Position numbers and translations under genes: made by a program
Source: Escherichia phage BrunoManser
Length of the DNA: 49,298 bases
Strand: one strand, 5' to 3'
Sequence record: MZ501053
The notes under the pieces: generated by a model
Told to the model about the DNA's origin: nothing
The model's input: only the letters and a program-made list of their open reading frames with translations
Databases searched by the model: none
Shown here: one piece after another, positions 1 through 49,298 of the stretch
Position numbering within the stretch: the first letter of the stretch is position 1
Layout: every line of letters begins with the position of its first letter

Positions 1-540
1 ATGTTAAACAGCGAGGACGAATCTATGAAACAGGAAAAAGCGCCCGTCGTTCAGGGTGGCAACTTTAAAGAGCTATACCGGAAAGAGTTCGGAACCGTGT
101 TAGGCAAAACGCGACAGACCACGCCGAAGCAGTTGTTTGATCTGGCGGTTAAGTATTTCGAATGGGCGGAAGACAACGCAATCAAAGCGGCTGAGACTGC
201 CAGTTTTCAGGGCGATGTAGAAGAGTCGTTAGTGCATAAGCCGCGAGTGTTTACCGTTACCGGGTTTAAGCTTTTCTGCAGCCTGAGCGACGGCACTATC
301 GCGCGATACCGATCCGAACCGGACTATGCCGAAGTTATGGAATTCGTCGATTCCGTTATCAATGAACAGAAATTCCAGCTTGCGGCAAACGGCATCATTA
401 ACGCTTCGTTTATCGGCAAGGACTTAGGCATCGACAAGCCAGCGTCGATTAACATCGACAACACGTCGAGCGCGGCGGCTGTTGCCACCACAGAAGACGC
501 GATGAAGGACGCGGTAAACAGCGTTCTTGATATGCTCTAA
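1..540 (+). CDS. putative terminase small subunit
   Basis: 179-aa ORF directly upstream of the large terminase gene; positional call, no diagnostic motif. ORF starts at window base 1, so its RBS/upstream region is not visible. Confidence 0.4.
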   Translation: MLNSEDESMKQEKAPVVQGGNFKELYRKEFGTVLGKTRQTTPKQLFDLAVKYFEWAEDNAIKAAETASFQGDVEESLVHKPRVFTVTGFKLFCSLSDGTIARYRSEPDYAEVMEFVDSVINEQKFQLAANGIINASFIGKDLGIDKPASINIDNTSSAAAVATTEDAMKDAVNSVLDML

Positions 541-581
541 CAGTTAACCGGGCGGCTAGTCCGCCCTATAGGATCACGATA

Positions 582-2153
582 ATGTTAATTTGGGAAGAAC
601 TGGACGCAACACAAAAGCTTGCGATCAAGAAAATGTCGGAAGCCAGCTTCGAAAAGATGATTCGGATCTGGTTCCAGTTGATACAGGCACAGAAATTTTT
701 ACCTAACTGGCATCACCTTTACTTGTGCCACGAAGTCGAAGAGATTATCGCCGGGCGACGCGGTAACACGATCTTTAACGTGACTCCGGGTTCGGGGAAA
801 ACGGAAGTCTTTTCGATCCACTTGCCAGTTTATGCAATGCTGAAGCTGAAGAAGGTCAGAAACTTGAACGTGTCATTCGCCGACAGCCTTGTAAAGCGTA
901 ACAGTAAGCGCGTCCGCGAAATCATTTCTTCGCCGGAATTCCAAGAGCTATGGCCTTGCGCGTTCGGCACGTCGAAAGATGAAGAAATGCAGGTGCTAAA
1001 CAATGCGGGAAAGGTCTGGTTTGAGCTTATTTCAGCGGCGGCGGGCGGTCGCATTACTGGTTCGCGTGGCGGCTATATGGTTCCGGGCTTTTCAGGTATG
1101 GTAATGCTGGATGATATCGACAAGCCGGACGATATGTTTTCGAAGGTCAAACGAGAGCGTACACATACGCTTTTAAAGAACACAATCCGAAGCCGACGAA
1201 TGCACAACGAAACTCCGATTATCGCCATACAACAGCGCTTACACGCGCAGGATTCTACGTGGTTCATGATGAACGGCGGCATGGGGATAGACTTCGATCA
1301 GATTTCAATCCCGGCGCTAGTAACTGAGGAATACGGGAAATCACTTCCTGAATGGTTGCAACCGCACTTCGAAAAGGATGTGCTTTCGTCTGAATACGTG
1401 CTAATCGACGGAGTGAAGCATTATAGCTTTTGGCCTGAGAAAGAAACCGTTCACGACTTAATGGCGCTACGCGAGGCTGACCAATACACCTTTGATTCAC
1501 AGTATCAGCAGCGCCCGATCGCGCTAGGTGGTGCAGTGTTTAATTCCGAATGGTGGACGTACTACGGCAACAGTTTAGAAGCCGACGAACCAGATCCGGG
1601 TAAATTCGACTACCGCTTCATTACCGCCGATACCGCGCAGAAAACAGGCGAGCTAAACGACTACACTGTCTTCTGTTTGTGGGGTAAGAAAAACGATAAG
1701 GTGTATTTCATCGACGGCGTTCGCGGCAAGTGGAAAGCTCCGGAAATGGAAACGCAGTTTAAAGCGTTCGTTAACGCGGCGTGGAGGCATAATAAATCAA
1801 TGGGGGTACTGAGAAAGATTTACGTCGAAGATAAGGCAAGCGGTACGGGCTTGATCCAGAACTTAGAGAAGAAAACGCCTGTTGCTATCACGCCGTTGCA
1901 GCGTAACAAAGATAAAGTTACTCGCGCGATGGATGCGCAGCCAGTAATCAAAGCTGGGCGTGTGGTGCTACCGGAAGAACACCCTATGCTGTCCGAAATA
2001 ATCGCCGAGCATAGCGCGTTCACATACGACGATACGCACCCGCACGACGATATTGTCGATAACTTCATGGACGCGGCGAACATCGAACTTCTGACAATCG
2101 ACGATCCTGTCGAGCGAATGAAGCGTTTAGCCGGAATGGTAAAGCGTAAATAA
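582..2153 (+). CDS. terminase large subunit
   Basis: 523 aa; N-terminal P-loop-like VTPGSGKTE, acidic MLDDIDKPDD Walker-B-like segment, C-terminal nuclease-like region; precedes the portal gene. Confidence 0.8.
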   Translation: MLIWEELDATQKLAIKKMSEASFEKMIRIWFQLIQAQKFLPNWHHLYLCHEVEEIIAGRRGNTIFNVTPGSGKTEVFSIHLPVYAMLKLKKVRNLNVSFADSLVKRNSKRVREIISSPEFQELWPCAFGTSKDEEMQVLNNAGKVWFELISAAAGGRITGSRGGYMVPGFSGMVMLDDIDKPDDMFSKVKRERTHTLLKNTIRSRRMHNETPIIAIQQRLHAQDSTWFMMNGGMGIDFDQISIPALVTEEYGKSLPEWLQPHFEKDVLSSEYVLIDGVKHYSFWPEKETVHDLMALREADQYTFDSQYQQRPIALGGAVFNSEWWTYYGNSLEADEPDPGKFDYRFITADTAQKTGELNDYTVFCLWGKKNDKVYFIDGVRGKWKAPEMETQFKAFVNAAWRHNKSMGVLRKIYVEDKASGTGLIQNLEKKTPVAITPLQRNKDKVTRAMDAQPVIKAGRVVLPEEHPMLSEIIAEHSAFTYDDTHPHDDIVDNFMDAANIELLTIDDPVERMKRLAGMVKRK

Positions 2154-2166
2154 AGCGGGTATAATT

Positions 2167-2193
2167 AAGGCTGGAATTTTCCAGCCTTTTTTA
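2167..2193 (+). terminator. intrinsic terminator after terminase large subunit
   Basis: GGCTGGAATTTTCCAGCC hairpin followed by TTTTTT. Confidence 0.6.
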
Positions 2194-2209
2194 TTGGAGG
2201 AAAGACAGA

Positions 2210-3526
2210 ATGAAAATTGTAAAGCACGATGGGTATAACGAGATTTTCAACAACGGAGGCGACAACGCGCCGAAGCCGTTTTACGTCACCGGGGAGCAGT
2301 CTTACGGGTTGGGGTGGATGTACGAAAACAACGGGCTAGCGCGACGCATTATCGACGTTGTTCCAGAAGAAATGGTATCGCCCGGCTTTAAAGTATCAGG
2401 CGTGAAGGATGAAGCGGCGTTCCGGTCAGTGTGGGATGATCTGGAAATCGAAGGGCTAATCGTTGACGCGTTAGCGTGGCGTCGTCTGTATGGCGGTTCC
2501 GGTATCGTGGCGATTATCAACGACGGGCGCAAGCTTACTTCGCCAGCGAAAGAAGGAGGCGTACTGGAAGGGATCAGGGTTTACGATCGCGATCAGATTG
2601 CTATCGCGAAGAAGGAAACAAACGCGCGGAACGTCCGTTACGGCGAACCTGTCCTTTACGAAATTAGTCCGGGCGATGGTCTTACGCCGTATCAGGTTCA
2701 CTACACGCGAATCAAGATCCTAGACGGTGAACGACTCCCGCCACAACAGCGCAAGCGTAATAACGGATGGGGAGCACCATTCCTTAATAAGTCACTGATT
2801 GAAGCGATTTACGATTACGAATATTGCGAAGAACTAGCAACGCAACTTCTACGTCGTAAGCAACAGGCAGTATGGAAGGTAAAAGGGCTGGCGGAAATGT
2901 GCGACGACGACGACGCAGCTTACGCGGCGCGTTTGCGATTGGCACAGGTGGATGATAATTCCGGCGTAGGTAAGGCGATCGGCATTGACGCGAACGACGA
3001 AGAATACGAAGTGTTGAATTCTGACGTTAACGGCGTTTCTGAATTCCTGCAAAATAAGTTCGATCGTATTGTGTCGCTGTCCGGCATTCATGAAATCATC
3101 TTGAAAAACAAGAACGTCGGCGGAGTTAGTGCAAGCCAGAACACGGCGCTAGAAACGTTTTACAAGCTGATTGACCGACAGCGCGAAGAACATTACCGCC
3201 CGATCTTAGAATTCCTTTTGCCGTTCGTAATCCACGAAACGGAATGGTCTGTCGAGTTCGAGCCGCTTTCCATGCCTTCAGAGAAGGAAGCGTCCGAGAC
3301 TACGAAGAATCACGTTGAGTCTATCCGTGGCGCACTGGAAGATCAGATGATTGATTTAGAAGAAGCCCGCGACACGTTGCAATCTATCGCGCCGATGTTT
3401 AAGCTTAAAGACCTGAATCACGCGGAACTGAAGAAGCGCACCGAAGAGCAACAGAAAGTTGAAAAGGAACCGGGAGTCGGCGAGGTAATCAACGAGAACG
3501 AGGAAAACGGAAACGATGAAGATTAA
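2210..3526 (+). CDS. portal protein
   Basis: 438 aa, directly after terminase, strong RBS (GGAGGAAAG), acidic C-terminal tail; size and position typical of siphovirus portal. Confidence 0.6.
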   Translation: MKIVKHDGYNEIFNNGGDNAPKPFYVTGEQSYGLGWMYENNGLARRIIDVVPEEMVSPGFKVSGVKDEAAFRSVWDDLEIEGLIVDALAWRRLYGGSGIVAIINDGRKLTSPAKEGGVLEGIRVYDRDQIAIAKKETNARNVRYGEPVLYEISPGDGLTPYQVHYTRIKILDGERLPPQQRKRNNGWGAPFLNKSLIEAIYDYEYCEELATQLLRRKQQAVWKVKGLAEMCDDDDAAYAARLRLAQVDDNSGVGKAIGIDANDEEYEVLNSDVNGVSEFLQNKFDRIVSLSGIHEIILKNKNVGGVSASQNTALETFYKLIDRQREEHYRPILEFLLPFVIHETEWSVEFEPLSMPSEKEASETTKNHVESIRGALEDQMIDLEEARDTLQSIAPMFKLKDLNHAELKKRTEEQQKVEKEPGVGEVINENEENGNDED

Positions 3527-4280
3527 CGGAATCGCTAAAACGTGGCGCTTTCCTGAATCCAGCGAGCGACAATTAAGTCGCTCTATGGAACAATTTACGG
3601 GCGCGATTGTCGCCCGTATGCAGGAGAGTTTAAAGCCCATGAAATGGGATGCGGACGAAAGTCAGATCGAGCAGGTAGAGCGAAGCTTGCTTGACTACGC
3701 CGAAGATTTGTTGCAATCAATGTTCGCGGCACTTCCGGCGCTGGCGTTCACGATCTATAAGTTCAACGCTAAACAGTGGATTAAGATCGCAAAGAGTGCG
3801 GGAGGTTCGAAAAATCAGGCTGTTATGTTGCTTGTCCTGATTGGTGCTAATATTGGCGAAAGCTGGTACGCGCCACAGTACGATCTATGGGAAGCGCAGA
3901 CGAAAACATCATTACGAAAATTCGCGGCGAACATGATTACCGACTTCACCGGGAAGCTACGCGACGCGGCGGCGAATGGCTACGAAGCCGAGCGGGTTTA
4001 TGAAGAAACCAATCAGCGTTACAAGGTTTACTCTTCGTGGGCGCGTAACAGGGCATCCGGGATCGTGACTACATGGAACAGCCGAATGATGCGTCAACGC
4101 CTGAAGGATGCGCAAGTTACCCACTACTTCTGGCGCGGAATGATGGATTTACGCGAACGTGAAAAGCACGTAAAATGGGAGGGTAAGCGCATTCCGGTAA
4201 ACAGCAATCACATATTCCCCGGCGAGGAATACGGTTGCCGTTGCTGGGTTGTTCCAGATTTCAATCAGATAGGAGATTAA
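3516..4280 (+). CDS. head morphogenesis protein (Mu F / SPP1 gp7-like)
   Basis: 254 aa, overlaps portal stop; C-terminal segment KWEGKRIPVNSNHIFPGEEYGCRCW resembles the conserved motif of phage minor head/morphogenesis proteins. Confidence 0.55.
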   Translation: MKINGIAKTWRFPESSERQLSRSMEQFTGAIVARMQESLKPMKWDADESQIEQVERSLLDYAEDLLQSMFAALPALAFTIYKFNAKQWIKIAKSAGGSKNQAVMLLVLIGANIGESWYAPQYDLWEAQTKTSLRKFAANMITDFTGKLRDAAANGYEAERVYEETNQRYKVYSSWARNRASGIVTTWNSRMMRQRLKDAQVTHYFWRGMMDLREREKHVKWEGKRIPVNSNHIFPGEEYGCRCWVVPDFNQIGD

Positions 4281-4283
4281 TTA

Positions 4284-5390
4284 ATGGCAAAGCAAAGATT
4301 CGATAGCGTCAAGATCAAAGCCCACTTTGACGAACACGGCTTTTTAGTCGATCGCCCGGTTGTCGCCCGTATCGGCGCACAGACTTATAAAACACCATTC
4401 GGCGATCGCGTGGAATTCCGCCCGGCTTCCGAAGTGTTCGATCCTGAATCGCTGGCAACTTACGCGGGCAAGCCCGTAACAGTCGGTCACGTAACCGTAA
4501 CGCCTGAGAACGCGGAAAAGGTTGTCGTAGGTTCATGCGCTGGCGACGGTATCCCGAACGGCGTCGGCGTCGAAGTGCCTATGTCGATTTACAGCCAACG
4601 CGCGATCGAGAAGGCGAGGCGCAAAATGGCGGCGGAATTGTCTGTCGGGTACACGTCCGAAGATATCGAAAAACCGGGCTGGGGTTCGAACGAAACGGGC
4701 GAATACATCTTCGAAGAGGATATGAAAGAAAACGAAGTGATCCCGAAAGGCTGGGTTAAGTTCGACGCCGTACAGACAAAAATCCGCGTAAATCATGTTG
4801 CTATGGTATTCAAAGGTCGCGCAGGTATCGCTAAATTAAACCTTGATAGCGAACAAGAATTCCCGTATGATTACGACGTTAATTCAAACAAAGAGGATCA
4901 CGTAATGAAGAAAATTAAAATCGACTCCGTAGAAGTGGAAGTGCCGGAAAGTGTAGCGGCGCACATCGAAAAGCTTAACGGTGAAGTGGCAACTATTCAG
5001 GGCAAGGCCGACGGTCTGGAAGCGGAACGCGATTTACTGAAAACTAAAGTAGACGGCATTCCGGCGCTGATTACTGAAGCAGTAGAAAAGCACAAGGCCG
5101 ACGCCGCCGAACTTACCGCGCTGATTGCTACAGCTTCCGAAGCTGGCGTGAAGTGCGACGGTCTGGACGCTAAAGCGATCAAAGTTGCTTTCCTGAAAGC
5201 TGTTACCGGGAAGGACGTTTCCGCGAAATCTGACGCTTACATCGATAACGCCTTCGACTTCGCGAAAGATTGTGATAATATGGCGTCACAGCGTCAAAGC
5301 ATCAAAGGCGACGCAGCAAACGAACCAGGCAAGAAAGAAGACGAAGACGAAGTGACTCCGAATTCCCGCCTGAATAAACTTAACAAGTAA
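4284..5390 (+). CDS. putative scaffolding / prohead-associated protein (DUF2213-like)
   Basis: 368 aa; N-terminus MAKQRFDSVKIKAHFDEHGFLVDRP..., coiled-coil-like acidic C-terminal half; located between morphogenesis and capsid genes. Confidence 0.4.
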   Translation: MAKQRFDSVKIKAHFDEHGFLVDRPVVARIGAQTYKTPFGDRVEFRPASEVFDPESLATYAGKPVTVGHVTVTPENAEKVVVGSCAGDGIPNGVGVEVPMSIYSQRAIEKARRKMAAELSVGYTSEDIEKPGWGSNETGEYIFEEDMKENEVIPKGWVKFDAVQTKIRVNHVAMVFKGRAGIAKLNLDSEQEFPYDYDVNSNKEDHVMKKIKIDSVEVEVPESVAAHIEKLNGEVATIQGKADGLEAERDLLKTKVDGIPALITEAVEKHKADAAELTALIATASEAGVKCDGLDAKAIKVAFLKAVTGKDVSAKSDAYIDNAFDFAKDCDNMASQRQSIKGDAANEPGKKEDEDEVTPNSRLNKLNK

Positions 5391-5403
5391 GGAGATTTAA
5401 ATT

Positions 5404-5880
5404 ATGCCAATTGCAGCAAGCTACCAGAAAGATATGGCGATCGCGCTTCCGGGTATGGTTGCGGACACTTCCCGATATAACATTGACGGCGCGTGTGTCC
5501 TGAATGGTGACGTTGATATCCTTGTCGGCGTAGCGGTTCAAATCGACAGCGTTCAAGCGGTTGACGGTCACAAAGTCATGAAACCTATGGCGTCCGGCGG
5601 CGTTCCTTACGGTATCGCTATTCGTTCCCACTTCCAGACTAAAGGCAAAAACGGCCAGATGTATTACGAAGCTGGCGGCGGTCTTAACGTTATGACTTCC
5701 GGTCGCGTTTGGGTTATCTCTAAAGACTCCACCGCCCCGGCGTTCGGTACTCCTGTCAAGTTCGACGTTGACGGACAGCAGAAAGCAGACGGCGCGATCG
5801 AAACTACGTGGACTTACGCGGGCGGATTCACCACTTATCAAGATCTGAAGCTGGTAGAAATTCAGTTGATGCAACTGTAA
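5404..5880 (+). CDS. head protein paralog A (putative decoration/structural protein)
   Basis: 158 aa; shares DTSxYNIDGACV, VPYGIA and GRVWV blocks with the next ORF; strong RBS; terminator downstream. Confidence 0.45.
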   Translation: MPIAASYQKDMAIALPGMVADTSRYNIDGACVLNGDVDILVGVAVQIDSVQAVDGHKVMKPMASGGVPYGIAIRSHFQTKGKNGQMYYEAGGGLNVMTSGRVWVISKDSTAPAFGTPVKFDVDGQQKADGAIETTWTYAGGFTTYQDLKLVEIQLMQL

Positions 5881-5895
5881 TTAACCGTTAATATG

Positions 5896-5927
5896 GGGGC
5901 TATCCTTTTGGATAGTCCCTTTTTTTA
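5896..5927 (+). terminator. intrinsic terminator (imperfect stem)
   Basis: GGGGGCTATCC-TTTTG-GATAGTCCC followed by T7. Confidence 0.5.
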
Positions 5928-5942
5928 TGGAGGTAATAAAAT

Positions 5943-6725
5943 ATGTCAGATTACGGAAACGTCATTCTAAAAGCTTTTCCCGGCTGTCTTTCCGACACGT
6001 CGGACTATAACATCGATGGCGCTTGTGTTGTTGGCGGGCAGGGTGAAGGCTCAGGTGGAGAACACGTCTTTTCAGGTTGTGCAGTGTGGGTTGAGTCAGT
6101 AGATCCGGGCGGGCATAAAATCGTTCGTCAAAACCTGATTTCTACTCAAAACGTGCCATACGGGATCGCAATGACGCATCACTATGCGCCGCACGAATCG
6201 GCGGACGGTTACGCGATGTATAACGTAGGCGATGTGATTAACGTCGTAACGCATGGTCGCGTGTGGGTTTACGGTAACAATACGGATATTACGCCAACCT
6301 TCGGACAGCGCGTTCGGATTCAGACAAACGGCACTGTCGGCACTTCTGGAGGAACGCTGGTTAACTGGCGATTCACTGGCGGAAAAGTAATCATCAAGCC
6401 TAACGTTGCGATCTTTGAGGTGCAATTAGTTCAGGGTATTAACGCGTTTTTGGTTGTGCATGGTGGCGACATGGTAATTAACCCGAATTCAATCGAAGCG
6501 GGGGCAACCGTTCAGGCAAGATTAATCGCTATCACTCCAGCCGCACCGGATCGAACTGGCAAATTCTCTTCGGAAGACGAAGGCGTCGCGACGGTAGATC
6601 AGGATACAGGCTTAATCACTGGCGTAGCGGCTGGAACGACTAACATCGTGTGGACAGCTAACGATTCCGGCAAGTACACGATCACGCGCCCGATTACCGT
6701 CACGGAAGCGCCGCCCGCACCATAA
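5943..6725 (+). CDS. head protein paralog B with C-terminal Ig-like (Big_2-like) domain
   Basis: 260 aa; N-terminal 130 aa paralogous to 5404-5880; C-terminal ~80 aa (GVATVDQDTGLITGVAAGTTNIVWTANDSGKYTITRPITV) resembles bacterial Ig-like domains common on capsid decoration proteins. Confidence 0.45.
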   Translation: MSDYGNVILKAFPGCLSDTSDYNIDGACVVGGQGEGSGGEHVFSGCAVWVESVDPGGHKIVRQNLISTQNVPYGIAMTHHYAPHESADGYAMYNVGDVINVVTHGRVWVYGNNTDITPTFGQRVRIQTNGTVGTSGGTLVNWRFTGGKVIIKPNVAIFEVQLVQGINAFLVVHGGDMVINPNSIEAGATVQARLIAITPAAPDRTGKFSSEDEGVATVDQDTGLITGVAAGTTNIVWTANDSGKYTITRPITVTEAPPAP

Positions 6726-6746
6726 CATAAAAACAGTTTGACGCTT

Positions 6747-6761
6747 TAACAAAAAGTGCTA
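6747..6761. promoter_or_regulatory. palindrome TAACA-N5-TGCTA (module family)
   Basis: TTTAACAAAAAGTGCTA in leader of major capsid gene, followed by hairpin. Confidence 0.5.
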
Positions 6762-6764
6762 TCA

Positions 6765-6791
6765 TAAAGCCGTTATCAATTAACGGCTTTT
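6765..6791 (+). terminator. hairpin with short U-tract upstream of major capsid gene
   Basis: AAAGCCGTTA-TCAAT-TAACGGCTTTT. Confidence 0.4.
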
Positions 6792-6814
6792 CACCAATAA
6801 GAGGAAATGAAAAC

Positions 6815-7792
6815 ATGGCTAAAAAATATGATGAATTCGAAGCTTCCGTCGTTGCTAATCACCTGCAAATGCGCGGCACTAAAGCGGACGCCGACACGTT
6901 AGGTATTTGGACGGCGCAAGAACTTAATAAGCTGAAGTCGCAGTCTTACGAAAAGGATTACCCGGCTGGCTCCGCACTTCGCGTTTTCCCGGTTACGTCT
7001 GACCTTTCCCCGGTTGATAAAACCTTCGAATATCAGACTTTTGATAAAGTCGGTATCGCGCAAATTATCGCCGACTACACTGATGATTTGCCGCTGGTAG
7101 ATGCAATGGCATCAAGCGAATTCGGTAAAGTCTTCCGCCTGGGTAATGCGTATCTGATTTCTATTGACGAAATCAAAGCAGGTCAAGCGACTGGTAAGTC
7201 TCTGTCGAATCGCAAAGCGAACGCGGCACAGCTTGCGCATGATCAGCTTGTCAACCGTCTGGTCTTCAAAGGTTCCGCACCGCACAAAATCGTAAGCGTG
7301 TTCAATCATCCGAACATCACGAAGATTACGTCTAAGGGCTGGACTTCTACCACTGGCGGCGTTACTACTAAACTGCCAGCGAACGCAGAAGAAGAATTGA
7401 CCACAGCAATCGAAACTATCGAAACGCTGACTATGGGCGCACACCGCGCGACTCACATTCTGATTCCGCCGTCTATGCGTAAAGTTCTGACCGTTCGCAT
7501 GACCGACACTACCGAAAGCTATCTAGAATACTTCCAGAAGCAAAACAGTAATATTACCATCGAAGCTATCGCGGAGTTGGAAGATATCGACGGCTCAGGC
7601 ACTAAAGGCGCATTAGTTTACGAATACGATCCGATGAATATGTCTATCGAGATCCCGGAAGCGTTTAACATGCTGCCAGCGCAGCCGAAAGACCTGCATT
7701 TCAAAGTGCCTTGCACTTCTAAATGTACTGGCCTGACAATCTACCGTCCGTTGACGATTGTCCTGATTACCGGGCTTGCAGTTACCGAATAA
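6815..7792 (+). CDS. major capsid protein
   Basis: 325 aa, strong RBS (AAGAGGAAATGA), position after scaffold/decoration genes, followed by a strong hairpin terminator. Confidence 0.6.
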   Translation: MAKKYDEFEASVVANHLQMRGTKADADTLGIWTAQELNKLKSQSYEKDYPAGSALRVFPVTSDLSPVDKTFEYQTFDKVGIAQIIADYTDDLPLVDAMASSEFGKVFRLGNAYLISIDEIKAGQATGKSLSNRKANAAQLAHDQLVNRLVFKGSAPHKIVSVFNHPNITKITSKGWTSTTGGVTTKLPANAEEELTTAIETIETLTMGAHRATHILIPPSMRKVLTVRMTDTTESYLEYFQKQNSNITIEAIAELEDIDGSGTKGALVYEYDPMNMSIEIPEAFNMLPAQPKDLHFKVPCTSKCTGLTIYRPLTIVLITGLAVTE

Positions 7793-7805
7793 TTGCCTTA
7801 ATATA

Positions 7806-7832
7806 GGGACTCATTAATTGAGTCCCTTTTTA
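7806..7832 (+). terminator. intrinsic terminator after major capsid gene
   Basis: GGGACTCA-TTAAT-TGAGTCCC followed by TTTTT. Confidence 0.65.
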
Positions 7833-7851
7833 TTATCAGGAGTAAACAAAA

Positions 7852-8154
7852 ATGGCTAAAGCACCTAAAGCAAAATCTGAAGTAACCGAATCCGGCAAAG
7901 TGGGAATCATCAATACTGGCGTAGCGCTGATTTTCATTGACGGCGAAAAGCTTATGCCGGGCGATGAAATGGAAGTGTCCGCCGAACTTCTGAAGACTTC
8001 AGGCATTGAATATCTGTTCGGGCAAGGCGCGTTAGAAATCAAAGACGACCGCGACGCAACCGACGAAATTCGCGAACGAATGGCGGCACGACGCAAGCAA
8101 GATCCTACCGCTGGCAAGTCACAAAAAGAACTTGAAGACGGCGGCGAATTCTAA
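7852..8154 (+). CDS. hypothetical structural protein
   Basis: 100-aa ORF with RBS (CAGGAG), between two terminator hairpins in the head module. Confidence 0.45.
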
Positions 8155-8162
8155 ACCGAGTC

Positions 8163-8186
8163 CGGGCGCTATATGCGCCCTTTTTC
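8163..8186 (+). terminator. intrinsic terminator
   Basis: GGGCGC-TATAT-GCGCCC followed by TTTTT. Confidence 0.6.
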
Positions 8187-8204
8187 ATATCTGGAGGTAA
8201 CGAA

Positions 8205-8618
8205 ATGTCAGAAGATGAATTGCAAGAAGTCTACGCGATTCTTGTCGCGCTGGCTCCGCCAATGCAGAATATTAACCCGACACAAATCAAAGTTTGGATC
8301 GACCTTGCAAGCGATTACGTTTGCAAATCGAAATTCAAGTCGCGCTATCATAAAGCTGTCGCACTGTATGCGCTTCATTTGATGGTATTGGATGGGGCAA
8401 TGAAGCAGGGAACCGAAAGCGTAGAATCAATGACGCGCCGTGTAACGTCATTTTCCCTGAGCGGTGAATTTTCGCAAACGTTCGGCGATGTATCGAAGAC
8501 GACTTCGAATGATGTTCTTGAACAAACGCCGTGGGGCAAAATGTACCGGGCTTTACTCCGCAAGAGTGGCGGCGGTATGGGTTTAATGACAGGACTTCGT
8601 AGGGGGTGCGGAAGATGA
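8205..8618 (+). CDS. putative head-tail connector/adaptor protein
   Basis: 137 aa, RBS GGAGG, first of four overlapping small neck-region ORFs; positional call. Confidence 0.4.
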
Positions 8619-8992
8619 ACTATGCAGCGTTGCAAAAGTTAGCGAAGGACGGGATCGGCTTTTTTGCTGATCCTATGCTGGGCGGTGGCGAATGTACGTT
8701 GATTCGTGGCGGCTGCGTAACGATGGTTAACGGCGTCGAAGTTGTGCAGCCGGAAGAGGTGTTAACCATTCAGGGAGTTATCCGGGATATTCAGGCGCGT
8801 GACGTTAACGGCGACACTATACGGGCAGACGATAAGCGCGGAATCTTCACCTTTGAAGAATATATCAATAAAGGAAACTGGATCGTGGTTGAAGGCGTGA
8901 AGTATGAAGTTGTAGACCCGCGACCGATCAAACCGTCCGGGACTGTCGTCGCATACCGCCCGATTTTGCGAAGGGTGGCTCTGTATGGCTAA
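8606..8992 (+). CDS. putative head closure / head-tail joining protein
   Basis: 128 aa, overlaps neighbours; positional call. Confidence 0.4.
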
Positions 8993-9428
8993 CTATCAGG
9001 TGCGGCAATTTCACGCGTCAATCGACGCGTGGATTAAAGCGGCTAGGAACGGATTAGAAGACACATTGCGAATCTTCATTGAAGAGGTTCACAAGGCGTT
9101 AGTAATGGGTTCTCCGGTCGATACAGGGCGATTTAGGGCTAACTGGCAGATAACTTTTAACGCTCCGCCTATGTACGCTCTAAACCAATATGATAAATCA
9201 GGCGGACAAACGATCGCATACGGGAAGCGTGTAGCCAGCGTGTTCACTCTTCGACGTGGCGCGGCTATAACGTCAATCTATTTTTCTAACATGCTGATTT
9301 ACGCTAATGCGCTGGAGTACGGGCATTCGAAACAAGCCCCGGCTGGCGTCGTTGGCGTGGTGGCAATTCGCCTTCGCTCTTTCATGGCGGACGCGATCAG
9401 ACAATCGAGGGCTAAAAATGCACTATGA
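8985..9428 (+). CDS. putative neck/tail component
   Basis: 147 aa, overlapping start/stop with neighbours; positional call. Confidence 0.4.
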   Translation: MANYQVRQFHASIDAWIKAARNGLEDTLRIFIEEVHKALVMGSPVDTGRFRANWQITFNAPPMYALNQYDKSGGQTIAYGKRVASVFTLRRGAAITSIYFSNMLIYANALEYGHSKQAPAGVVGVVAIRLRSFMADAIRQSRAKNAL

Positions 9429-9828
9429 TCTAGCAGTTGCGGCGCGTAATGAATTAAGCAACTTCATTAATAGCGCCCCGGAATATGTTTTTCCTGTTGC
9501 TTACGAAAGTGTGCCGTTCGATCCTCCCGCTGATGGTTCTACGTGGCTGAAGTTCGACTACAAAGAAGCGGACACAGTATTCGTCGGGTTGTCCCGCAAA
9601 TGCAAATACGCGGTTGGAATGGTTCAGATCTCTATCCACTTCGCGCCGGGTTTGGGAATGGATAAAGTTAGAATGTTAGCGCGTGATATTGCGGAATTTT
9701 TCGAAGATGGTAAAATGCTGATTAACGATTGTTATATCGTAGACGGTGGAAAAGTTCACCCGATACAAAAATCTGTCGGCGGCTGGTCTTATCCCGTCCG
9801 ATTCTATGTTCGTAAAGACAAAAAATAA
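9418..9828 (+). CDS. putative tail completion/terminator protein
   Basis: Start moved to internal ATG (MHYDLAV...) that overlaps the upstream stop; tool ORF 9307-9828 begins further upstream in an overlap. Confidence 0.4.
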   Translation: MHYDLAVAARNELSNFINSAPEYVFPVAYESVPFDPPADGSTWLKFDYKEADTVFVGLSRKCKYAVGMVQISIHFAPGLGMDKVRMLARDIAEFFEDGKMLINDCYIVDGGKVHPIQKSVGGWSYPVRFYVRKDKK

Positions 9829-9840
9829 GGAGTTACAATT

Positions 9841-10497
9841 ATGCACCTTCCTAATGGTTCACAAATTTTTATCGGTTCCACGCTGGGCGCTGAGATCGAG
9901 GCAACCAACGTTTCAAACGCTGCCGATCCGGTCTTCTCTGTTGCGTCAACTTCCGGCGTAACTGTCGGTCAATATGTGTTAGTTACTTCCGCCGCGTGGG
10001 GGCGTCTTCTGGATCGCGTCCTTCGTGTTAAGGCTGTATCCGAAGATGTAAGCGTAACGCTTGAGGGTATCGACACTACCAACGCGAACGTATTCCCAAC
10101 AGGCACTAACCCGGCTTCGTTCCGACCTGTTACCGCATGGACTGAGATCCCTTGCGTACAGGATATCGGGCAGGACGGCGGCGAGCAGCAGTATTACACT
10201 TACCAGTGCCTTTCTGACGATCAGGAACAGCAGTTACCGACCTTCAAATCTGCCGTGTCGCTTACTTACAGCTTCGCGCACGAATTTGATAACGCGATTT
10301 ACCCGATCCTTCGCGGTCTGGACGAATCCGGCGAAGTAACGCCGCTTCGAATGTTCGTTCCGAAGGCTAAAGAAATGCGCCTTTGGGCTGGGGTTCTGTC
10401 GTTTAACGATATCCCACAAACGCAGGTAAACGAGATGGAAACTGTTTCTTTGTCCGTTTCCCTGAAAGGTAAATTTACTTACCTTGCATCCGAATAA
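9841..10497 (+). CDS. major tail (tube) protein
   Basis: 218 aa, strong RBS (AAGGAG), directly upstream of tail chaperone and tape measure genes; terminator/promoter hairpin downstream. Confidence 0.55.
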   Translation: MHLPNGSQIFIGSTLGAEIEATNVSNAADPVFSVASTSGVTVGQYVLVTSAAWGRLLDRVLRVKAVSEDVSVTLEGIDTTNANVFPTGTNPASFRPVTAWTEIPCVQDIGQDGGEQQYYTYQCLSDDQEQQLPTFKSAVSLTYSFAHEFDNAIYPILRGLDESGEVTPLRMFVPKAKEMRLWAGVLSFNDIPQTQVNEMETVSLSVSLKGKFTYLASE

Positions 10498-10506
10498 CAT
10501 CACTCC

Positions 10507-10530
10507 GGGGAAGCTTGCTTCCCCTTTTTC
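10507..10530 (+). terminator. intrinsic terminator after major tail gene
   Basis: GGGGAAGC-TTGC-TTCCCC followed by TTTTT; overlaps -35 of downstream promoter. Confidence 0.6.
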
Positions 10531-10543
10531 TTTTCTGTAGAAT
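10515..10543 (+). promoter_or_regulatory. sigma70-like promoter (TTGCTT-N17-TGTAGAAT, extended -10) overlapping terminator
   Basis: -35 sits in the 3' arm of the terminator hairpin; extended -10 TGTAGAAT. Confidence 0.45.
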
Positions 10544-10572
10544 CATCGTATCAAATCGGCTCGACGCTGTTT

Positions 10573-10587
10573 TAGCAATTCGTGCTA
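10573..10587. promoter_or_regulatory. palindrome TAGCA-N5-TGCTA
   Basis: TTTTAGCAATTCGTGCTA between promoter -10 (10538) and RBS of tail chaperone gene, i.e. in the transcribed leader. Confidence 0.55.
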
Positions 10588-10609
10588 TTACCTATCAGGA
10601 GAATCAACA

Positions 10610-10924
10610 ATGGCTAAATTCAAAATTACTTTGGGCGCACTGCCTGACTTCGCACTACCCGTAAAATTCATCATGCCGAACGGCGACGAAGCGAAAATCA
10701 CTTTCAAAGTGAAGCATCGCCCGTCTAACGAAGTGCAGGAGCTTTACGATCGACAAGATATCAAAGACCACGATTTCATTATGGAATTGGCTTCCGGCTG
10801 GGATCTGGAAGAAGAGTTTAATCAAGAAAACGCCGAAATGCTTGTCCGCTACTATCCGGGCGCGGCGCTGGCTCTTACGTCAACCTACCTTCGAGCGCTG
10901 GCAGGGCAACGCGTAAAAAACTAA
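10610..10924 (+). CDS. tail assembly chaperone (G-like)
   Basis: 104 aa, immediately upstream of tape measure; ends with slippery A_AAA_AAC before stop. Confidence 0.6.
   Translation: MAKFKITLGALPDFALPVKFIMPNGDEAKITFKVKHRPSNEVQELYDRQDIKDHDFIMELASGWDLEEEFNQENAEMLVRYYPGAALALTSTYLRALAGQRVKN
10915..10921 (+). other. candidate -1 programmed ribosomal frameshift site (A_AAA_AAC)
   Basis: Heptamer X_XXY_YYZ in zero frame two codons before the stop of ORF 10610-10924; -1 frame continues into ORF 10942-11241. Confidence 0.5.
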
Positions 10925-10941
10925 AGCGGGCGGTTTATCTG

Positions 10942-11241
10942 ATGTACCAGAAACCGCCCACAGATGAAGAGTTAAGATCTGTCGGCCTGTCCCGTTCTGA
11001 CTACGAAGGAGAGGAACCGGAAATACTTTATTTCCCTGAAGACATGATCCAATCGTATGACGTGTTTTGTGCGATGGGTACGCAGTGGAGAAGCGCTGGC
11101 GCTGGGGCTTATGGTCTTGATTATAATGTTTTGCCTATGTTGTTCAAAATCTATAAAATAGACGATGAAGAGCAGGTGTTAAACGATATTCGTGTTATGG
11201 AACAGAAAGCATTAGAAATGATGCACCATAACAGCAAATAA
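10942..11241 (+). CDS. tail assembly chaperone extension (GT-like, probably made by -1 frameshift from 10610-10924)
   Basis: 99-aa ORF in the -1 frame relative to upstream ORF; that frame is open back through the slippery heptamer at 10915-10921. Confidence 0.5.
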   Translation: MYQKPPTDEELRSVGLSRSDYEGEEPEILYFPEDMIQSYDVFCAMGTQWRSAGAGAYGLDYNVLPMLFKIYKIDDEEQVLNDIRVMEQKALEMMHHNSK

Positions 11242-11265
11242 GCGCCTTCGGGCGCTTTTCTTTTA
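11241..11265 (+). terminator. intrinsic terminator before tape measure gene
   Basis: GCGCC-TTCG-GGCGC followed by TTTTCTTTT. Confidence 0.55.
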
Positions 11266-11282
11266 TCTGGAGGTAATCACAT

Positions 11283-13988
11283 ATGGCGGAACAATACGCG
11301 GGATTGTCGCTAGGTGTTGACGTATCGCAAGTCGATCGGGCTGTAAAGTCTCTTCGTGAATTTGCGAAGGCGAACGACGGCGCGGCGGACTCGACCCATG
11401 AATTTCTAAATCAAACGGAAGTTGCGAAACAGAAGGCAAAGGATCACGCGCGTGAACTGTCGAAACAGGCGAGGGAATATTCCAACGTTGTAGCGGCTAT
11501 CGATCCCACAGTCAAGAGCATGAACCGCTTACGCGAAACGGCGAAGCAGTTAGACGCACTTTGGAAAAAAGGCGTCGTACCGGACGACGAATTCTTCCGG
11601 CTTGGCGAAGTTCTGGAATCGCAAGAGGTTGCATTGCGCAAGAATCAGCAAGCGTTAACGGCTGAAGGTCGAGCGGCGGCGGAAGCATCACGCCAGAAGG
11701 AGGCGGCAACGAAGGCCGGGCAAAACTTCATCAAGAGCTTAGAACAGCAAGCCTTATTCGCTGGCAAGACGGCGCAAGAAGTTTTAGAACTGAAGGCCGC
11801 GCAATTAGGCGTAAGCGAACAGGCCGCGCCATTTATCGCGCAGTTGAATAATCAGGCGAAGGGTTTAAAACTGGCTGGCGTTTCTGCCGGGCAATATGCG
11901 CAAGCAATGCGAATGCTTCCGGCGCAGATTACGGACGTTGTAACGTCGCTTGCTTCCGGTATGCCTGTTTGGTTGGTAGCAATCCAGCAGGGCGGACAGA
12001 TTAAAGACAGCTTCGGCGGGCTGGGTAATACGTTCAAAGTTCTGTTGTCTTTCCTGAATCCGCTTAACGTCGGATTGGGCGTTACGGTTGGGGCGCTGGG
12101 AGCACTGATTTATAAGGTTGTCAGTACCCGCAACGAGATCAAGGAAACTCAATCCGCAGTCAATACCCAGCTTGGTATTACTGGCGATTACGCTGATCGG
12201 TTGTCCTTGAACATTATGGGGATCGCGAAAGCCGCCGACCAATCAGCAGACGAAGTAATCAAAGCTTTCATTTCGACGAAAGACGGCGCGGAAGAGTCGT
12301 TACAGAAAATGCTAGACGTCGGGATCAGCTACGACGAAGCGCGACAGCGTGTCGAGCAGTACAAGAAATCGGGCGATTTCACGGCGCTAAACGTTGACAT
12401 TGAACAGCACCGATTAAAGGTTCTGGAAATCAAAGACGCGTGGAGCGATGCGGCGGAAGAGGTGAGGAACTATTACACCGGGGCAAATGAAGGGAAACAG
12501 TCTGTCGCGCTGGGTGGTGCGGTTGATCCGATCGTCAAAGTTCTGGAACAGGCCAAAACGCTTAATCAGCAAGTCAACACGGCGCGAATCGAAGGTAACA
12601 AGCATGTAGCGAAAACCATCGATTTGATTAACAAAGAGTATTTAGCGGCGGATCGTGTCGCAGGGGCTGAGAAGGCATTAGCCGACGCGAGAAAGAACGC
12701 CAACGCGATCGCGGCGTCCGGCAATAAAGAAGCAATCGCCAACGCTCAAAAGTTAATCAAGATTCGTGAAGACGAAGTGAAACAGGCGAAGGAGGCGGAG
12801 AAGAAGAAAGGCACTAAGGGCGGCAAGAAAGGTTCTGGCGGTATCACGCGAGCACCTACCGAGCAACTCGACAAAGAGCTTTACGTGCTTCAGGCGCAGT
12901 TAGTGACGCTGCAAAAACACGCCAGCATTAACGATCGCATTTCGCAACAGCGTAAAGCGCTATGGGCTGTCGAAGGACAGATTCAGGTTCTGGAGGAAGC
13001 GCAATCCACGCGCAAATTAACCAATGCGGAACAGGCGTTATTACTGGAACAGAAACAGGTACTAGCCCGCGCACAGCAGAAAGCCGAATTAGGCGATCAG
13101 ATTGCGCAGCAGGAAAAGCTAAACCAGTTGAATCAAGATTCCGTTAAATTCGTATTGCAAATGGATCAAGCAACGAAGACGCTAAACGATACGCGAAGCA
13201 TGGGCGCACTTGCGGCACAACGTGAAGCGGAACGCCAGAAGATGCAAGCGGATTGGTTAGCGAAAGGCGGAAGTCTTGAGGAAGACACGTTCAAGCGTAT
13301 GCAGGAAGCGCAAGAAAAATACTACGCAGCCGAAGACGAAAAGCGCGGAGATTGGCTAGCGGGGGCGCAATCTGCATTTGCCACCTACGGCGAAGAAGCA
13401 ACAAACATGTATGATAATGTAGGCAACATTGCTTCGAATGCACTGTCGGGAATGTCCGATATGATGGCGGAATTCCTCATGACCGGGGAGGCGAACTTCG
13501 CAGATTTCGCTAAGAGCATCATTAGCCAGATTATCCAGATGATTACTAAGATGGTAATCTTCAATTCGATTTCTGGTATGATGGGCGGCTCTACGTGGAG
13601 TTTTGCGGGCGGGTTTGCTAACGGCGGTTATACCGGGAACGGCGGCAAGTACGAACCGAAAGGCGTAGTGCACGGCGGCGAATTCGTATTCACGAAGGAG
13701 GCGACAAGCAGGATCGGGGTTGGCAACCTAAACCGACTCATGCGGGGTTATGCGAACGGCGGTTCGGTTGGCAATGCTTCGCGCGGAACAGGGTTAACGC
13801 TTTCGAGCGGTGGCGCTGGCGCTGGGAGCTATATCGACGTTAGCGGGATGAAAGTCGATGTGAATAACGGCAACGACCCGAAAGGGCTTGAGCAGGGCAT
13901 TCGTATGATCTGCAACGAAATGATTAACGAATCGTTTTCACAAGGTGGCAAGGCTTACACCTACATTATGGAAAAAACAGGAGGCTAA
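11283..13988 (+). CDS. tail tape measure protein
   Basis: 901 aa, largely coiled-coil (A/E/K/Q-rich), Gly-rich C-terminal region, position after chaperones. Confidence 0.85.
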   Translation: MAEQYAGLSLGVDVSQVDRAVKSLREFAKANDGAADSTHEFLNQTEVAKQKAKDHARELSKQAREYSNVVAAIDPTVKSMNRLRETAKQLDALWKKGVVPDDEFFRLGEVLESQEVALRKNQQALTAEGRAAAEASRQKEAATKAGQNFIKSLEQQALFAGKTAQEVLELKAAQLGVSEQAAPFIAQLNNQAKGLKLAGVSAGQYAQAMRMLPAQITDVVTSLASGMPVWLVAIQQGGQIKDSFGGLGNTFKVLLSFLNPLNVGLGVTVGALGALIYKVVSTRNEIKETQSAVNTQLGITGDYADRLSLNIMGIAKAADQSADEVIKAFISTKDGAEESLQKMLDVGISYDEARQRVEQYKKSGDFTALNVDIEQHRLKVLEIKDAWSDAAEEVRNYYTGANEGKQSVALGGAVDPIVKVLEQAKTLNQQVNTARIEGNKHVAKTIDLINKEYLAADRVAGAEKALADARKNANAIAASGNKEAIANAQKLIKIREDEVKQAKEAEKKKGTKGGKKGSGGITRAPTEQLDKELYVLQAQLVTLQKHASINDRISQQRKALWAVEGQIQVLEEAQSTRKLTNAEQALLLEQKQVLARAQQKAELGDQIAQQEKLNQLNQDSVKFVLQMDQATKTLNDTRSMGALAAQREAERQKMQADWLAKGGSLEEDTFKRMQEAQEKYYAAEDEKRGDWLAGAQSAFATYGEEATNMYDNVGNIASNALSGMSDMMAEFLMTGEANFADFAKSIISQIIQMITKMVIFNSISGMMGGSTWSFAGGFANGGYTGNGGKYEPKGVVHGGEFVFTKEATSRIGVGNLNRLMRGYANGGSVGNASRGTGLTLSSGGAGAGSYIDVSGMKVDVNNGNDPKGLEQGIRMICNEMINESFSQGGKAYTYIMEKTGG

Positions 13989-13991
13989 TCA

Positions 13992-14345
13992 ATGGCGACG
14001 CTGGACGAATTTACATGGTGTACACAAATTCAGAATAGCGGCGGAGCAATGACTACCGAGAACAACGACAGGGAAGTCGTTTTCGGTAACGGCTACAAGC
14101 AAGTTGCATCGTCTGGATTTAACACTGAGCGCCGGGAGTTTACGATCGTATACGCTGGCAATGATTGGAAGGCGGTTAAGGCGTTTTGTACCGGGCATCG
14201 ACTGAAGCCGTTTTTATGGCTTCCGCCAGATGAACAGCTAGGCTTGTTCATTGTGAAGTCAGGTTCGGTTGCGCTCACCCCGATCGCGCCGGGATTGAAC
14301 GAAATACGCGCTACGTTTTCCGAACAGTTTACATCTATGGAATAA
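13992..14345 (+). CDS. minor tail protein (lambda gpM-like)
   Basis: 117 aa, immediately after tape measure; lambda-like M-L-K-I-J order. Confidence 0.6.
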   Translation: MATLDEFTWCTQIQNSGGAMTTENNDREVVFGNGYKQVASSGFNTERREFTIVYAGNDWKAVKAFCTGHRLKPFLWLPPDEQLGLFIVKSGSVALTPIAPGLNEIRATFSEQFTSME

Positions 14346-14359
14346 CACGATCTGACAAT

Positions 14360-14385
14360 AGCCCGCCTTGCGCGGGCTTTTTTAT
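14360..14385 (+). terminator. intrinsic terminator
   Basis: AGCCCGC-CTTG-CGCGGGCT followed by TTTTTT. Confidence 0.65.
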
Positions 14386-14396
14386 GGCTGTAGAAT
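14368..14396 (+). promoter_or_regulatory. sigma70-like promoter (TTGCGC-N17-TGTAGAAT) overlapping terminator
   Basis: Same architecture as the 10515 and 16510 promoters. Confidence 0.45.
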
Positions 14397-14426
14397 GGTT
14401 GCACATTCACAAGCGGAGTAAATAAA

Positions 14427-15185
14427 ATGGCTGAAACTGGTAAAGAAAAATGGGAAAACTGTCTGCAATCCCTTTACCCCGGCGAGATTATCACGCTGGT
14501 AGAGATTGACGGCGAGAAGTTCGGGGCGCAGGTCTACCGATTCCACGCAGAGAATATCGCGTACACTCCTGAAGAGCTTATGCAAGCGCGTGAAACTGGC
14601 GTATTGCCTCCGAAAGAAATCACCTTTCAGGGCGAACAATACGGGGCGCGACCTTTTGGAATTTCCGGGATCTCGTTCACAAGTAACGGAAAGGCCGGAA
14701 AACCTAAACTTACGATCTCTAACATTGATTCGCAGGTTGCCGCGCTAATCCGTTCCTACAACGGCATGATGCAAGCTAAGGTTACGATATGGGTTGCACC
14801 AAAAGACCTAATGAACGAAGACGGCACAATCGAAGACGGCGCGTTCAGAAAGCTGGTTTACTACATTGAGCGCCCGGATTACGTCGATTCAACGTTAGCA
14901 CGATTCGATCTCACATCACCTTATGATATGGATGGGGTTATGATCCCGCCGCGCACGTCGCAAAGCGTTTGTTATTGGGCGCAACGTGGATGGTATAAAA
15001 GCGGAAAGGGCTGTTCGTATGATGGGCGTAACGGTTGGTTTGATAAAGACAATAATCCGGTAGACGATCCGTCGAAAGATTTTTGCCCCGGCACGTTAAC
15101 GGCGTGTAAACTTCGCTTCGGTGCGGATCAGGAATTAGATTTCGGCGGATGCGCCGTAGCCTCACTACAAAGGAAAATGCAATGA
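14427..15185 (+). CDS. minor tail protein L-like
   Basis: 252 aa; C-terminal four-Cys cluster (CYWAQ...GCSYD...FCPGTLTACKL) as in lambda gpL Fe-S proteins. Confidence 0.65.
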   Translation: MAETGKEKWENCLQSLYPGEIITLVEIDGEKFGAQVYRFHAENIAYTPEELMQARETGVLPPKEITFQGEQYGARPFGISGISFTSNGKAGKPKLTISNIDSQVAALIRSYNGMMQAKVTIWVAPKDLMNEDGTIEDGAFRKLVYYIERPDYVDSTLARFDLTSPYDMDGVMIPPRTSQSVCYWAQRGWYKSGKGCSYDGRNGWFDKDNNPVDDPSKDFCPGTLTACKLRFGADQELDFGGCAVASLQRKMQ

Positions 15186-15898
15186 TTAATGCTAAAGTTA
15201 AGATCGAAATTATGCGTCACGCACAAGACGTTTACCCCGCTGAGTGTTGCGGGGTTGTCACTCAAAAAAGCCGTGTTCAGCGTTACCACAGGATCGATAA
15301 CATGCACGACGACCCGGAAAACCATTTTGAAATGAACGCGCAACAGTACGCCGACGCGCTGGAATGTGGCGAACTGGTTAGCGTGGTGCATAGTCATACT
15401 GGCGACGGGGCAACTACACTACCTTCGCCGCACGATACATGTGTCTGTAACGAAATGGGCGTCATGTGGACTATCGTTAGCTTGCCTGAAGGTGATATGC
15501 GATTTGTTCAACCGTCAACGCTTCCGCTGATTGGTAGGCCGTGGGCGTTAGGTTCGTTTGATTGCTGGGGCTTGATTATTGCTTACCACAAAGAACACGG
15601 AATCGAATTAGGCGATCACAGAAAACCTTATGAGTGGTGGAAACCTGAGTTCGGGGAAAATCTATATCAGGATCTTTATCAGGACGAAGGGTTCGTCCCG
15701 ACCAATCAGGAACCGAGGCCGGGCGATATGATTATCATGCAACTACAATCGCCAGTATGGAACCATGCCGGGATTTACGTCGGCGACAATAAGATCTTGC
15801 ATCATGCGTTCGGCAAGTTGTCGCGTGAAGATTTATATTCCGGTTGGTATCAGGAACACACTGTTATGATTTGCAGACACAAGGATCTGAAACTATGA
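15182..15898 (+). CDS. tail tip assembly protein K-like (MPN/JAMM + NlpC/P60)
   Basis: Start set to ATG overlapping L stop (ATGA); JAMM-like HSHTGDGATTLPSPHD motif and C-terminal Cys/His peptidase-like region (DCWGL...H). Confidence 0.65.
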   Translation: MINAKVKIEIMRHAQDVYPAECCGVVTQKSRVQRYHRIDNMHDDPENHFEMNAQQYADALECGELVSVVHSHTGDGATTLPSPHDTCVCNEMGVMWTIVSLPEGDMRFVQPSTLPLIGRPWALGSFDCWGLIIAYHKEHGIELGDHRKPYEWWKPEFGENLYQDLYQDEGFVPTNQEPRPGDMIIMQLQSPVWNHAGIYVGDNKILHHAFGKLSREDLYSGWYQEHTVMICRHKDLKL

Positions 15899-16497
15899 AT
15901 ACATCATTGAAGAAAATAAAGCTTTCTGGTTCGCTGGGGCGTCGTTTCGGCGTCTTTCACTATCTGGCTGTTGATTCATACCCGGAAGCAATTCGGGCGC
16001 TGTCGTCGCAGGTAGAAGGCTTTAAAGACTACATGCAAAGCGAAGTCGGTTCCCGGATGAAGTACGCCGTATTCGTGGACGGGAAGAACATTAGCCACAA
16101 CAACGAAAAGGAATTCGCTTGCGCTAACGAAGTTCGAATCCTTCCGATCCCTACTGGTTCAAAGTCGGGCGGTCTGTTTCAGATCGTGTTAGGTGCGGCA
16201 ATTATGGCGGCTGCATTCTTCACGGCTGGCGCATCGCTGGCGGCGATGGGGGCGCTTGCTTCCTCCGCCTTTATGATGGGCGGCGCTATGGTATTAGGTG
16301 GCGTCATGCAGATGATTAGCCCGCAAGCTGGGGGGCAAAACTTCGAAGTGCAATCCAGCAAGAACAAGCCGTCATATGCTTTCGGCGGGGCGGTGAACAC
16401 AACGGCGGCGGGGTATCCGATCCCTCTTCCGTATGGCGAACGAACTGTCGGCGGGGCGACCTTCTCCGCAGGTTCCTACGCTGAAGATATGGCATAA
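15895..16497 (+). CDS. tail assembly protein I-like
   Basis: Start at ATGA overlap with K stop; hydrophobic Gly/Ala-rich C-terminal half as in lambda gpI; precedes J-like gene. Confidence 0.55.
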   Translation: MNTSLKKIKLSGSLGRRFGVFHYLAVDSYPEAIRALSSQVEGFKDYMQSEVGSRMKYAVFVDGKNISHNNEKEFACANEVRILPIPTGSKSGGLFQIVLGAAIMAAAFFTAGASLAAMGALASSAFMMGGAMVLGGVMQMISPQAGGQNFEVQSSKNKPSYAFGGAVNTTAAGYPIPLPYGERTVGGATFSAGSYAEDMA

Positions 16498-16501
16498 AAT
16501 T

Positions 16502-16527
16502 AGCCCGCCTTGCGCGGGTTTTTTTTC
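16502..16527 (+). terminator. intrinsic terminator
   Basis: AGCCCGC-CTTG-CGCGGG followed by T8; near-identical to the 14360 hairpin. Confidence 0.65.
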
Positions 16528-16538
16528 GCCTGTATAAT
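16510..16538 (+). promoter_or_regulatory. sigma70-like promoter (TTGCGC-N17-TGTATAAT) overlapping terminator
   Basis: Extended -10 TGTATAAT 17 nt after TTGCGC inside terminator stem; upstream of J-like gene. Confidence 0.5.
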
Positions 16539-16574
16539 GACTTCACCGATAAATAGCACAAAAGGTTAAACATC

Positions 16575-19500
16575 ATGATTAAAAAAGTGATAACCGGATC
16601 GAAAGGTGGTGGCGGAAAGCCTCATACACCTGTCGAAATGGAAGATAACTTGATTTCAATCAACAAAATACGCGTGTTGCTGGCAGTGTCAGACGGCGAA
16701 GTCGATCCAGACTTTGACATGAAAATGTTGTTGCTTAACGACGTTCCAGTTATGAACGACGACGGCACATACAACTACGAAGGCATTACGGCGGAATTCC
16801 GTCCCGGTACGCAAACGCAAGATTACATACAGGGATTCACCGACAGCGCAAGCGAAGTAACGATGAATCGCGTTATCGATCGCGATACCCCGTACAGCAT
16901 CAACGTTACGAACAAATCGCTTTCGGCTATCCGTATCAAAATGTATATGCCGCGTGGCGTGAAGGTGGAAAGCAACGGCGACAAGAACGGCGTTCGCGTC
17001 GAATACAAAGTCGAATTAGCTGTCGATGGTGCGGCGTTTACCGAATACTTCACCGACGTAATCGACGGTAAAACAATGTCGGGCTATGACCGCAGCCGCC
17101 GAATCAACCTTCCGGCGTTCAACAGTCAAGTAATCGTGAGAGTGTCGCGCGTTACTCCTGATTCCGACGATTCTAACTTGATCGACGAAATGCAGTTGAA
17201 AAGCTATGCGGAAGTAATCGACGCTAAATTCCGTTACCCGCTGACTGGTCTGTTATTCGTGGAATTCGATTCGAAGATGTTCCCGACCCAGATCCCGAAT
17301 ATTTCGCTTCGTAAAAAGTGGAAGGTGATTAACGTCCCGTCGAACTATAACCCGATTACCCGCGACTATAACGGAAGCTGGGACGGCACGTTCAAAAAGG
17401 CGTGGAGTAATAACCCGGCATGGGTTCTTTACGATATCATCACGAACCAACGTTACGGGTTAGATCAGCGTGAGTTAGGGATTAATGTCGATAAGTGGGC
17501 GTTATACGAAGCCGGGCAATATTGCGATCAGATGGTTCCAGACGGAAAAGGCGGAACCGAACCGCGTTACCTTTGTGATGTGGTTATTCAGTCGCAGATT
17601 GAAGCGTTTAAACTGGTTCGCGATATCTGTTCAATCTTCCGTGGTATGTCGTTTTGGAATGGCGAAAGTTTATCTGTCGTGATCGATAAGCCGCGCGACC
17701 CGTCTTACATTTTCACCAACGAAAACGTAGTCGGCGGTAACTTCTCTTACTCGTTCGCGAGCGAAAAGAGCATGTACACGACTTGCAACGTGCAGTTTGA
17801 TGATCATGAAAACTTATATCAACAGGACGTTGAACCTGTATTCGATACTGACGCGGCGCGACGCTTCGGCAATAACCCGACAAGCATTACAGCGATCGGA
17901 TGTACGCGACGCAGCGAGGCTAACAGGCGCGGACGCTGGATTCTGCGAACGAACCTTCGCAGCACGACGGTTAACTTTGCTACCGGGCTGGAAGGTATGA
18001 TCCCGCAAATCGGCGACGTCGTGGCGATTGCAGATAATTTCTGGTCAAGCAATCTTACGTTAAACCTTTCCGGGCGAGTCATGGAAGTATCAGGATTGCA
18101 GATTTTTACGGCGTTTCGTGTTGACGCTCGCGCAGGTGATTTTATTGTCGTAAATAAGCCGGATGGGAAGCCCGTCAAGCGCACAATTTCTTCGGTGTCA
18201 CCAGACGGCAAGACAATAGAAATAAACGTAGGATTCGGCTTTGACGTCGCACCAAGCACTATCTTTGCTATCGACCGAACCGACGTTGCTTTGCAACAGT
18301 ACGTTGTAACCGATATCAAGAAAGGCGACGGCGACGAAGAGTTCGTATTCAGTATCACGGCGGTTGAGTATGACCCGAACAAATACGACGCAATCGACTA
18401 CGGCGTAAACGTTGACGACAGGCCGACAAGTATCGTAGATCCTGACAAGTTGCCAGCGCCGCAAAACGTAGCTGTCGAATCGTTTTCGCGTATCGTGCAG
18501 GGCTTGAGCGTCGAAACGATGGTCATTAGCTGGGAGAAGGTCGATTATGCGGCATTCTATGAGGTTCAATGGAGAAAGAATAACGGTAACTGGATTAACG
18601 TTCCGCGCACCCAAACGAACGAAACATTCGTCGAAGGGATTTACGCGGGCGAATACTCCGTCCGAGTTCGCGCTATTTCATCTTCGGAAAACGCTTCCGT
18701 ATGGTCTGAGGTGGTAACGGTCGGATTAACTGGCAAGGTAGGCGAACCGGGCGCACCGATTAACTTCACTGCGTCCGACGACGTTGTTTTCGGTATCCGG
18801 TTAAAATGGGGTATGCCTGAAGACTCCGGCGACACGGCTTACATTGAAGTGCAGCAATCGCCAAACAACAGCGTAGAAAATGCATCGTTGCTAACGTTAG
18901 TCCCGTATCCGCAACATGAGTATTTCCATACTCCGCTTGAGGCCGGGAAGATGATTTTCTATAGAATTCGCGCCATCGACAAAATCGGCAACGTGTCTCC
19001 TTGGACTGACTTAATACCCGGAATGGCGTCTACCGACGTGGAAAGTATCATCGGTGAAATTAAGGTTGATATCGAAAATTCAGAGGGATATCAATGGCTG
19101 AAGGAAAACGCAACGGACGCAATAGCGAGAATCCAGAACACGGCAGAATCGGCGATAGAGAATGCGTTAGCCAATGATAAGGACATAAGAATCCAGCGAG
19201 TGAAGAACGGCAAATTCACGGCGCAGATTAAAGAGTCGTTACAGCTTATCGCCAACGAAACCGAAGCGCGTGTGACGCAAGTTTCACAGATGGAAGCGGA
19301 CTTCGACGGCAAGATTAACGCTCAAAATACTGAGCTTCGACAGGTTATCGCAACGGAAACGGAAGCGCTATCCGAAGAGATCGAAGAACTGAAAGCCTCA
19401 ATCGGTGACGATATTCAGGCGCAGTTAACGCAGGTTCAACAGGCGATCGCCAACGAAACGGAAGCGAGAACCACGGCGGACACGGCGTTAAGCGCAAGAA

Positions 19501-19997
19501 TCGGAAACAACGAAGCGGCATTGAATCAGAAGCTTGATTCGTGGGCTAACGTTGATTCTGTTGGTGCGATGTATGGCGTTAAGCTTGGATTGACATATAA
19601 CGGACAGCAGTATAGCGCGGGTATGGCTATGTCTCTGATTGCTTCCGGTAACGATGTTAAGTCACAACTTCTGTTTGAGGCCGACAGATTCGCGATCTAC
19701 AATGGTGCTAATAATCATATTAGATACCCATTTATCGTTGAGGGCGGGCAGGTAATACTAAGTAGCGCGGTGATTAAGGATGGATTCATCACTAATGCCA
19801 TGATTGGTGGATACATTCAATCAAATAACTACGTGTGGAACCAATCTGGTTGGCACTTAGGGAAGGACGGAACGTTCCTTAACTTCGGTTCAACTCCGGG
19901 CGAAGGTTCGATGAAACAGGATAACCAGACGATCAGCGTTAGAGATCAGAACGGTGTTCTTCGCGTCCAGATTGGTAGAATTACTGGCGTATGGTAA
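16575..19997 (+). CDS. central tail fibre / host specificity protein (lambda J-like)
   Basis: 1140 aa, last large gene of the tail tip module; C-terminal ~150 codons look AT-richer than the rest by eye. Confidence 0.8.
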   Translation: MIKKVITGSKGGGGKPHTPVEMEDNLISINKIRVLLAVSDGEVDPDFDMKMLLLNDVPVMNDDGTYNYEGITAEFRPGTQTQDYIQGFTDSASEVTMNRVIDRDTPYSINVTNKSLSAIRIKMYMPRGVKVESNGDKNGVRVEYKVELAVDGAAFTEYFTDVIDGKTMSGYDRSRRINLPAFNSQVIVRVSRVTPDSDDSNLIDEMQLKSYAEVIDAKFRYPLTGLLFVEFDSKMFPTQIPNISLRKKWKVINVPSNYNPITRDYNGSWDGTFKKAWSNNPAWVLYDIITNQRYGLDQRELGINVDKWALYEAGQYCDQMVPDGKGGTEPRYLCDVVIQSQIEAFKLVRDICSIFRGMSFWNGESLSVVIDKPRDPSYIFTNENVVGGNFSYSFASEKSMYTTCNVQFDDHENLYQQDVEPVFDTDAARRFGNNPTSITAIGCTRRSEANRRGRWILRTNLRSTTVNFATGLEGMIPQIGDVVAIADNFWSSNLTLNLSGRVMEVSGLQIFTAFRVDARAGDFIVVNKPDGKPVKRTISSVSPDGKTIEINVGFGFDVAPSTIFAIDRTDVALQQYVVTDIKKGDGDEEFVFSITAVEYDPNKYDAIDYGVNVDDRPTSIVDPDKLPAPQNVAVESFSRIVQGLSVETMVISWEKVDYAAFYEVQWRKNNGNWINVPRTQTNETFVEGIYAGEYSVRVRAISSSENASVWSEVVTVGLTGKVGEPGAPINFTASDDVVFGIRLKWGMPEDSGDTAYIEVQQSPNNSVENASLLTLVPYPQHEYFHTPLEAGKMIFYRIRAIDKIGNVSPWTDLIPGMASTDVESIIGEIKVDIENSEGYQWLKENATDAIARIQNTAESAIENALANDKDIRIQRVKNGKFTAQIKESLQLIANETEARVTQVSQMEADFDGKINAQNTELRQVIATETEALSEEIEELKASIGDDIQAQLTQVQQAIANETEARTTADTALSARIGNNEAALNQKLDSWANVDSVGAMYGVKLGLTYNGQQYSAGMAMSLIASGNDVKSQLLFEADRFAIYNGANNHIRYPFIVEGGQVILSSAVIKDGFITNAMIGGYIQSNNYVWNQSGWHLGKDGTFLNFGSTPGEGSMKQDNQTISVRDQNGVLRVQIGRITGVW

Positions 19998-20047
19998 AAT
20001 CTTAGGGCGGCAATCGTCGCCCTATATCTTTTAAGGAGGTTCGAATT

Positions 20048-20353
20048 ATGGCTTCTTACGGCATTGGAACGTGGGACGGTAACGGAAACTATAATAACTA
20101 CGGCATTAAGCCAGTTTCGGTTATTGGAATCATAAATCTTAGTAGCGGTCAGAATTCCGGCTCGTGGAATTTCGATGTTCCGCAGGGGATGAAAGTAGGG
20201 TTTGCGGTAACGCTTGATACTGGAGGCCAAACGATAGGCCGACGAATAGTTGCAAGCGGTAATAACATTTCAATCTATCCGGCGTCTGATATCGGGATCG
20301 GTAACTACCCGGCATCTAATTGTGAATTAGTTGTGTTTTTGGAGAATGCTTAA
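20048..20353 (+). CDS. hypothetical protein (Gly/Asn/Ser-rich), possible host-range accessory
   Basis: 101 aa, RBS AAGGAGG; AT-richer codon usage than core structural genes (by eye). Confidence 0.4.
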   Translation: MASYGIGTWDGNGNYNNYGIKPVSVIGIINLSSGQNSGSWNFDVPQGMKVGFAVTLDTGGQTIGRRIVASGNNISIYPASDIGIGNYPASNCELVVFLENA

Positions 20354-20355
20354 TT

Positions 20356-21027
20356 ATGGCTAGATATGGCGCTTACATTGACAGTAATTCTGGGCATCCG
20401 TTTATAACTCCAGTATCAACTCCGTTCGTACTCTATACTAAGGCTTCTGTATCATCCGTTGATATCGGTGCGGATTATAAGGGCGCTAACGGAACCATAG
20501 ATATTAATCCGTCATATCCCGCTATGGTTTTCCTGAGATCTGATAACAGGGCTACTCTTAGCGCGACAAGATCGGGCGGTAAAATATTATTCGGTGGAAG
20601 TATTCAGGGGCGGAATAATCCACATTTCACCGTTACGGCGTATGTGTTCGCGAGATTCCCGCAACCGACCCCGCGCTATGGGATGGCTATATGGGATGCG
20701 TCCGGGACTTGCATACTGACTAACGAAAGCAGGGTGTTAACAGATCTAGTTACTGTTGGTACTGTTGGTAATGGCGGTGGGATAAATATCGATCAGACCC
20801 TTCCGGGCAATTATGCAGTTTCTCCAATGACTATGGGCGCGACGCTTATACAAATATTTGTTCAGGGACAGCCGCAGATAATTAACATATCCGCGTCTAC
20901 TGGAGCATATAACAGCGGAGGCGGGACAAGGATTAATGCCGTATCAAGTCAGGCGGCAAGCGGTAACGTTGTAGGATATCTTAATACAGGGGTGACAATA
21001 ACAGCTATAAACGTTGATGGACTATAA
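20356..21027 (+). CDS. hypothetical protein (Gly/Ser/Thr-rich beta-type), possible host-range accessory
   Basis: 223 aa, translationally coupled to previous ORF; bidirectional terminator immediately downstream. Confidence 0.4.
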   Translation: MARYGAYIDSNSGHPFITPVSTPFVLYTKASVSSVDIGADYKGANGTIDINPSYPAMVFLRSDNRATLSATRSGGKILFGGSIQGRNNPHFTVTAYVFARFPQPTPRYGMAIWDASGTCILTNESRVLTDLVTVGTVGNGGGINIDQTLPGNYAVSPMTMGATLIQIFVQGQPQIINISASTGAYNSGGGTRINAVSSQAASGNVVGYLNTGVTITAINVDGL

Positions 21028-21032
21028 GAAAA

Positions 21033-21060
21033 AGCCCGGAATTAACCGGGCTTTATATTT
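21033..21060. terminator. bidirectional terminator between tail accessory genes (+) and cor (-)
   Basis: AAAGCCCGG-AATTAA-CCGGGCTTT flanked by A-run and T-run. Confidence 0.6.
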
Positions 21061-21061
21061 T

Positions 21062-21289
21062 TCATCGTTTGCAGTCGTGAGTGGTGAATTGCCTTTCGTT
21101 TACATAATGAAATGAGAACGGGTATCCGGCGCGTAACATTAACTCCCCTCCATTGAGCCTCGTTCCGAACACATACACTTCGTATTTGTTATATCCAGAT
21201 TCGTATATAGCGGTACACGTTCTTTTCGGCATATCAGCACAACCAATCAGAGCTAACGCAATCGCCGCGACCATAAGCTTCTTCTTCAT
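21062..21289 (-). CDS. cor: Cor-like superinfection exclusion lipoprotein
   Basis: Start set to internal ATG with RBS GGAGGG; N-terminus MKKKLMVAAIALALIGC has signal peptide plus lipobox (LIGC); small size and location just downstream of the J-like gene match Cor of T1/phi80-type phages. Confidence 0.55.
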   Translation of the reverse strand: MKKKLMVAAIALALIGCADMPKRTCTAIYESGYNKYEVYVFGTRLNGGELMLRAGYPFSFHYVNERQFTTHDCKR

Positions 21290-21444
21290 TCTAAAACCCT
21301 CCATTCGTTTGTTTATCGGCATTATACACGTTTGCGATCGTGAGTGTTGGCAAAAAGTGCGATCCATAAAAATGACGCTGTAATCCTATTACATGTAATT
21401 CGTGTAACTTTTGTCTATCATTTTCATGATTACAGAATCCGCAC

Positions 21445-21535
21445 AAAATTTGAGCAACTATGGAGCGCACTGATATACGCTAACTCCTTATAATATATAG
21501 ATAATAATAATAATCTTAAATTGGTTTTTTATATG
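21445..21535 (+). repeat. AT-rich direct repeat, copy A
   Basis: AAAATTTGAGCAA...CGCTAACT...TATAATATATAGATAATAATAATAAT...TTAAATTGGTTTTTTATAT; about 75% identical by eye to copy B. Confidence 0.55.
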
Positions 21536-21779
21536 TGTAATTATCATGTAATCAATGTAAGCGGTGTAATCGTGTTTTTTGTGATGCGTTCAAATTGATA
21601 GTGATTCTCTATGGAATGATGCGTTATCGATGGGGTGTCTTGATATTTATCTATGGGGCGATTACAAGCTCACATCTTATACATGCAACTTTACGGGATT
21701 CATGGCATTGAATTACATAGAGATTTTGTGTAATCGTATTTTTTCTAAGAAATGATTACGAACAATTACAGCGTAACTG

Positions 21780-21807
21780 TTGACTAAATGTCCCTACTGG
21801 CTATAAT
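21780..21807 (+). promoter_or_regulatory. strong sigma70 promoter (TTGACT-N16-TATAAT) upstream of recombination genes
   Basis: Near-consensus -35 and -10 about 30 bp upstream of ATG at 21838, followed by leader CATCATCAACGAAGGAG. Confidence 0.6.
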
Positions 21808-21837
21808 GACCACATCATCAACGAAGGAGATAAACGA

Positions 21838-22908
21838 ATGTTTAAAGTGCTCACCAACAAACAGCTTACCAACGACGAATATCACGATCCGAAAGGATGG
21901 GCGGCGGAGTACGTTAGCGGATCAAGCCTTGCCGATATATTCAATACCTGCCCGGCGAACTGGCGATTCAAGAAGAATAAGGTAACTAAGGCGCTTGAAT
22001 TCGGTACGCAATCGCACACCAACTTCGAAAGCAAAAAACTGTTCGAAGCTGCATACAAACGTTGCCCGGCTCCGTCTGAGTTTAAGGATCTGATCACGTC
22101 GCAAGCCGGGTTAGCCGCTAAGTTAAAATCATTCGGCCTGAAAGGTACTTCAGGGAAGCAGTATCCCGACCTTTTGAAAATGATGGTTGATTGTGGCGAA
22201 ATGCTTAACGTTCAATACCTGATCGAAATGGTGGCGGAAGCCGAAGCGCGGGCAGAAGGCAAGCAGTTAGTAGACGCCGAAGCATACGACGCTTGCGTTA
22301 CAATGCGAAAAGTTCTTGAATCAATCCCGGAACATGACGCTTGCATCAACAGTGAAACAGCAATGCACGAAGTTTCAATCTTCGGAACGATTTCCGGCGT
22401 GAAGGTTAAGGTTCGACTCGATCACTTAGATTTACGCGAGAACGTCGAAGCGCGTGTGCTGAATGGTTATTCTGACGAAGGAGATCCGATTTATGAAACC
22501 GTTATTCATCCTGAAGCGCTAGTGATTACAGACTTCAAGACGACGGCAAGCGCTAACCCTCTGGAGTTTCCGCGATTGGCATTCAATCACGGCTACTACT
22601 TGAAAATGGCGTTACAACATGACTTACTGAAGCGAGCAATTCAGGCCGGGGCATTCGAAGGAGTCGATCCGAATATCCCGATCGTTGTCCGCCTTCTGGC
22701 GCAAGAGAAAAAGGAACCGTTCTTGCCGATGGGCTACCGCATGACGCCGGAACAACTTCGAATCGGACGCACACAATACGTTAGCGTGGTGCATACGTAT
22801 AAAGAATGCGTAGAATCGGATGTATGGCCTTCATACGCTAACGGCGCGGCTGAGGTCGATTTAGAAACGCCACAGTGGGTAAGATACCAGTACAAACACG
22901 CATTGTAA
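21838..22908 (+). CDS. recombination exonuclease (PD-(D/E)XK family)
   Basis: 356 aa; D...E...K-type nuclease signature (LDHLD ... ITDFKT); precedes ERF and SSB genes; driven by consensus sigma70 promoter. Confidence 0.5.
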   Translation: MFKVLTNKQLTNDEYHDPKGWAAEYVSGSSLADIFNTCPANWRFKKNKVTKALEFGTQSHTNFESKKLFEAAYKRCPAPSEFKDLITSQAGLAAKLKSFGLKGTSGKQYPDLLKMMVDCGEMLNVQYLIEMVAEAEARAEGKQLVDAEAYDACVTMRKVLESIPEHDACINSETAMHEVSIFGTISGVKVKVRLDHLDLRENVEARVLNGYSDEGDPIYETVIHPEALVITDFKTTASANPLEFPRLAFNHGYYLKMALQHDLLKRAIQAGAFEGVDPNIPIVVRLLAQEKKEPFLPMGYRMTPEQLRIGRTQYVSVVHTYKECVESDVWPSYANGAAEVDLETPQWVRYQYKHAL

Positions 22909-22912
22909 TAAA

Positions 22913-22927
22913 CAGCACAAATAGCTA
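22913..22927. promoter_or_regulatory. degenerate palindrome cAGCA-N5-AGCTA + hairpin (GATATAAT in loop)
   Basis: AGCACAAATAGCTAAAC then GACGGGGTGATATAATTCATCCCGT then leader and RBS of erf. Confidence 0.5.
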
Positions 22928-22990
22928 AACATATGAAAGACGGGGTGATATAATTCATCCCGTAAACAAAACCAATCAGGAGATAACAGA

Positions 22991-23644
22991 ATGATTCTTT
23001 CCCAACAATCCGATCAAATCCTTCCGGCTCTGTTTAAGGCGCGTGGCAAGTTCGTAAAGGCCAAGAAAGACAAGCAAAACACACACCTGAAAAACAAATA
23101 TGCGACGCTTGATTCTATGATGGAGGCCGTTACCCCAGCATTGACGGATAACGGGATCATGATTATGCAATCCATGCTGGACACAAGCACCGACACAACC
23201 TTCCATCTTGAAACGATGCTTATTCATGCGGAAAGCGGTCAATTCGCCCGGTTCTTTATGTCAATGCCAATCGCGAAGCGTGACCCGCAAGGCGTAGGAT
23301 CTGCAATGACATACGCACGACGTTACGGACTGGCGGCGGCATTGGGCATTAGCCAAGCGGACGACGACGCGCAATTAGCCGTTAAATCCGCGGCGGATTG
23401 GAAAAAGGATCTTGACGAATGCGAAGACTTCGAACAATTGAAAGATGTTTGGGCGACAGCATTCAGGCAGTGCGACGCGGCAAACAAGGCTATTGTCCAA
23501 GACCACTACAACAAATTGAAAGCGAAGTTTGAAGTTGGTAAAGCGCGAGGATTCCGCCCTGCTGAAAAACCAGAACAGAAAAAACCAGTTGAACCGGAAC
23601 ATCGACAGACGGTACAATCTAAATCAATCAACGATTTCGAATAA
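22991..23644 (+). CDS. erf: ERF-family single-strand annealing protein
   Basis: 217 aa; N-terminal region (KNKYATLDSMMEAVTPALTDNGIMI) resembles ERF family; between exonuclease and SSB. Confidence 0.55.
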   Translation: MILSQQSDQILPALFKARGKFVKAKKDKQNTHLKNKYATLDSMMEAVTPALTDNGIMIMQSMLDTSTDTTFHLETMLIHAESGQFARFFMSMPIAKRDPQGVGSAMTYARRYGLAAALGISQADDDAQLAVKSAADWKKDLDECEDFEQLKDVWATAFRQCDAANKAIVQDHYNKLKAKFEVGKARGFRPAEKPEQKKPVEPEHRQTVQSKSINDFE

Positions 23645-23651
23645 TATCAAC

Positions 23652-23675
23652 GGGCGGCGAATGTCGCCCATTTTT
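23652..23675 (+). terminator. hairpin with U-tract after erf
   Basis: GGGCG-GCGAATGT-CGCCC followed by ATTTTT. Confidence 0.45.
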
Positions 23676-23690
23676 ACGGGAGATTAAAGA

Positions 23691-24101
23691 ATGCACGTAA
23701 TTACAGGCGAAATCCGCAAGGAACCGAAAACATTAGATCGCAATGGCTCTACGGTTTACATTGTTGAACTGGCAGAAAGTTACAAACCGCGAGACGGCAA
23801 CCGTGAATACACGAACTACACTTTTTTCTTTAGTGACGGTGGCAAACCCGGTTTAGCGCAATGGTATGCTGAAGCATTCCAGATCGGTAAGGTCATTTCA
23901 GTATCGTGCGAAACGCTGAAGATTTCCTCACGCGAGCACAACGGAACGATTTACAACACGCTTCAGGCGGCAGACTTCCCGCGACTGATATTTAGCCAGC
24001 GCGGAGAAAGTCAAGCACCACAACAGCAAGGCGGCGGGCAACAGCAACAACAGCGACAGCCTAAACCGCAACAGGGATTCGACGACGATATCCCATTCTA
24101 A
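23691..24101 (+). CDS. ssb: single-stranded DNA-binding protein
   Basis: 136 aa; Gly/Gln-rich linker and acidic C-terminal tip DDDIPF typical of bacterial/phage SSB. Confidence 0.7.
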   Translation: MHVITGEIRKEPKTLDRNGSTVYIVELAESYKPRDGNREYTNYTFFFSDGGKPGLAQWYAEAFQIGKVISVSCETLKISSREHNGTIYNTLQAADFPRLIFSQRGESQAPQQQGGGQQQQQRQPKPQQGFDDDIPF

Positions 24102-24105
24102 CAGC

Positions 24106-24137
24106 AAAAATAAAGGAGCCTTTCGGCTCCTTTTTTG
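24106..24137. terminator. bidirectional terminator between ssb (+) and tail fibre (-)
   Basis: AAAAATAAAGGAGCC-TTTC-GGCTCCTTTTTTG. Confidence 0.65.
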
Positions 24138-25922
24138 TTACTTCAGCAATAGCGATTCAAGCTTCGCTAATCTTTCTTCGAGTTCATCGACTCGACCTTC
24201 TGCTTTGTCTGCTCGTTCCTTCTGTTCGTTGAATGCGTTAACCAACAATGCAGTAACGCCAGCATAGTTCACGCCTTTCATACCTTCCTTTTTAGCATCA
24301 GGCGTCTTTCCATTATCTTCAAGCTGGACAACAGCTTCTGGCAAAACAAATTCAAGATCCTGAGCAATTAATCCAGCCTCAACGCTGTATAACGATCTGT
24401 CAGTTTCATGCAATTCATTACGTTTATAGTACGTATATCCGACAAGCCTTTCCACGCGCTCACTTGCTGACTCGATTTTTTTGAGATTTGTTTTCATCCT
24501 CAAGTCGGATGTACTTGTCCAGTTTGCCGCCATAGCCACTCCGTCATCAGTAAACCTGAATAAAGCACTCCTAACATAAAGGTGTGTCTCACACATGCCG
24601 GAGTCATATCTAGTACAATCTACGCCAGTTACCCAATCAGCGCCCAACTGCACAGCCTTGAAAATGTTGACGGCGGAGTCAGACCCGGGAAGCTCCACAA
24701 TAACGCCAGCCGCCCTATCACGCCACGCAGCAAAATAACCCCCCTCAACCTCCCCAGCAACAAATGCCCCGTTTCCAGTTGTTCTGCGTACATCAACCCT
24801 CAATGCTTCTTTTTCTTCCGAAGATAGGCTTCTGATTCGTCCGCTAGCGTTAATTTCGTTAACGTTATTCAAGTCTCCTCTTTCATTAATTTGTAGATAG
24901 TTTGTTCCACCACCCTCTCTGGCTGTCTGAATTGTTGTTTTTGCAACCCCATTCTGCATTTCATGATAAATCCTTGAATACGAAACTTTAGATCCATCTG
25001 GATTATTATTTCGTAAAGCAATAATCCCTGAAGTTGTGCCATTCTTAGCCTCAAACTCAATACCACCAAATACTGGAACTTGATTTGCAGATAAACCCAA
25101 ATTGCTACGAGCGGCGTTAACGTCGGTTAGCCCTGATAGGTTCCCATCCTTGCGTAACAGCGCATCCGGGTTAACACTATTTGCGAACTGTTCCGCCTGA
25201 TTCCTGAATGCTTGCGACTGATCGCGGGCAGTTTCAGATCCAGACTGTGCCGTTTGCGCCGCGTTTCTGGCGTTTTCTGCTTGCGTAACCATGCCGCCAA
25301 TATCCGACTTCGCATTGTTGACGTCGATAACAGCCTGATCGCGAGTCTTGTTTACAGTATTAACCGCGTTCGTTTGTGCTGTACCAACTTCGGACAGCGC
25401 GTTATCTTTAATCTGTTGCGTCTGGTTCTTGAATCCTTCCGCCTCATTGCGATAGAAAAGCGATTCGTTCGCATATGTCCCGGCCTGAGTCTTCGACGCT
25501 TCCGCTTGTCCTTTGAACGTTTCCGCGTCATTCCTGAATGTCTGCGTTTCGTTGCGAAGGGTAATTATCTGTTGCAGGTCGAAATCTTTAAAGAATTCGA
25601 TCGCCTCTTCGATAACCGTTTCTTTGCTCTGATAGTATCGAAGCGTTTCCGCAACGTCTTGCGCCATGCCGTCAACGGTTAACGAGTCATTCAACAGGAT
25701 CACATATTTGGATTGCGCCACCGCTTCGCCGTCCGTAGTAATGGCGGTCATTTCCGTATCGCTATCGATCGTGTTGATTACCGCCAGCTTCAATGGTGTA
25801 GTAAGGAAAACTATAGTTGCGCCTTTGCGGATCAGGGATAACGGTTCGCGCCATTGAGTACCGACGCCCGTTACTTGTCCTTCCGCCGTCATTGACGCTT
25901 CGCCTTGTCTGTATAAAGCCAT
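24138..25922 (-). CDS. tail fibre protein with C-terminal intramolecular chaperone (peptidase S74-like) domain
   Basis: Start set to internal ATG after RBS GGAGG (MALYRQG...); Q/N/A-rich fibre repeats; C-terminal ~120 aa ([23 protein letters not shown]...) resembles endosialidase-chaperone autoprocessing domain ending in a coiled coil. Confidence 0.65.
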
Positions 25923-25942
25923 TTGTAAATCCTCCAAGTAAA

Positions 25943-25957
25943 TAGCACTATTTGCTA
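25943..25957. promoter_or_regulatory. palindrome TAGCA-N5-TGCTA
   Basis: AATAGCACTATTTGCTAAA immediately upstream of RBS of the - strand tail fibre gene. Confidence 0.5.
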
Positions 25958-26002
25958 AACCATGATTTTAGCATTGTGTTATGCGGGCGGCAATAGGGCA
26001 AT

Positions 26003-26024
26003 AAAAAACCCGCCGAAGCGGGTT
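26003..26024 (-). terminator. intrinsic terminator after primase gene (- strand)
   Basis: Reverse complement reads AACCCGC-TTCG-GCGGGTTTTTT. Confidence 0.6.
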
Positions 26025-26967
26025 AGAGTAAATCACTTGCATTAAATATTTTTCGTTGCATTCCAGATCGGAAGCCGCCTTCGTTCGGAATGATAACTTT
26101 CAATTCCCTGTCGTCCGCCATGTAAAGCGTATCACGATCTCCCGGCGTACATGCGACGCGCATTTCCCGTTCTCCTTTGTAGCGATAGGCTACCATTTCC
26201 AGATTTTCAGGAGTAAAGCACGTCCAGACTTCTTGACCTGTTGCAAGGTGTACATGTTGCGAGTCGATCCAGTTTAGGCAAAGGTAAATCGCCTTGTCGG
26301 TTGAACCACTCACGACAACGGAGGCGGCTGTATATTTCTTCGCGTAAAACGATTCGCGCCCTTCTTCGTCGATAAACAGGATATTGCAAAATTCATCGTC
26401 TAATCCATCTTCATGCACCATGCGACACGGCAACGCATGAATAAGCGATTCCCCACCATTCTCCAGCGTTTTTACGCCCACATCGTAAGATTCATCGCCC
26501 GGAAGATAAATCCCCTCAAACATCGACAGCGGCGTCGTGTCGCGCTTCTCTGTTCGCTCCATTACTGCGACGCATTGTTCATGCTCCGCCATTGCAACGC
26601 CGACATTGTGAACCGGAGTTCGGCGGGCTTTTTTGTTGGCCTTAATAACGTATTCTTGCGGAACCTTACCCAAAAACCGCCCTAAGATGTTAATCACTTC
26701 GCTGTATTCGCACCCGGTAAGCTTCATCATCCAGCCAATCCCGGTATCGTTGCCGCAAGAGTTACAGATCGCGCCACCGTCGCCAGCTTCCTTTAATTTA
26801 TCCGTCCATCTGAAGCGGTCTTTGCCGCCGCAATTCGGGCAAGATTGATGCTTTTTGTTGAACACGTCATTAGGTAGATTGCAGATCGATTGTAACGCCT
26901 CCCGCCACATTCCTTTCATGTACGGCAAAACGTCTTCTTTCTGGTACATCATGTTATCTTCGTGCAT
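26023..26967 (-). CDS. DNA primase (zinc-binding)
   Basis: 314 aa; CPNCGG...CNSCGN zinc-finger pair near N-terminus; adjacent to helicase; intrinsic terminator downstream on - strand. Confidence 0.5.
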   Translation of the reverse strand: MHEDNMMYQKEDVLPYMKGMWREALQSICNLPNDVFNKKHQSCPNCGGKDRFRWTDKLKEAGDGGAICNSCGNDTGIGWMMKLTGCEYSEVINILGRFLGKVPQEYVIKANKKARRTPVHNVGVAMAEHEQCVAVMERTEKRDTTPLSMFEGIYLPGDESYDVGVKTLENGGESLIHALPCRMVHEDGLDDEFCNILFIDEEGRESFYAKKYTAASVVVSGSTDKAIYLCLNWIDSQHVHLATGQEVWTCFTPENLEMVAYRYKGEREMRVACTPGDRDTLYMADDRELKVIIPNEGGFRSGMQRKIFNASDLL

Positions 26968-27026
26968 CTTCTTTGCTCCAATAAAAAACGCGTAACGAGA
27001 TTCTAACCCGCTACGCGTTCATTGTT

Positions 27027-27473
27027 TTAGCTATTTGTGCTTTGCGTCGTTTCGTCTTTTCGAACAACGCGCATTAACTTGCGATTCTTGCAACGCTTTT
27101 CTAAGCACTTGCCGTTACTGTCGAACTTCAGGTCGAAGCGAAGCCAGCTTGCGCGATAACCTTTACAGCCTTGCCGACGGTATGCACGATGCGCCGCCTC
27201 CGCGCCTTGCCATGAAATCATACCGCGAACTTTCCATTCGTTCACGTTCTGATTGGTCACTTTCAGCGCCTTAGCTGTTGCGGACGGCGAACCGTAATAT
27301 TCGATCAATGCGTCAAGTCTGGCTCGTAGTCCGGCGCGAACTTCATCCTTCAGGATGTAGAATCCGCATCGCTGGCGGGGCTTGATATCTTTCCCGCGTC
27401 GTGTACCATTATTCCCGTTGATGTGGCGACGGTCGATTTCACCAGTTGATTCTGCAATACGTTTCATCGTCAT
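27027..27473 (-). CDS. putative HTH DNA-binding protein (Cro/YdaS-like)
   Basis: Start set to internal ATG with RBS GAGG (MTMKRIAE...); helix-turn-helix-like segment GSPSATAKALKVTNQNVNEWK; Arg/Lys-rich. Confidence 0.4.
   Translation of the reverse strand: MTMKRIAESTGEIDRRHINGNNGTRRGKDIKPRQRCGFYILKDEVRAGLRARLDALIEYYGSPSATAKALKVTNQNVNEWKVRGMISWQGAEAAHRAYRRQGCKGYRASWLRFDLKFDSNGKCLEKRCKNRKLMRVVRKDETTQSTNS
27028..27042. promoter_or_regulatory. degenerate palindrome + hairpin module upstream of primase (- strand)
   Basis: Minus-strand reading AGCACAAATAGCTAAAAC then AACGCGTA...GTTAGAAT...TACGCGTT hairpin then RBS GGAG. Confidence 0.45.
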
Positions 27474-27566
27474 AGTAAATTCCTCAATAGCATTTTTTGT
27501 TAAAACTGTTTCGTCAATGCGTGTATTATACAATCAACGAAGCATCTACGCAAAGGATTAAAATTC

Positions 27567-29618
27567 GTGAAAATTAGCAACGAAACACGACAGTATTTCA
27601 AAACTCAAAACATCAAAAAGCAGATCGAAATGCTTGGCGAAGAGTACATACGACGCACACAAGAACGTTTCACCGTAGGCGATATCAAGCCGTATGAATA
27701 TCAGGTTGCGGCATACTTCGAGATCGCAAAGCGCTTAGGTAAAGACTACGAACACCCGTTCTACGTGAAAGCGTCGGTATCGGCTGGCAAAACAATCATC
27801 TTCGCGATGGTTGCGAAACAGTGTCAAGCGATGGGTTTAAAAATGATGGTGCTTGCCCGGCAGGGTGAAATCGTCGATCAGGATAGCGAAGAGATCGATA
27901 ATTTCGGCGTTCCTAACTCTATCTTTTCCGCGTCGCTGGGTATCAAGTCTTGTCACTTCCCGATCGTAGTCGGTTCCGAAGGTACTGTCGGTAATGGCCT
28001 GTTTAACGAGCTGTCAGACTTCGTGCCGCACGTAATCGGGATTGATGAATGTCATCAGGTCGATTGGGAGGACGTAGCGAAAGCGATTGAGGGCGACGAA
28101 TCTTACGAACAAATGACGGCGGATAAAGGTCAAATCGTAATGAATGGCGATATTCCGCTGATCGGTAAAGACGGTTTACCTGTCACCGGGACGAAGCGTT
28201 CACAGTACACCGTAATCATTGTCGAAATGATGCGTCGTTGTCGTGAGGTTCACGGTCACGAATTGCGAGTATTCGGAATGACCGGATCGGAATATCGCGG
28301 AGTTGTTCCGATTCTTGTCGAAAATCCGAAGATGGTCGGATTCTGGCGTGAGCAGGTAACGAACATTGATACCAACTACCTGATCGAATTCGGTTCCGTT
28401 GTGCCGACAGTATTCGGATCTACTTCAGGCGTTCACTACAACTACGACAGCTTCACGGCATCCAGCGAAGACGGCGTAGCGGACTTCAGCGACAAAGACT
28501 TGAAAAAGATGGAAGCCGAAGCGCTGGCGAACAAGTCTTTAACCGAACAGATTATGCACATGGTCGCAAAGGAGGCGGAGAAGCGGAACGCGGTTCTAAT
28601 CACTTGCGCCGGGCAAAGGCATTGCAAAGAAGCCGCCGCAGCACTACCGCCCGGAAGCACTTACGCGATCATTACTGACAAGACGAACGCGAAACAGCGA
28701 CAAGCGATATTAGACGACGTTCGCGCCGGGAAGATTAAGTACACGTTTCAGGTTATGGCGCTTACTACTGGCGTAAACGTGCCGAATTGGGATTTTTCTG
28801 TAATCCTCCGCAAGATCGGTTCGCTTACCTTACTGATTCAGCTTTTAGGGCGCGGAATGCGACTACTGAAGAAGTGGCAGATTGAAGACGGAATGGTGAA
28901 GACAGACCATCTTGTTTGGGACTTCGCCGGGACTATGGACGAATTAGGGCAACTTTATTTCGATCCGATACTTGAGCAAGCGCAATACCAACGACGCTTT
29001 GAAACTGGTAAAGATCCGAAGAAATGTGAGCTATGCGGACACGAAAACAGCTTTTACGCCCGCCGTTGCGTTAACGTGATCGATGGAAAACGATGTGAGC
29101 ACTTCTGGACATATCAAACGTGCGAAGACCAGAAGGACGAAAAAACGGGCAAGATCCTTGTAAAAGGTTGTGGGGCGAAAAATGACGTTGTGGCGCGTGT
29201 CTGTCGTTGTTGTGACGTGTCGTTAGTAGATCCTAACCTGAAGTTATCCGGCAAGGCGTACACGAAAAATGATTGGTACGACGTTAAAAAGTTCGAAGTG
29301 CAGTTGACCAAAAACAGTAAAGGAATAATATTCCATTACGTGTTAGATAACGGCGAAGGTGAGTTCAACGCATACGAACGATTCTTCCCTGAATCCGAAG
29401 CGAAAGTGTGCGGTACGTTATGGAAAACTAAAGGCGTGTTGCCGCACGTATCAGATCCGAAGATGCGTAAATACTTCATCGGCATGAAGAACGCAATCAA
29501 GATCATGCAGTACGCGCACCACATCGCCGCCCCGGTTCGCGTGACGCACCGTAAGAACGCGAAGAAAGAAGACTTAATCAGCCGTAAAGATTTCGGCATG
29601 GAGGAAATACCAGAATGA
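27567..29618 (+). CDS. ATP-dependent helicase (SF2, DExH-type)
   Basis: 683 aa; Walker A ASVSAGKTIIF and DECH box (VIGIDECHQ); C-terminal Cys-rich region; likely non-ATG (GTG) start. Confidence 0.7.
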   Translation: MKISNETRQYFKTQNIKKQIEMLGEEYIRRTQERFTVGDIKPYEYQVAAYFEIAKRLGKDYEHPFYVKASVSAGKTIIFAMVAKQCQAMGLKMMVLARQGEIVDQDSEEIDNFGVPNSIFSASLGIKSCHFPIVVGSEGTVGNGLFNELSDFVPHVIGIDECHQVDWEDVAKAIEGDESYEQMTADKGQIVMNGDIPLIGKDGLPVTGTKRSQYTVIIVEMMRRCREVHGHELRVFGMTGSEYRGVVPILVENPKMVGFWREQVTNIDTNYLIEFGSVVPTVFGSTSGVHYNYDSFTASSEDGVADFSDKDLKKMEAEALANKSLTEQIMHMVAKEAEKRNAVLITCAGQRHCKEAAAALPPGSTYAIITDKTNAKQRQAILDDVRAGKIKYTFQVMALTTGVNVPNWDFSVILRKIGSLTLLIQLLGRGMRLLKKWQIEDGMVKTDHLVWDFAGTMDELGQLYFDPILEQAQYQRRFETGKDPKKCELCGHENSFYARRCVNVIDGKRCEHFWTYQTCEDQKDEKTGKILVKGCGAKNDVVARVCRCCDVSLVDPNLKLSGKAYTKNDWYDVKKFEVQLTKNSKGIIFHYVLDNGEGEFNAYERFFPESEAKVCGTLWKTKGVLPHVSDPKMRKYFIGMKNAIKIMQYAHHIAAPVRVTHRKNAKKEDLISRKDFGMEEIPE

Positions 29619-30040
29619 TTACCGACAAAGGCGACTATTTAGAATTCTACGAACGCGATCCAAGCGACACGCGGAAGGAGGTTAATCACCAGATCGAAAG
29701 CACATCGTTCGTTAAGGTTCGGCATCCTGAATTACTGTTCTGGCATAGCGTGAACGAGAACGAAAAAAGCAAGGTTACGGCGATGATAGATCAGCAATCG
29801 GGATTATTGAAAGGCGTTAGCGACTTCGTGTTCCTGATTGGTTTTAATCACCGCTACCCGTTCGGCGCTATCGAATTGAAGCGCGTCAATAAGTCGGGCA
29901 AAGGGAAGGCGTCACCAGTCAGCGACGAACAGAAATCTTTCTTGCGCAAGGTTCGCGAACGTGGAGGATTCGCCGCCGTTGCTTATGGCGTAGAGCAATT
30001 TAAATTAGCTGTCGCGGAAATGCTAAAACAGCACGAATAG
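29615..30040 (+). CDS. VRR-NUC domain nuclease
   Basis: 141 aa; PD-(D/E)XK-like core (GVSDFVFL...GAIELKR) typical of VRR-NUC proteins; overlaps helicase stop. Confidence 0.5.
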   Translation: MITDKGDYLEFYERDPSDTRKEVNHQIESTSFVKVRHPELLFWHSVNENEKSKVTAMIDQQSGLLKGVSDFVFLIGFNHRYPFGAIELKRVNKSGKGKASPVSDEQKSFLRKVRERGGFAAVAYGVEQFKLAVAEMLKQHE

Positions 30041-30043
30041 CTA
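30029..30043. promoter_or_regulatory. degenerate palindrome + hairpin module
   Basis: CAGCACGAATAGCTAAAAC, hairpin GCCGGAATGGAATCCGGTATTATC, leader CATCGAAACAACGGAGG. Confidence 0.45.
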
Positions 30044-30100
30044 AAACAGCCGGAATGGAATCCGGTATTATCTATTCATCGAAACAACGGAGGCGCATAA

Positions 30101-30334
30101 ATGAAAACTTTGGCAGAACTTAAGGCGATAGCTGTAGACCTTCAGGAAAGAATGAAGCCGTTAAATCATAAGCTTGAAAACTCCCAAATTACTCTTCGCT
30201 CAAGAATGTCCATAGAATCATCATTGCGCGAACTTAAAATATTCTGGTATGACGCAATGTGTGACGTTCACTCGCACCCAGAATACGAAGGTAACTTCAG
30301 ATTCGTAAAAGAAAATAACCCATACAGGAATTGA
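30101..30334 (+). CDS. hypothetical protein
   Basis: 77-aa ORF with RBS GGAGG downstream of a palindrome/hairpin module. Confidence 0.4.
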   Translation: MKTLAELKAIAVDLQERMKPLNHKLENSQITLRSRMSIESSLRELKIFWYDAMCDVHSHPEYEGNFRFVKENNPYRN

Positions 30335-30337
30335 AAA

Positions 30338-31051
30338 ATGAAAGACGAAAACGATAAAGTAACAATCGACACATTCGGTACAGGTTGCGAATTTGCCCGC
30401 GCCGGGTTAGTAACTGGCGGTCATTATCAGTATGTAAGGACGCGTCCCGAAGATATCGTATCCGGTCGCCGATACAAGGGAACCAATACGCCGGACGCGG
30501 TTCGCGATTTGTGGTCTACTCCGCGCGAAGTAGTGGCATATATGGAAGGCCGCTTCGGGAAATATGATCTTGACGCCGCCGCCAGTGAAGAAAATAAAGT
30601 GTGCGACAAGTTCTATTCGCAGGAAACAAACTGTTTAAAACGCTGGTGGGGTAAAAATAAACATGTTTGGCTTAACCCGCCATACAGCCGCCCGGATGTG
30701 TTCGTTAAGAAAGCGATCGAGCAAATGGAACACGGAAACCAGATTGATATGCTGTTACCTGCTGATAACTCGACGGCATGGTTTACCGAAGCGCGACGTA
30801 ACGCGGCGGAAATCATCTGGATCGAGGGCGATTTGTGGGAAGATATCGACGGAACGGAATTCGCCAGATCTGGACGATTGGCCTTCATTTCAGGAGCTAC
30901 CGGGAAGCAAGTAGACGGCAACAACAAAGGTTCTGTTCTGTTCGTCATTCGCCAGCTTAAAGAAGGCGAAACGCAACAAACGCATTACGTAAGCATCGCG
31001 GACATTTGTCCTTCAGTGAAAAATAAACGTGCAAAAGCGAGGAATATTTAA
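30338..31051 (+). CDS. dam: DNA N6-adenine methyltransferase (Dam-like)
   Basis: 237 aa; catalytic motif IV NPPY (WLNPPYSRPD); phage Dam-like size. Confidence 0.7.
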   Translation: MKDENDKVTIDTFGTGCEFARAGLVTGGHYQYVRTRPEDIVSGRRYKGTNTPDAVRDLWSTPREVVAYMEGRFGKYDLDAAASEENKVCDKFYSQETNCLKRWWGKNKHVWLNPPYSRPDVFVKKAIEQMEHGNQIDMLLPADNSTAWFTEARRNAAEIIWIEGDLWEDIDGTEFARSGRLAFISGATGKQVDGNNKGSVLFVIRQLKEGETQQTHYVSIADICPSVKNKRAKARNI

Positions 31052-31278
31052 TGAAACTTTTACTTATCGGCGAGAATAAATTATTCCTCCTTTATCGTGC
31101 AATGGTGTGCGCGGCGATTGAAAGCGCAATGGTCGAAGAAATGGTAGACGGCGAATTGTGGGAGTTTACAGAATGCCTTGATATGTCATTCGAAGAAATC
31201 AAGAATCAGCCGTTCGAGTTGTGGGATTCAATCATACAAAACGACTTGCGCGAATTCTTAGGAATTAGATCGCACTAA
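31051..31278 (+). CDS. hypothetical protein
   Basis: 75 aa, coupled to methyltransferase stop; palindrome module overlaps its stop. Confidence 0.4.
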   Translation: MKLLLIGENKLFLLYRAMVCAAIESAMVEEMVDGELWEFTECLDMSFEEIKNQPFELWDSIIQNDLREFLGIRSH

Positions 31279-31284
31279 TTGCTA
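31270..31284. promoter_or_regulatory. palindrome-like tCGCA-N5-TGCTA + hairpin module
   Basis: CGCACTAATTGCTAAAC, hairpin CCCGGCGAAAGTCGGGTATTATTATTTCATCAAAACGAAA. Confidence 0.45.
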
Positions 31285-31343
31285 AACGTACCCGGCGAAA
31301 GTCGGGTATTATTATTTCATCAAAACGAAACTGAGAAAAGCAA

Positions 31344-31538
31344 ATGGCTCGCATCAATAAACACTTTTTCGAAATGGCTCAATCTTCAGCGCGCGAAGGC
31401 GTAGAGTTAACCACGTATCACGCTGGTAACTTCGATTGGGATATCGCTATGAAGTTTCTTAAAATGGCATATTACCGCGCAAGCGTCGAAGAGGTGGAAA
31501 GCTTCATTAAGGACGTAGAGAAGGTGATTAATGATTAA
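31344..31538 (+). CDS. hypothetical protein
   Basis: 64-aa ORF downstream of palindrome/hairpin module. Confidence 0.4.
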   Translation: MARINKHFFEMAQSSAREGVELTTYHAGNFDWDIAMKFLKMAYYRASVEEVESFIKDVEKVIND

Positions 31539-31803
31539 AGAATCTGGAAAGCGGGCAGTGTGGGAACACGCAAAAGAAACAGGGCTTGCGGACGGGATCG
31601 CACTAATTGCTAAGTATTTCGACATTAAGGACGTTAGTATTATTGGCAACGGGAAGATAACATATATTGAAGAGCTTCCCCGCAAATGTCACCGCGTCCC
31701 GGCTGTTCCCGGTCTGGAATATTACCGGGAAGAAGGCAAGCGCATAATGAAGGAATTTAAGGAGAGTCAGAAGAATGGAAAGACTACCCGGCTTAAACGG
31801 TAA
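31531..31803 (+). CDS. hypothetical protein
   Basis: 90 aa, overlapping neighbours. Confidence 0.4.
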   Translation: MIKESGKRAVWEHAKETGLADGIALIAKYFDIKDVSIIGNGKITYIEELPRKCHRVPAVPGLEYYREEGKRIMKEFKESQKNGKTTRLKR

Positions 31804-32020
31804 TTTTGACGACTACCCGGAAACTGAGTTCGAAGGCGAAGTGTTTAAAATAATCCCTTTCGCTGATTGGTTGCCTTCCGACTTCGAAACGGTTCTATGT
31901 AGTCGCGGCGGAGGATATATAAAAATGTGGTATAGCCCACTAAAAAACATGATGATTTTCGACAGCGGCGGCGAAGGTATGAAGCCTTCAGACCTTGTAA
32001 ACTGGCTTAGGAAGAAGTAG
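31775..32020 (+). CDS. hypothetical protein
   Basis: 81 aa, overlapping previous ORF. Confidence 0.35.
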   Translation: MERLPGLNGNFDDYPETEFEGEVFKIIPFADWLPSDFETVLCSRGGGYIKMWYSPLKNMMIFDSGGEGMKPSDLVNWLRKK

Positions 32021-32045
32021 CATGTTCGGCTTTTTTGGTGTAGTA

Positions 32046-32074
32046 TTCACACCCGTAATAGCTTTCACTATCAT
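32046..32074 (+). promoter_or_regulatory. candidate sigma70 promoter (TTCACA-N17-TATCAT)
   Basis: Upstream of the HTH-metallophosphoesterase gene. Confidence 0.3.
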
Positions 32075-32105
32075 TTATCTAATTGTAATGTAAGGATGTA
32101 AAAAT

Positions 32106-33239
32106 ATGTCAACTGCAAAAATCACAACCGAACAGCTTATCGAAGAGCGTAGCAACGGCCTAACCCTTCGCGAGATCGCAGAAAAATACGGTATGCACAT
32201 TCGCACCGTCGAAGCGCGTCACGCTAAGTTAGCGAAAGAAGGTCACTTCCACGGCAACGCTCACGTAGCGGCCAACGTCCCGACAGGCTTCGCGGTCAAA
32301 GGTACTTCGACAATGATTCGTGCGGACGGTTCCGAAGTCGTTCGTTGGGTTAAGACCGATCAGGACAAAGAAAAGATTTACGAACTAATGAAGGCGGCAC
32401 AAATCGCATTTTGTGAAGACCTTCCGCGAGCGACGCCAAGCGACGCAACGCCGAACACTGAAGAAAGCTTGCTTGCGCTTTACCCGGTATTCGATCTTCA
32501 TATCGGCGCGTTAGCCCATAAACACGAATCCGGCGAAAACTATTCTACTGATATCGCCGAAGAAGTGTTGAACAAGTATTTCGACTACGCCGTAACCGTA
32601 GCGCCTGAAGCCAAAAAAGCCGTACTGTTAATCGGTGGTGACTTCCTGCATAGTGACGGTCTGGACGCAGTTACCCCGGCAAGCGGTCACGTTCTGGATC
32701 AAGATTCACGCTATGCAAAACTGGTTTACGTGGCAATCCGGGCAACGCGCCGCGCGATCTCAAGAATGCTTGAGAAACACGAAGAAGTCGAAGTGCAAAT
32801 CATTGAAGGCAACCACGATCAAGCCGGAATGATTTGGCTACGCGCTGCAATGGCGGCATATTACGACGACGAACCGCGCGTCTATGTCGATGTTAGCCCG
32901 ATGATTCTACATAAAACGAAGTGGGGTAAAACGCTTTTGGGTTACACTCACGGTCACACGATGAAGAAAGCCGACACGCGTTTAGCTGCTATGGCGGCGG
33001 ACTTCCGCGAAGAGTTCGGCGACAGCAAATACGTATACACGCATAGCGGACATTGGCATCATCAAACAATCACCGAGCACACGCTAGGGATTGACGAAGT
33101 ACACGGACAGCTAGGCGCTAAAGACGCTTACGCGGCGCGGGGCGGCTGGAGAGCATACCGACAAGCGGCGGTTATCGTGTACGACAAAAAATTCGGCGAA
33201 GTTGGGCGCTTCATCTACCGCCCGGAAATGACCGAATAA
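32106..33239 (+). CDS. metallophosphoesterase (calcineurin/Mre11-like motif set) with N-terminal HTH region
   Basis: 377 aa; motifs DLHIG, GGDFLHSDG, GNHD, THGH, GHWHH in canonical order; N-terminal ~45 aa LTLREIAEKYGMHIRTVEARHAKLAKEG looks helix-turn-helix. Confidence 0.5.
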   Translation: MSTAKITTEQLIEERSNGLTLREIAEKYGMHIRTVEARHAKLAKEGHFHGNAHVAANVPTGFAVKGTSTMIRADGSEVVRWVKTDQDKEKIYELMKAAQIAFCEDLPRATPSDATPNTEESLLALYPVFDLHIGALAHKHESGENYSTDIAEEVLNKYFDYAVTVAPEAKKAVLLIGGDFLHSDGLDAVTPASGHVLDQDSRYAKLVYVAIRATRRAISRMLEKHEEVEVQIIEGNHDQAGMIWLRAAMAAYYDDEPRVYVDVSPMILHKTKWGKTLLGYTHGHTMKKADTRLAAMAADFREEFGDSKYVYTHSGHWHHQTITEHTLGIDEVHGQLGAKDAYAARGGWRAYRQAAVIVYDKKFGEVGRFIYRPEMTE

Positions 33240-33240
33240 A

Positions 33241-33255
33241 TAGCACGAATAGCTA
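33241..33255. promoter_or_regulatory. palindrome TAGCA-N5-AGCTA + hairpin module
   Basis: TAGCACGAATAGCTAAAG, hairpin GGGGTAACGAGTTATAGTTACCCC, leader CATCAAAACAAAGGAG. Confidence 0.55.
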
Positions 33256-33313
33256 AAGACAAACGCGGGGTAACGAGTTATAGTTACCCCATCAAAACAA
33301 AGGAGATAGACAA

Positions 33314-33421
33314 ATGAAAGACTTCATCATCAAAACCGTAGTACCTTTCTTTGCTGGCGTAGCTGTTACCGGGTTCTTCTTGTGGGTTCTGTCTTTAGCT
33401 GGCAACTTCAACGGATTTTAA
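33314..33421 (+). CDS. small hydrophobic protein (35 aa), possible lysis-associated membrane peptide
   Basis: Not in ORF track (<60 aa); strong RBS AAGGAG; single TM-like segment (VVPFFAGVAVTGFFLWVLSLAG); downstream of palindrome module. Confidence 0.3.
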   Translation: MKDFIIKTVVPFFAGVAVTGFFLWVLSLAGNFNGF

Positions 33422-33431
33422 GGAAAACAAC

Positions 33432-33608
33432 ATGACTCGCGTTAAGTGTATTCGCAACGACTCTAAATCTTTACCGTTCCACGTTAACGAAATCTATTCG
33501 ATCGGCTATCACCACGGCGGCGGGATTTATGAGATCTACGACGGCAAAGGATCGGCAATTCAAGCGCCGCTAAACGGACATTATCTTGAATTCGTTGTTG
33601 TCAAATAA
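33432..33608 (+). CDS. hypothetical small protein (58 aa)
   Basis: Manual ORF with RBS-like AAGGAAAACAACATG; not in ORF track. Confidence 0.3.
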   Translation: MTRVKCIRNDSKSLPFHVNEIYSIGYHHGGGIYEIYDGKGSAIQAPLNGHYLEFVVVK

Positions 33609-33730
33609 CTGATACAAATCAAATCACTATCCTAAAGGGGGCTTTATGCCTCCTTTTTGTGCTGTTCCTTTCCTGTCCACCTTCCGTTATTATACCCCCA
33701 CTATCTTAAAACTTTATTGTGGGGTATTTC

Positions 33731-33946
33731 ATGAAAGACTTTATTCACGCTGCAACGTCCGGCACTGGCGGCGCTGCAATCACTAGCGCGGCAACAGGGC
33801 AGCTTGTTATCGCTGGCTTAACCTTCGTTTGTTTCTTAGGCTTCGGCGTTTGGGGCGCTTACTGGAAGTACCGCGACAGCAAGGCTATTCGCACGGCTAT
33901 CGACGCTGGGGATCTGAAGACGGCAATCAACATTCGGAATAAATAA
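33731..33946 (+). CDS. holin (small, single predicted TMD)
   Basis: Start set to ATG (MKDFIHAA...); hydrophobic core [21 protein letters not shown] followed by charged C-terminus; directly upstream of endolysin. Confidence 0.5.
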
Positions 33947-33948
33947 TT

Positions 33949-34446
33949 ATGAGCGCAATCAAGAACACTGTAGCGGCGACAGTAATTTCCGCCGCCCTTG
34001 TTCTTGTGCCGGGCTTGCTTGAGGAAATCGAGGGCATCCGGTACAAGCCGTACAAGGATATCGCCGGGATCTGGACGGTCTGTTCTGGCATTACCGGAAA
34101 GGATGTTATTTTAGGCAAGACGTACACGAAGAAAGAGTGCGACGCGCTACTTTACAAACACATCGCCGTAGCGAAGCGGCACGTTGATAGCGCGGTGAAA
34201 GTGCCTATTCCTGACACCATGCTGGCGGCTCTGTATAGCTTCACGTTCAACGTTGGCGGCGGGGCATTCCGTAAGTCAACCTTACTAAAAGACGTCAACG
34301 CCGGGCGATTCACGAAGGCTTGTTCGCGTCTTTATGATTGGGTTTACTTCTACAACCCAAAAACAGGGAAAATGGAAAAGTCACGCGGCCTTAAAAACCG
34401 TCGCGACATTGAATATAAATTCTGCATGAAGGAGTTAACGAAATGA
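33949..34446 (+). CDS. SAR endolysin (T4 lysozyme-like, GH24)
   Basis: 165 aa; weakly hydrophobic Ala/Gly-rich N-terminal segment ([14 protein letters not shown]) followed by E-x8-D-x5-T catalytic triad pattern ([16 protein letters not shown]). Confidence 0.7.
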
Positions 34447-34847
34447 AAGATTTTGCATTAGCAACATTTTGCGCATTGTGCATTACATTACCCGCGATCG
34501 TGCTGTCGGGCTGTTCAATGAATCCGCTGGATTCCCTGATTGGTAATAAGCCAGATGTGACGGCGCAAGTCGGCGCGGAGAACGTAAAACAGACTGTCGG
34601 CCTGACAGCTAAACAGGATCAGAAGAACGAAACGTCGGTCAAAGATTCCAACGTCGGCAAGGTGGATTCCTCCACTAAGAAGACGGAAAGCATTAAGGCC
34701 GGAACCATTCAGGCGGAACGCATCGAAGTAAACAACGGTAGCGAAGGCGCTGTATTCTGGTTCGGTGGCGGCATGATTGCGGCGTGGTTGATTTGTGCGG
34801 GGCTGTTGTGGTCAATCAGTTACAGGAAACAAAATAAGGAGGCTTAA
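34443..34847 (+). CDS. unimolecular spanin (lipoprotein N-terminus + C-terminal TMD)
   Basis: 134 aa; lipobox LSGC at N-terminus and C-terminal TM segment ([15 protein letters not shown]), as in T1-type u-spanins; overlaps endolysin stop. Confidence 0.55.
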
Positions 34848-34860
34848 AGCCTCCTTTTTT
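34836..34860. terminator. bidirectional terminator after spanin (+) and ORF 34859-35107 (-)
   Basis: AAGGAGGC-TTAA-AGCCTCC followed by TTTTTT; stem overlaps spanin stop codon. Confidence 0.65.
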
Positions 34861-35107
34861 ATGCGAGAATGTCGATACTTTCCGCGACCTTCACTTCATC
34901 AGGGATTCCGCATTCTACGGCGTGGATTGTGACAGCCTTAGTTACAATGATCGGATCGGCTGCAAAGTCATACCCAATTACGTTTAACGTTGCACAGATC
35001 GCGCGGTTACGTGCTGCAAACGGTACGCAATCCGGGATTGTAACAGTTTCGACTTTGCGTTCGTCGGTGCGGGCATTTAATTTGAAGTTAACGCGGTAAG
35101 TAGCCAT
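34859..35107 (-). CDS. hypothetical protein
   Basis: 82 aa; preceded on - strand by palindrome/hairpin module and RBS AAGGAG; ends at bidirectional terminator. Confidence 0.45.
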   Translation of the reverse strand: MATYRVNFKLNARTDERKVETVTIPDCVPFAARNRAICATLNVIGYDFAADPIIVTKAVTIHAVECGIPDEVKVAESIDILA

Positions 35108-35165
35108 TTTGCTTTCTCCTTTTGTTTCGATGAAATGATAATACCCGGAATTAACCGGGTAGTTT

Positions 35166-35180
35166 TAACAAAAAGTGCTA
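35166..35180. promoter_or_regulatory. palindrome module (leftward orientation)
   Basis: Minus-strand TAGCACTTTTTGTTAAAAC + CCCGGTTAATTCCGGGTATTATC hairpin + leader CATCGAAACAAAAGGAG before ORF 34859-35107. Confidence 0.55.
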
Positions 35181-35381
35181 TTGGTATCGCGTCACGCTCA
35201 ATATGCAAACGCCGTCGCCGTCCGCCAGATTGTGACACGTTTCACCGGACGCCCGCATCGAAGACAACAGAAGAGACATTAGCGCCGTGTTGAATTCATC
35301 TTCTGAAAGCTGGTGCGTTGCGCAAAATTCGACGCTCCGATCTATCAACATTTCGACCTTTCCCGAACAAATCTTCATCAC
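35178..35381 (-). CDS. hypothetical protein (start uncertain)
   Basis: 67-aa ORF overlapping 3' end of 35296-35700 by 86 bp in another frame; its stop TAG lies in a palindrome module; real start may be a later ATG. Confidence 0.25.
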   Translation of the reverse strand: MMKICSGKVEMLIDRSVEFCATHQLSEDEFNTALMSLLLSSMRASGETCHNLADGDGVCILSVTRYQ

Positions 35382-35700
35382 TCAATTCCTCAATGTGCAT
35401 CATTTCATAATTGTATCTGTTCGCGTAACCTTCCACGCAAACGAGCTTCATCATTAGCGGGCGCTTGATACGCCCACGGCAACTATAAACGCCTCCAGTA
35501 CAATCTAAATAACCTTCAGTCATGCACCGGGCGCAAAACTCCTTCGACATAATGCTAACGAATTCGCGATGCGGTAACCCAGCCGCCGCCGCCATTCTTT
35601 CGGATTCCTTATGCTGGAATATGAATTTCGCGATGTGCTGTCGCGTGTACCGATCGTAACCTTCGCAGAATTTAAACAGTTCAAGTAACAGCATCATCAT
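35296..35700 (-). CDS. hypothetical Cys-rich protein
   Basis: 134 aa; several Cys (CEGY, CARCMTEGYLDCTGGVYSC); follows the 521-aa gene. Confidence 0.4.
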   Translation of the reverse strand: MMMLLLELFKFCEGYDRYTRQHIAKFIFQHKESERMAAAAGLPHREFVSIMSKEFCARCMTEGYLDCTGGVYSCRGRIKRPLMMKLVCVEGYANRYNYEMMHIEELSDEDLFGKGRNVDRSERRILRNAPAFRR

Positions 35701-35706
35701 TTCACC

Positions 35707-37272
35707 TTATAGGAAACATGGATTCACATAAACAACTTCGTCAACTACGCAAACATGGTTCATTCGCTCTAACTCAATCAACAGCGTCTCGATACGTTCG
35801 CCGACCTTCTGTTGTCCGTTGAACGGGGTAATGTTGCGACACTTCGAAATCAGGCTATGGATCTGTACACGACCTTTTGAACGACGCGCCATTCCCGTAA
35901 TCACTTCCGACAGCTTGCGGGATTCGGCTTCGTCACCTGCAAAGCCCGCCGCGTTCGCCGACGACAGATACGTTTTCGACAGTTCGTTGAATATCATGAT
36001 CGCTTCCTGCATTGTGTCTAAATCGATCTCACGATTTGCCCGGTTCGGGTTTTCACCTGTCCAGTTACGGATCGCGTGAAGCACTGAAGCGATACGGATA
36101 ACGTGTTTATCGAACTTGCCTAAATGACCGCGTAACATAGAGTGCGAATAGCGCCCGCCCGCCGCGAAGCTGGATTCCATTTCCTGACGCGCCAAGTTAA
36201 GCGCCCGGTTCGCGTTCCGGTTTAGCGTGAATACGACTTTCTCTTCCTTCATGATATTGTGAATCAAGCGATAATATTTGCTAACTAACGATTGCTCTAC
36301 GGGTTTATATACCGCGTCGCCGTTTTCGTCGCAAAGTGTACGAGTACCTAACAACGGCTCTTCACGAACGAGCAAGAAACGTTCCGATACCCCGATCCCG
36401 CGTTGCCCGGCATCCATGATCCCACGTATCGTTTCATCCTGAGCAATAACGCAGATCGCGCCAACGGGACGAATTGACAGGTTGTTATCCTGATTGGAAC
36501 GCGCTACTTCCATGTGGTTCATATCCCACGCTTTAAGGATTAGTTCGCTGTTCGCCTTCTTATCAGTTCCGCCATACGTCAAGCCAAGAAGCGTATTTAT
36601 CGCCGTTGCTTCGTCCGATATTACTGAGAAGTTACCTTGCGCCGCAGCGACCTTCGCCAAGCCTTCAGGAGTCGGATCGGATACGGCAAACACGACGTTA
36701 GCCATTTTCTTGATCTTCTCTTCTAACTTCTCTTTTTCCTCGTAAAGCGCTACGGCTGAATTGCCTTTTACGTCATTCTTGATCTCGCGTTCGACGTTGC
36801 GAAGTTGCCCCATCAGTCGAGAACGTTCGGCTTTACGCGCTTCGTTAATGCGGTCAATTTCGGATCGCATCGGGTTAATCGCGGCGGAGTTAATCGCGGA
36901 TTTACCTGTTGACGGCGGTTGACTGATTACCATGTAAAGCGCGGTCGGTTGTTCTTCGCCGTGATACTCAACCCAAAAGCGCCCCAGCATAGCGGCGGAC
37001 ATACAGCCGATAAAATGCGCGTATGCAGATGAAACAGGGAATTGGACGGATTCAGCCTTTGCTTTCGCGTATTCGTAAACGAGGTTGTCGCCAGCAATAG
37101 AGATAAGCGGGAATTGATCGTTTCCGCTGTTAATCTGTTCCGGCTGGCTCCAGAACGATCGAGAATCAGGATAGCCATTTTCACGAATAGCTAACGCGAC
37201 AGGGTTAATCCCGTTCGTATTGGCGATTTCAATGATTTGACTAACTGAAAGTTTAGGTTTACCGAAAAGCAT
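35707..37272 (-). CDS. putative P-loop NTPase (DUF3987-like, replication/host-takeover associated)
   Basis: 521 aa; deviant Walker A (ISQPPSTGKSAI) and acidic hhhhDE-like segment (ICVIAQDE); largest gene of leftward operon; family recalled from memory only. Confidence 0.45.
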   Translation of the reverse strand: MLFGKPKLSVSQIIEIANTNGINPVALAIRENGYPDSRSFWSQPEQINSGNDQFPLISIAGDNLVYEYAKAKAESVQFPVSSAYAHFIGCMSAAMLGRFWVEYHGEEQPTALYMVISQPPSTGKSAINSAAINPMRSEIDRINEARKAERSRLMGQLRNVEREIKNDVKGNSAVALYEEKEKLEEKIKKMANVVFAVSDPTPEGLAKVAAAQGNFSVISDEATAINTLLGLTYGGTDKKANSELILKAWDMNHMEVARSNQDNNLSIRPVGAICVIAQDETIRGIMDAGQRGIGVSERFLLVREEPLLGTRTLCDENGDAVYKPVEQSLVSKYYRLIHNIMKEEKVVFTLNRNANRALNLARQEMESSFAAGGRYSHSMLRGHLGKFDKHVIRIASVLHAIRNWTGENPNRANREIDLDTMQEAIMIFNELSKTYLSSANAAGFAGDEAESRKLSEVITGMARRSKGRVQIHSLISKCRNITPFNGQQKVGERIETLLIELERMNHVCVVDEVVYVNPCFL

Positions 37273-37328
37273 TCTTAGATCTCCTTATTGAGCGTGGTAG
37301 ATTATACCCCGCCCATACTACACGCTTT

Positions 37329-37343
37329 TAGCAATAAGTGCTA
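37329..37343. promoter_or_regulatory. palindrome module (leftward orientation)
   Basis: Minus-strand TAGCACTTATTGCTAAAAG + ...GGGGTATAATC... + RBS AAGGAG before 521-aa gene. Confidence 0.55.
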
Positions 37344-37347
37344 TTTG

Positions 37348-37764
37348 TTACAGGTACTTCGCTTCGAAAGTGGTTCCGTCCGCAATGCTGAAGCCGACTT
37401 CTTCCCTAAAGAGCGTCCATCGACAGCCGTCCTTATCGAAGATGTAACCCGCAACGCCACCTAACGCGCGTCCGCTTTCCACTTGATAACGCTTGCCGAC
37501 AGTGAACGATTTCTTAATCGGGTTTTTGTGGTCAAGCCCGGTACACTTCAGCGTTTTAGTTTTCAGCTCGATGAAAGTCGCGTTCAACGGTTCGTCTAAC
37601 GAATTTTCGCCGTGTACCGTCATTTTATCCAACTTATGCCAGCCTTTCGGCGCGAACTTAACGAACATGCTTCCTTCGTTGTCGATGCGTCCTTTATAAA
37701 GATTGTTAGCAGTGAAGAAGAGTTTCATTGTTGATGAAGTGCATTTCAGGTTAATAGATTTCAT
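37348..37764 (-). CDS. hypothetical protein
   Basis: 138-aa ORF in leftward operon; palindrome module 4 nt after its stop. Confidence 0.45.
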   Translation of the reverse strand: MKSINLKCTSSTMKLFFTANNLYKGRIDNEGSMFVKFAPKGWHKLDKMTVHGENSLDEPLNATFIELKTKTLKCTGLDHKNPIKKSFTVGKRYQVESGRALGGVAGYIFDKDGCRWTLFREEVGFSIADGTTFEAKYL

Positions 37765-37846
37765 CGCATCATTCCTTCTGATTGGTTATCTTGAATAAGG
37801 CCACTTTATCAAATGACCTTACGGCAATATTAACAAATCGTGCCAT

Positions 37847-38059
37847 TTACCACGGAATATAATCTTCGCCTGGAATTGAATTATCTTCCGACGTCATCAC
37901 GAAATCCGGATCTAATTCGCTTTCGTCATCCATGTTCATATTGCCTAACGCTTCGTCTAGCGACACTTCTTTATATGCCACCTTCAAGCAAAATTCGTGA
38001 TTCAATCCAGAGTCAAGCGCGGTAAAATAACGAGTCCAAAAGTTATCTTGTTTCATCAA
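37847..38059 (-). CDS. hypothetical protein
   Basis: 70-aa acidic ORF in leftward operon. Confidence 0.4.
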   Translation of the reverse strand: MMKQDNFWTRYFTALDSGLNHEFCLKVAYKEVSLDEALGNMNMDDESELDPDFVMTSEDNSIPGEDYIPW

Positions 38060-38284
38060 TTAACTCCACGAATTAATATAAATTGAGTTAGTTTCAAGCA
38101 TGGCGCGAACGTCCGCCATTGTTGCGTTTACTAAGCGAGCGCCCGGAATCGTGCCGACTACGTTATTGCCGCTACGGCTTTTGTTAATGGTGATTTGATG
38201 ATATCCAGCCGCGCGATCCAGTTTTACAATTACCTTCCCTTTTGCCGCGTAGTGCTTAAGAATATTTTCAATCTTGATACTCAT
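38060..38284 (-). CDS. hypothetical protein
   Basis: 74-aa ORF; palindrome/hairpin module and RBS AAGGAG upstream. Confidence 0.4.
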   Translation of the reverse strand: MSIKIENILKHYAAKGKVIVKLDRAAGYHQITINKSRSGNNVVGTIPGARLVNATMADVRAMLETNSIYINSWS

Positions 38285-38341
38285 TGTTATTTCTCCTTTG
38301 TTTCGATGGGGTAACTATATCAAGATACCACGTTGTTGTTT

Positions 38342-38356
38342 TAGCAATTTGTGCTA
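38342..38356. promoter_or_regulatory. palindrome module (leftward orientation)
   Basis: Minus-strand TAGCACAAATTGCTAAAAC + ...GATATAGTTACCCC + CATCGAAACAAAGGAG. Confidence 0.55.
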
Positions 38357-38509
38357 TTTGACACGATGCCCGGTAAATGGATAATGCGCTACGTCTGCGA
38401 CACTATATCGATCTGAAACAATCCAGCTACCATCTTCCATAAGGCGGCGAACATGTTGCCCCACGATCGAATACCATGCTTTCGTTTCGTGATTATAATA
38501 TCGAATCAT
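38354..38509 (-). CDS. hypothetical small protein (51 aa)
   Basis: Manual ORF; ATGA overlap with upstream stop; its TAG stop is the first half-site of palindrome 38342-38356. Confidence 0.3.
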   Translation of the reverse strand: MIRYYNHETKAWYSIVGQHVRRLMEDGSWIVSDRYSVADVAHYPFTGHRVK

Positions 38510-38736
38510 TCTTCCACCACGTCAAAAGATGCCACACCCAAAACAACATACCCGGACGGATACGCGCTAATCGCTTGCCAGTTACCGCCGCCGCGCTTTA
38601 CCCTGTCGCCAATGACGAATAGTTCGTCACGGACGCCTGAAATTGATAGCGCATCATATACGCCGCCTTTTACGAATGGCTGTTTCTGTTTGCCGTCGCC
38701 AATCTGTATCGCTTTACTGCATTTCAGTTTAATCAT
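38506..38736 (-). CDS. hypothetical protein
   Basis: 76-aa ORF coupled to neighbours. Confidence 0.4.
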   Translation of the reverse strand: MIKLKCSKAIQIGDGKQKQPFVKGGVYDALSISGVRDELFVIGDRVKRGGGNWQAISAYPSGYVVLGVASFDVVEE

Positions 38737-39059
38737 TGCTTATTATCCCACGTTGCGTACTGAACGGATAAAACCACTTTCCCGGTTTTCTTCATATCTT
38801 CGTAACTGTTATGCTGCAACGGGCTGAAGCGGATTACTTCTTCGCCTGTCGGTTCGTCGATAAGGATTCGTGCGCTTTCGGTGTAGACGTATTTCACACG
38901 ATCTTCGAAATCAGCACCAACTTTTCGTAATGACGCCGCCCTAGCTCGCTCCAATACGTGCGGCTGTAAATCTTCGCCAGCTTTCAATACAGCGTCGGAA
39001 ATGCTTCCGCCCCAACCAATCAGGCGCTTGACGTTGATTTCGTACAATTTGCCGATCAT
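38733..39059 (-). CDS. hypothetical protein
   Basis: 108-aa ORF coupled to neighbours. Confidence 0.4.
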   Translation of the reverse strand: MIGKLYEINVKRLIGWGGSISDAVLKAGEDLQPHVLERARAASLRKVGADFEDRVKYVYTESARILIDEPTGEEVIRFSPLQHNSYEDMKKTGKVVLSVQYATWDNKQ

Positions 39060-39280
39060 AATTTAATCTCCTGATATTCGATGAAGTCTTGAACGTACAT
39101 ACATTCGCGCGGGCTTTCCTGTCCTTTGAGGACTTCGCACCCATTGTTAAACAGCAAGTAACAGCCGCAAAGTGAACCGGGGAAATGCTGTTCGACAATA
39201 GCGATCCCGTTACAACGTCCGCCGCCGAATCTATGCGGGAAGTCATACGCGCGACAACGGCAAGTTACTTGCTTTCTCAT
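39056..39280 (-). CDS. hypothetical Cys-rich protein
   Basis: 74 aa with 8 Cys (CRCRAYD...CNG...CGCYLL...C...C), candidate metal-binding. Confidence 0.4.
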   Translation of the reverse strand: MRKQVTCRCRAYDFPHRFGGGRCNGIAIVEQHFPGSLCGCYLLFNNGCEVLKGQESPRECMYVQDFIEYQEIKL

Positions 39281-39469
39281 TTAGTCGGATTCCATAACGA
39301 TTACGGGTTCCATAATTTCAAGCTGGATCTTGAAATCTTCCATAAACATTTTGCGTTTCAACAGGTCTTCGTAAGTGTCGGTCGCGAGGCTGGCGCTATC
39401 ACCTGCATAGCAAACCGACTCCTGTTTCGTGGCGCGACTCTTTGCAACGACGCGGTATTGTTTCTTCAT
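39281..39469 (-). CDS. hypothetical protein
   Basis: 62-aa ORF. Confidence 0.35.
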   Translation of the reverse strand: MKKQYRVVAKSRATKQESVCYAGDSASLATDTYEDLLKRKMFMEDFKIQLEIMEPVIVMESD

Positions 39470-39738
39470 TCGATAATCTCCGTAGTAACGCGGACTTTGC
39501 GTTCTTTCACCACAAGGCGAACAATCGTTAAATTTCTGTCGTCATAGCGATAGTGATCGCCTACCTTTTCCATTAACGACAGGAAGTTCGGATCTGTCAA
39601 GAACTCTACGACGTCTTCGTCGCGCGGTACGTAAACGGGTTGTTTGTCGCCCAAGCATTGCACCGCGATAGTGTCCGGGAGAAGAGTCATAACGGCGATG
39701 TATTCCACTGATTCGGTAACGGTCTTGTTCTGTTCCAT
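39466..39738 (-). CDS. hypothetical protein
   Basis: 90-aa ORF; module and RBS upstream. Confidence 0.4.
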   Translation of the reverse strand: MEQNKTVTESVEYIAVMTLLPDTIAVQCLGDKQPVYVPRDEDVVEFLTDPNFLSLMEKVGDHYRYDDRNLTIVRLVVKERKVRVTTEIIE

Positions 39739-39800
39739 TTTTGTGATCCTCTTGTCTCGTTTCGATGGGGTAATGATGCCACACCACCCCGATTGTGTTT

Positions 39801-39815
39801 TAACAAAAAGTGCTA
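39801..39815. promoter_or_regulatory. palindrome module (leftward orientation)
   Basis: Minus-strand TAGCACTTTTTGTTAAAAC + GGGGTGGTGTGGCATCATTACCCC + CATCGAAACGAGACAAGAGGA. Confidence 0.5.
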
Positions 39816-39816
39816 T

Positions 39817-40005
39817 TTAGTACCCGCAAAACGTTTTACGCCATTGTTTCAGCTTTTCCCAAATCAGGAAATCGCGATTGCTAAACGGATCGCCCCAAAA
39901 GCGAAACAGGTTGTCAGTATAGAAATCGACCTTGCGTTCTACGGTATCGGAAAGTGTCTTGCACTGCCCTTTATTGGTGAATCGCTTTAAGATCTTCACT
40001 GTCAT
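39817..40005 (-). CDS. hypothetical protein
   Basis: 62-aa basic ORF; ATGA-coupled to upstream small ORF. Confidence 0.4.
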   Translation of the reverse strand: MTVKILKRFTNKGQCKTLSDTVERKVDFYTDNLFRFWGDPFSNRDFLIWEKLKQWRKTFCGY

Positions 40006-40145
40006 TTCTCCATCTGTTCTAAAAGTTTTTCTATCACCTCGATTCGGTTGTAGTGGTGATTAAACTCCCGGACGTCTACTTCGTACCCCATCGCTTCGAT
40101 CGCGTTAAGGTGAATGCCGATTGCGCTCCTCAGTCTGCGAATCAT
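40002..40145 (-). CDS. hypothetical small protein (47 aa)
   Basis: Manual ORF bridging 40142-40462 and 39817-40005 with ATGA overlaps at both ends. Confidence 0.3.
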   Translation of the reverse strand: MIRRLRSAIGIHLNAIEAMGYEVDVREFNHHYNRIEVIEKLLEQMEK

Positions 40146-40432
40146 AAGTCCTTCCACAAGTGACGGTTAGCGCCGATGTAATCCAGCATTTCGCGAACGT
40201 GCTTTTCATCCTTCAGTGTGCCGGGTAACTCTCCTTTCAGCTCTTGCGGCAACCACACGTTACCGTTATAGGTGAAAGAACCGTTCTCATTTGCCTGATA
40301 GGTGAACATCCATTCGCAATCGTTATTCAGATCCCACACTGCCAGAAAGTCACCTTCGCCAACGTTCTCGATCGTAACGTCTAATCCGCGCTTGCGTGCA
40401 AAGTTGATTGTCGTTTTGCTGATAGTTGTCAT
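40142..40432 (-). CDS. hypothetical protein (first gene of leftward operon)
   Basis: Start set to internal ATG (MTTISKTT...) after RBS AAGGAG and palindrome/hairpin module. Confidence 0.45.
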   Translation of the reverse strand: MTTISKTTINFARKRGLDVTIENVGEGDFLAVWDLNNDCEWMFTYQANENGSFTYNGNVWLPQELKGELPGTLKDEKHVREMLDYIGANRHLWKDL

Positions 40433-40489
40433 TGCTGTATCTCCTTCGTTTCGATGAAGCAACTATACCCGAACCACCCCGCCGATGTG

Positions 40490-40504
40490 TTGCAAAAAGT
40501 GCTA
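40490..40504. promoter_or_regulatory. palindrome module (leftward orientation), first gene of leftward operon
   Basis: Minus-strand TAGCACTTTTTGCAA + CGGGTATAGTTGCTTCATCGAAACGAAGGAG before ATG at 40432. Confidence 0.5.
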
Positions 40505-40585
40505 TTCCTGATCCGATACGATTATTCCTCGCTTTTGGAATAACTGGAATAATGAGTGATTACTCATGATTGCAAATGACAAGTT

Positions 40586-40629
40586 ATGATTATTGCTTGA
40601 TTGTTCGCAATCGTGATGATTATTGCTTG
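40586..40629 (+). repeat. direct repeat ATGATTATTGCTTG x2
   Basis: Two exact 14-bp copies (40586-40599 and 40616-40629), 30 bp apart, in the leader of the leftward operon. Confidence 0.5.
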
Positions 40630-40685
40630 TGAAGCATTAAATTGGAGAGAGGTTATAGAGTGAAACGGTCTTCGCCACCAACTTT

Positions 40686-40700
40686 TAGCAATTCGTGCTA
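40686..40700. promoter_or_regulatory. palindrome TAGCA-ATTCG-TGCTA in divergent control region
   Basis: Perfect copy ACTTTTAGCAATTCGTGCTA with no adjacent long ORF. Confidence 0.45.
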
Positions 40701-40767
40701 CGTGTCTAAATTACGCTTGTAATCTTTGTCTAAAATTTGCTAGATTTGTCACTTAGACAAAATGATG

Positions 40768-40860
40768 AAAATTTGAGCAATCCTAAGAGCTGGCCGATTT
40801 AGCGCTAACTATATGATATATATAATAATAATAAGTTTTAAATTAGCTTTTATATAGTAG
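40768..40860 (+). repeat. AT-rich direct repeat, copy B
   Basis: AAAATTTGAGCAA...GCGCTAACT...ATATATATAATAATAATAAG...TTTTAAATTAGCTTTTATAT; same orientation as copy A, 19.3 kb away. Confidence 0.55.
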
Positions 40861-41053
40861 AAATACTGTTGTATATAGGGCGTGTCACTAATGTATAAGG
40901 TGTAAGGGTGAGATTCGGTATATTGAGGATTTCTGGTTATATATACAGTACATTAGGAGGCAGACCCATAAATATCTCTATAGGTGCTTACATCTAATAC
41001 ATCTTATACAGGGGCGATTACGTAGTTGTGACGCGCGTCCTTGCTGGATTGTG

Positions 41054-41082
41054 TTGTCTAAGGTAAAAATTTAAGATATTAT
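41054..41082 (+). promoter_or_regulatory. candidate sigma70 early promoter (TTGTCT-N17-TATTAT)
   Basis: In the divergent control region ~65 bp upstream of ATG at 41146. Confidence 0.4.
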
Positions 41083-41145
41083 TACGCGCTTATACAACGT
41101 GTAATCTTTGTCTAAGCTTGTCTAAAACAATCAGGAGAATCAACC

Positions 41146-41736
41146 ATGACTAAACTAGCATCATCAAATGAACCGAACATCGCCGCAATGCTTCGCCACA
41201 TCGTCACGCTGAAGATTCAGGCTGGCGAACGGGAATTCAGCTTCACCGAATTGCAAATGCTGATTGAAGCCGCCCGGTTGCAGTATGAGGAACACGGCGT
41301 CACCCGCACTGAAGATGAATTAGACGACGACGCGCGAGTCTTCCGGGATCAGTACAACGGCCTGTTGCGCCTGAAGATGAAATCGCCGTACATCGCGCCG
41401 ACTATCAAGCGCCACGTTGCGAAAGCTGGCTTTGATTGTGCGATCTCACTTAGCCGGGATGAAGACGACGAAATCTTAGTGTCTGTCACGCTGTCGGACG
41501 AACCGATCGAGAAGCCAGCCCGCACACGTAAGGCGAAAGCGGCTCCGGTTGTCCAGGGTGATTCTGTTCAATCTGGTGAGCATATCGACACGGTTCGATT
41601 TAATGCGCTGGCGTTATGGGTTCCAGACTTCACGAAGTACGACGACGAAGAGTTATCGACGGCAAGGCAATTGCTTGAAGAGTTTCGGAATCACGTCGAA
41701 GCCCTGAGAGGTAAAAGCGAAGAAATCGCAGAATAG
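41146..41736 (+). CDS. hypothetical acidic protein (first gene of rightward early operon)
   Basis: 196 aa; RBS CAGGAG; sigma70-like promoter ~70 bp upstream. Confidence 0.5.
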   Translation: MTKLASSNEPNIAAMLRHIVTLKIQAGEREFSFTELQMLIEAARLQYEEHGVTRTEDELDDDARVFRDQYNGLLRLKMKSPYIAPTIKRHVAKAGFDCAISLSRDEDDEILVSVTLSDEPIEKPARTRKAKAAPVVQGDSVQSGEHIDTVRFNALALWVPDFTKYDDEELSTARQLLEEFRNHVEALRGKSEEIAE

Positions 41737-41748
41737 CACGAATTGCTA
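41734..41748. promoter_or_regulatory. palindrome TAGCA-CGAAT-TGCTA + hairpin module
   Basis: Starts at TAG stop of ORF 41146-41736; GCCCGGCGCGGAGTCGGGCATAATG then CATCGACAACGAAAACAG. Confidence 0.55.
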
Positions 41749-41810
41749 AAACGCCCGGCGCGGAGTCGGGCATAATGCACACATCGACAACGAAAACAGA
41801 ACCTATCAGG

Positions 41811-42107
41811 ATGAACAACTTTACCCGCACTGAATTTCAACACGCCTTCGCCGTCAACGTTCAAGCGATGCAGGGCTATCAAAAGCGCTTTGTCGCATTC
41901 GTTACCGCGCTTGGATTCAAACAAGCCTACGAAGGCACTGTAGCGGCACGTAACGCGCGTTTCATGGCATGGATTGGCGAACGTAAGGCCGACTTCGTGA
42001 AAGCGCATGATGAGCATGTACAGCGTGATTATTGCACTGGATATTACCGCATCCTAAGCGATGAAGCGTACACCGATTTTATTGTGTCGGGCGAATGGAT
42101 TAAATAG
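41811..42107 (+). CDS. hypothetical protein
   Basis: Start set to ATG after the conserved leader CATCGACAACGAAAACAG; tool ORF starts at 41775. Confidence 0.4.
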   Translation: MNNFTRTEFQHAFAVNVQAMQGYQKRFVAFVTALGFKQAYEGTVAARNARFMAWIGERKADFVKAHDEHVQRDYCTGYYRILSDEAYTDFIVSGEWIK

Positions 42108-42119
42108 CACTTTTTGCTA
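42105..42119. promoter_or_regulatory. palindrome TAGCA-CTTTT-TGCTA + hairpin module
   Basis: Starts at TAG stop; CCCGGTCAAACGGATCGGGTACTATAAC then CATCAACAACGAACGGAG. Confidence 0.55.
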
Positions 42120-42178
42120 AAACCCGGTCAAACGGATCGGGTACTATAACCACATCAACAACGAACGGAGATACACCA

Positions 42179-42661
42179 ATGAAAATCGAAATCTTTTGCA
42201 GTGGCGGATACAAGGGCTTCACGACTAACCATTTCCCGATTGTGGTCGATGCGGTGGAAACTGAGCGCAACGGCGGCTATCACGTCAAAGTGTCGGATCT
42301 GGAAGCGTTAGGCGTATACGACAGCGCAATCGGACAACAGCCTACTGAAGAAAATGGCGGCGGCATTGACTATAACCCGGAAACAGGCGTCTTGTTCTTC
42401 ATGCATCACGAAGTAGAGATCGCGAAGTTCGGCAAAGTTAAGGTGCGCATTCTTGAAAGTGGCGACTACTTTTTCAAGCCGGAGCACAATCGCACATTCC
42501 CGGTTATCGTCAACGGTTATCGCCACGAATACCAGTTGCACACCGTTTCGATCATGGAGGCCGACGCGCGGGCAATTGGGATGTATGTAAACGGGTTCAA
42601 GCCTTCATTCTGTCTTGGGGGTCACAAGTATTACGGCGCTGAAGCAGAAATAATCCGATAG
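42179..42661 (+). CDS. hypothetical protein
   Basis: 160 aa; module, leader and RBS upstream. Confidence 0.5.
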   Translation: MKIEIFCSGGYKGFTTNHFPIVVDAVETERNGGYHVKVSDLEALGVYDSAIGQQPTEENGGGIDYNPETGVLFFMHHEVEIAKFGKVKVRILESGDYFFKPEHNRTFPVIVNGYRHEYQLHTVSIMEADARAIGMYVNGFKPSFCLGGHKYYGAEAEIIR

Positions 42662-42673
42662 CACTTTTTGTTA
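42659..42673. promoter_or_regulatory. palindrome TAGCA-CTTTT-TGTTA + hairpin module
   Basis: Starts at TAG stop; GGGCTTGCGATATAGTAAGCCC then CATCAACAACGAAACAGGAG. Confidence 0.55.
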
Positions 42674-42734
42674 AAACACGCATTCGGGCTTGCGATATAG
42701 TAAGCCCATCAACAACGAAACAGGAGTTACAATC

Positions 42735-43250
42735 ATGTTAAAAGAACAAGATATTACTTACCCGATCACTTTTATCTGTAACGGCGTAGGCCGCTTCACA
42801 TTCACCAGCCGCTATCGTGGTGTGAAGGAAGGCGTGGGCGATTATAACGGTAGCGTTATGCATTTCGTCGAGCAGCACAACCTACGCAATCCGAGCAATA
42901 ACCCGACGAAGGATTATTTTTACTACAACAAAGGTTCGATTCGTTCGGGGCATCGTTCGCTGACTGGTTCAATGTACGCTGCCGGAATGATTATCCACAA
43001 CGCAGCCGCTAGCTCCAGCGCTGCCGCAACATCTGGCGGGATCTGCAAAGTCGAACAAATGCCGCTAGGCGCGAAGTTGACAGGAGTCCGCATGGAGTCG
43101 GGCGAATGGGTGGATATTCTCGTTAAGCCTGTCCGAATCGAAGTTGACGGCGAAACGGTTACTTTCCTGTTGCACCATAGCTTCAAAAGCAAAGGATTCG
43201 CCGGGGAAGTTAGCATGAAACGCGGCACTACGATCAAATGGTCTGAATAG
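42735..43250 (+). CDS. hypothetical protein
   Basis: Start set to ATG after leader CATCAACAACGAAACAGGAG. Confidence 0.5.
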   Translation: MLKEQDITYPITFICNGVGRFTFTSRYRGVKEGVGDYNGSVMHFVEQHNLRNPSNNPTKDYFYYNKGSIRSGHRSLTGSMYAAGMIIHNAAASSSAAATSGGICKVEQMPLGAKLTGVRMESGEWVDILVKPVRIEVDGETVTFLLHHSFKSKGFAGEVSMKRGTTIKWSE

Positions 43251-43262
43251 CACGAATTGCTA
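43248..43262. promoter_or_regulatory. palindrome TAGCA-CGAAT-TGCTA + hairpin module
   Basis: Starts at TAG stop; AAGCCCATTTGTTATAGTGGGCTT then RBS CAGGAG. Confidence 0.55.
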
Positions 43263-43330
43263 AACCTTCCGCAAGCCCATTTGTTATAGTGGGCTTATTG
43301 AAGCAAGGCAACCAATCAGGAGATAACGAA

Positions 43331-43408
43331 ATGACGCCAATCGAAAAGGTATGCTGTCCGAATCACGGCGGTAGTGGAGCAAAGTCAACCTGTCCATTTT
43401 GCAAATAA
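43331..43408 (+). CDS. Cys-rich micro-protein (25 aa)
   Basis: Manual ORF MTPIEKVCCPNHGGSGAKSTCPFCK with strong RBS (CAGGAG, 8 nt spacing) immediately after a module. Confidence 0.3.
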   Translation: MTPIEKVCCPNHGGSGAKSTCPFCK

Positions 43409-43418
43409 GGATCGAGAA

Positions 43419-43712
43419 ATGAAAATCACCTTAACCGAACAATACTTCAGCGATAGCAATCCGAATCGCTACATTATCACCGAAGGCATGACGACCGAAA
43501 CCGAACTAAAAGTTAATCAGACTATCGGTTCGCTCGTTCTGGTAAGCGCGAAGGAGTTAGACCGGTTCGCGAAGCCCGAACATCGCCACTTAGCCGACCC
43601 GCTTTTCGAAGGTGGCGAAATGCCGGACTATCCGTTCTTAGAGGGTGAGTATCGGAAGGCTAATCCGTTCTCGTTCTGGAATAAACTTAAATCCGGGAAG
43701 CTATTCAAATGA
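43419..43712 (+). CDS. hypothetical protein
   Basis: Start set to ATG (MKITLTEQ...); tool ORF begins at upstream GTG inside the micro-ORF. Confidence 0.45.
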   Translation: MKITLTEQYFSDSNPNRYIITEGMTTETELKVNQTIGSLVLVSAKELDRFAKPEHRHLADPLFEGGEMPDYPFLEGEYRKANPFSFWNKLKSGKLFK

Positions 43713-43948
43713 TAATCGTCAACACGGAAACGGGCGAGGTAATGGAAAATTGCGTCGTACTGGACGACAAGCCGAAACGGACGCCGAAGGCGAAGTCCGG
43801 GACTTACAAGAAAGTCGTTTGCAAGGCTCCCGGATGCGGCAATACGTACGAAGCGAAGGTGTCGGATCTTAATCGCGGCTGGGGTATGACGTGCTGCAAA
43901 TCATGCGCCGCCGTAGTTCGCGAACTGAAGAAAAAAGGACGGTGGTAA
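43709..43948 (+). CDS. hypothetical zinc-ribbon protein
   Basis: 79 aa; CKAPGCG...CCKSC four-Cys arrangement. Confidence 0.45.
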   Translation: MIIVNTETGEVMENCVVLDDKPKRTPKAKSGTYKKVVCKAPGCGNTYEAKVSDLNRGWGMTCCKSCAAVVRELKKKGRW

Positions 43949-43949
43949 C

Positions 43950-44162
43950 ATGAAACGATTATCACAATGGGACATTGCAGGAAAGGCTGACGCTGTCGAG
44001 GCGCTATTGTGCGACATTCACCCAAGCGACAGGATCGAGATTATCGCGAGGGCAATGTACAGCATGAACAAATACCACGACGGCGGCACTACCGAAATGC
44101 ACACTTGCGGCTGTCACGATTGGGATTTGACGATGGATTACCGGGAGGTTGGGAAACGATGA
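43950..44162 (+). CDS. hypothetical protein
   Basis: 70 aa, Cys/His-rich C-terminus (HTCGCHDWD). Confidence 0.4.
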   Translation: MKRLSQWDIAGKADAVEALLCDIHPSDRIEIIARAMYSMNKYHDGGTTEMHTCGCHDWDLTMDYREVGKR

Positions 44163-44299
44163 AACTTGAAAGGCGTAACACTGTCGGCGTGGATATGCCG
44201 AACACGAAGGATAAGCGCAAAATTCGCCGGGCGGCGCGTAACATTTCGAAAGAACTGTATTCGTGCGGACAACTTGAGAAGTTAGCCCGCAGATTCTGA
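44159..44299 (+). CDS. hypothetical small basic protein (46 aa)
   Basis: ATGA overlap with upstream stop; in frame with tool ORF 44009-44299, whose upstream part overlaps the preceding gene. Confidence 0.35.
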   Translation: MKLERRNTVGVDMPNTKDKRKIRRAARNISKELYSCGQLEKLARRF

Positions 44300-44300
44300 A

Positions 44301-44315
44301 TAGCACTAATTGCTA
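44301..44315. promoter_or_regulatory. palindrome TAGCA-CTAAT-TGCTA + hairpin module
   Basis: GGGGCTATGCCATAATAGCCC then ACACAAAACGAAAGGAG. Confidence 0.55.
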
Positions 44316-44374
44316 AAAAACATCATCGGGGCTATGCCATAATAGCCCTACACAAAACGAAAGGAGACACATCA

Positions 44375-44689
44375 ATGAAAACTAAATGCGTTTCGAACAA
44401 CACGAATAAGTTTACCATAGGCGGATTTTACGACGTTGTGCGCGTCGGCGAAAAAGACTTCATCGCAGCAGACGACAAAGGCCGGGCGCGTCCATGTATG
44501 CCGATTCACGGCGGCACGTTCTACCGCGTAACCCTCGCAGCCGATCGGGGCGCTGTATTCCAATTGCTGAAGCCGCAAAGCGAAATCGACGAAGCGAAAA
44601 AGCCGTGGTATCGCCGCAAAGAAAACATTGTCCCGGCAATCTTCACCGCCGTGATCCTGTTGGTCGCTACTGTCGCTTACGTGGCGTAA
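44375..44689 (+). CDS. hypothetical tail-anchored membrane protein
   Basis: 104 aa with C-terminal hydrophobic segment IVPAIFTAVILLVATVAYVA; module and RBS upstream. Confidence 0.45.
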   Translation: MKTKCVSNNTNKFTIGGFYDVVRVGEKDFIAADDKGRARPCMPIHGGTFYRVTLAADRGAVFQLLKPQSEIDEAKKPWYRRKENIVPAIFTAVILLVATVAYVA

Positions 44690-44741
44690 TTTTAACGGGG
44701 AATCAGTCGCTGATTGGTTCCCCATGACTTGAGGTTTTACG

Positions 44742-44864
44742 ATGATTGACGCCGGACACTGGAATGAACCGCCTGACTATACGCCTTTATGGTTCCTTTC
44801 CGGGATTTTGGGATTGCTGATTGTACTTAACGTTTTGAAGGGGGCTTTATGGATGGTGATGTGA
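44742..44864 (+). CDS. hypothetical membrane peptide (40 aa)
   Basis: Manual ORF after hairpin and RBS GAGG; hydrophobic core LWFLSGILGLLIVLNVL. Confidence 0.3.
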   Translation: MIDAGHWNEPPDYTPLWFLSGILGLLIVLNVLKGALWMVM

Positions 44865-45067
44865 ACTACGACGATTTAGCGGCGGACGCGGTAGCAGGTA
44901 TGCACCCAAATTCGAAGCGTAGCGCCCACTATCACGGTTTTAAGTATTCACCCTTGCGATTGCTTGACGCGATTTTGCGTCGTCCAGAAGTGATTACAGC
45001 GCGTTTAAGCTGGCATCGTTTTGATAATTTTTGCGTGACTATCGAAGTGAATAGCACTAAAAGCTAA
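44849..45067 (+). CDS. hypothetical protein
   Basis: 72-aa ORF; start overlaps preceding peptide ORF; stop overlaps a module. Confidence 0.35.
   Translation: MDGDVNYDDLAADAVAGMHPNSKRSAHYHGFKYSPLRLLDAILRRPEVITARLSWHRFDNFCVTIEVNSTKS
45052..45066. promoter_or_regulatory. palindrome-like TAGCA-CTAAA-AGCTA module
   Basis: Overlaps stop of ORF 44849-45067; downstream CTATAATG and leader CACCAACAAACGGAG. Confidence 0.45.
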
Positions 45068-45124
45068 AACCTATAATGTGAAATTCGCTATGATTCCCCT
45101 GCACCAACAAACGGAGATTCAACA

Positions 45125-45571
45125 ATGAACAAACTTATCGTGTGCATTCAGGGTGAGGCGGACGGCTTCAAGATGGGCGAAACCGGGCTTTACGGTCACG
45201 AAACCGAAATCAATCCGTACCGGGAATACATTCACACCGACGCGATTATTTGCAAGCCGGGCGATCTGAATCTGATTATGAAGCGCCTTACCCGTTATCA
45301 CTATCAAGTGTACGGCGGGACAGCTACCTATCTGGACGTTACCGCAATCCGCCGCAAGATGAACCGCGCATTCTACAAAGAAGCCATGAACACTTACGGG
45401 ATGTGCAAGCGTGACGCGAAGAAATGGTCGCGGGCTATGGCGGACGGCTACTTCTTCAAATCTGGCTACCCGATCAGCGAGCTAATCGAAACGATGCGCA
45501 TCGACTACGAAAGCGACTTTTCGCAAGCCAGCTTCGACAGCTACGTTATTGAAGAAATTAGCTACTGGTAA
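45125..45571 (+). CDS. hypothetical protein
   Basis: 148 aa; RBS ACGGAG; modules on both sides. Confidence 0.5.
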   Translation: MNKLIVCIQGEADGFKMGETGLYGHETEINPYREYIHTDAIICKPGDLNLIMKRLTRYHYQVYGGTATYLDVTAIRRKMNRAFYKEAMNTYGMCKRDAKKWSRAMADGYFFKSGYPISELIETMRIDYESDFSQASFDSYVIEEISYW

Positions 45572-45572
45572 A

Positions 45573-45587
45573 TAGCACGATTTGCTA
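45573..45587. promoter_or_regulatory. palindrome TAGCA-CGATT-TGCTA + hairpin module
   Basis: GAGGGTATTGCTATATATAGTGTCCTC then leader and RBS AAGGAG. Confidence 0.55.
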
Positions 45588-45657
45588 AAGACTTTCCGCG
45601 AGGGTATTGCTATATATAGTGTCCTCATTGAAAGCGAACAACAAAGGAGTAATACCG

Positions 45658-45720
45658 ATGCGCCAAAACTTCGAAAAGATTGTCGGCAAGCCGAAGAAGT
45701 TCGACGAAGGTTACAAGTGA
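45658..45720 (+). CDS. micro-ORF (20 aa) with strong RBS
   Basis: MRQNFEKIVGKPKKFDEGYK preceded by AAGGAG; first ORF after module at 45573. Confidence 0.25.
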   Translation: MRQNFEKIVGKPKKFDEGYK

Positions 45721-45779
45721 GTTAAGAAGACGCAGAAACGCGGCAAAAATCAGGCTGAAAAATGGGAAGGGTTACGATA

Positions 45780-46322
45780 ATGAAGATTAACGCATACGGA
45801 AGAGAATTTCGCACTAACGCGCCGTCCGGGATGATTTGTATTTTTGATTACGACGGTACTTTGTCAGACGGAACGCACCGCTTGCACCTGCTACCGAAAA
45901 CCGATCTTCACTTAACTGAAAGTTGGAGCGAGTTTAACCGGGCGGCAATCTTCGACACACCGATTACCAACACGATCGCGGTAATGAATGCGATGTATGC
46001 AGCCGGGCATTGTGTAATCATCCTAACCGGGCGAAGCGATGAAGTCGAAAAGGAGTCGCGCGAATGGCTGGCGAACCACAACGCGAAATATGATTTCCTG
46101 ATCATGCGCCGCCACGACGACAACCGGAAGGATACGGTAATCAAAGAAGAGATTTTGCGCGAAATCGGGTTGCATCGCATTTTAGCGGCGTGGGATGATA
46201 GCCCTTCAGTTATTCCACACTTTAGGAATATTGGAATAACAACCTATGCCGTGACCGACTACGGCGACAATGTACATTCACACCTGAAATCACACGGAGT
46301 AGACACACTATGCAAAAAGTAA
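45780..46322 (+). CDS. HAD-superfamily phosphatase (DxDGT motif)
   Basis: N-terminal ICIFDYDGTLSDG matches HAD motif I (DxDGT), as in polynucleotide 3'-phosphatases/nucleotidases; start chosen at ATG with AAGGG RBS. Confidence 0.5.
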   Translation: MKINAYGREFRTNAPSGMICIFDYDGTLSDGTHRLHLLPKTDLHLTESWSEFNRAAIFDTPITNTIAVMNAMYAAGHCVIILTGRSDEVEKESREWLANHNAKYDFLIMRRHDDNRKDTVIKEEILREIGLHRILAAWDDSPSVIPHFRNIGITTYAVTDYGDNVHSHLKSHGVDTLCKK

Positions 46323-46888
46323 TTATTCTTAACGGCTGTCCGGGCATTGGCAAAGATACGATCGGTTGTGTTATCGCTGATATGAACCAGTTAAAAGGCG
46401 TTCGCACGTTGAGCTTTAAAGCGCCGATGTTTGAAATTGCCCGCGCCATTTTGGGCGACGCGAATTACGATTACTTCTTATTCTTGTATAATGACCGACT
46501 TCATAAAGAGAAGCCAGATTCTGTCCTGAATGGTAAAAGCCCGCGCGAGTTCATGATCTGGATTAGCGAAGCAATCATTAAACCTGAGTTCGGAAATGAT
46601 TATTTCGGGCGGCGCATGGTGGAGGCGATTAAGGCAAGCGATACGCCAGCCGTTATTACTGACGGCGGATTCACTGAAGAGACAATCGCACTAATCGAAT
46701 CTGGTATTCAGGTTCATGTTTGCCGACTTCACAGGGGAGGATTCACGTTCGAAGGTGATTCCAGAAGCTATCTTCATTTACCTGTCGGCTGGCATGGCGT
46801 TAACGGGTACACCGAAGAAGACTTCACGTTGCGCGACGGCGACCCGGATTACACCGCAAGCGTCATCACAGGCCGCTATTTGAAATAG
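46310..46888 (+). CDS. P-loop kinase (dNMP kinase / polynucleotide kinase-like)
   Basis: N-terminal Walker A ILNGCPGIGKDT resembles T4 gp1-type dNMP kinase P-loop (GxxxSGKDT); overlaps stop of phosphatase gene. Confidence 0.5.
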   Translation: MQKVIILNGCPGIGKDTIGCVIADMNQLKGVRTLSFKAPMFEIARAILGDANYDYFLFLYNDRLHKEKPDSVLNGKSPREFMIWISEAIIKPEFGNDYFGRRMVEAIKASDTPAVITDGGFTEETIALIESGIQVHVCRLHRGGFTFEGDSRSYLHLPVGWHGVNGYTEEDFTLRDGDPDYTASVITGRYLK

Positions 46889-46900
46889 CACGAATTGCTA
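46886..46900. promoter_or_regulatory. palindrome TAGCA-CGAAT-TGCTA + hairpin module
   Basis: Starts at TAG stop of kinase gene; GGGGTAAGCTGTTATAGTTACCCC then CATCAACAACC. Confidence 0.6.
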
Positions 46901-46961
46901 AAACCGGATCGGGGTAAGCTGTTATAGTTACCCCATCAACAACCAATCATGGAATTACGCT

Positions 46962-47159
46962 ATGAAAATGAAGGCTTTATTTATCTTCGGCTGGGCTTGC
47001 ATCGCATTATCGATTGCGCTTCAGCCTTCCGGCTTCGTTGTTGCCTCCGCAATGTTCCTTGCGTTCTTAGGTGGTCATTTGTTGGGCTGGCGAAATGGTC
47101 GATTAGATGCCGCCGATATGCTTCGAAACGAATTCCGCAAGGGGAGTAAATTACTGTGA
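46962..47159 (+). CDS. hypothetical membrane protein
   Basis: 65 aa with two hydrophobic segments; preferred over overlapping ORF 46949-47149. Confidence 0.45.
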   Translation: MKMKALFIFGWACIALSIALQPSGFVVASAMFLAFLGGHLLGWRNGRLDAADMLRNEFRKGSKLL

Positions 47160-47362
47160 CCGAGCAGAAAAAGATCCGAATCCGCACAACGTATAACGGT
47201 TCGCCGTGGATTAAGGCAACTAAGATTTACGACGCGGAGTTATGCGAAGAAGGTTCGTTTAAAGGTTGTTACAGCTTCAAAGGCGAATTGGGCGCACCAT
47301 GTTACACGCGGCTAAAACATAGCGTACATCTTGCCGGTCAAGATTGGGAGATTGTCGAATAG
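47156..47362 (+). CDS. hypothetical protein
   Basis: 68-aa ORF coupled to previous; probable GTG start. Confidence 0.4.
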   Translation: MTEQKKIRIRTTYNGSPWIKATKIYDAELCEEGSFKGCYSFKGELGAPCYTRLKHSVHLAGQDWEIVE

Positions 47363-47374
47363 CACGAATTGCTA
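47360..47374. promoter_or_regulatory. palindrome TAGCA-CGAAT-TGCTA + hairpin module
   Basis: Starts at TAG stop; AAGGGCATTTGTTAGAATGTCCTT then GAAACAAAGCGAGGAAACG. Confidence 0.55.
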
Positions 47375-47433
47375 AACTTTCCGCAAGGGCATTTGTTAGA
47401 ATGTCCTTATTGAAACAAAGCGAGGAAACGAAA

Positions 47434-47625
47434 ATGATTTGCACCGGAAAAGTTTACTTTGACAAACACGGCAACGAATACGAATTGATTTTCACCGACG
47501 ACGGCGATTTCATGTATGACGGTTGCGATCAGTTTATCGAAGTACGCGAATCAGATTACAGCGAAGGCGCATATTATGATCGCAAAGATGTGCGTCGATT
47601 CTTTACCAAGGAGAAACCGGAATGA
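47434..47625 (+). CDS. hypothetical protein
   Basis: Start set to ATG (MICTGKVYF...) after leader and RBS GAGG. Confidence 0.45.
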   Translation: MICTGKVYFDKHGNEYELIFTDDGDFMYDGCDQFIEVRESDYSEGAYYDRKDVRRFFTKEKPE

Positions 47626-47996
47626 TTCAGATTAACCTTTCAGAGAAGCAAGCCCGCGAATTCTGCGACTTCTGTTTTTCGGTAACTGGCGTACTTGATA
47701 CGCCTATCGCCCGCGAAGTGTTCAAGATCGTAGAGCGTCAATTGCTACCGCATTCAAGCGAACAGGCCGCTTTAGCCGTGTGGCGTTCGGAACGTGTTTT
47801 ACCGAACCTGATCGAAGCGTGGCGACGCAAGAATGAAACGGCGGAAAAGTCATTCGGTCAAGCTGAAATGTTCCGCGATATCATGCCAGCCGAGGCGATG
47901 AAGTATTCGGTTAATGCTGGCGGCGCACTTTATAACGAGATCGTCGGCAAACGCGGAAAGGTTGTATCGGTTAACGGTCGTTCCGGTCGCTTTTAG
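47622..47996 (+). CDS. hypothetical protein
   Basis: 124 aa, overlaps upstream stop. Confidence 0.5.
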   Translation: MIQINLSEKQAREFCDFCFSVTGVLDTPIAREVFKIVERQLLPHSSEQAALAVWRSERVLPNLIEAWRRKNETAEKSFGQAEMFRDIMPAEAMKYSVNAGGALYNEIVGKRGKVVSVNGRSGRF

Positions 47997-48008
47997 CACG
48001 AATTGCTA
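47994..48008. promoter_or_regulatory. palindrome TAGCA-CGAAT-TGCTA + hairpin module
   Basis: Starts at TAG stop; GCGGGGTTGCGATATAGTGACCC then AATCAAAACAAACGGAG. Confidence 0.6.
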
Positions 48009-48067
48009 AACCATTAACGCGGGGTTGCGATATAGTGACCCAATCAAAACAAACGGAGTAAGTAAGA

Positions 48068-48301
48068 ATGTTCGGACTAACTGAAGCGCACTTGAATATT
48101 GTTAAGCGTCGTTGCCGGGAAATGTCTTCCGAGTTGAAAGCGGCTATCGAAGGCGGCGCGAAATACGATCACGTCGCAAAGCGCATAATCGACGAGCACC
48201 ACAAGAAGGACGGAGTTCACACCCTTGTGACGCGACAACAATTCATATGGTTAGCCGGGTATTTTAACGGGCGTTTTGGAAACAAATTTGACTACGAATA
48301 G
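48068..48301 (+). CDS. hypothetical protein
   Basis: 77 aa; module and RBS ACGGAG upstream. Confidence 0.45.
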   Translation: MFGLTEAHLNIVKRRCREMSSELKAAIEGGAKYDHVAKRIIDEHHKKDGVHTLVTRQQFIWLAGYFNGRFGNKFDYE

Positions 48302-48312
48302 GAGATCTAACA

Positions 48313-48516
48313 ATGTCACGCTTCCCGAAGAAAAACGATCAATTACGTTGTATTACGTCACGAAATTGCGACACCTTTTCTCATGGTTGTTTGTACGACG
48401 TGGAGAAGGTAAGCAAGGCTAAACGTCTGGTCTATGTGTACGGCGACGATGGAGACATTCACGAAATCGACTTCCCTCAGGATATAACGAAAGGTCATTT
48501 TGAAATTAACGATTGA
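48313..48516 (+). CDS. hypothetical protein
   Basis: 67 aa; RBS AGGAG. Confidence 0.45.
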   Translation: MSRFPKKNDQLRCITSRNCDTFSHGCLYDVEKVSKAKRLVYVYGDDGDIHEIDFPQDITKGHFEIND

Positions 48517-48679
48517 TCTTCGTCCCTGAACGGTGATAACATTATTTCCGTAGACAAAAGAGGCGCATAGAGCGCAACGCGCATCGCGATAGATGCACTT
48601 TCGTAGTAAGTTCGGTTGGATTGTGGAACCAACGCCGTAGACCCGTACACGGCATCAATTCTAAAAGGAACCTACCTAA

Positions 48680-48841
48680 ATGAAACAAGATATCAAAATC
48701 GAAATCAAAGTCACCCGTAACGGCGAAGTAACCCGCTACAAAAAATCATTAAAACCGGGCGAAGCGGTTATCGGTCGAATCGGTGGCGTTATGCTGAAGG
48801 CGCAAGAAGATGAAGCGATTCACAGTAAATCTACTAATTAA
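48680..48841 (+). CDS. hypothetical small protein (53 aa)
   Basis: Manual ORF MKQDIKIEIKVTRNGEVTRY... after AAGGAA RBS. Confidence 0.3.
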   Translation: MKQDIKIEIKVTRNGEVTRYKKSLKPGEAVIGRIGGVMLKAQEDEAIHSKSTN

Positions 48842-48845
48842 GAAG

Positions 48846-48995
48846 ATGGGGCGACAGTGCAAAACCTGTCGTCAACATTACGAAGCAGAAATCGAAGCGG
48901 GTTCCACTGAAGAAGCTGTCGCAATTGCGAAAGACCAATCAGGCGCGAATCCAGCAACTCACAAATTCAACATTCTATTAGTTAAGGAGATTTAA
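48846..48995 (+). CDS. hypothetical small protein
   Basis: Start at internal ATG of tool ORF 48810-48995 (MGRQCKTCRQ...); CxxC pair. Confidence 0.3.
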   Translation: MGRQCKTCRQHYEAEIEAGSTEEAVAIAKDQSGANPATHKFNILLVKEI

Positions 48996-48997
48996 CA

Positions 48998-49228
48998 ATG
49001 GCTATCGTTCTTTACATTCTGTCGGCAATCGCGATTTTCGGTTTTGGTGCATTTTGTGCGTTCGTTGTTGTAGCCTTCGCGCTTCGCCACGATGCGGAAC
49101 ATAAGGACGGCGTTTGGTTGACCTACGATCGCAAGCGTGACGAATGGGATTGTTTCGGCGACCTGTCGGCGGTATACGCAAAAGCTTACAGTCACCCCAA
49201 GCCGATTAACTTCAAAGTTATCAAATAG
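48998..49228 (+). CDS. hypothetical membrane protein
   Basis: 76 aa; N-terminal hydrophobic region (IVLYILSAIAIFGFGAFCAFVVVAFAL); strong RBS AAGGAG; terminator downstream. Confidence 0.5.
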   Translation: MAIVLYILSAIAIFGFGAFCAFVVVAFALRHDAEHKDGVWLTYDRKRDEWDCFGDLSAVYAKAYSHPKPINFKVIK

Positions 49229-49245
49229 AAAATCAGGTTGAAAAC

Positions 49246-49270
49246 CAACCCGCTTCGGCGGGTTTTTTTG
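49246..49270 (+). terminator. intrinsic terminator at end of rightward early operon
   Basis: AACCCGC-TTCG-GCGGGTT followed by TTTTTT. Confidence 0.7.
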
Positions 49271-49289
49271 TGCCTGTAATATGCTAAAA

Positions 49290-49298
49290 TAGCACGAA
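49290..49298. promoter_or_regulatory. truncated palindrome half (TAGCACGAA) at window end
   Basis: Window ends inside the motif; the rest would lie upstream of base 1 if the molecule is circularly permuted. Confidence 0.4.

Follow-up and report, generated by a model that had tools for sequence, protein, structure and literature searches.

Why would a compact phage genome carry the same AT-rich stretch in two intergenic regions 19.3 kb apart? The window analysed here, 49,298 nucleotides from Escherichia phage BrunoManser (MZ501053), is a complete T1-like genome of the Drexlerviridae with SRT8 as its closest relative. An earlier note, made from the letters alone, had described an element of ~90 bp that occurs once between cor and the recombination genes (copy A) and once in the early control region (copy B), and this placement is correct. 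Local alignment of the two intergenic regions returned the same segments in the same orientation, copy A at 21445-21533 and copy B at 40768-40856, both on the plus strand, with 73 matches, 11 mismatches and 10 gap positions over 94 columns (identity of 78% of columns and 87% of aligned pairs). The alignment score of 72 stands against a mean of 22.8 (sd 2.7, maximum 39) in 500 dinucleotide shuffles and a mean of 21.1 (maximum 38) in shuffles that preserve local composition; the duplicated element is real. Both copies contain, in order, AAAATTTGAGCAA, CGCTAACT, the (ATA)n tract and TTAAATT..TTTTATA, and the copy number is exactly two, the next-best match of either copy scoring at most 29 across both strands of the whole genome.

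The likeness is longer than the 90 bp originally described. Collinear blocks extend over ~430 bp, starting on the left at TGTAAyyTTTGTCTA (21403 in A, 40718 in B) and continuing right of the element through an array of TGT repeats (21534-21582 and 40867-40906) and a second shared block on the plus strand, located ~110 bp right of the core in A at 21644-21686 (ATCTATGGGGCGATTACA..CACATCTTATACAT) and in B at 40972-41022 (ATATCTCTATAGGTGCTTACATCT..CATCTTATACAGGGGCGATTAC), onward to the ribosome-binding site of the rightward gene. Copies A and B form the cores of a pair of paralogous modules, non-coding and each ~430 bp long. From left to right, each module is laid out as short repeats in mixed orientation, the AT core, a same-strand TGT array at about one helical turn and, ~100-200 bp beyond the array, the same repeats again, abutting an early rightward promoter. 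As the promoters that the flanking genes require are located elsewhere in both regions, at least 340 bp (340-415 bp) of non-coding DNA is left otherwise unexplained in this compact genome.

The AT cores measure 50-60 bp at ~88% A+T. Core A (21488-21547) and core B (40806-40865) are the most and second most AT-rich 60-bp windows of the genome, each with 53 of 60 positions A or T, and the next window reaches 46 of 60. They are also its two least stable 80-bp windows (z about 5.0, next window 3.1): the nearest-neighbour stability window from 21480 lies ~5 sd above the genome mean for core A, and core B has a z of ~5. The cores again rank as the top two in both A+T and instability in SRT8, T1, TLS and Rtp, spanning four genera and three subfamilies. 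Among SRT8-group phages the core sequence is unchanged while the flanks diverge; SRT8 and IME-JL8 share without change an 86-nt run (21478-21563) enclosing core A, and core B holds a 55-nt run (40809-40863) invariant in the same phages, within a region that is only 85% invariant overall. Their single strands are unstructured, with folding z of +0.7 and +1.8, worse than shuffles, as expected if the region must stay open.

Flanking the cores are short repeats of iteron type. The GTAATC/GATTAC words that had been noticed in both orientations around copy A occur seven times in the 545-bp region A against 0.56 expected, and TGTAAT/ATTACA is the better-defined word, with 11 occurrences in this region against 0.21 expected (11 of the 30 genome-wide). 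For TGTCTAA, six of seven genome-wide occurrences fall in region B. The dominant repeats differ between A and B in the window (TGTAAT vs TGTCTAA) and also in T1, and more than one protein may therefore be involved. The left cluster of module A (21379-21434) has five TGTAAY sites, some in each orientation, among them TGTAACTTTTGTCTA; the right array at 21534-21582 holds plus-strand TGT repeats (TGTAAT, TGTAAT, TGTAAG, TGTAAT and so on) spaced 9-11 nt apart, and distal TGTAAT/GATTAC sites at 21660-21770 reach the -35 hexamer of the recE promoter. An ATTACA at 21429 (minus strand) opposes TGTAAT at 21536, 21547 and 21565 (plus strand) across this core. Module B has a left cluster at 40703-40760, consisting of three TGTCTA(A) sites, one of them inverted, together with TGTAATCTTTGTCTAA. 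Its right array at 40867-40906 (plus strand; TGTATA, TGTCAC, TGTATA, TGTAAG; spacing 13, 9 and 9) aligns with that of module A, and these words differ from the TGTCTA sites on the left; distal plus-strand TGTCTAA sites at 41054-41125 overlap and follow a weak rightward promoter-like site (plus strand, TTGTCT-17-TATTAT, 41054-41082). In 14 of 15 representative sequences TGT is enriched on one strand right of the core, at 5.1 per 70 nt where 0.89 would be expected, most often at a spacing of 9 nt. The flanking repeats, strongly enriched, vary from one lineage to another: TGTAAC and CGATTAAC in T1, GAACA/TGTTCAC in both regions of TLS, GTTACG/GTTACA in Rtp, and AATCTTACC in Webervirus.

The arrangement recurs across the family. 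With one exception, every distinct Drexlerviridae locus compared has an A+T core 328-389 bp upstream of recE, the second divergent region also has an A+T core in T1, EF3-1, XJA18, two Webervirus phages, TLS and Rtp, and the pairing of A with B is found in four genera. Within a genome, A and B align with scores of 72 (window), 66 (T1), 61 (TLS) and 141 (Rtp), whereas every cross-genus pair, orthologues included, scores 60 or less. A and B evolve in concert, resembling each other within each genus more than they resemble their orthologues, which implies either gene conversion or a partner that is shared and lineage-specific. Divergent transcription units bracket each module; A lies between cor and recE, with the RecE and Erf genes directly adjoining it, and B in the early region beside the deposited T1 left end. 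Module B is ~200 bp from that end and from the mapped TLS pac region, and module A is ~19 kb from the packaging region.

We tentatively read the modules as replication-origin-type elements of a T1-like phage, each combining an unwinding element with iterons and together making up two origins or an origin and a partner site, a reading to which we give somewhat less than an even chance. Among the functions that the earlier note had offered for the element, paired origins fit the anatomy best. The modules join an iteron cluster far above chance to an adjacent, easily melted AT element, two of the features expected of an iteron-type origin, and the presence of two like-built modules kilobases apart in one genome is what a dual-origin system would display. 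Protein binding, melting and any replication role are what we infer for the modules from this anatomy. A lineage-specific phage DNA-binding protein would occupy the repeats on either side of the core, and the core would then melt, aided by negative supercoiling generated between the bracketing divergent transcription units. The phage DUF3987 helicase and Zn-ribbon primase could enter together with host polymerase, and the repeat-binding protein at the promoter-proximal repeats might feed back on the early promoters. The helicase gene (Pfam DUF3987, MCM-like) lies at 35707-37272, 3-14 kb from the modules, and the primase gene at 26023-26967 encodes 314 aa without a fused helicase or DNA-binding domain. 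Candidate initiators are the DUF3987 helicase, with its reported C-terminal winged helix, and a Cro-like regulator, and the divergence of neither tracks repeat type; Rtp, for instance, has T1-like GTTACA repeats but a TLS-like helicase C-terminus. Neither region contains DnaA boxes, an IHF consensus or GATC clustering (GATC is at or below expectation), and GC skew in the genome follows transcription only. The exact core sequence, including a TATAAT box, is conserved, which suggests a sequence-specific reader or a promoter, as a pure unwinding element needs composition only. The repeats overlap or abut early promoters in an operator-like manner. These points, together with the difference in dominant repeats between A and B, count against the origin reading. 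In the T1-like phage TLS no origin was identified and its authors found no iterons, leaving the origin location in T1-like phages open (PMC11447400); the modules are candidate sites, and we found no earlier description of such paired modules in the papers that could be searched.

Known origin systems offer partial parallels. Bacillus phage SPP1, a pac-type siphophage, has two similarly built origins ~13 kb apart, with direct repeats plus an unwinding element that is AT-rich, and AT-rich islands are the strongest composition bias of its genome (PMC6316719). Its oriL/oriR pair resembles the modules in several ways: two similar modules of repeats and AT-rich DNA lie kilobases apart in one genome, the AT islands stand out as the cores do here as the top two A+T windows, and recombination genes serve the later replication mode there, while here module A adjoins recE/erf. 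There is, however, no sequence or protein homology with SPP1, the gp38 initiator, gp39 loader and gp40 DnaB-type helicase having no identified counterparts here; oriL is inside gene 38, whereas both putative origin modules here are intergenic between divergent promoters; and for the family-wide concerted evolution of the pair we met no similar report in SPP1. In the ori of SaPI, the staphylococcal pathogenicity island, lineage-specific iterons of 5-6 nt flank a central AT-rich region, with their orientation reversed across it, and are read by a self-loading, MCM-like helicase through its C-terminal winged helix (PMC9371898); DUF3987 helicases are likewise MCM-related with a C-terminal winged helix (PMC4889955). 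Here too short iterons flank an AT core, the ATTACA at 21429 and the TGTAAT at 21536 of module A are oppositely oriented, and the phage encodes a DUF3987 helicase, for which the PDB holds no sequence-level relative. In contrast, the SaPI ori is single and lies immediately downstream of rep, whereas here there are two modules at a distance from the helicase gene, and a match between helicase C-terminus and repeat type is not seen. In satellite phage P4, ori and crr (the cis replication region) are two separated iteron-bearing regions that are both recognised by one initiator. Annotation in the T1 record likens the T1 primase to the prophage CP-933 alpha replication protein and to the phi-R73 primase, and the TLS-lineage repeat TGTTCAC resembles the P4 octamer, a likeness that may be due to chance. 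The primase here differs from that of P4 in being a 314-aa Zn-ribbon protein without fused domains, and both modules here carry an AT core.

The main rival, somewhat less probable than the origin reading, is that the modules are operator and architectural hubs for early transcription. The repeats would bind a lineage-specific regulator, which would turn early promoters on or off in both divergent regions, and the AT core would act as promoter, upstream element or bent DNA organising a nucleoprotein complex, with no direct role in replication. In its favour are the position of both modules between divergent transcription units, the exact conservation of the core sequence and the concerted evolution, the last of which would fit one regulator acting on both regions. 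The repeats (21754-21777) abut the -35 of the recE promoter, a near-consensus plus-strand sigma-70 promoter at 21780-21807 (TTGACT-16-TATAAT, 11/12) that forms the right boundary of module A and is conserved in T1 and TLS, its TLS counterpart being P51 (PMC11447400, Table S1). In module B they overlap the TTGTCT -35 and the leader of the rightward site, and in TLS the spacer of promoter P01 contains a GAACA repeat. A TATAAT box at the core's left edge, the sole conserved promoter-like feature of the core, is shared across genera and annotated as a promoter in phage Chapo. The promoter or UP-element function suggested earlier is weakly supported by a leftward sigma-70 match of 9/12 at homologous positions in both copies, which is not conserved in T1 or TLS. 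The T1 and TLS cores show no conserved -35/-10 pair (16-18 nt apart), and the number of promoter-like sites reaches at most the level of shuffles. The strong sigma-70 promoters are found ~300 bp right of the cores and 21-nt-repeat promoters serve the leftward genes, so neither core is required as a promoter. Moreover, 340-415 bp of extra DNA containing the genome's least stable sequence exceeds typical operator regions, and a third divergent region (27534-27566) has an early promoter with neither an AT core nor the modules' repeats.

A more elaborate form of the origin reading, which we consider unlikely, couples the two modules functionally, with a single lineage-specific initiator reading both. 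They could be the halves of one bipartite origin, looped together over 19 kb; alternatively, one could be an early origin and the other a late origin or a fork barrier, timing when origin-dependent replication gives way to the recombination-dependent mode of RecE/Erf, a switch of the kind proposed for SPP1 oriL/oriR. If true, coupling would explain the concerted evolution across the Drexlerviridae as well as the positions of the two copies, one by the recombination genes and the other by the packaging start inside the terminal repeat.

Still less probable is that the cores are architectural sites at which the host nucleoid proteins Fis, H-NS, HU or IHF bend or bridge DNA, with packaging initiation near B, genome circularisation or host-factor titration as possible roles. 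The extreme A+T content, the phasing of TGT/T-tract repeats at about one helical turn, suggestive of curvature, and the proximity of module B to the T1 left end and TLS pac region would suit such a role. A Fis-consensus match at 21441-21455 covers the AAAATTTGAGC block, and by eye the corresponding block of copy B matches at 14/15. For the nucleoid-protein option raised earlier, the single full consensus match is the one in copy A; Fis matches are conserved neither from copy to copy nor from genus to genus, and the window contains no IHF or DnaA consensus. Host-factor sites are not expected to vary by phage lineage and to co-evolve within a genome, and the distance of module A from the packaging region also argues against this explanation.

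We regard it as very improbable that the likeness is kept only by gene conversion via RecE/Erf, or that the copies are recombination linkers for module exchange, without a shared sequence-specific function. Copies within a genome are indeed closer than orthologues, and RecE and Erf are encoded beside module A. However, every lineage examined retains the architecture, with a core ~330-390 bp from the rightward gene and flanking repeat arrays, even though the sequences turn over; the cores stay invariant beside diverging flanks, 90-125 bp at 78-82% identity is a poor recombination substrate, and a crossover between direct repeats would delete 19 kb. That a small regulatory RNA (an option also listed in the earlier note) or a structured leader is encoded in each copy is hardly credible: a weak leftward promoter-like site in both copies would transcribe the CGCTAACT and AAAATTTGAGCAA blocks, but other genera do not conserve it, nothing resembling a terminator was found, shuffled sequences fold better than either strand, RNAalifold gives no consensus pairs on the minus strand and four without covariation on the plus strand, with no conserved structure, and no Rfam family matches at gathering threshold or E<=1 apart from one chance-level match.

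The same genomes hold another repeated non-coding sequence, the 21-nt direct repeats (aaATAGCACnnnTTGnTAAAA) that T1-like phages carry and that were reported for TLS (PMC11447400). The element was considered as one of these and rejected, as it lacks the ATAGCAC-N4-TGCTAAA palindrome and is absent among the 20 repeats found genome-wide. Both intergenic regions contain one 21-nt repeat (a degenerate one at 21335-21364 and another at 40683-40702), separate from the element, from which the repeats differ in sequence, position and copy number (20 vs 2). A -10-like hexamer follows these repeats at a constant distance, in front of genes, whereas the element is not followed by a gene.

Smith-Waterman alignment of the two intergenic regions that hold the AT-rich stretches (region A, between cor and recE; region B, in the early control region) paired 21445-21533 (copy A) with 40768-40856 (copy B) on the same strand, with 73 matched and 11 mismatched pairs besides 10 gap positions. 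Its score of 72 lies beyond every shuffle of either kind, both 500 dinucleotide shuffles (22.8±2.7, maximum 39) and shuffles inside 20-nt blocks that keep the local A+T profile (21.1±3.9, maximum 38), and the reverse-complement alignment of the regions scores 29. The duplicated element described in the earlier note is therefore real and in one orientation; because even the shuffles that preserve local A+T peak at 38, the similarity is not a composition effect, and a low-complexity artefact is ruled out. No third copy was found, the next best genome-wide match of each copy scoring at most 29. Gap-tolerant alignment widened the homology beyond 90 bp: the collinear blocks comprise TGTAAyyTTTGTCTA on the left, the element itself, then a TGT-repeat array and another block at 21644-21686 / 40972-41022, and they reach as far as the rightward gene's Shine-Dalgarno sequence. 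We call these paralogous non-coding units, each with one copy as its AT core, modules A and B.

The window, 49,298 bases long, is a T1-like genome, complete and circularly permuted. Megablast with the surroundings of copy A matched Escherichia phage SRT8 at 94.5% identity and Citrobacter phage IME-JL8 at 91.8%, two members of the genus Sertoctavirus (Drexlerviridae, Tunavirinae). The gene layout, read from ORF lists together with the annotations of SRT8 and T1, bears out the placement of both copies between divergent transcription units. A long plus-strand unit with small early genes, terminase, head, and tail runs from 41146 across the window end to 21027, followed by cor on the minus strand (21062-21292), region A (21293-21837), and, to its right, recE, erf, and ssb (21838-24101). 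Right of ssb lie blocks of alternating direction, the last consisting of minus-strand genes up to 40462, and region B (40463-41145) separates these from the long plus-strand unit. From core to rightward start codon the distance is 350 bp in A and 340 bp in B.

The two cores are the genome's top two 60-bp windows for A+T (53 of 60 each; the next has 46), and nearest-neighbour energies also make them its two least stable 80-bp windows (z about 5.0 each, against 3.1 for the third). Among the three Sertoctavirus genomes, an 86-nt run in A (21478-21563) and a 55-nt run in B (40809-40863) are invariant amid diverging surroundings, the latter in a region only 85% invariant overall. The core pair recurs in related phages: T1, SRT8, TLS (Tempevirinae), and Rtp (Braunvirinae), each taken as a complete genome, have their two most A+T-rich and least stable windows at exactly these sites. 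Family-wide occurrence was established by synteny, using recE-anchored loci and complete genomes, since blastn missed the element outside the SRT8 group. Distant-mode blastn matched only SRT8 and IME-JL8, an IMG/VR pattern scan returned SRT8 alone besides chance matches, a scan with conserved words of region B gave mostly chance matches, and plasmids and E. coli genomes searched for the element gave no match. All 43 recE-anchored IMG/VR loci carry the A+T core (50-55 of 60), which lies 328-389 bp upstream of recE in all distinct loci but one, the outlier having the most distant recE. T1 has the region B core at 209-300, within its 2.8-kb terminal repeat, and the core is present likewise in EF3-1, XJA18, and two Klebsiella Webervirus phages; the window's B core aligns to the A core of T1 as CTATATrATATATATA.ATA.ATAATA..TTTAA.TTAGC.TTTATATA...TGTTGT.TA. 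A protein-coding reading of the spacer between core and promoter was dismissed by eye, since most substitutions among the three phages would be non-synonymous. A second, small AT box, TATATATACAGT, about 90 bp right of core B (40948-40962), is kept in the SRT8, T1 (about 355-368), and EF3-1 lineages, and stands at about 1669-1682 in L095.

Short repeats surround the cores. The iterons that had been noticed around copy A hold up, with TGTAAT/ATTACA present 11 times in region A against 0.21 expected (11 of the 30 in the genome), and region B holds six of the genome's seven copies of TGTCTAA. The repeat words are TGTAAT in A and TGTCTAA plus two TGTAATCTTTGTCTAA composites in B for the window, TGTAAC(A) in A and CGATTAAC in B for T1, GAACA / TGTTCAC in both regions for TLS, GTTACG / GTTACA for Rtp, and AATCTTACC for Webervirus. 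Right of the core, one-strand TGT reaches 5.1 per 70 nt against 0.89 expected, in 14 of 15 representative sequences drawn from both regions, at a modal spacing of 9 nt, and more repeat copies adjoin or overlap rightward early promoters. A third repeat type, (A)CATCTTATACA / GCTTATACAAC, occurs in both modules (21676-21689, 40990-41010, 41085-41096) and is DnaA-box-like without an actual match; CTTATAC has three copies in region B, where 0.03 would be expected. The TLS repeats of both modules (TGTTCAC / GTGAACA / AAAAAGAACAAA, in the stretches 28707-29117 and 49708-49902 plus 1-588) resemble TGTTCACC, the type I iteron of satellite phage P4. The 2024 TLS reannotation reports no iterons anywhere in that genome (PMC11447400).

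To set the copies against their orthologues, we compared segments of 180 nt around each core. A against B of the same genome scores 72 in the window, 66 in T1, 61 in TLS, and 141 in Rtp, where 123 nt align ungapped at about 82%, and no pair from different genera exceeds 60, whether orthologous (A-A, B-B) or not. Close relatives score high as expected (for example, 304 and 165 for T1 against XJA18), and outside the genus the best partner is the same-genome paralogue in all eight cases. On these alignments, concerted evolution of the pair is clear across the family. Either conversion homogenises the copies or both are constrained to fit one lineage-specific partner, and either way they are equivalent units.

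Each module combines the least stable DNA of the genome with lineage-specific short repeats on both sides, one array being phased, and with divergent promoters around it, a layout that is the anatomy of an iteron-type origin. Because of this match, we tentatively rank first a reading as paired origin-type modules. Judged from sequence, the two modules of about 200 bp, with conserved architecture and lineage-wise co-evolution, are specific origin candidates. The paired origins, one of the options in the earlier note, thus gain from an origin-like anatomy in both modules, but DnaA boxes, the IHF consensus, and GATC clustering are all absent from the element regions, and GC skew is uninformative as an origin marker because it follows the coding strand. 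Two known systems come especially close. In SPP1, two similarly built origins lie about 13 kb apart (PMC6316719), as the two modules here share one genome. In SaPI origins, an AT-rich region has 5-6-nt iterons to either side, and an MCM-like self-loading helicase reads these through its C-terminal winged helix (PMC9371898). The window encodes a helicase of the DUF3987 family, which is linked to MCM and said to bear a C-terminal winged helix (PMC4889955), together with a Zn-ribbon primase and SSB; no polymerase was seen among the window proteins scanned. In a domain-wise divergence comparison, T1 and IME347 have TGTAAC repeats in common and a more similar helicase C-terminus. Helicase C-terminal divergence fits repeat type in T1, IME347, and the window, a fit that does not extend to Rtp and TLS. 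Neither the helicase nor the Cro-like regulator is upheld by this comparison as the repeat-binding protein; PDB sequence searches with both gave nothing usable.

The main rival, that the modules are hubs of early-transcription control, seems to us somewhat less likely than the origin reading. Several observations favour it and weaken the origin reading: the core is conserved in exact sequence beyond mere composition, the dominant repeats are unlike between A and B in some lineages, and repeats sit at early promoters as operators would. The misfit of helicase C-terminal divergence in Rtp and TLS adds to these points. The two readings are not exclusive, since plasmid and phage initiators commonly autoregulate through their own iterons. 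For the suggested promoter within the element there are a 9/12 leftward match at homologous positions of both window copies and a TATAAT box at the left edge (21489-21494; TATGAT at 40812-40817 in B), the only widely conserved promoter-type element in the core and annotated as a promoter in one GenBank record. The leftward match has no homologue in the T1 or TLS cores, promoter-like counts never exceed those of shuffles, and a conserved sigma-70 promoter in the core was not found beyond the window lineage; the element is not clearly a promoter. Nor is it needed as one, because the flanking genes carry their own: recE has TTGACT-16-TATAAT (21780-21807), kept in T1 and TLS, and cor and the leftward operon of region B have 21-nt-repeat promoters. 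A nucleoid-protein site retains one Fis-consensus match (21441-21455) but no IHF consensus. A small-RNA locus is rejected, as Rfam gave nothing at gathering thresholds for the element and one chance-level match at E<=1, RNAalifold on six copies left the minus strand unpaired and gave the plus strand four pairs without covariation, no terminator-like sites were found in the element, and its single strands fold worse than shuffles.

T1 is among the original seven T phages, and its replication origin is identified in no source searched; the modules are likewise not described in that literature, which did not extend to the original T1 genome paper (Virology 2004), where a mention is possible. The 2024 reannotation of the T1-like phage TLS identified no origin (PMC11447400). 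The main interest of the modules is that they make the T1-like replication start directly testable, along with the family-wide concerted evolution of the pair. Confirmation would locate the origins in a large phage family important as an industrial contaminant, provide a natural set of initiator/iteron specificities diverged between genera, and add to SPP1 a second example of a pac-type siphophage with paired origins; as control hubs, the modules would instead define the early-switch operator set of T1-like phages, equally uncharted.

The window has 20 sites of the 21-nt repeat of T1-like phages, aATAGCAC-N4-TGCTAAAA, for example at 42105, 42659, 43248, 44301, 46886, 47360, and 47994 on the plus strand and at 35180, 37343, 38356, 39815, and 40700 on the minus strand; the repeat is already known, and its function is an open question in PMC11447400. 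At a fixed offset follows a -10-like hexamer (TATAGT, TATAAT, CATAAT, TAGAAT), which puts the palindrome centre near -42, as in class-II activator sites; no usable -35 is present, and the -10 sits in a hairpin of varying stems (GGGGTAA/TTACCCC, GGGCTT/AAGCCC, GGGCTAT/ATAGCCC). This arrangement suggests a family of activator-dependent promoters. The plus-strand repeat at 27488-27517 drives the SNF2-like helicase gene. It overlaps TTGACG, a -35-like hexamer on the minus strand that precedes the Cro-like regulator gene (start 27470), an overlap that fits autoregulation by this conserved regulator through binding of the palindromic repeat.

In the left part of region B (40484-40660), DNA-level conservation extends to Klebsiella Webervirus phages, and its homologues sit at the ends of many deposited records. 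It contains an inverted repeat, TTATTCC..GGAATAACTGGAATAAT, and ATGATTATTGCTTG twice, 30 bp apart (40587-40600, 40617-40630). The T1 record, and with it the 2.8-kb terminal repeat, begins at a position 1 that falls inside the homologue of the first ATGATTATTGCTTG repeat, and mapping placed the TLS pac end in the homologous region. This stretch, about 200 bp from core B, is likely a pac or small-terminase site. Within the large tail protein gene (16575-19997), three 49-nt direct repeats (19220-19466) stand exactly 99 nt apart, an in-frame periodicity of 33 codons. Three similar units in the late region (14359-14404, 16501-16546, 49245-49290), in each of which a TGTAGAAT/TGTATAAT extended -10-like box comes after a terminator hairpin (GCCCGCCTTGCGCGGGC with a T run), suggest repeated terminator-promoter cassettes.

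Follow-up and report, generated by a model that had tools for sequence, protein, structure and literature searches.

The locus considered here raises the question of what a protein joining a helix-turn-helix (HTH) to a metallophosphoesterase does for a phage, and whether its enzymatic half acts on DNA. The gene is encoded by Escherichia phage BrunoManser (sequence record MZ501053), analyzed as a single window of 49,298 nucleotides, and spans positions 32106-33239 on the + strand. In the ORF listing it reads from ATG to TAA and encodes 377 amino acids. With a ribosome-binding site (AGGA) about 10 nt 5' of the start codon and homologs that align starting at residue 1, it is a genuine protein-coding gene. 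The window itself is that of a T1-like coliphage. The encoded protein shares 99.7% amino-acid identity with its counterpart in Escherichia phage SRT8, a T1-like siphophage of 49.6 kb, and its ortholog in phage T1 is the product of gene 16 (ST16, YP_003929.1), with 71% identity across all 377 residues. The T1 gene occupies the same slot, from the Dam methylase block to the lysis cassette, and no substantive difference between the two proteins was found.

The gene is flanked by sequences that could serve in its expression. A sigma-70-like promoter candidate (TTCACA-17-TATCAT; 32046-32074, + strand) with 10 of 12 consensus matches is located 32 nt 5' of the start codon. It was recognized by consensus match only and is weak, as promoter-like sites were no more numerous in the region scanned than expected from shuffling. 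On the other side, 27 nt past the stop codon, a GC-rich hairpin (CGGGGTAAC-N8-GTTACCCC; 33266-33291, no strand assigned) takes a place equivalent to that of the terminator annotated after gene 16 in phage T1 (41980-42007). A function of the hairpin as a terminator is uncertain because the + strand carries no T-run.

The protein belongs to a large and already catalogued family. It matched the HMM of PHROG 704 ("DNA repair exonuclease") with an E-value of 8e-155, residues 4-376 aligning to profile positions 2-389 of 390, and distant homologs were likewise assigned to PHROG 704. The same name is carried by T1 gene 16, an annotation that is purely bioinformatic. A tblastn search with the 377-residue protein found matches in 2041 phage records, with phages of Escherichia, Klebsiella, Salmonella, Vibrio, Campylobacter, Flavobacterium and Rhodobacter among them, and the family comprised 4631 clusters at 50% identity (E ≤ 1e-3). 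A scan of bacterial genomes using an eight-sequence alignment returned 64 loci, mainly from proteobacteria and apparently prophages. Within the Drexlerviridae, the gene belongs to a module reported to be persistent in 508 of 522 members (PMC13164509). The initial annotation had considered the architecture unusual, a view that does not hold for a family of this breadth: it is known, near-universal in T1-like phages and annotated in T1 itself, and its function is a predicted one. In the searchable literature, T1 gp16 and the metallophosphoesterases of Drexlerviridae were found in annotation-level mentions only, with no biochemical or genetic study.

The larger part of the protein (residues 119-377; 32460-33236, + strand) is a calcineurin-like metallophosphoesterase alpha/beta sandwich. 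Its motifs are found in the expected order on the + strand, and their conservation was counted in 150 divergent representatives of the clusters at 50% identity. Motif I (D130-L-H132-I-G134, DxHxG; 32493-32507) has Asp130 and His132 in 148 of 150 representatives each, and Gly134 in 145. In motif II (G178-D179-F-L-H182; 32637-32651), Gly178 and Asp179 are present in all 150 and His182 in 147. Asn236 and His237 of motif III (G235-N236-H237-D238, GNHD; 32808-32819) are kept in 149 of 150. Motif IV follows (H282-G283-H284; 32949-32957), with His282 in 150/150 and Gly283 in 147/150, and motifs V/VI (G315-H316-W-H318, GHxH; 33048-33059) complete the series (His316 142/150, His318 149/150). All metal ligands are thus retained in 142-150 of the 150 representatives, and in a separate 48-sequence alignment (31-67% identity to the query) they were invariant or close to invariant. 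The initial annotation had named a metallophosphoesterase with an ordered motif series, and this assignment is borne out by the alignments and the PHROG 704 match. It had also read motif II as GDxxD-like; the motif is indeed present, but its form is GDxxH, a variant resembling that of Mre11. Judged from the alignments, such an ordered series lies far beyond chance, and the near-invariance of the metal ligands across the family argues that the enzyme has been selected to remain active.

Despite this conservation of the motifs, searches of NCBIfam and Pfam with the protein alone gave sub-threshold matches only, Metallophos_2 reaching 16.8 bits where the cut-off is 27. Among 48 homologs, no more than 13 matched Pfam Metallophos and 11 matched Metallophos_2 (E ≤ 0.01). 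By sequence, the HTH-metallophosphoesterases are a divergent clade that branches deep within the metallophosphoesterases and stands isolated there. The structural model of the full-length protein is of medium quality (pLDDT 73.9), with three conserved loops by the presumed active site left unmodelled. One of them is found between motifs II and III and includes the stretch T190-P-A-S-G-H195-V-L-D198-Q-D200-S-R202 (32673-32711, + strand), in which Thr190 is conserved in 148 of 150 representatives, Asp198 in 147, Arg202 in 144, Asp200 in 136 and His195 in 114. This family-specific loop is possibly a substrate lid. The AF2 model has a pLDDT below 50 across residues 184-200, and the further conserved loops at residues 138-145 and 336-352 were likewise modelled with low confidence; all three are good candidates for substrate contacts.

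The N-terminal region was examined in the same manner. An HTH domain was found at residues 8-56 (32127-32273, + strand), with helices at residues 8-16, 21-28, 32-44 and 52-56, and the structure model places it in the LuxR (GerE)/sigma-70 region 4 type with a tri- or tetra-helical fold. An AlphaFold model of the N-terminal part has pLDDT values of 74-92 across residues 1-60. On the protein itself, Pfam HTH_23 gave 16.2 bits against a cut-off of 24.6, and homologs matched Sigma70_r4_2 (1.5e-9), GerE (2.4e-8) and HTH_8 (1.8e-6). The modelled fold and the Pfam matches in homologs together confirm the HTH, and DNA binding is predicted for it. This part of the protein is also the most conserved with respect to T1 gp16, residues 1-60 being about 90% identical and the remainder about 67%. 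The initial annotation had assigned an HTH-like segment to the first 100 or so residues; the HTH is real, with a fold of DNA-binding type, but it is confined to residues 8-56, and residues 57-105 make up a separate element.

This second element consists of a conserved beta-hairpin (residues 62-71 and 77-86) followed by a helix (residues 88-105), according to the secondary structure in the models (32274-32420, + strand). Trp81 is kept in 142 and Lys83 in 120 of the 150 representatives. HTH-less homologs still align to the protein, beginning at about residue 57-66, and the hairpin and helix are therefore considered part of the family core. A variable linker (residues 106-118; 32421-32459, + strand) connects the element to the metallophosphoesterase domain, and is marked by gapped alignment columns at about 110-125 and low model confidence (pLDDT 54-59).

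The core was complete in 133 representatives, and 131 of them are extended N-terminally by 35 residues or more. With an iterated profile, 120 of these 131 extensions could be tied to the HTH of the 377-residue protein, and the exceptions include a ParB-like domain and a zinc-ribbon-like CxxC pair. Some members of the family are devoid of any HTH. The occurrence of different nucleic-acid-binding modules at one and the same position argues, on the basis of sequence comparison, for a phosphoesterase that is directed to DNA.

The genomic surroundings were compared across phages and prophages. In the window, genes for a helicase, a VRR-NUC protein and a Dam methylase and four small ORFs precede the HTH-metallophosphoesterase gene, which is followed by genes for a small SH3 protein, a holin, an endolysin and a spanin. 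This gene order is common to BrunoManser, phage T1 and Tunavirus SH2. In P. fluorescens HK44, a lambdoid prophage (locus L057) carries genes for CI, O, P, NinB and NinG, then two small ORFs and the HTH-phosphoesterase gene, and after it genes for an unknown 181-residue protein and a holin, with TerS and TerL further on. The homolog is here found at the distal end of a nin-like recombination/repair block, a position that we take to be the slot of ninI and Q on the lambda map. The lambda ninI product is a metallophosphoesterase of another subfamily. In a Campylobacter myophage, genes for a Holliday-junction resolvase and a DNA ligase precede an HTH-less homolog, and in Pectobacterium phage PEAT2 the gene has the primase block on one side and the terminase on the other. 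Jerseyvirus has it as a small island surrounded by tail genes and lying on the opposite strand, and some other loci have nucleotide-salvage genes close by. A function as a substitute for the small terminase was also considered and rejected, as an ordinary TerS adjoins TerL both in the HK44 prophage and in BrunoManser.

PHROG assignments were also counted among same-strand neighbours within 4 kb. Downstream, terminase large subunits were found in at least 14 loci, together with HNH endonucleases, portal proteins and the nucleotide enzymes nucleoside deoxyribosyltransferase, HD phosphohydrolase and dNMP phosphatase; upstream, endolysins, holins, spanins, tail fibres, NinB and dNMP kinase were found. 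When the ORFs of 69 loci were clustered by all-vs-all BLAST, no conserved partner gene emerged: apart from the gene itself, no cluster extended beyond 12 of 67 loci. The typical place of the gene is usually the end of the replication/recombination region, before lysis or terminase genes, and what recurs is a setting of genes for replicating and recombining DNA and for nucleotide metabolism, at the border with the late genes.

Taken together, we lean slightly towards the protein being a DNA-tethered nuclease in phage DNA metabolism. The HTH and the conserved beta-hairpin/helix, perhaps via Trp81 and Lys83, would hold the protein on DNA, and the flexible linker would present a two-metal phosphoesterase centre, probably loaded with Mn2+ or Mg2+. 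We infer DNA as the substrate, the phosphodiester bonds of which the metallophosphoesterase domain would hydrolyze in the fashion of Mre11/SbcD, acting as a stand-alone enzyme without an ATPase of the Rad50/SbcC type. The gene would form part of an accessory DNA-metabolism set that closes the replication/recombination block, equivalent to the nin region of lambda. A likely task would be to process DNA ends or branched intermediates in recombination-dependent replication, and/or to degrade host DNA for nucleotide salvage. The points in favour of a nuclease are the conserved metal ligands, the DNA-binding N-terminus, the DNA-metabolism context and the precedent of mycobacteriophage A10ZJ24 gp48 (discussed below); the points against it are the non-significant similarity to Mre11/SbcD, the absence of a fixed neighbour and the medium quality of the model. 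Among the functions suggested in the initial annotation, DNA processing fits best, but specific support for cyclic-nucleotide degradation or a purely regulatory role was not found.

Several other functions have to be weighed against a DNA-tethered nuclease. The LuxR/sigma-70 region 4 type of the HTH is typical of transcription factors, and the protein might be a sequence-specific regulator or "trigger enzyme", the HTH binding an operator or promoter to time the late genes and the phosphoesterase sensing or modulating. Gene position suits such a role, being directly 5' of the lysis cassette in Drexlerviridae, upstream of terminase or head genes in many prophages and in the ninI/Q slot in the lambdoid prophage homolog, and so does the elevated identity of the first 60 residues to T1 gp16. 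No antiterminator-named PHROG was found among the 25 commonest families in the vicinity (same-strand ORFs of at least 100 residues, 4 kb either side), which also favours a regulator. The almost invariant catalytic residues point, however, to selection for an enzyme activity that a pure regulator would not need. Moreover, the HTH is missing from some members and in others gives way to a ParB-like or zinc-ribbon module, and the position of the gene varies, as exemplified by the opposite-strand island in Jerseyvirus; regulation as the principal function is therefore regarded as unlikely. A sequence-directed DNA-processing enzyme acting like a switch at the early-to-late boundary, either as a site-specific nuclease or nickase or as a dual-function protein resembling Bxb1 gp47, also seems rather improbable. 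In the site-specific version the target would be a defined site, whether in the DNA of the phage, of the host or of a competitor, and in the dual-function version the enzymatic fold would be coupled to the control of another DNA transaction. If true, such a switch-like enzyme would fill the lambdoid Q/NinI slot in phages without a known late regulator.

The remaining alternatives differ in the substrate. A nucleotide or cyclic-nucleotide phosphodiesterase, serving to remodel nucleotide pools or to destroy immune signalling nucleotides as an anti-defence measure, would be compatible with the fold scores. A DNA-binding N-terminal module, present in about 90% of the representatives, would however be purposeless in a small-molecule enzyme, and motifs I and II have the form seen in Mre11/SbcD. 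No PADLOC defence model matched the protein and no anti-defence link for the family was found in the literature, and we attach little probability to this function. An end-healing 3'-phosphoesterase or 2',3'-cyclic phosphodiesterase, comparable to the metallophosphoesterase module of Clostridium thermocellum Pnkp, is suggested by a "polynucleotide kinase" gene immediately 3' of the gene in some Drexlerviridae (PMC13164509), by the DNA ligase gene adjoining the Campylobacter phage homolog and by weak, sub-threshold matches to the ligase-associated nuclease PdeM/MPE. Against this, T1 has no annotated ligase and the similarity to PdeM is non-significant. Furthermore, the "polynucleotide kinase" homolog of the phage itself (window positions 45762-46322; ST64 in T1) has a DxDGT motif, presumably that of the Pnkp 3'-phosphatase domain, so that the phage may already have a gene for a 3'-phosphatase at another place. 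This motif weakens the idea of the metallophosphoesterase standing in for an absent Pnkp 3'-phosphatase, and end healing is considered very unlikely. Finally, a role as a protein phosphatase, by analogy with lambda NinI (lambda phosphatase), would agree with the HK44 prophage gene lying between NinG and the holin, where we take ninI to lie in the lambdoid gene order, and both proteins are members of the metallophosphoesterase superfamily. Neither the GDxHG, GDxVDRG and GNHE motifs of PPP protein phosphatases of the NinI type nor a close structural similarity to these enzymes was found in the 377-residue protein. A phosphatase of this kind is regarded as very improbable.

Returning to the DNA-tethered nuclease, the gene is a persistent core gene of T1-like phages (Drexlerviridae) with relatives in thousands of phages and prophages. 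T1-type phages lack a DNA polymerase gene, and may depend on recombination and host nucleotides. If the protein is a Rad50-independent, DNA-tethered nuclease resembling Mre11, it would close a gap in the DNA handling of T1-type phages, and would clarify a gene that is now named by analogy alone.

The protein was finally compared to known systems. A PDB search with the single 377-residue sequence returned nothing even at E ≤ 10. When family profiles were used instead, Mre11/SbcD of T. maritima was found at non-significant E-values of 0.2-1.6, in alignments crossing motif I (tDaHlGm vs sDwHLGv) and motif II (lGDllH vs tGDLLH). We take DxHLG in motif I and GDLxH in motif II to be the variants of Mre11/SbcD. 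The structures compared were those of T. maritima Mre11 (PDB 3qg5 and 2q8u) and S. aureus SbcD (7dog). In the structural-neighbour table, the highest scores were those of the Pol delta B-subunit (11.9), MJ0936 (11.8), the PolD DP1 exonuclease (11.7) and SbcD (11.4), followed by Mre11 (10.3-10.9), Lmo2642, GpdQ and Rv0805 (about 10), and PPP protein phosphatases (about 7). The motif variants and the structural neighbours point weakly to nucleases of the Mre11/SbcD type. In contrast to Mre11/SbcD, the protein lacks the capping domain, the strands of the sandwich reaching residue 370 of 377, and has in addition the N-terminal HTH, the beta-hairpin and the TPxSGHxLDxDxR loop. Mre11/SbcD also has a Rad50/SbcC partner, whereas none is annotated in T1 or SH2, and no partner gene of this kind was found in the neighbour clustering (67 loci) or the PHROG census. 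As judged from these comparisons, the protein has the appearance of a nuclease-type metallophosphoesterase, but should not be classed as Mre11/SbcD.

The similarity to the small subunit DP1 of archaeal PolD and to the B-subunits of eukaryotic polymerases is accompanied by a sequence identity of only 7-13%. An OB fold of the DP1 type was not detected in the protein, the N-terminal region of which is made up of the HTH and hairpin, and DP1 is paired with a cognate polymerase catalytic subunit, whereas T1 has no annotated DNA polymerase. Pseudomonas putida MPE/PdeM (PDB 6nvo) is a small stand-alone metallophosphoesterase nuclease from a DNA-repair context, associated with a ligase and Lhr. The protein matched it weakly (TIGR04123, E = 0.004; 6nvo, E = 0.35), but these matches span motif III only, with 16.5 bits against a cut-off of 150, and both architecture and gene context differ.

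A phage counterpart is found in the metallophosphoesterases of cluster A mycobacteriophages, such as Bxb1 gp47 and A10ZJ24 gp48, which are likewise stand-alone and encoded in an early DNA-metabolism region. Bxb1 gp47 also acts as an excision directionality factor and is required for replication. A10ZJ24 gp48 acts as a DNase in the breakdown of host DNA (PMC12287305). In contrast to the 377-residue protein, the cluster A enzyme has 255 residues and no HTH. Membership of the same family was rejected (PHROG 221 vs 704; hhalign probability 13.7%), and the cluster A proteins are analogs and not relatives, with a similarity at the superfamily level only. The domain logic of the BrunoManser protein, a DNA-binding module joined to a nuclease-type fold, is an expected one and not a new kind of system.

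The N-terminal helix-turn-helix (HTH) and the remainder of the phosphoesterase differ in how closely they match their T1 ortholog, gp16, with approximately 90% identity in residues 1–60, which include the HTH (encoded by window 32106-32285 and, in phage T1 (L002), by 40822-41001), compared to approximately 67% over the other 317 residues. This unevenness suggests either module-level recombination within the gene or a tighter constraint on the DNA-binding part. In a few family members, among the representative homologs P0222, P0217 and P0262, the DNA-binding module appears to have been exchanged ahead of an otherwise shared phosphoesterase core: the HTH is replaced by a ParB-like domain with a DGHHR motif in P0222 and by a zinc-ribbon-like CxxC...CxxC segment in both P0217 and P0262.

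T1-like sequence was also found in two records of unrelated organisms. The 46.7 kb Nitratidesulfovibrio liaohensis record NZ_VSMK01000220.1 (L007), a Desulfovibrio-type assembly contig, encodes a gp16 homolog (67% identity) together with a T1-type helicase and endolysin, and the 25 kb record MG065685.1, "Campylobacter phage A112a", carries a gp16 copy with 59% identity. Both probably represent contamination by a T1-like phage, a group well known for contaminating laboratories. Another T1 homolog in the window (45762-46322, + strand) shares 61% identity with ST64, annotated in T1 as a "polynucleotide kinase". ST64 contains a D-x-D-G-T motif, which in T4 Pnkp belongs to the HAD 3'-phosphatase domain and not to the kinase domain, and the kinase name may thus be misleading.

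The phosphoesterase gene may form its own transcription unit, as it is directly preceded by a candidate sigma-70-like promoter (32046-32074, 10 of 12 consensus matches) and its stop codon is directly followed by a GC-rich hairpin (33266-33291) lacking a T-run on the + strand, at a position equivalent to that of an annotated terminator in T1. Immediately upstream of the lysis cassette, between the phosphoesterase and SH3 genes, lies a 35-aa ORF below the ORF-listing threshold (33316-33423, + strand; MKDFIIKTVVPFFAGVAVTGFFLWVLSLAGNFNGF). Its ribosome-binding site, aaaggaga, is a good one, and its predicted product is strongly hydrophobic, probably a small membrane protein. The following gene (33432-33608, + strand) encodes a stand-alone SH3-like protein of 58 aa (PHROG 4788) matching Pfam DUF7244 (E = 7e-30). 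Such SH3-like proteins have been described as an accessory part of Drexlerviridae lysis modules, found in 188 of 522 phages (PMC13164509, 2026).

An HTH-phosphoesterase is also encoded by a lambdoid prophage on a Pseudomonas fluorescens HK44 contig (L057, 440-14000). No recognizable Q antiterminator was seen among the L057 ORFs examined. The gene order there is NinB and NinG, the HTH-phosphoesterase, a 181-aa protein (PHROG 3412) and a holin, placing the phosphoesterase where ninI and Q lie on the lambda map (the ninI/Q slot).

Follow-up and report, generated by a model that had tools for sequence, protein, structure and literature searches.

Organisation of the leftward operon

The window analysed here, the 49,298 nt of Escherichia phage BrunoManser (MZ501053), is a complete T1-like phage genome with SRT8 as its nearest relative. 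Its leftward operon contains 15–16 ORFs, one of which (37272–35707, − strand) encodes a helicase-like 521-aa protein (Pfam DUF3987, 3e-44; PHROG 'DNA helicase') with a GKS Walker-A motif; the other ORFs have no Pfam family or match only PHROGs of unknown function. This is roughly the gene content given in a preliminary description of the sequence. A bidirectional intrinsic terminator (34836–34856) closes both this operon and the lysis operon that converges on it. Canonical sigma-70 matches are no more frequent than expected in 34800–41250 (9 found, 10.8 expected), which leaves little besides the repeat modules described below to drive the leftward operon.

The modules are built on a box, AATAGCACnnnTTGYTAAAA, that occurs genome-wide in 15 copies at ≤3 mismatches against 0 in 100 shuffles; a scan with the family matrix gives ~30 matches in the window against 0–3 in shuffles. 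The leftward operon holds six copies. Five of them, at 35163–35182, 37326–37345, 38339–38358, 39798–39817 and 40487–40506, had been reported in the preliminary description, with coordinates that sit 3 nt inside the actual box ends. The sixth (37828–37847) was missed there, as were the −10 element, the published T1-like repeat (PMC11447400) and the match of the box to the host marbox. The ribosome-binding site claimed after each copy is borne out in all six modules, with a Shine-Dalgarno (SD) sequence and ATG 20–30 nt past the predicted start. The leader said to follow each of the five copies is exactly CATCGAAAC at four of them, and the hairpin likewise assigned to every copy folds significantly better than shuffles in three of the six modules, the other three showing no such excess.

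Positions are numbered from the predicted start, which is placed from the −10 position only; the box then spans −51 to −32, with an A site (GCAC) at −47 to −44 and a B site (YTAAA) at −37 to −33. Module 1 (40455–40506, −) has the weakest B site (box 40487–40506, AATAGCACTTTTTGCAACAC, 21.1 bits), followed by a −10 element TATAGT at 40462–40467 (9.9 bits), a predicted start at A40455 (CATCGAAAC), the SD GAAGGAG and an ATG at 40432; folding against shuffles gives no significant hairpin. In module 2 (39766–39817, −) the box (39798–39817, 35.7 bits) overlaps the stop codon of the upstream gene, the −10 CATCAT (39773–39778) is preceded by TGg, and a hairpin at 39767–39790 (−14.8 kcal/mol, z −2.6) encloses the −10; the start is predicted at 39766, ahead of the gene at 39738–39466. 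The box of module 3 (38307–38358, −; box 38339–38358, 33.6 bits) supplies with its TAG the stop of the upstream ORF and is followed by the extended −10 TGaTATAGT (hexamer 38314–38319), a predicted start at 38307 and the gene at 38284–38060; its hairpin is weak (z −0.5 against shuffles). Module 4 (37796–37847, −) has a more degenerate box (37828–37847, AATGGCACGATTTGTTAATA, 20.3 bits), the extended −10 TGaTAAAGT (hexamer 37803–37808), a predicted start at 37796 (ATTCAAG) and the next gene at 37764–37348. Its hairpin (37795–37822, −13.7 kcal/mol, z −5.0) places the −10 in the loop, and the orthologous modules of T1 (47118, −) and KP36 (5769, +) show compensatory stem changes. Module 5 (37294–37345, −; box 37326–37345, 34.8 bits) lies upstream of the 521-aa protein gene, with TATAAT at 37301–37306 (10.7 bits), a start predicted near 37294 and the SD AAGGAG; here CACGCTCAATAAGGAG stands in place of CATCGAAAC, without CATC. 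In module 6 (35131–35182, −; box 35163–35182, 33.8 bits), the TAG of the box can close the upstream ORF, and a hairpin at 35142–35161 (−12.3 kcal/mol, z −3.9) is scored terminator-like, its U-rich tail being the −10 TATTAT (35138–35143) plus catttc; the start is predicted at 35131, ahead of the gene at 35107–34859. An orphan box, CGTAGCACGAATTGCTAAAA (40683–40702, −), with a T1 counterpart at 121 (−) and likewise absent from the preliminary description, lies in the divergent non-coding region and has no −10 at the module spacing.

Conserved architecture of the module in T1-like phages

T1 carries the same modules as the window, as does Klebsiella phage KP36, a phage of another genus and host, and in 406 unique copies drawn from T1-like contigs, these two phages included, the module keeps its register. 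This conservation strongly supports the claim of the preliminary description that the module is functional rather than a product of chance. Across the 406 copies, the box is followed at a fixed distance of 19 nt by an extended −10 element (TGnTAnnnT), then by CA at −1/+1, an A-rich leader, an SD and the ATG. The most conserved box columns are G5 and A7 (both 406/406), G14 (403/406), A18 (401/406), and Y15 and A17 (399/406 each). Downstream, G occupies −14 (position 38, TGn) in 317/406 copies, the hexamer at positions 40–45 (−12 to −7) has counts of T258 A329 T269 A234 A201 T324, and positions 51–52 are C in 267 and A in 296 copies. A generic −10 search places its best match at offset 0 in 275/406 copies. 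A −35 hexamer is absent: the best TTGACA match at 16–18 bp spacing agrees at 2–3 of 6 positions in 369/406 copies. Between the hexamer and the predicted start, the A of CATC(G/A)A, lies a C-rich discriminator, and the leader of ~20–30 nt brings an SD ahead of the next gene. Taken together, this organisation indicates that the modules are very probably promoters. The preliminary description had invoked internal starts or cleavage sites; starts are the better-supported half, because an extended −10 stands at a fixed distance from the box and is followed by CA and the leader.

The repeat itself has been described before. The 21-nt intergenic direct repeats of TLS, T1, Rtp and Rogue1 have the consensus aaATAGCACnnnTTGnTAAAA, lie ~76 nt ahead of start codons and fall into A, T and G subgroups by their central triplet (PMC11447400). 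This consensus is identical to the window box, and the intergenic siting and central-triplet subgroups are also common to both; by these features, the box copies of the window are additional members of the TLS/T1/Rtp family. The published account covers the 21-mer only and leaves its function open, with a stoperator, an enhancer site or an UP element as ideas (PMC11447400). What our comparison would add to it is the fixed-distance extended −10, the marbox match and the micF geometry. We found no transcriptome of a T1-like phage in the searchable literature.

Modules elsewhere in the genome

The rightward small-gene operon carries ten co-oriented modules (41732–48043, +) with box position 1 at 41732, 42103, 42657, 43246, 44299, 45050, 45571 (irregular spacing), 46884, 47358 and 47992, the −10 hexamer at +39 to +44 and the predicted start at +51. 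Four more (27486–33291, +) lie in the rightward replication/lysis operon, with box position 1 at 27486, 30027, 31268 and 33239; the −10 is one nt closer in the 27486 module and one nt further in the 33239 module, and those at 30027 and 31268 have terminator-like hairpins ending at the −10. A module ahead of the primase gene (26993–27044, −; box 27025–27044, 19.9 bits; −10 TAGAAT, 7.1 bits) has a T1 counterpart at 35996 (−). A weaker module precedes the Erf-like gene (22911–22962, +; box AACAGCACAAATAGCTAAAC) and a weak one the Cor-like gene (21313–21364, −; box GATCGCACTTTTTGCCAACA), each with TATAAT one nt closer than usual.

Correspondence with host class II marbox promoters

The phage box agrees at 14–15 of 15 positions with GCAHWWWWTGYYAAA, a published string for the MarA/SoxS/Rob marbox (PMC6900184). 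The string gcannwwntgnnaaa (PMC12052159) is matched perfectly 19 times in the window, where 0.85 ± 0.85 matches are expected, and each of the 19 is a box; in 15 of them nAnnnT follows the G of GCA at exactly 35 nt (background 6.7%, P = 7e-15). A matrix made from phage boxes only has as its single top match the known micF marbox (forward) and marRAB marbox (backward). Class II promoters are characterised by a forward marbox centred near −41, a canonical −10 and no recognisable −35 (PMC10268841, PMC8811837, PMC12052159), and the phage modules show all of these features. The forward orientation near −41, together with the GCAC and YTAAA sites, points to a class II promoter of the MarA/SoxS/Rob type with micF geometry: native micF consists of the box, 19 nt, TAGAAT and then the annotated 5′ end, and nfo and inaA share this spacing. 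The E. coli promoters thus have in common with the phage modules the box consensus, its orientation and centre (~−41), a 35-nt interval between the G of GCAC and the start of the −10 hexamer, and the lack of a −35 hexamer. In the cryo-EM structure of Rob, RNA polymerase and micF, Rob contacts G−47, A−45, G−38, T−37 and the T:A pairs at −35/−34 (PMC9178005); these bases are kept in the phage and coincide with the most conserved box columns (n=406). The phage differs from the chromosome in carrying ~25 copies within a 49-kb virulent genome, all much nearer consensus than chromosomal sites, in its conserved AATA upstream and TT at positions 12–13, in the frequent fusion to a hairpin, and in the conserved CATCGAAAC-type initial transcribed sequence.

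We therefore favour, with moderate confidence, a reading of the modules as internal class II marbox promoters, often with a hairpin or leaky terminator, that are probably activated by host Rob, MarA or SoxS. Each module would be a compact sigma-70 promoter of the activator type, from which transcription starts anew within the operon. A monomeric, two-HTH host activator, with Rob (constitutive), MarA and SoxS, or RamA in Klebsiella, as candidates, would bind the box, stand in for the −35 contact and recruit RNA polymerase via sigma region 4 and the alpha-CTD; alternatively, it may arrive already bound to RNA polymerase. This suggests that the phage uses host antibiotic-stress regulators to run its non-structural genes. 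Consistent with a host activator, no AraC/HTH_18 family member was found by Pfam among the 57 non-structural phage proteins, and MarA and Rob have no match better than E = 0.6 in the six-frame translation of the window. MarA and SoxS are low in unstressed cells, and T1-like phages nevertheless grow well in ordinary broth. In a Keio screen of the T1-like phage LL5, rob was reportedly not among the genes found, and redundancy of Rob, MarA and SoxS could mask it there. The low MarA and SoxS levels set against good growth, and the sequestration of most Rob in unstressed cells (PMC10268841, PMC9178005), count against a host activator.

Hairpins at the module

A hairpin lies ahead of the −10, or encloses it, in about half of the modules. 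The mean MFE of the modules is −8.84 kcal/mol, compared with −6.1 when 3′ arms are swapped between modules and −4.45 when the spacer is shuffled; in the register 28–34:45–51, pairing is seen in 53.9% of cells, compared with 47.5 ± 1.0 in shuffles (0/500); and stems such as AAGCCC/GGGCTT, AAGGCC/GGCCTT and AACGTC/GGCGTT are compensatory. The hairpin therefore exceeds what base composition gives. It would be present only in transcripts arriving from upstream, where its probable role is to dampen read-through or to shield the 3′ end of the upstream message, which would make the module a terminator/promoter joint between transcription units.

Alternative readings of the module

The box might instead be read by a phage-encoded factor, either the Cro-like regulator (~27027–27467, phrog_2856) or a small protein of unknown function, which could be a T4 MotA-style middle-gene activator or a repressor. 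A conserved HTH regulator is present in all T1-like phages examined, most early proteins lack a known function, and the core inverted repeat TAGCA-N5-TGCTA, a 5+5 arrangement with half-sites 10 bp apart, could be read by a dimeric phage protein. The box is also conserved beyond the marbox consensus at positions 1–4 and 12–13, and the Y of Martin's consensus at position 19 is usually A, which likewise counts against the host regulators. However, the symmetry fails where a dimer needs it: C8 lies opposite T12, the mirror position of invariant G5 (position 15) is C or T (257/142), and the AA and AAA flanks are not mirror images. Degeneracy instead tracks the asymmetric marbox position by position, and the geometry matches micF to the nucleotide. 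The Cro-like regulator has a single Cro-type HTH, for which the TTGTCTAA repeat, with five exact copies all within the divergent control region, is a better candidate operator, and we regard a phage-encoded reader as unlikely. T4 middle promoters, with MotA box and AsiA sigma appropriation, likewise have a conserved box replacing the −35 beside a normal −10, and TGCT occurs within both boxes. The MotA box is centred near −30, 11–13 bp from the −10, whereas the phage box has its centre near −41 and leaves 19 nt before the −10; Pfam finds neither MotA nor AsiA families among the 57 non-structural proteins, and the activator proposed here is a host protein.

A factor-independent extended −10 promoter, whose box is an UP-like or DNA-shape element or a duplication relic, would be in line with the TGn that precedes the hexamer in most copies and could give activity without an activator, itself a point against the host-activator reading; the box is A/T-rich at both ends, and the TLS authors raised the UP-element idea. 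UP elements, however, are A/T tracts and the box invariants are G, C, A, C and G, and the conservation of the box across genera, far above the flanks while the spacer varies freely, argues for a sequence-specific reader, making this version quite improbable. Even less probable is a module that acts mainly as RNA, at which a single long leftward transcript would be processed, terminated or antiterminated, the −10-like hexamer being incidental. The hairpins are real and tolerate G-U on the sense strand (mean MFE −8.84 sense, −6.59 kcal/mol reverse complement), one is terminator-like, the annotators of phage SA30RD placed terminators at the same intergenic positions, and the box alone can form a 5-bp stem. 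Yet hairpins occur in only about half of the modules, their position is heterogeneous where that of the hexamer is fixed, most lack a U tract, and no Rfam family matches; the hairpin also fits as an add-on to a promoter, so that an RNA role does not exclude the promoter. A sigma-54 type promoter (TGGCAC-N5-TTGC, start ~12 nt after GC) is scarcely credible, the resemblance of TAGCAC...TTGC being superficial. The sigma-54 consensus has 11 nt from G to G; the box elements lie 2 bp closer (9 nt), which contradicts this assignment, the near-invariant GG is AG in the box, a sigma-70 extended −10 is conserved at a fixed downstream spacing, and no enhancer-binding ATPase was found by Pfam among the 57 non-structural proteins.

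Late-type boxes

All intergenic copies of the T1-like repeat are said to run with transcription (PMC11447400), and the preliminary description likewise argued from orientation. In contrast, several conserved copies in the window and in T1 run against it. Orientation does follow transcription in 6/6 modules of the leftward operon and in most copies genome-wide, but boxes at 6744–6763 (−), 10570–10589 (−) and 25941–25960 (+) oppose the local genes, and the orientation argument is incomplete because several of the conserved copies point the other way or directly adjoin the start codons of late genes. Five or six conserved boxes cannot serve as class II promoters of the adjacent genes, a point against the favoured reading, and a stoperator-like action would be open only to the few late-type boxes. 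The stoperators of mycobacteriophage L5 are also numerous copies of a short asymmetric site that occupy small gaps between genes and mostly share one orientation relative to transcription; they are, however, sites at which the repressor of a temperate phage blocks elongation, whereas the sites here belong to a virulent phage and are tied to a −10 at fixed spacing.

The 6744–6763 box (T1 orthologue 15087, −) lies between a 260-aa gene and the terminator preceding the major capsid gene. That at 10570–10589 (T1 18851, −) lies 20 nt ahead of the ATG at 10610, with a terminator and a TTGCTT-17-TAGAAT promoter-like pair upstream of it, and that at 16552–16571 (+; T1 25020, +) has a terminator plus CTGTATAAT upstream and lies 3 nt before the ATG of a 1140-aa tail gene. 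The 25941–25960 box (T1 34901, +) runs against the tail-fibre gene that it precedes (ATG near 25922) and sits just after TGcTAAAAT on the strand of that gene. A last copy is split across the window ends (49288–49298, continuing at 1–9, +; AATAGCACGAA|ATGTTAAAC; T1 8361, +) and lies between a terminator at 49249–49270 and the real terS start (ATG at 25), immediately ahead of the latter.

Distribution of the box in the BrunoManser genome

The window spans the whole genome, circularly permuted, of a T1-like siphophage (Drexlerviridae). Its gene order agrees with that of SRT8 and T1, its closest relatives are virulent Drexlerviridae, and its leftward-operon region shares 94.6% identity with Escherichia phage SRT8 and 93% with Citrobacter phage IME-JL8. 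Rightward structural genes (1–21 kb) are followed by recombination, tail-fibre and primase genes before 27.5 kb, a rightward helicase-to-lysis operon (27.5–34.8 kb), the leftward operon (40.5 to 34.9 kb), an AT-rich divergent non-coding region of 640 bp (40507–41146) and a rightward small-gene operon (41.1–49.2 kb) that continues into terS across the window ends. These ends cut one copy of the conserved 20-bp box (49288–49298 + 1–9, AATAGCACGAA joined to ATGTTAAAC); the ATG at window position 1 is part of this split box, and terS itself begins at position 25, with an ATG preceded by a Shine-Dalgarno sequence (GAGGA). The leftward operon encodes 15–16 proteins, most of them without a family, much as the preliminary description had it. 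The 521-aa protein, for which no enzymatic signature beyond a P-loop had been recognized there, is the sole member of the operon with a family, matching Pfam DUF3987 (3e-44) and PHROG 'DNA helicase'. A search for a solved structural relative of this protein returned none, as did one for known RNA families or tRNAs.

Within the window, AATAGCACTTTTTGYTAAAA occurs in 15 copies at ≤3 mismatches and in none of 100 dinucleotide-preserving shuffles, and a matrix from many T1-like copies finds ~30 boxes against 0–3 in shuffles. All five minus-strand copies noted earlier in the leftward operon are borne out (35163–35182, 37326–37345, 38339–38358, 39798–39817 and 40487–40506), and the matrix scan adds a sixth at 37828–37847 as well as an orphan box at 40683–40702 in the divergent region. 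The six leftward-operon modules, each comprising box, spacer, −10 and inferred start, all lead into a Shine-Dalgarno sequence and an ATG, consistent with the ribosome-binding sites originally proposed. The leader said to follow every copy recurs exactly as CATCGAAAC after four of the five and is absent as an exact match from one. The box also carries stop codons in two frames, TAG at positions 3–5 and TAA at positions 16–18, and closes the upstream gene in several places (for example at 38356–38354 and 35180–35178).

A 21-nt direct repeat, aaATAGCACnnnTTGnTAAAA, has been reported by Kropinski, Misra and colleagues in TLS, with 18 intergenic copies, and also in T1, Rtp and Rogue1 (PMC11447400). 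Its copies lie ~76 nt before start codons and are oriented with transcription. No more than three sigma-70-like promoters were detected in intergenic regions by the authors, who suggested that the repeat might be a stoperator, an enhancer site or an UP element and in 2024 listed its function as an open question (PMC11447400). The boxes of the window fit the TLS repeat in consensus, intergenic position and distance of ~76 nt from the ATG, as in the 75 nt between the box start at 35182 and the ATG at 35107. Unlike in TLS, co-orientation of all intergenic copies fails here: the leftward-operon copies do lie on the minus strand, in keeping with the idea that orientation tracks transcription, but those at 6744–6763 (−), 10570–10589 (−) and 25941–25960 (+) oppose the local genes. 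Since the repeat was published earlier, the existence of the module is not new. What we did not find in the searchable literature is the promoter anatomy around the repeat and its proposed identity with the host marbox, the binding site of MarA, SoxS and Rob, in class II geometry. Searches of that literature found no link between T1-like phages and marbox, Rob or MarA, and no transcript map or data for any T1-like phage or member of the Drexlerviridae.

Predicted promoter anatomy of the module

An IMG/VR pattern scan, together with SRT8, T1, SA30RD and the window, gave 406 unique copies, which were aligned without gaps on the box (positions 1–20); Klebsiella phage KP36 lies outside this set and was fetched later and scanned separately. 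The alignment places the G of a TGn motif at position 38 (317/406 copies), a TATAAT-like hexamer at positions 40–45 (T258 A329 T269 A234 A201 T324 of 406), and C and A at positions 51 and 52 (267 and 296 of 406), downstream of which come an A-rich leader and then the Shine-Dalgarno sequence. The best generic −10 falls exactly at the module offset in 275 of the 406 copies and 1 nt off in 38 more, while the best TTGACA match at a 16–18 bp spacer reaches only 2–3 of 6 positions in 369. The TTGCTA within the box is rejected as an ordinary −35, lying 22 nt from the hexamer in modules that a canonical promoter scan misses; that scan detects none of them, and canonical matches are not enriched in the region, with 9 where 10.8 are expected. 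Given the −10 at fixed offset, the missing −35 match and the excessive distance of TTGCTA, the module is therefore very probably a promoter with an extended −10, no −35 and the box at −51 to −32. Its predicted start is the A of CATC at position 52. Of 19 perfect boxes, 9 have CA at the predicted −1/+1 (P = 3e-7), which is only suggestive of a start site 6–8 nt past the hexamer, and the TGn motif may give activity without an activator. One irregular module, at 45571–45622 (+), combines a normal box with a best hexamer, TATAGT, 24 nt past the box rather than 19, as if 5 nt had been inserted into the spacer of a member of the 'ccgcGAGGG...TCCTCATTGAA' sub-family.

Resemblance of the box to a class II marbox

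The 20-bp marbox consensus of Martin et al. (1999), reportedly the asymmetric AYnGCACnnWnnRYYAAAYn, is followed by the fixed and variable positions of the box at 13 of its 14 specified positions. The MarA site given by the Grainger laboratory is 5′-GCAHWWWWTGYYAAA-3′ (PMC6900184), and the string used there for genome searches is 5′-gcannwwntgnnaaa-3′ (PMC12052159). The phage box, GCAC-TTTT-TG-CT-AAA, is compatible with both. At zero mismatches the search string has 19 matches in the window against 0.85 ± 0.85 expected, and all 19 are boxes. In the reciprocal test, a matrix from the 15 window boxes only returns the known marbox as its single top match in both E. coli regions scanned, forward at micF (within 700 bp around the gene) and backward at marRAB (within 600 bp around marR). 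This matrix is too strict for degenerate chromosomal marboxes: it finds nothing of at least 5 bits for fumC, inaA or nfo, whose sites surfaced only as low-scoring top matches or by eye.

Class II marbox promoters carry a forward marbox over the −35, clustered near −41 (range −36 to −55), with no recognizable −35 and a normal −10 (PMC12052159, PMC8811837, PMC10268841). The phage box is likewise forward, with GCAC distal and AAA proximal, and is centred at −40.5 relative to the inferred start; it precedes a TATAAT-like hexamer with TGn and no recognizable −35. The distance from the G of GCAC to the first base of TAGAAT is 35 nt in native micF, whose annotated 5′ end is 7 nt past the hexamer. The motif nAnnnT stands exactly 35 nt after the G of GCA in 15 of the 19 perfect boxes (background 6.7%, binomial P = 7e-15), and nfo and inaA have the same box-to-(−10) spacing as micF and the phage modules. 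The cryo-EM structure of Rob, RNA polymerase and micF shows Rob reading G-47 and A-45 in the A site and G-38, T-37 and the T:A at −35/−34 in the B site, and displacing sigma region 4 from the −35 (PMC9178005). With the inferred phage start, these contacts correspond to box columns G5, A7, G14, Y15, A17 and A18, which are conserved in 399–406 of the 406 copies.

Candidate readers of the box

We consider it likely, with moderate confidence, that an activator of the MarA/SoxS/Rob type reads the box. Such a protein does not appear to be encoded by the phage: Pfam finds no AraC-family HTH among 57 non-structural window proteins, a search of MarA and the Rob N-terminal domain against the six-frame translation gave nothing better than E = 0.6, and a phage-encoded MarA-like protein is accordingly rejected by Pfam, tblastn and phmmer alike. 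Modules like those of the window are also present in T1 and in KP36, which belongs to a different genus, and the hosts of module-bearing phages are enterobacteria with MarA/SoxS/Rob or RamA, factors whose binding motifs are nearly indistinguishable (PMC10268841). From these observations we infer that the phage uses a host activator of this family. Among these, Rob would be the obvious constitutive candidate. A Keio screen with a T1-like phage, however, reportedly did not report rob, and caution is also advised because Rob is mostly sequestered when inducers are absent (PMC10268841, PMC9178005). Pre-recruitment, a mechanism described for MarA/SoxS/Rob-type factors (PMC12052159), would be well matched to a genome with so many consensus sites.

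The TAGCA-N5-TGCTA symmetry of the box and the many phage proteins without known function leave some room for a phage-encoded reader, which we nonetheless regard as doubtful: the conservation pattern of the box is asymmetric, the micF geometry is matched to the nucleotide, and TTGTCTAA is a better operator candidate for a Cro-like regulator. A symmetric dimer operator is rejected, with the symmetry failing at positions 8/12, 5/15 and the flanks. That the module works as an extended −10 promoter independent of any factor is very unlikely, for the TGn ahead of the hexamer agrees with it but the invariant G/C positions are left unexplained. The converse holds for a purely RNA-level element, a highly improbable account in which the hairpins, which are real and tolerate G-U pairs, find a place but the fixed hexamer does not.

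Other known classes of site fare no better. Sigma-54 promoters have GG at −24 and GC at −12 at a fixed spacing (TGGCAC-N5-TTGC); the box, TAGCAC-N3-TTGC, has AG for GG and is 2 bp too close, so that the resemblance is superficial and the spacing practically excludes this class. An UP element is defined by A/T-tract composition between −59 and −38, a composition that differs from the invariant G, C, A, C and G columns of the box. L5-type stoperators are repressor sites of temperate phages, uncoupled from promoter elements. They are rejected here, where the −10 is coupled at fixed spacing, no integrase family occurs among the Pfam matches of the non-structural proteins, the relatives are virulent and the sole repressor-like match is a weak Cro-type HTH. 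T4 middle promoters have a MotA box centred near −30 in a phage encoding MotA and AsiA; the centre of the present box is near −41, and neither family is found among the Pfam matches.

The host-activator reading bears on a standing question, namely how T1-like phages, with no RNA polymerase or sigma factor and almost no canonical promoters, organize transcription, and its class II form makes the open question of the repeat directly testable with standard reagents. A wider joint reading is speculative and on the whole rather improbable: Drexlerviridae would lack a non-structural promoter code of their own and would tap the host antibiotic, oxidative and bile stress regulon of MarA/SoxS/Rob (RamA) through ~25 class II promoters per genome, each with a consensus marbox; boxes at or just past late-gene starts would be operators; titration of the activator by replicating DNA would help to set the early-to-late switch; and infection success would be tied to the multidrug-resistance state. 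If the host-activator reading is true, the regulators behind clinical multidrug resistance would be linked to a common family of virulent phages of E. coli and Klebsiella. This would be relevant to phage therapy, where bacteria with mar or ram up-mutations might prove better hosts, and to gut phage ecology, bile and fatty acids there activating Rob; it would also provide very strong natural marboxes for activator studies.

Boxes at late genes and the divergent region

Five or six boxes are unable to serve the neighbouring genes as class II promoters. The box at 6744–6763 (−) opposes the local genes and closely precedes the terminator ahead of the capsid gene, those at 10570–10589 (−) and 25941–25960 (+) oppose local genes and the tail-fibre gene, respectively, and that at 16552–16571 (+) is 3 nt ahead of a start codon; the split box at the window ends lies just ahead of terS, and that at 40683–40702 is the orphan. 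All are kept at orthologous sites in T1, and no gene-opposed late-type box was found in the KP36 scan. Most late-type boxes, which oppose or directly abut late genes, lie directly 3′ of a terminator that has TTGC in its loop and is itself followed by CTG+TAnnAT, an overlap of terminator and promoter, that at 6744–6763 excepted. It is plausible from this arrangement that several misfit boxes sit at or just past a late promoter. A role as operators or roadblocks for the box-reading factor is possible for the misfit boxes.

The only HTH detected by Pfam among the 57 non-structural proteins is the weak Cro-type match (P22_Cro, residues 74–100) in a conserved 'transcriptional regulator' beside the helicase operon (27027–27533, minus strand; phrog_2856). 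The phrog_2856 alignment begins at residue 23 of the longest ORF, and the true start is therefore probably near 27467, which would put the box at 27486–27505 in the divergent gap, outside the gene. All five exact genome copies of TTGTCTAA fall within 40507–41146 (40726, 40753rc, 41054, 41108 and 41118), one of them overlapping the −35 of TTGTCT-17-TATTAT (41054–41082), a rightward promoter of canonical appearance. This set is probably composed of operators of the Cro-like regulator. A 17-mer occurs three times at 40515–40629, in the interval that separates the orphan box from the first leftward module; two of the copies are GTTATGATTATTGCTTG and GTGATGATTATTGCTTG, and the third, GATACGATTATTCCTCG, is more divergent.

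Hairpins within the modules

The preliminary description assigned a hairpin to each of its five leftward copies; of the six leftward modules, three fold significantly better than shuffles and the other three do not, and the hairpin is rejected as a universal part of the module. Across the 406 copies the 33 nt from box end to start have a mean fold of −8.84 kcal/mol, compared with −6.1 after 3′ arms have been swapped among modules, −4.45 with a shuffled spacer and −6.59 for the reverse complement. The preferred stem pairs positions 28–34 with 45–51 and holds the −10 hexamer in its loop. Runs of at least 5 pairs occur in this register in 21% of copies, against 2–7% in most other registers and 12% in one neighbouring register. 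Over 140 sequences, 53.9% of its cells are paired against 47.5 ± 1.0 in shuffles (0/500 as high) and 42–47% with slid partners. One sub-family shows compensatory stem changes (AAGCCC/GGGCTT, AAGGCC/GGCCTT, AAGGGC/GCCCTT, AACGTC/GGCGTT and GAGGGC/GTCCTC), and its G-U pairs are confined to the sense strand.

In a second class of hairpin the stem lies within the spacer and ends at the hexamer, so that TATTAT and a T-rich discriminator could act as the U tract. The second-class hairpin at 35142–35161 was scored terminator-like, with a G+C-rich stem and a U tract, and modules 30027 and 31268, of the second class too, were judged by eye to have such a hairpin and U tract; a U tract is missing from most other module hairpins, and half of the modules do without a hairpin. 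Because transcripts initiated at the module exclude it, the hairpin could act only on read-through RNA, for which it might be a leaky terminator or 3′-end protector joined to the next promoter. In the SA30RD (OL960579) and T1 records, some 'rho-independent terminators' between early genes share the short intergenic gaps of the modules, and those called by WebGeSTer only are probably module hairpins, not true terminators.

Follow-up and report, generated by a model that had tools for sequence, protein, structure and literature searches.

The window analysed here, a stretch of 49,298 nucleotides from Escherichia phage BrunoManser (sequence record MZ501053), carries a single large gene within a minus-strand block of small ones, and the question raised by this locus is what its 521-aa product, a P-loop protein with an unusual Walker A motif, contributes to the phage. 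The first-pass annotation had considered the function not assignable from sequence and the surrounding block a typical place for host-takeover or anti-defence functions. Here, the protein is proposed, with a probability of about three in four, to be an AAA+ MCM-like (SF6) ring helicase of the DUF3987 family that unwinds DNA in phage replication and belongs to the T1 gp9/ST9 type.

Family and distribution of the 521-aa protein

The open reading frame at 35707-37272 (minus strand) runs from ATG to stop and encodes 521 aa, exactly as first called. The region 35000-38000 shares 96% identity with Escherichia phage SRT8 and 95% with Citrobacter phage IME-JL8, and the source genome is that of a T1-like coliphage (Drexlerviridae, Tunavirinae). 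Although no helicase signature had been recognised in the protein, it matches Pfam DUF3987 (PF13148), the profile that had been correctly named in advance as a check, with 152 bits against a gathering cutoff of 27 bits, residues 78-429 covering profile positions 2-352 of 364. It is also matched end to end by PHROG 2373 "DNA helicase" (E 1e-219) and at its C-terminus by PHROG 7327. Neither NCBIfam nor PADLOC (at E<=1e-3) contains a model that matches it; as for the DnaB-type SF4 class, there is no DnaB Pfam match and no DnaB_N domain fused to the protein.

RefSeq labels both SRT8 gp69 and T1 ST9 (gp9, YP_003936; 79.6% identity) as "DNA helicase". These orthologs, together with herni_18 and Skenny gp69, are equal in length to the BrunoManser protein, which is 80-99% identical to members of the Tunavirinae and 52-57% identical to those of the Tempevirinae and Webervirus. 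By tblastn, 923 phage records contain a homolog, which is close to full length in 903 of them. Most of these records are siphophages of 44-53 kb that infect Klebsiella, Escherichia, Salmonella and Shigella, and many of the homologs carry a helicase label; a deep HMM search (E<=1e-3) matched 6,154 cluster representatives. Gene order is likewise shared, as T1, the Tempevirinae (herni, SECphi27) and Webervirus (Skenny) all present small genes, an ST7-like gene, the helicase gene, an ST10-like gene and a convergent lysis cassette. One difference is the HNH homing-type endonuclease gene ST8 (positions 10086-10625 of the T1 record, L003), which separates ST9 from ST7 in T1 and is absent in BrunoManser. 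The corresponding interval (37273-37347) is a 75-nt intergenic module, and since BrunoManser and SRT8 carry only this module there, ST8 is probably a mobile insertion in T1.

The family and its link to MCM have already been published, and on sequence grounds the 521-aa protein is an ortholog of T1 gp9/ST9 and a DUF3987-family MCM-like helicase, of a kind that is already annotated and largely ordinary. What is corrected is the label "function unknown", as the gene is a conserved helicase gene of T1-like phages; reviews of T1-like replication (e.g. the TLS paper) confine themselves to the primase and the SF2 helicase, and the searched literature returned no experimental study of ST9 orthologs in Drexlerviridae.

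Fold and catalytic motifs

Searches of the PDB by sequence and by the profile of the close homologs (alignment A1) returned chance matches only and no solved structure for this protein. A fold search with the predicted model of the 521-aa protein returned AAA+ proteins of MCM-like type, a result of the structure prediction and fold search suggested earlier that speaks against an unassignable function. From the N-terminal side, the model presents beta1, the P-loop, a 68-residue helical hairpin, beta2, alpha2, beta3 (FSVISDE) and alpha3, followed by a beta-hairpin, beta4 (VIAQ), alpha4, SERF, beta5, a helical lid and a winged helix. This order matches that of PDB MCM sequences, and the model presents an AAA+ core of MCM-like topology with a beta-hairpin at the pre-sensor-1 position. 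Pfam MCM (PF00493) did not match the protein at E<=1, and an hhalign comparison of 83 DUF3987 sequences with three PDB MCM AAA+ sequences was not significant (probability 1.4%), so that the link to MCM rests on the fold search and on a published HHsearch, in which a different DUF3987 protein matched MCM with 98% probability. The hhalign alignment pairs QPPSTGKS with MCM GDPGTAKS but misaligns across the helical hairpin, which has no counterpart in the three MCM sequences; because of this misalignment it could not settle the position of Walker B, and conservation and the order of secondary structure elements were used instead. Further differences from MCM (SF6, archaeal and eukaryotic) concern the N-terminus, where MCM has an OB fold and zinc domain whereas residues 1-95 of the phage protein are helical and linker and contain neither an OB fold nor a Cys4 zinc domain, and the start of Walker A, which is GDP in MCM and QP here. 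Both the hairpin that follows the P-loop and a Walker B Asp that is not conserved across the family also set the protein apart from MCM.

Conservation was assessed in 31 close homologs (A1) and 52 distant family members (Table 1). The protein had been rightly recognised as a P-loop ATPase with an unusual Walker A motif; since Q118, P119 and K124 are near-invariant in the 52 distant members, the seemingly deviant Gln is a signature of the family, whose P-loop reads QPxxxGK[ST]. The proposed Walker B, ICVIAQDE, did not hold up: D279 and E280 are conserved in the T1-like clade only, and elsewhere in the family the motif reads AQxG[ST], so that this segment is probably not Walker B, and the end of beta4 corresponds to the sensor-1 position. 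Close and distant members all have S219 and E221 at the end of beta3, and position 220 varies (D/S/A); topology and conservation together point to FSVISDE as Walker B with E221 as the proposed catalytic glutamate, to Q278 as sensor 1, to R298 as a candidate arginine finger and to R381 as a candidate sensor-2 arginine. SERF, in which R298 lies, resembles the MCM S-R-F before beta5 ("LSRFDL" in PDB sequences), and R381 belongs to a widely conserved LRGxxGK pattern in the lid, whose helices span residues 378-403 in the model. The hairpin at residues 254-267, with R258 invariant in A1, may represent the pre-sensor-1 DNA-binding hairpin, as its position fits the MCM element order. The complete DUF3987 motif set (QPxxxGK[ST], S-x-E ending beta3, A-Q ending beta4, E-R-F and LRGxxGK) is found in the 521-aa protein and is kept in the 31 close and 52 distant homologs.

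An active AAA+ helicase would not usually combine an invariant Glu with a variable residue at the preceding Walker B Asp position. In BrunoManser the residue is D220 (codon 36613-36615), and Ser or Ala occupies this position in most of the wider DUF3987 family.

Table 1. Features of the helicase gene, its product and related elements of the window
Feature	Residues	Position (strand)	Remarks
Walker A / P-loop QPPSTGKS	118-125	36898-36921 (-)	invariant in A1; after strand beta1 (113-117)
Long antiparallel helical hairpin	122-189	36706-36909 (-)	directly after P-loop; AF2 model helices 122-166, 172-189
Walker B-equivalent FSVISDE (proposed)	215-221	36610-36630 (-)	ends strand beta3 (214-219)
Beta-hairpin before sensor-1 strand	254-267	36472-36513 (-)	model strands 254-256, 265-267; includes R258
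ICVIAQDE, sensor-1 strand beta4 (270-277)	273-280	36433-36456 (-)	A277-Q278 conserved family-wide
SERF	296-299	36376-36387 (-)	E297, R298 invariant in close and distant members; precedes strand 299-303
LRGHLGK in helical lid	380-386	36115-36135 (-)	R381, G382, G385, K386 invariant in A1
C-terminal winged-helix domain	~447-520	35713-35934 (-)	
ST10 ortholog, winged-helix fold	134 aa	35296-35700 (-)	coupled; 6-nt gap downstream of helicase gene
ST7 ortholog	138 aa	37348-37764 (-)	directly upstream of helicase gene; 68% identity to T1, 61% to Skenny
Helicase upstream module		37281-37344 (-)	19-mer ATAGCACTTATTGCTAAAA 37326-37344; TATAAT 37301-37306; Shine-Dalgarno AAGGAG 37281-37286
Phage primase, T7-gp4-type zinc ribbon, no helicase domain	314 aa	26023-26967 (-)	Pfam Zn_Ribbon_Prim E 7e-14
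Bidirectional intrinsic terminator		34836-34856	9-bp stem, T-runs on both strands; T1 annotated terminator at same position
ATAGCACTTTTTGTTAAAA copies		6744, 25942, 27487, 35163, 37326, 39798, 42104, 42658, 44300	
TTGTCTAA copies		40726+, 40753-, 41054+, 41108+, 41118+	

A proposed role in phage replication and its alternatives

As a replicative helicase, the 521-aa protein would assemble as a ring (a hexameric AAA+ motor) and translocate on DNA by ATP hydrolysis, with P-loop K124, catalytic E221, sensor-1 Q278, the trans-acting finger R298 and the lid arginine R381 as the predicted catalytic set. The ring would open the fork, where the phage primase and the host polymerase would then act, and loading onto DNA may be directed by its own winged helix, with possible help from the small winged-helix protein of the coupled gene. 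Close homologs are fused to a DnaG-type CHC2 zinc ribbon (P0151), a DnaB N-terminal domain (P0185) or the helical domain of NrS-1 polymerase (P0252), and DUF3987 proteins have been described as often fused or adjacent to AEP and DnaG primases. Biochemical work exists for AgaPH, a PriCT-DUF3987 helicase encoded by a mobile element of Seonamhaeicola (NAR 2025, PMC11724360), and ATP-dependent unwinding by a DUF3987 protein has been shown for AgaPH only: in purified form it oligomerises, associates with its primase-polymerase and unwinds DNA that is forked or 5'-tailed when ATP or dATP is supplied, its Walker A and B mutants are inactive, and its reported polarity is 5'->3'. AgaPH and the phage protein share the DUF3987 domain, both Walker motifs and a small domain at the C-terminus. 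They differ at the N-terminus, where AgaPH has a PriCT domain and the phage protein a short helical stretch, and in their primases, as AgaPH is encoded beside its AEP prim-pol and the DnaG/T7-type primase of the phage is encoded at a distance. Likewise, dns of phage N4 is described as a DUF3987 helicase with a C-terminal AEP domain and is reported to be essential for replication; the likeness is one of description, and N4 dns is fused to a primase domain where the 521-aa protein stands alone. The full-length DUF3987 and PHROG helicase matches, the MCM-like AAA+ fold, the fusions to primase and DnaB-N domains and the published prediction and biochemistry of the family thus overturn the view that no function can be assigned.

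Within the genome, the replication gene set contains no DNA polymerase gene. It comprises a primase, presumed to be the partner of the helicase and annotated as "DNA primase" in SRT8 (gp2), a RadD-like SF2 helicase and recombination genes (Erf-like and exonuclease VIII), and since this set offers no other ring helicase, the DUF3987 protein is the only candidate for one. The SF2 helicase (27567-29618, plus strand) is nearest to the repair helicase RadD/YejH, below the NCBIfam cutoff, and a VRR-NUC nuclease gene (29615-30040, plus strand) overlaps the end of its gene, an arrangement that suggests a fork-repair or recombination module rather than a fork helicase. Several points weigh against the fork-helicase reading, namely that the helicase gene lies 9 kb from the primase gene, not adjoining it, among small accessory-looking genes, that the variable Walker B Asp position is unusual for an active AAA+ protein, and that host DnaB could be the fork helicase.

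In an unlikely alternative, the protein serves as an initiator, origin-melting or restart/recombination helicase instead of working at the fork: its winged helix would bind and open specific DNA and hand over to host DnaB, or it would act in recombination-dependent replication with Erf and the exonuclease. The C-terminal winged helix recalls the domains with which SaPI Rep and P4 alpha bind their origins, and a gene translationally coupled to that of the helicase encodes another, small winged-helix protein; the distance from the primase gene and the presence of the Erf-like and exonuclease VIII genes also fit. However, homologs fused to a primase or DnaB-N domain speak for a helicase-primase function at the fork, one family member shows unwinding of the processive type on forked DNA, and the gene is not flanked by an iteron array. 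The self-loading AAA+ helicases SaPI Rep and SCCmec Cch belong to another family (DUF927, SF3-like clade) and are a weaker match than MCM; Rep has 3'->5' polarity, and the origin of a SaPI consists of iterons that directly follow rep (PMC9371898). In contrast to the iterons that adjoin rep, only chance-level repeats were seen within or beside the BrunoManser helicase gene, and self-loading in the manner of SaPI Rep at an adjoining origin therefore lacks sequence support.

Far less probable are two readings in which the protein does not act as a replication motor. According to one, it is a host-takeover or anti-defence ATPase without any link to DNA replication, as might be suspected from its place among small genes whose products have no known function, one of these products being homologous to a dispensable defence trigger; yet full-length membership in a helicase family with an MCM-like fold, the lack of a PADLOC match for the helicase, conservation across 923 phage records, as expected of a core gene, and the primase fusions within DUF3987 make this very improbable. 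According to the other, it is a catalytically degenerate AAA+ scaffold that does not hydrolyse ATP, with Q instead of G at the first Walker A position and the unconserved Walker B Asp as its traces. This is just as hard to accept, given that K124, E221, Q278 and R298 are invariant or nearly so across hundreds of divergent sequences and that AgaPH, with an identical motif set, unwinds DNA and loses this activity when its Walker motifs are mutated.

The replicative ring helicase may be extended to a more specific and rather doubtful proposal, namely that the DUF3987 protein and its coupled winged-helix partner form a self-loading MCM-like helicase that replaces DnaB at the fork and links the DnaG/T7-type phage primase to host Pol III. 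If this were true, the deviant Gln of Walker A and the variable Walker B residue would be functional adaptations, and if its polarity were 5'->3' as in AgaPH, an MCM-fold motor would travel with the polarity of bacterial DnaB. In T1-like phages, which lack a polymerase, the way in which an MCM-like ring helicase works together with the bacterial replisome, and its direction of movement, make a tractable question.

The surrounding block of small genes

The minus-strand block at 34859-40462 contains 15 ORFs, and the helicase is indeed the only large one, the others encoding 51-138 aa. As anticipated, the 14 small ORFs are without assigned function: they received no Pfam, NCBIfam or PADLOC assignment (the PADLOC search, at E<=1e-3, covered the helicase and nine small ORFs), and their PHROG families are all of "unknown function". 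Of the two products singled out as Cys-rich, that of 39056-39280 fits the description (7 Cys in 74 aa), whereas the ST10 ortholog contains 6 Cys in 134 aa and its CxxC is not conserved in orthologs. A zinc-binding role of the latter was rejected, since the CxxC is not conserved in orthologs from herni, Skenny and several Tunavirinae and since the protein folds as a winged helix; its model (pLDDT 78) matches the DNA-binding domains of MarR, ArsR and Fur. T1, herni, Skenny and SECphi27 likewise carry an ST10-like gene in this position downstream of the helicase. The BrunoManser product also presents a conserved basic C-terminal motif, NVDRSERRI, and several of its database homologs begin at an internal Met36.

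On the other side of the helicase gene, the ST7 ortholog encodes a protein whose C-terminal 72 aa share 60% identity (E 1e-29) with a 128-aa protein of SECphi27 that was described as the trigger of the defence system Mokosh type I (Stokar-Avihail et al.). The trigger sequence given in the supplementary table of that study is the ORF at 4307-4693 of the SECphi27 record (L008). Mokosh type I escapers reported there carry E7fs, K75fs and C102* mutations or missense changes at D104 and Y109, which correspond to C114 and F119 in the BrunoManser product, and because the frameshift and nonsense escapers still grow, the trigger gene is dispensable in SECphi27. This homology indicates that the block contains defence-relevant accessory genes, so that the accessory or defence-related character ascribed to it receives some support for the small genes. 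Two further connections to defence were dismissed: the RAZR trigger of SECphi27 is the recombinase-like ring Gp77 and not this helicase, and a paper on a phage helicase trigger of retron-Eco11 and a preprint on Druantia and Zorya concern SF2 helicases or other genes.

The products of 37348-37764 (minus strand), 38506-38736 (minus strand) and 33432-33608 (plus strand) share an [LV]KC-type start, which occurs twice in the 138-aa protein; the repetition hints at a repeated small beta-rich domain, and BLAST gave no support for paralogy among the three.

The first-pass annotation had also described the block as one operon in which each ORF is preceded by its own module. The module is real, but it occupies five intergenic gaps, and the other junctions are overlaps or lack a gap (six 4-nt overlaps, one 16-nt overlap and two 0-nt gaps); the block is probably not a single operon. 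In the five gaps, the module consists of the 19-mer ATAGCACTTTTTGTTAAAA, about 22 nt that often include a hairpin, a -10-like hexamer and CATCGAAAC..GGAG before the ATG, and the helicase and its winged-helix neighbour constitute one such unit with a perfect TATAAT. The 19-mer occurs nine times in the whole genome against 0.03 expected, each copy having the orientation of the genes downstream of it, and its conservation extends to SRT8, T1 and herni; in T1, two copies directly precede and abut hairpins annotated as terminators. As the spacing of about 22 nt is too long for a canonical -35/-10 pair, the 19-mer could be a promoter, an operator or a terminator-linked element. Looser copies lie in the gaps 37765-37846 and 38285-38353.

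The block is flanked by the terminator listed in Table 1, which it has in common with the convergent lysis cassette, and by a divergent intergenic region of 680 bp. The latter is AT-rich and, within 40584-41125, holds all five copies of TTGTCTAA in the genome, where chance would give a mean of 1.35 per whole 49 kb, and two copies of the 16-mer TGATGATTATTGCTTG, 30 bp apart (0.02 expected). This is the sole significant repeat cluster, 3.2 kb from the helicase gene; four of the TTGTCTAA copies are kept in SRT8, and the region corresponds in T1 to the ends of the genome record. These repeats are a candidate operator, origin or pac-related element. At the adjacent end of the block, the ORF at 40142-40462 (minus strand) is listed with a TTG start that has no ribosome-binding site; its true start is likely the ATG about 30 nt downstream (MTTISK...), which follows TCATCGAAACGAAGGAGATA and agrees with the 96-aa gp58 of SRT8.

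Follow-up and report, generated by a model that had tools for sequence, protein, structure and literature searches.

Long non-coding gaps from which two operons diverge raise the question of what besides transcription they may serve, and we address it here for such a gap in Escherichia phage BrunoManser. T1-like phages are common laboratory contaminants and phage-therapy candidates, their cis-acting sites are poorly defined, and their pac is known only approximately. The window, i.e., the whole stretch of DNA analyzed (MZ501053, 49,298 nucleotides), is a near-complete T1-like genome (Drexlerviridae, Sertoctavirus) with about 90% identity to SRT8 and IME-JL8 in sequence comparison. On our assessment, the gap (40433-41145) is an ordinary hub for packaging and promoters that the family has conserved; the idea of an origin is unproven. 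More precisely, it is probably this phage's copy of the genome-end intergenic hub conserved among T1-like phages, with at least two jobs, pac and divergent promoters. The repeats in the gap are non-random, most of those named in the original prediction far exceeding chance frequency, and the geometry of its modules is real, while it holds neither genes nor a conserved RNA structure; pac activity, promoter activity and regulator binding of its elements are what we infer. The region itself is little surprising as the conserved end and control region of the family. Vague features have now become precise: the pac candidate consists of a phased TGATT array and a GGAATA quartet, two 21-nt modules without a hairpin are candidate operon-initial promoters, and the origin candidates are a pair of paralogous AT cores of maximal instability, accompanied by repeats that are specific to the lineage. 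Their coordinates would guide genome engineering (where to open a synthetic or rebooted genome) as well as packaging and replication assays.

Extent of the gap and its counterparts in related phages

The gap and the genes that delimit it are as follows.

40433-41145, no strand: the whole non-coding divergent gap, 713 bp, from the ORF list and the SRT8 annotation (gp58/gp57)
40142-40432, minus strand: first gene of the leftward small-gene operon, ATG at 40432, product without a Pfam match
41146-41736, plus strand: first gene of the rightward operon, DUF7174-like, ATG at 41146, AGGAG Shine-Dalgarno (SD) at 41133-41137

The original prediction had described a non-coding divergent gap of 683 bp at 40463-41145. 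Its nature was recognized correctly, but the left boundary has to be moved: the leftward gene begins at the ATG 40432, which is preceded by a GGAGA SD sequence just as in SRT8 gp58, and not at the TTG 40462, so that the true gap spans 40433-41145. No ORF in the gap exceeds 29 aa, has an SD sequence or is conserved in position among the eight genomes compared, and small genes inside the gap were rejected on these grounds. Searches of the whole window with Rfam (gathering thresholds) and ARAGORN (tRNA) gave no match.

Block by block, the gap matches the divergent gaps (about 650-780 bp) of T1, TLS, EF3-1, IME347 and Klebsiella phage Solomon. Gap alignments with T1, EF3-1, IME347, Solomon and BHUENT9 gave the block order: module 1, ATTATTCC/TGGAATA twice, TGATT repeats, module 2 (confined to Tunavirinae), the AT core, TATATATACAGTA and the region of the rightward promoter. 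The part best conserved across genera is 40506-40650, between the modules. As judged by sequence alignment, the whole gap is homologous to the end regions of T1 and TLS, namely the T1 left-end/pac region (NC_005833, junction of 48675-48836 and 1-538) and its TLS counterpart (NC_009540). Both lie between two blocks of small genes, are 700 and 783 bp long vs. 713 bp here, and are arranged alike, module 1 being followed by a repeat cluster, a TGATT array, an AT core and a rightward promoter. They differ from our gap in several respects: the identity to T1 is restricted to blocks, and the T1 AT core is flanked by TGTTAATC repeats where the window has TTGTCTAA; TLS bears two TAGACCGATTGGTCTA palindromes in place of the GGAATA quartet and lacks module 2. 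Moreover, the T1 and TLS ends were mapped or annotated, whereas the candidate end of this phage is placed by alignment. In the literature, the region is not analyzed for IME-JL8 or SRT8, and the IME-JL8 paper passes over it.

The left third of the gap as a candidate packaging site

Three repeat elements are crowded next to module 1.

40503-40551, no strand: GGAATA cluster, with TATTCC at 40503 and 40523 and GGAATA at 40537 and 40546, directly upstream of module 1
40552-40567, no strand: inverted repeat ATGAGTGATTACTCAT (ATGAGT-GATT-ACTCAT), kept in SRT8, JL8 and IME347 only
40557-40629, plus strand: helically phased TGATT array including both ATGATTATTGCTTG repeats, candidate pac recognition/cleavage zone

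All three repeats that the original prediction had listed here were recovered: the double GGAATAA (40537 and 40546, with an inverted copy at 40522), the inverted repeat ATGAGTGATTACTCAT, and the direct repeat ATGATTATTGCTTG (40586 and 40616), whose 11-nt core ATGATTATTGC occurs nowhere else in the genome. The GGAATA sites number four vs. 0.48 expected, and ATTATTCC...TGGAATAnCTGGAATA does not vary among Tunavirinae and Webervirus, TLS carrying a different palindromic pair at this place; by its sequence, the cluster is conserved and binding-site-like. The TGATT copies (40557, 40567, 40587, 40598 and 40617) all lie on one strand with spacings of 10, 20, 11 and 19 bp. Five copies are present where about 0.4 are expected, and similar phased arrays are found in IME347, EF3-1, T1 and TLS.

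What the original prediction missed is the best-documented family function of the region: the ends of T1 and TLS, and hence pac, map inside it (PMC11447400, PMC7718038). The T1 reference record begins inside the gap and annotates a terminal repeat_region 1..2800. Its position 1 aligns to 40592 of the window, the T1 cut directly following a TGATT, and for this reason the left third of the gap (~40503-40680) is the most likely location of pac. The TLS record is cut within its own TGATT array in the same gap and begins with AGATTT, and at least five other records start at differing points within ~100 bp (~40579-40675). These record starts are only partly independent evidence, since many records are oriented after T1; in phages of this kind, fixed ends frequently go undetected by PhageTerm (PMC13164509). 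The TLS pac was assigned after restriction mapping of a submolar pac fragment, with the motif picked afterwards (PMC11447400); the final assignment leaned on a 6-nt resemblance to the P22 pac. In SU57, an abrupt change in read frequency was found in a UTR flanked by small ORFs, and the authors place pac of T1 and of further T1-like phages in the region that corresponds to this UTR (PMC7718038).

Two features expected of a pac region are thus found here, orthology to the T1/TLS end segment and a repeat array that is suited to small-terminase binding and kept across genera. Terminase would recognize the concatemer and cut it first within ~40503-40680, i.e., at the GGAATA sites and the TGATT array, and headful packaging would then run rightward, towards 41146. 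Repeated short motifs are also the hallmark of the P1 pac, with its TGATCA/G hexamers, and of the SPP1 pacL-pacC-pacR. The candidate zone resembles them, at the level of sequence, in having several 5-6 nt motif copies on one helix face flanking the cut, a second repeat cluster nearby, a non-coding or partly non-coding location and a size of ~150-250 bp. In contrast to them, the motif here is TGATT, and the candidate is situated ~8 kb upstream of the terminase genes instead of within or beside the gene of the small terminase. A scan of IMG/VR with TGGAATANCTGGAATA was discarded as too unspecific, only one of the 120 loci retrieved being T1-like.

Putative divergent promoters and candidate operators

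Leftward transcription may start from two copies of a repeat that is dispersed over the genome.

40485-40505, minus strand: module 1, T1-family 21-nt repeat ATAGCACTTTTTGCAACACAT (repeat described in PMC11447400), putative leftward promoter P_L1
40462-40467, 40440-40444 and 40432, minus strand: signals downstream of module 1, i.e., −10-like TATAGT, GGAGA SD and ATG
40681-40701, minus strand: module 2, second leftward 21-nt repeat GTAGCACGAATTGCTAAAAGT, with −10-like TATAAC at 40652-40657

The T1-family intergenic repeat aaATAGCACnnnTTGnTAAAA was described by Ramsey, Kropinski, Misra et al. in 2024 (PMC11447400) as lying ~76 nt from the start codon, its function being listed by them as an open question. 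The two leftward modules of the original prediction (40490 and 40686) correspond to this repeat with two mismatches in module 1 and one in module 2, both being oriented with transcription. The window contains 32 matches to it, and 20 of them precede an SD sequence and a start codon; among these 20, the −10-like hexamer is found exactly at +38 in 14 and the start codon at +72 to +80 in 18. Module 1 follows this genome-wide modal geometry (hexamer at +38, SD at +60, ATG at +73), so its distance of 73 nt from the start codon is close to the published value. Module 2 has its −10-like hexamer at +44 and, unlike the described repeat, precedes no gene: neither an SD sequence nor a start codon or ORF is seen downstream. 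The TTGCTA of the repeat is not a standard −35 element, because its distance from the −10-like hexamer is 22 bp rather than 17 bp. All of the 11 Tunavirinae genomes carry both modules, 191-205 bp apart; module 1 was found in every Drexlerviridae gap examined, and module 2 is absent from Solomon and BHUENT9. A variable hairpin accompanies 19 of 25 modules and is lacking in both gap modules, as expected for operon-initial promoters.

According to the model we propose, host RNA polymerase would transcribe the flanking blocks of small, presumably early, genes divergently, starting leftward from the two tandem repeat copies as putative promoters. Module 1 would be a complete cassette comprising promoter, leader and ribosome-binding site for the first leftward gene. 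Transcription from the geneless module 2 would cross the pac-like TGATT and GGAATA repeats, since no SD sequence or ORF follows it. No transcript map was found in the literature for any Drexlerviridae phage.

On the right-hand side of the gap and in its center, other repeats prevail.

40703-40761, no strand: TGTCTAA cluster I, with copies at 40703 (plus), 40727 (plus) and 40753 (minus), kept in SRT8 and JL8
40931-40950, no strand: LexA-box-like palindrome TTCTGGTTATATATACAGTA, CTG-N10-CAG
41054-41082, plus strand: sigma-70-like match TTGTCT-17-TATTAT (9/12), candidate rightward promoter, its −35 being itself a TTGTCTAA copy
41100-41125, plus strand: TGTAATCTTTGTCTAAGCTTGTCTAA, with TTGTCTAA at 41108 and 41118, a repeat of 40718-40742

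The four expected copies of TTGTCTAA were confirmed on the plus strand and joined by one on the minus strand; these are all five exact copies in the genome, for which 1.35 are expected genome-wide, and they are arranged around both predicted transcription starts. Six of the seven genomic copies of TGTCTAA lie in the gap (p ~1e-9), and five of these six sites are kept in SRT8 and JL8. Cluster I forms a 9-bp inverted repeat TTTGTCTAA/TTAGACAAA around the anticipated TTTGTC...GACAAA pair, an inner palindrome with a 5-bp spacer; T1 carries TGTTAATC at this place. The other iterons are present as well, GTAATC in four copies (0.8 expected) and GTATA in seven (0.7 expected). The promoter predicted at 41054-41082 does exist as a match, but it scores only 9/12, and such matches are as numerous in the gap as in shuffled sequence (4 vs. 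3.2 ± 1.7, a chance-level count). The match is kept in SRT8 and JL8, and SA12KD has an annotated promoter at the equivalent place. Between it and the AGGAG SD sequence lies TGTAATCTTTGTCTAAGCTTGTCTAA, whose TTGTCTAA copy at 41118 is lost in SRT8 and JL8. Rightward transcription would proceed from a weak −35/−10 match that is embedded in, and then trailed by, TTGTCTAA repeats, and these repeats are best read, from their sequence and placement, as candidate binding sites for a phage regulator. Repeats of the TTGTCTA type showed no link to the DUF7174 protein encoded next to them: EF3-1 has this repeat in common with the window, but its protein is nearer to that of T1.

The LexA-box-like palindrome matches the E. 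coli LexA (SOS) consensus TACTGTATATATATACAGTA in 17 of 20 positions with CTG-N10-CAG intact, and no other such match occurs in the window (0.00 expected). Of the five Tunavirinae lineages aligned, four share its right half TATATATACAGTA unchanged, and IME347 deviates at a single base. The left CTG, however, is confined to Sertoctavirus genomes: SRT8 and JL8 keep CTGT-N8-ACAG, and T1, EF3-1 and IME347 have ATG instead. What is conserved is therefore probably a different element with no more than a resemblance to a LexA site. The promoter scan of the gap revealed no promoter match overlapping it.

Could the gap be devoted to transcription control only, with divergent early promoters, operators for a phage regulator and possibly for host LexA, and with T1 and TLS records ending here merely by convention or imprecise mapping? 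The geometry and conservation of the modules, the TTGTCTAA sites that overlap the −35 and the leader of the rightward match, palindromes typical of dimeric repressors such as TTTGTC-N5-GACAAA, and the LexA-like box all agree with this, as do the habit of orienting genomes after T1 and the frequent failure of PhageTerm to find fixed ends (PMC13164509). We nevertheless regard it as unlikely. T1 annotates a 2.8-kb terminal repeat from position 1, the TLS pac was restriction-mapped before a motif was chosen (PMC11447400), and SU57 shows its read-frequency step in the corresponding UTR (PMC7718038). Furthermore, the 190-bp spacer upstream of P_L1 is not required by any promoter, yet the TGATT array and the GGAATA quartet that it contains are conserved between genera. 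The same conservation of 40506-40650 might instead reflect a functional non-coding RNA or structured leader of ~190 nt driven by module 2 (40506-40650, minus strand). Such an RNA would accord with the −10-like hexamer of module 2 in the absence of an SD sequence or ORF, and the window sequence folds better than shuffles (z = −3.4). However, the alignment fold of nine genomes reaches only −9.75 kcal/mol with a penalizing, positive covariation term (+1.46), compensatory changes occur in only 2 of 26 predicted pairs, and nearly all paired columns are invariant. The conservation sits in the TGATT and GGAATA motifs, as expected of protein-binding DNA, and neither an Rfam match nor a terminator was found. 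We rejected a structured RNA between the modules in view of the missing covariation support, the single-sequence fold being good owing to palindromes, and hold this explanation to be very improbable. The combination of pac and divergent promoters is the reading that we favor.

The AT cores and the question of a replication origin

Packaging and promoters leave ~250 bp in the center of the gap unaccounted for, with an AT core, TGTATA repeats and the LexA-like box; nor do they cover a paralogous core upstream of recE, where no pac is expected.

40718-40873, no strand: segment paralogous to 21394-21550 in the cor|recE gap ("copy B"), 69% identity over 164 columns, E = 5e-14
40806-40856, no strand: AT core of the present gap (gap B), 93% A+T over 40 bp, the least stable 50-bp duplex of the genome
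21292-21837, no strand: gap A, a second non-coding hub between a cor-like lipoprotein gene (minus) and recE (plus), with an AT core at 21489-21539

The shared AT-rich repeat proposed originally is thereby substantiated. The duplex stability of the gap-B core is −46.2 kcal/mol vs. a genome mean of −70.4 ± 4.6, and the runner-up is its paralog at 21489-21539. Gap A is conserved in T1 and TLS, the paralogy of the A and B cores is found in both phages as well, and in both the two gaps again rank first and second for duplex instability. Each gap has repeats of its own: 11 of the 30 genomic copies of TGTAAT lie in gap A, and in T1, gap B holds five of the six copies of TGTTAATC and gap A four of the six copies of TGTAACA.

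These features bear on whether the center of the gap (~40700-41050) is a replication origin, the gap-A paralog being a second origin or a cis-replication element, in addition to the pac and promoter jobs. In this scenario, the short repeats would serve as binding sites for a phage protein, which would open the AT core and load the helicase and primase encoded by the phage. The architecture, with short repeats flanking the least stable DNA of the genome, looks origin-like on the sequence. The two cores are the least stable 50-bp duplexes, more than 4.9 SD from the mean; the same two gaps lead in T1 and TLS, and paralogy of the cores holds for all three lineages. Divergent promoters do not explain the core of gap A in TLS, where the flanking genes are co-directional. 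Clustered lineage-specific repeats flank each core as iterons do (TTGTCTAA/TGTAAT here, TGTTAATC/TGTAACA in T1), and the leftward operon encodes a DUF3987 helicase. The position of an origin in T1-like phages is vacant, because two papers state that none was found (PMC11447400, PMC7718038).

Iterons next to AT-rich DNA characterize lambda ori, SPP1 oriL/oriR, P4 ori/crr and SaPI ori, some of which are paired cis elements; in SaPI ori, the iterons flank an AT-rich segment. Our gaps share with them at least four clustered locus-specific repeats (TGTCTAA in gap B, TGTAAT in gap A), an adjacent AT-rich unwinding element with short lineage-specific repeats on both sides of the most meltable DNA, and two paralogous copies per genome. 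They differ in that no initiator gene is adjacent, the repeats are only 7-8 nt long and irregularly spaced, and DnaA and IHF sites are missing. The genes flanking the gap encode a DUF7174-like protein and a protein without a Pfam match, no initiator was identified, and no replication gene is adjacent, the DUF3987 helicase lying 3.2 kb leftward and the primase at a distance of 13 kb. In both gaps, we found no TTWTNCACA, no TTATCCACA within one mismatch, no WATCAANNNNTTR and no GATC clustering; GATC is in fact depleted (1 copy vs. 3.9 expected). IME347 and TLS lack clear exact 8-mer repeat families, and the repeat motif does not follow the divergence of the adjacent DUF7174 protein. Besides, strong regulated promoters of phages just as typically combine meltable AT-rich DNA with repeats in the vicinity. 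GC skew along the genome merely mirrors gene orientation, and we rejected it as an origin indicator.

The promoter/origin hub of the original prediction thus has comparative support in its promoter part, from the module geometry and spacing and from the TTGTCTAA copies that overlap and follow the rightward −35/−10 match, whereas its origin part gained no direct support and lacks DnaA and IHF consensus sites. An origin as an added role of the gap is a guess, albeit not an unreasonable one; we consider it possible but rather doubtful. A shade more tentative is the specific proposal that the AT core with its TTGTCTAA and TGTATA repeats, together with the recE-upstream paralog (21394-21550) and its TGTAAT copies, constitutes the replication origins of T1-like phages. 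If true, phages from T1 to TLS would share an arrangement of twin origins, or of an ori plus a cis element, with lineage-specific iterons co-evolving with a phage initiator.

Regarding promoters within the AT cores, an alignment of six cores showed a shared TATAAT-like run with no −35, so that a conserved −35/−10 pair was rejected. The promoter-scan matches differ in direction, being leftward in both cores of the window and rightward in the T1 gap-B core, with none in the T1 gap-A core. Outside its core, gap A bears a sigma-70 promoter TTGACT-16-TATAAT (11/12) at 21780-21807.

Conservation and boundaries of the divergent gap

The divergent region between the leftward and rightward operons, referred to here as gap B, proved to be a commonplace, conserved element of T1-like genomes. 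Over the surrounding 1 kb, identity to Escherichia phage SRT8 and Citrobacter phage IME-JL8 (both Drexlerviridae, Tunavirinae, Sertoctavirus) is 90%, and the window (49,298 bp) corresponds in length to about one genome, the SRT8 and IME-JL8 records being 49.6 and 49.8 kb. The left boundary had to be corrected: the start codon of the leftward gene is ATG 40432, with a GGAGA Shine-Dalgarno (SD), giving a 291-nt gene of the same length as SRT8 gp58, so that the gap extends over 40433-41145. From 40432 the leftward operon comprises small genes and a DUF3987 helicase-type protein (35707-37272 (-), E=3e-44). The rightward operon starts at 41146 (window orientation) with many small genes and, judging by the SRT8 and T1 gene order, continues into the terminase, head and tail genes. 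Between the operons the sequence is non-coding: no ORF exceeds 29 aa, has an SD or is conserved (eight genomes), and no Rfam or tRNA match was obtained.

Divergent gap equivalents of 655-783 bp were found in five other phages.

Equivalent gaps in T1-like phages
T1: 162 + 538 bp across the record ends
TLS: 195 + 588 bp
EF3-1: 683 bp
IME347: 704 bp
Solomon (Klebsiella Webervirus): 655 bp

The alignments revealed a common order of blocks: module 1 (a minus-strand copy of a 21-nt repeat), GCAAAAAGTGCTATTCC, ATTATTCC...TGGAATAnCTGGAATA, TGATT-containing repeats, module 2 (a second such copy, in Tunavirinae only), a palindrome adjoining ACAAAAT, an AT-only core, TATATATACAGTA and, lastly, the rightward promoter region, where conservation is lower. 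BLAST comparisons of the DNA across genera recognise only the left ~200 bp. The original prediction of a repeat-dense divergent early-promoter and origin hub was half right, in that it captured a divergent control region but missed the best-documented role of this region in the family, namely the genome end and pac site. The analysis yields sharply defined candidates for pac, the operon-initial promoters and the origin(s).

The genome end and a candidate pac zone

The T1 reference record begins inside the gap, with a 2.8-kb terminal repeat annotated from position 1. It ends with ...GATGTGATT and begins with GTTGC..., and the cut therefore lies directly after a TGATT; it aligns to 40591|40592 of the window, inside the first ATGATTATTGCTTG repeat. 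The TLS record is likewise cut within the equivalent gap, and its first bases, AGATTT, represent a pac assignment made after a submolar pac-HindIII fragment had been mapped (PMC11447400). In SU57, read frequency was reported to shift abruptly within a UTR that has small ORFs on either side; according to that study, the equivalent region contains the pac of T1 and of other T1-like phages (PMC7718038). Other records show at least five distinct start points within a segment of ~100 bp, equivalent to about 40579-40675, the record starts being only partly independent because some authors orient genomes simply after T1 (PMC13164509).

TGATT is present here in five same-strand copies (40557, 40567, 40587, 40598 and 40617; ~0.4 expected), whose spacings of 10, 20, 11 and 19 bp place them on one helix face. 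Comparable arrays are found in relatives.

Spacings of comparable TGATT arrays (bp)
IME347: 10, 20, 21, 9
EF3-1: 30, 21
T1: 24, 30, 21
TLS: 21, 10, 5, 5

Directly to the left of the array, GGAATA occurs four times, twice direct and twice inverted; the last of these sites forms part of module 1. The set is unchanged from T1 through to Webervirus; TLS has a different palindrome pair in its place. Alignment folding of the inter-module segment gave no covariation support. Conservation therefore resides in the DNA motifs, which is what protein-binding sites would be expected to show. We infer that the left third of gap B would be the pac recognition and cleavage zone, with packaging directed rightward. 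T1 packaging is rightward.

Short repeats and 21-nt modules

All the predicted repeats are present in gap B, and their clustering is not due to chance. The gap holds all five exact genome copies of TTGTCTAA (1.35 expected genome-wide), six of the seven copies of TGTCTAA (p ~1e-9) and both copies of ATGATTATTGC, along with GGAATA (4 vs. 0.48 expected), GTATA (7 vs. 0.69) and GTAATC (4 vs. 0.82). The proposed promoter at 41054-41082 does exist as a 9/12 match, but such matches are as numerous in shuffled sequence. Copies of TTGTCTAA overlap its -35 (41054), others lie in its leader (41108, 41118), and directly upstream of module 2 further copies form the palindromes TTTGTCTAA/TTAGACAAA and TTTGTC-N5-GACAAA. 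Such placement around putative promoters would naturally be read as that of operators.

A sequence resembling the E. coli LexA box, TTCTGGTTATATATACAGTA, lies at 40931-40950; it agrees with the consensus at 17/20 positions, keeps CTG-N10-CAG intact and is the sole match of this kind in the genome (0.00 expected). SRT8 and JL8 retain CTGT-N8-ACAG. In T1, EF3-1 and IME347, the left-hand CTG is replaced by ATG, and TATATATACAGTA, the element that is conserved, may thus be something other than a LexA box.

The "leftward modules" of gap B both represent aaATAGCACnnnTTGnTAAAA, a 21-nt repeat known from TLS, T1, Rtp and Rogue1; its function was left open by the authors who described it (PMC11447400). 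The window contains 32 matches. Twenty of them precede an SD and start codon; 14 of these have a -10-like hexamer (TATAGT, TATTAT or TATAAT) at +38, and in 18 the start codon stands at +72 to +80. With the hexamer in this position, TTGCTA is separated from the -10 by 22 bp instead of 17 bp. The repeat, spanning about -50 to -30, is no standard -35 and resembles an activator-type or UP-type element.

Modules in gap B
40505-40485 (-): module 1; TATAGT at +38, SD at +60, ATG at +73, an exact fit to the modal geometry
40701-40681 (-): module 2; TATAAC at +44, no SD or ORF

Both modules occur in 11/11 Tunavirinae gaps examined, spaced by 191-205 bp. In 19 of 25 modules elsewhere, the -10-like hexamer is enclosed or closely preceded by a strong hairpin whose sequence varies (mean MFE -11.1 kcal/mol vs. 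-6.5 for background, p=1.5e-6). It is absent from both gap-B modules (40505, 40701) and from the cor module (21363) in gap A, the non-coding region 21292-21837, which fits operon-starting rather than operon-punctuating modules.

The hairpins comprise 7-14 bp at about +20 to +50, with arms compensating between copies, and are often followed by a T-rich run.

Examples of hairpin-bearing repeats
33240-33300 (+)
46885-46945 (+)
35181-35120 (-)
27043-26985 (-)

Many rho-independent terminators are annotated between gene cassettes in the T1 record, and some may be counterparts of these hairpins; the cassette may combine a terminator or processing site with a promoter. A weak Cro-like helix-turn-helix protein (27027-27533 (-), below the Pfam cutoff), encoded between the primase and SNF2-type helicase genes, is a candidate binder of the 21-nt or short repeats. 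Furthermore, a GC-hairpin and T-run terminator occurs in three copies (14359-14404, 16501-16546, 49245-49290), each followed immediately by CTGTAGAAT, CTGTATAAT or CTGTAATAT, an extended -10-like TGn-TAnAAT; such pairs seem to punctuate the structural gene block as a second kind of terminator-promoter element.

AT cores and the origin question

The AT-rich repeat copy predicted in gap B is real: 40718-40873 is 69% identical to 21394-21550 of gap A over 164 columns (E=5e-14). Its core holds the least stable 50-bp duplex of the genome (40806-40856, -46.2 kcal/mol; genome mean -70.4 +/- 4.6), followed by the paralogous 21489-21539 (-47.8) in the 546-bp gap between the cor-like lipoprotein gene and recE; the third-ranked reaches -53.9. 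Equivalent gaps also take the top two places in T1 (233-283 and 30015-30065) and TLS (216-266 and 28825-28875), the two cores being paralogous within each genome. In TLS, gap A is flanked by co-directional genes, and its core is therefore not a by-product of divergent promoters. The clustered short repeats around the cores differ by lineage, and no clear exact 8-mer repeat family was found in TLS or IME347.

Repeats around the cores
Window gap B: TTGTCTAA, 5/5 genome copies
Window gap A: TGTAAT, 11/30 genome copies
T1 gap B: TGTTAATC, 5/6 genome copies
T1 gap A: TGTAACA, 4/6 genome copies

By its architecture, the repeat-flanked core of gap B, together with its gap-A paralog, might be one or two replication origins: the layout is the classical one of iterons plus an unwinding element, and paired elements have precedents in SPP1 oriL/oriR and P4 ori/crr. 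However, regulated promoters suit the same layout equally, no DnaA or IHF sites and no initiator were found, GATC is depleted, and no replication gene adjoins.

Two sequences, GGGGCGATTAC and CATCTTATACA, are common to gaps A and B, their order being exchanged between the two. Gap A also contains the only clearly above-chance promoter match seen, a sigma-70 TTGACT-16-TATAAT (21780-21807, 11/12) conserved in T1. The -35 TTGACT of this recE promoter lies ~55 nt upstream of the recE start in T1 and the window and only ~10 nt before the annotated start codon in TLS (29100-29118), where the start is probably annotated too far upstream. Elsewhere, three 49-nt repeats at exactly 99-nt spacing (19220-19466, 67-71% identity), located within a coding region, probably represent a repeated 33-residue unit of a tail protein.
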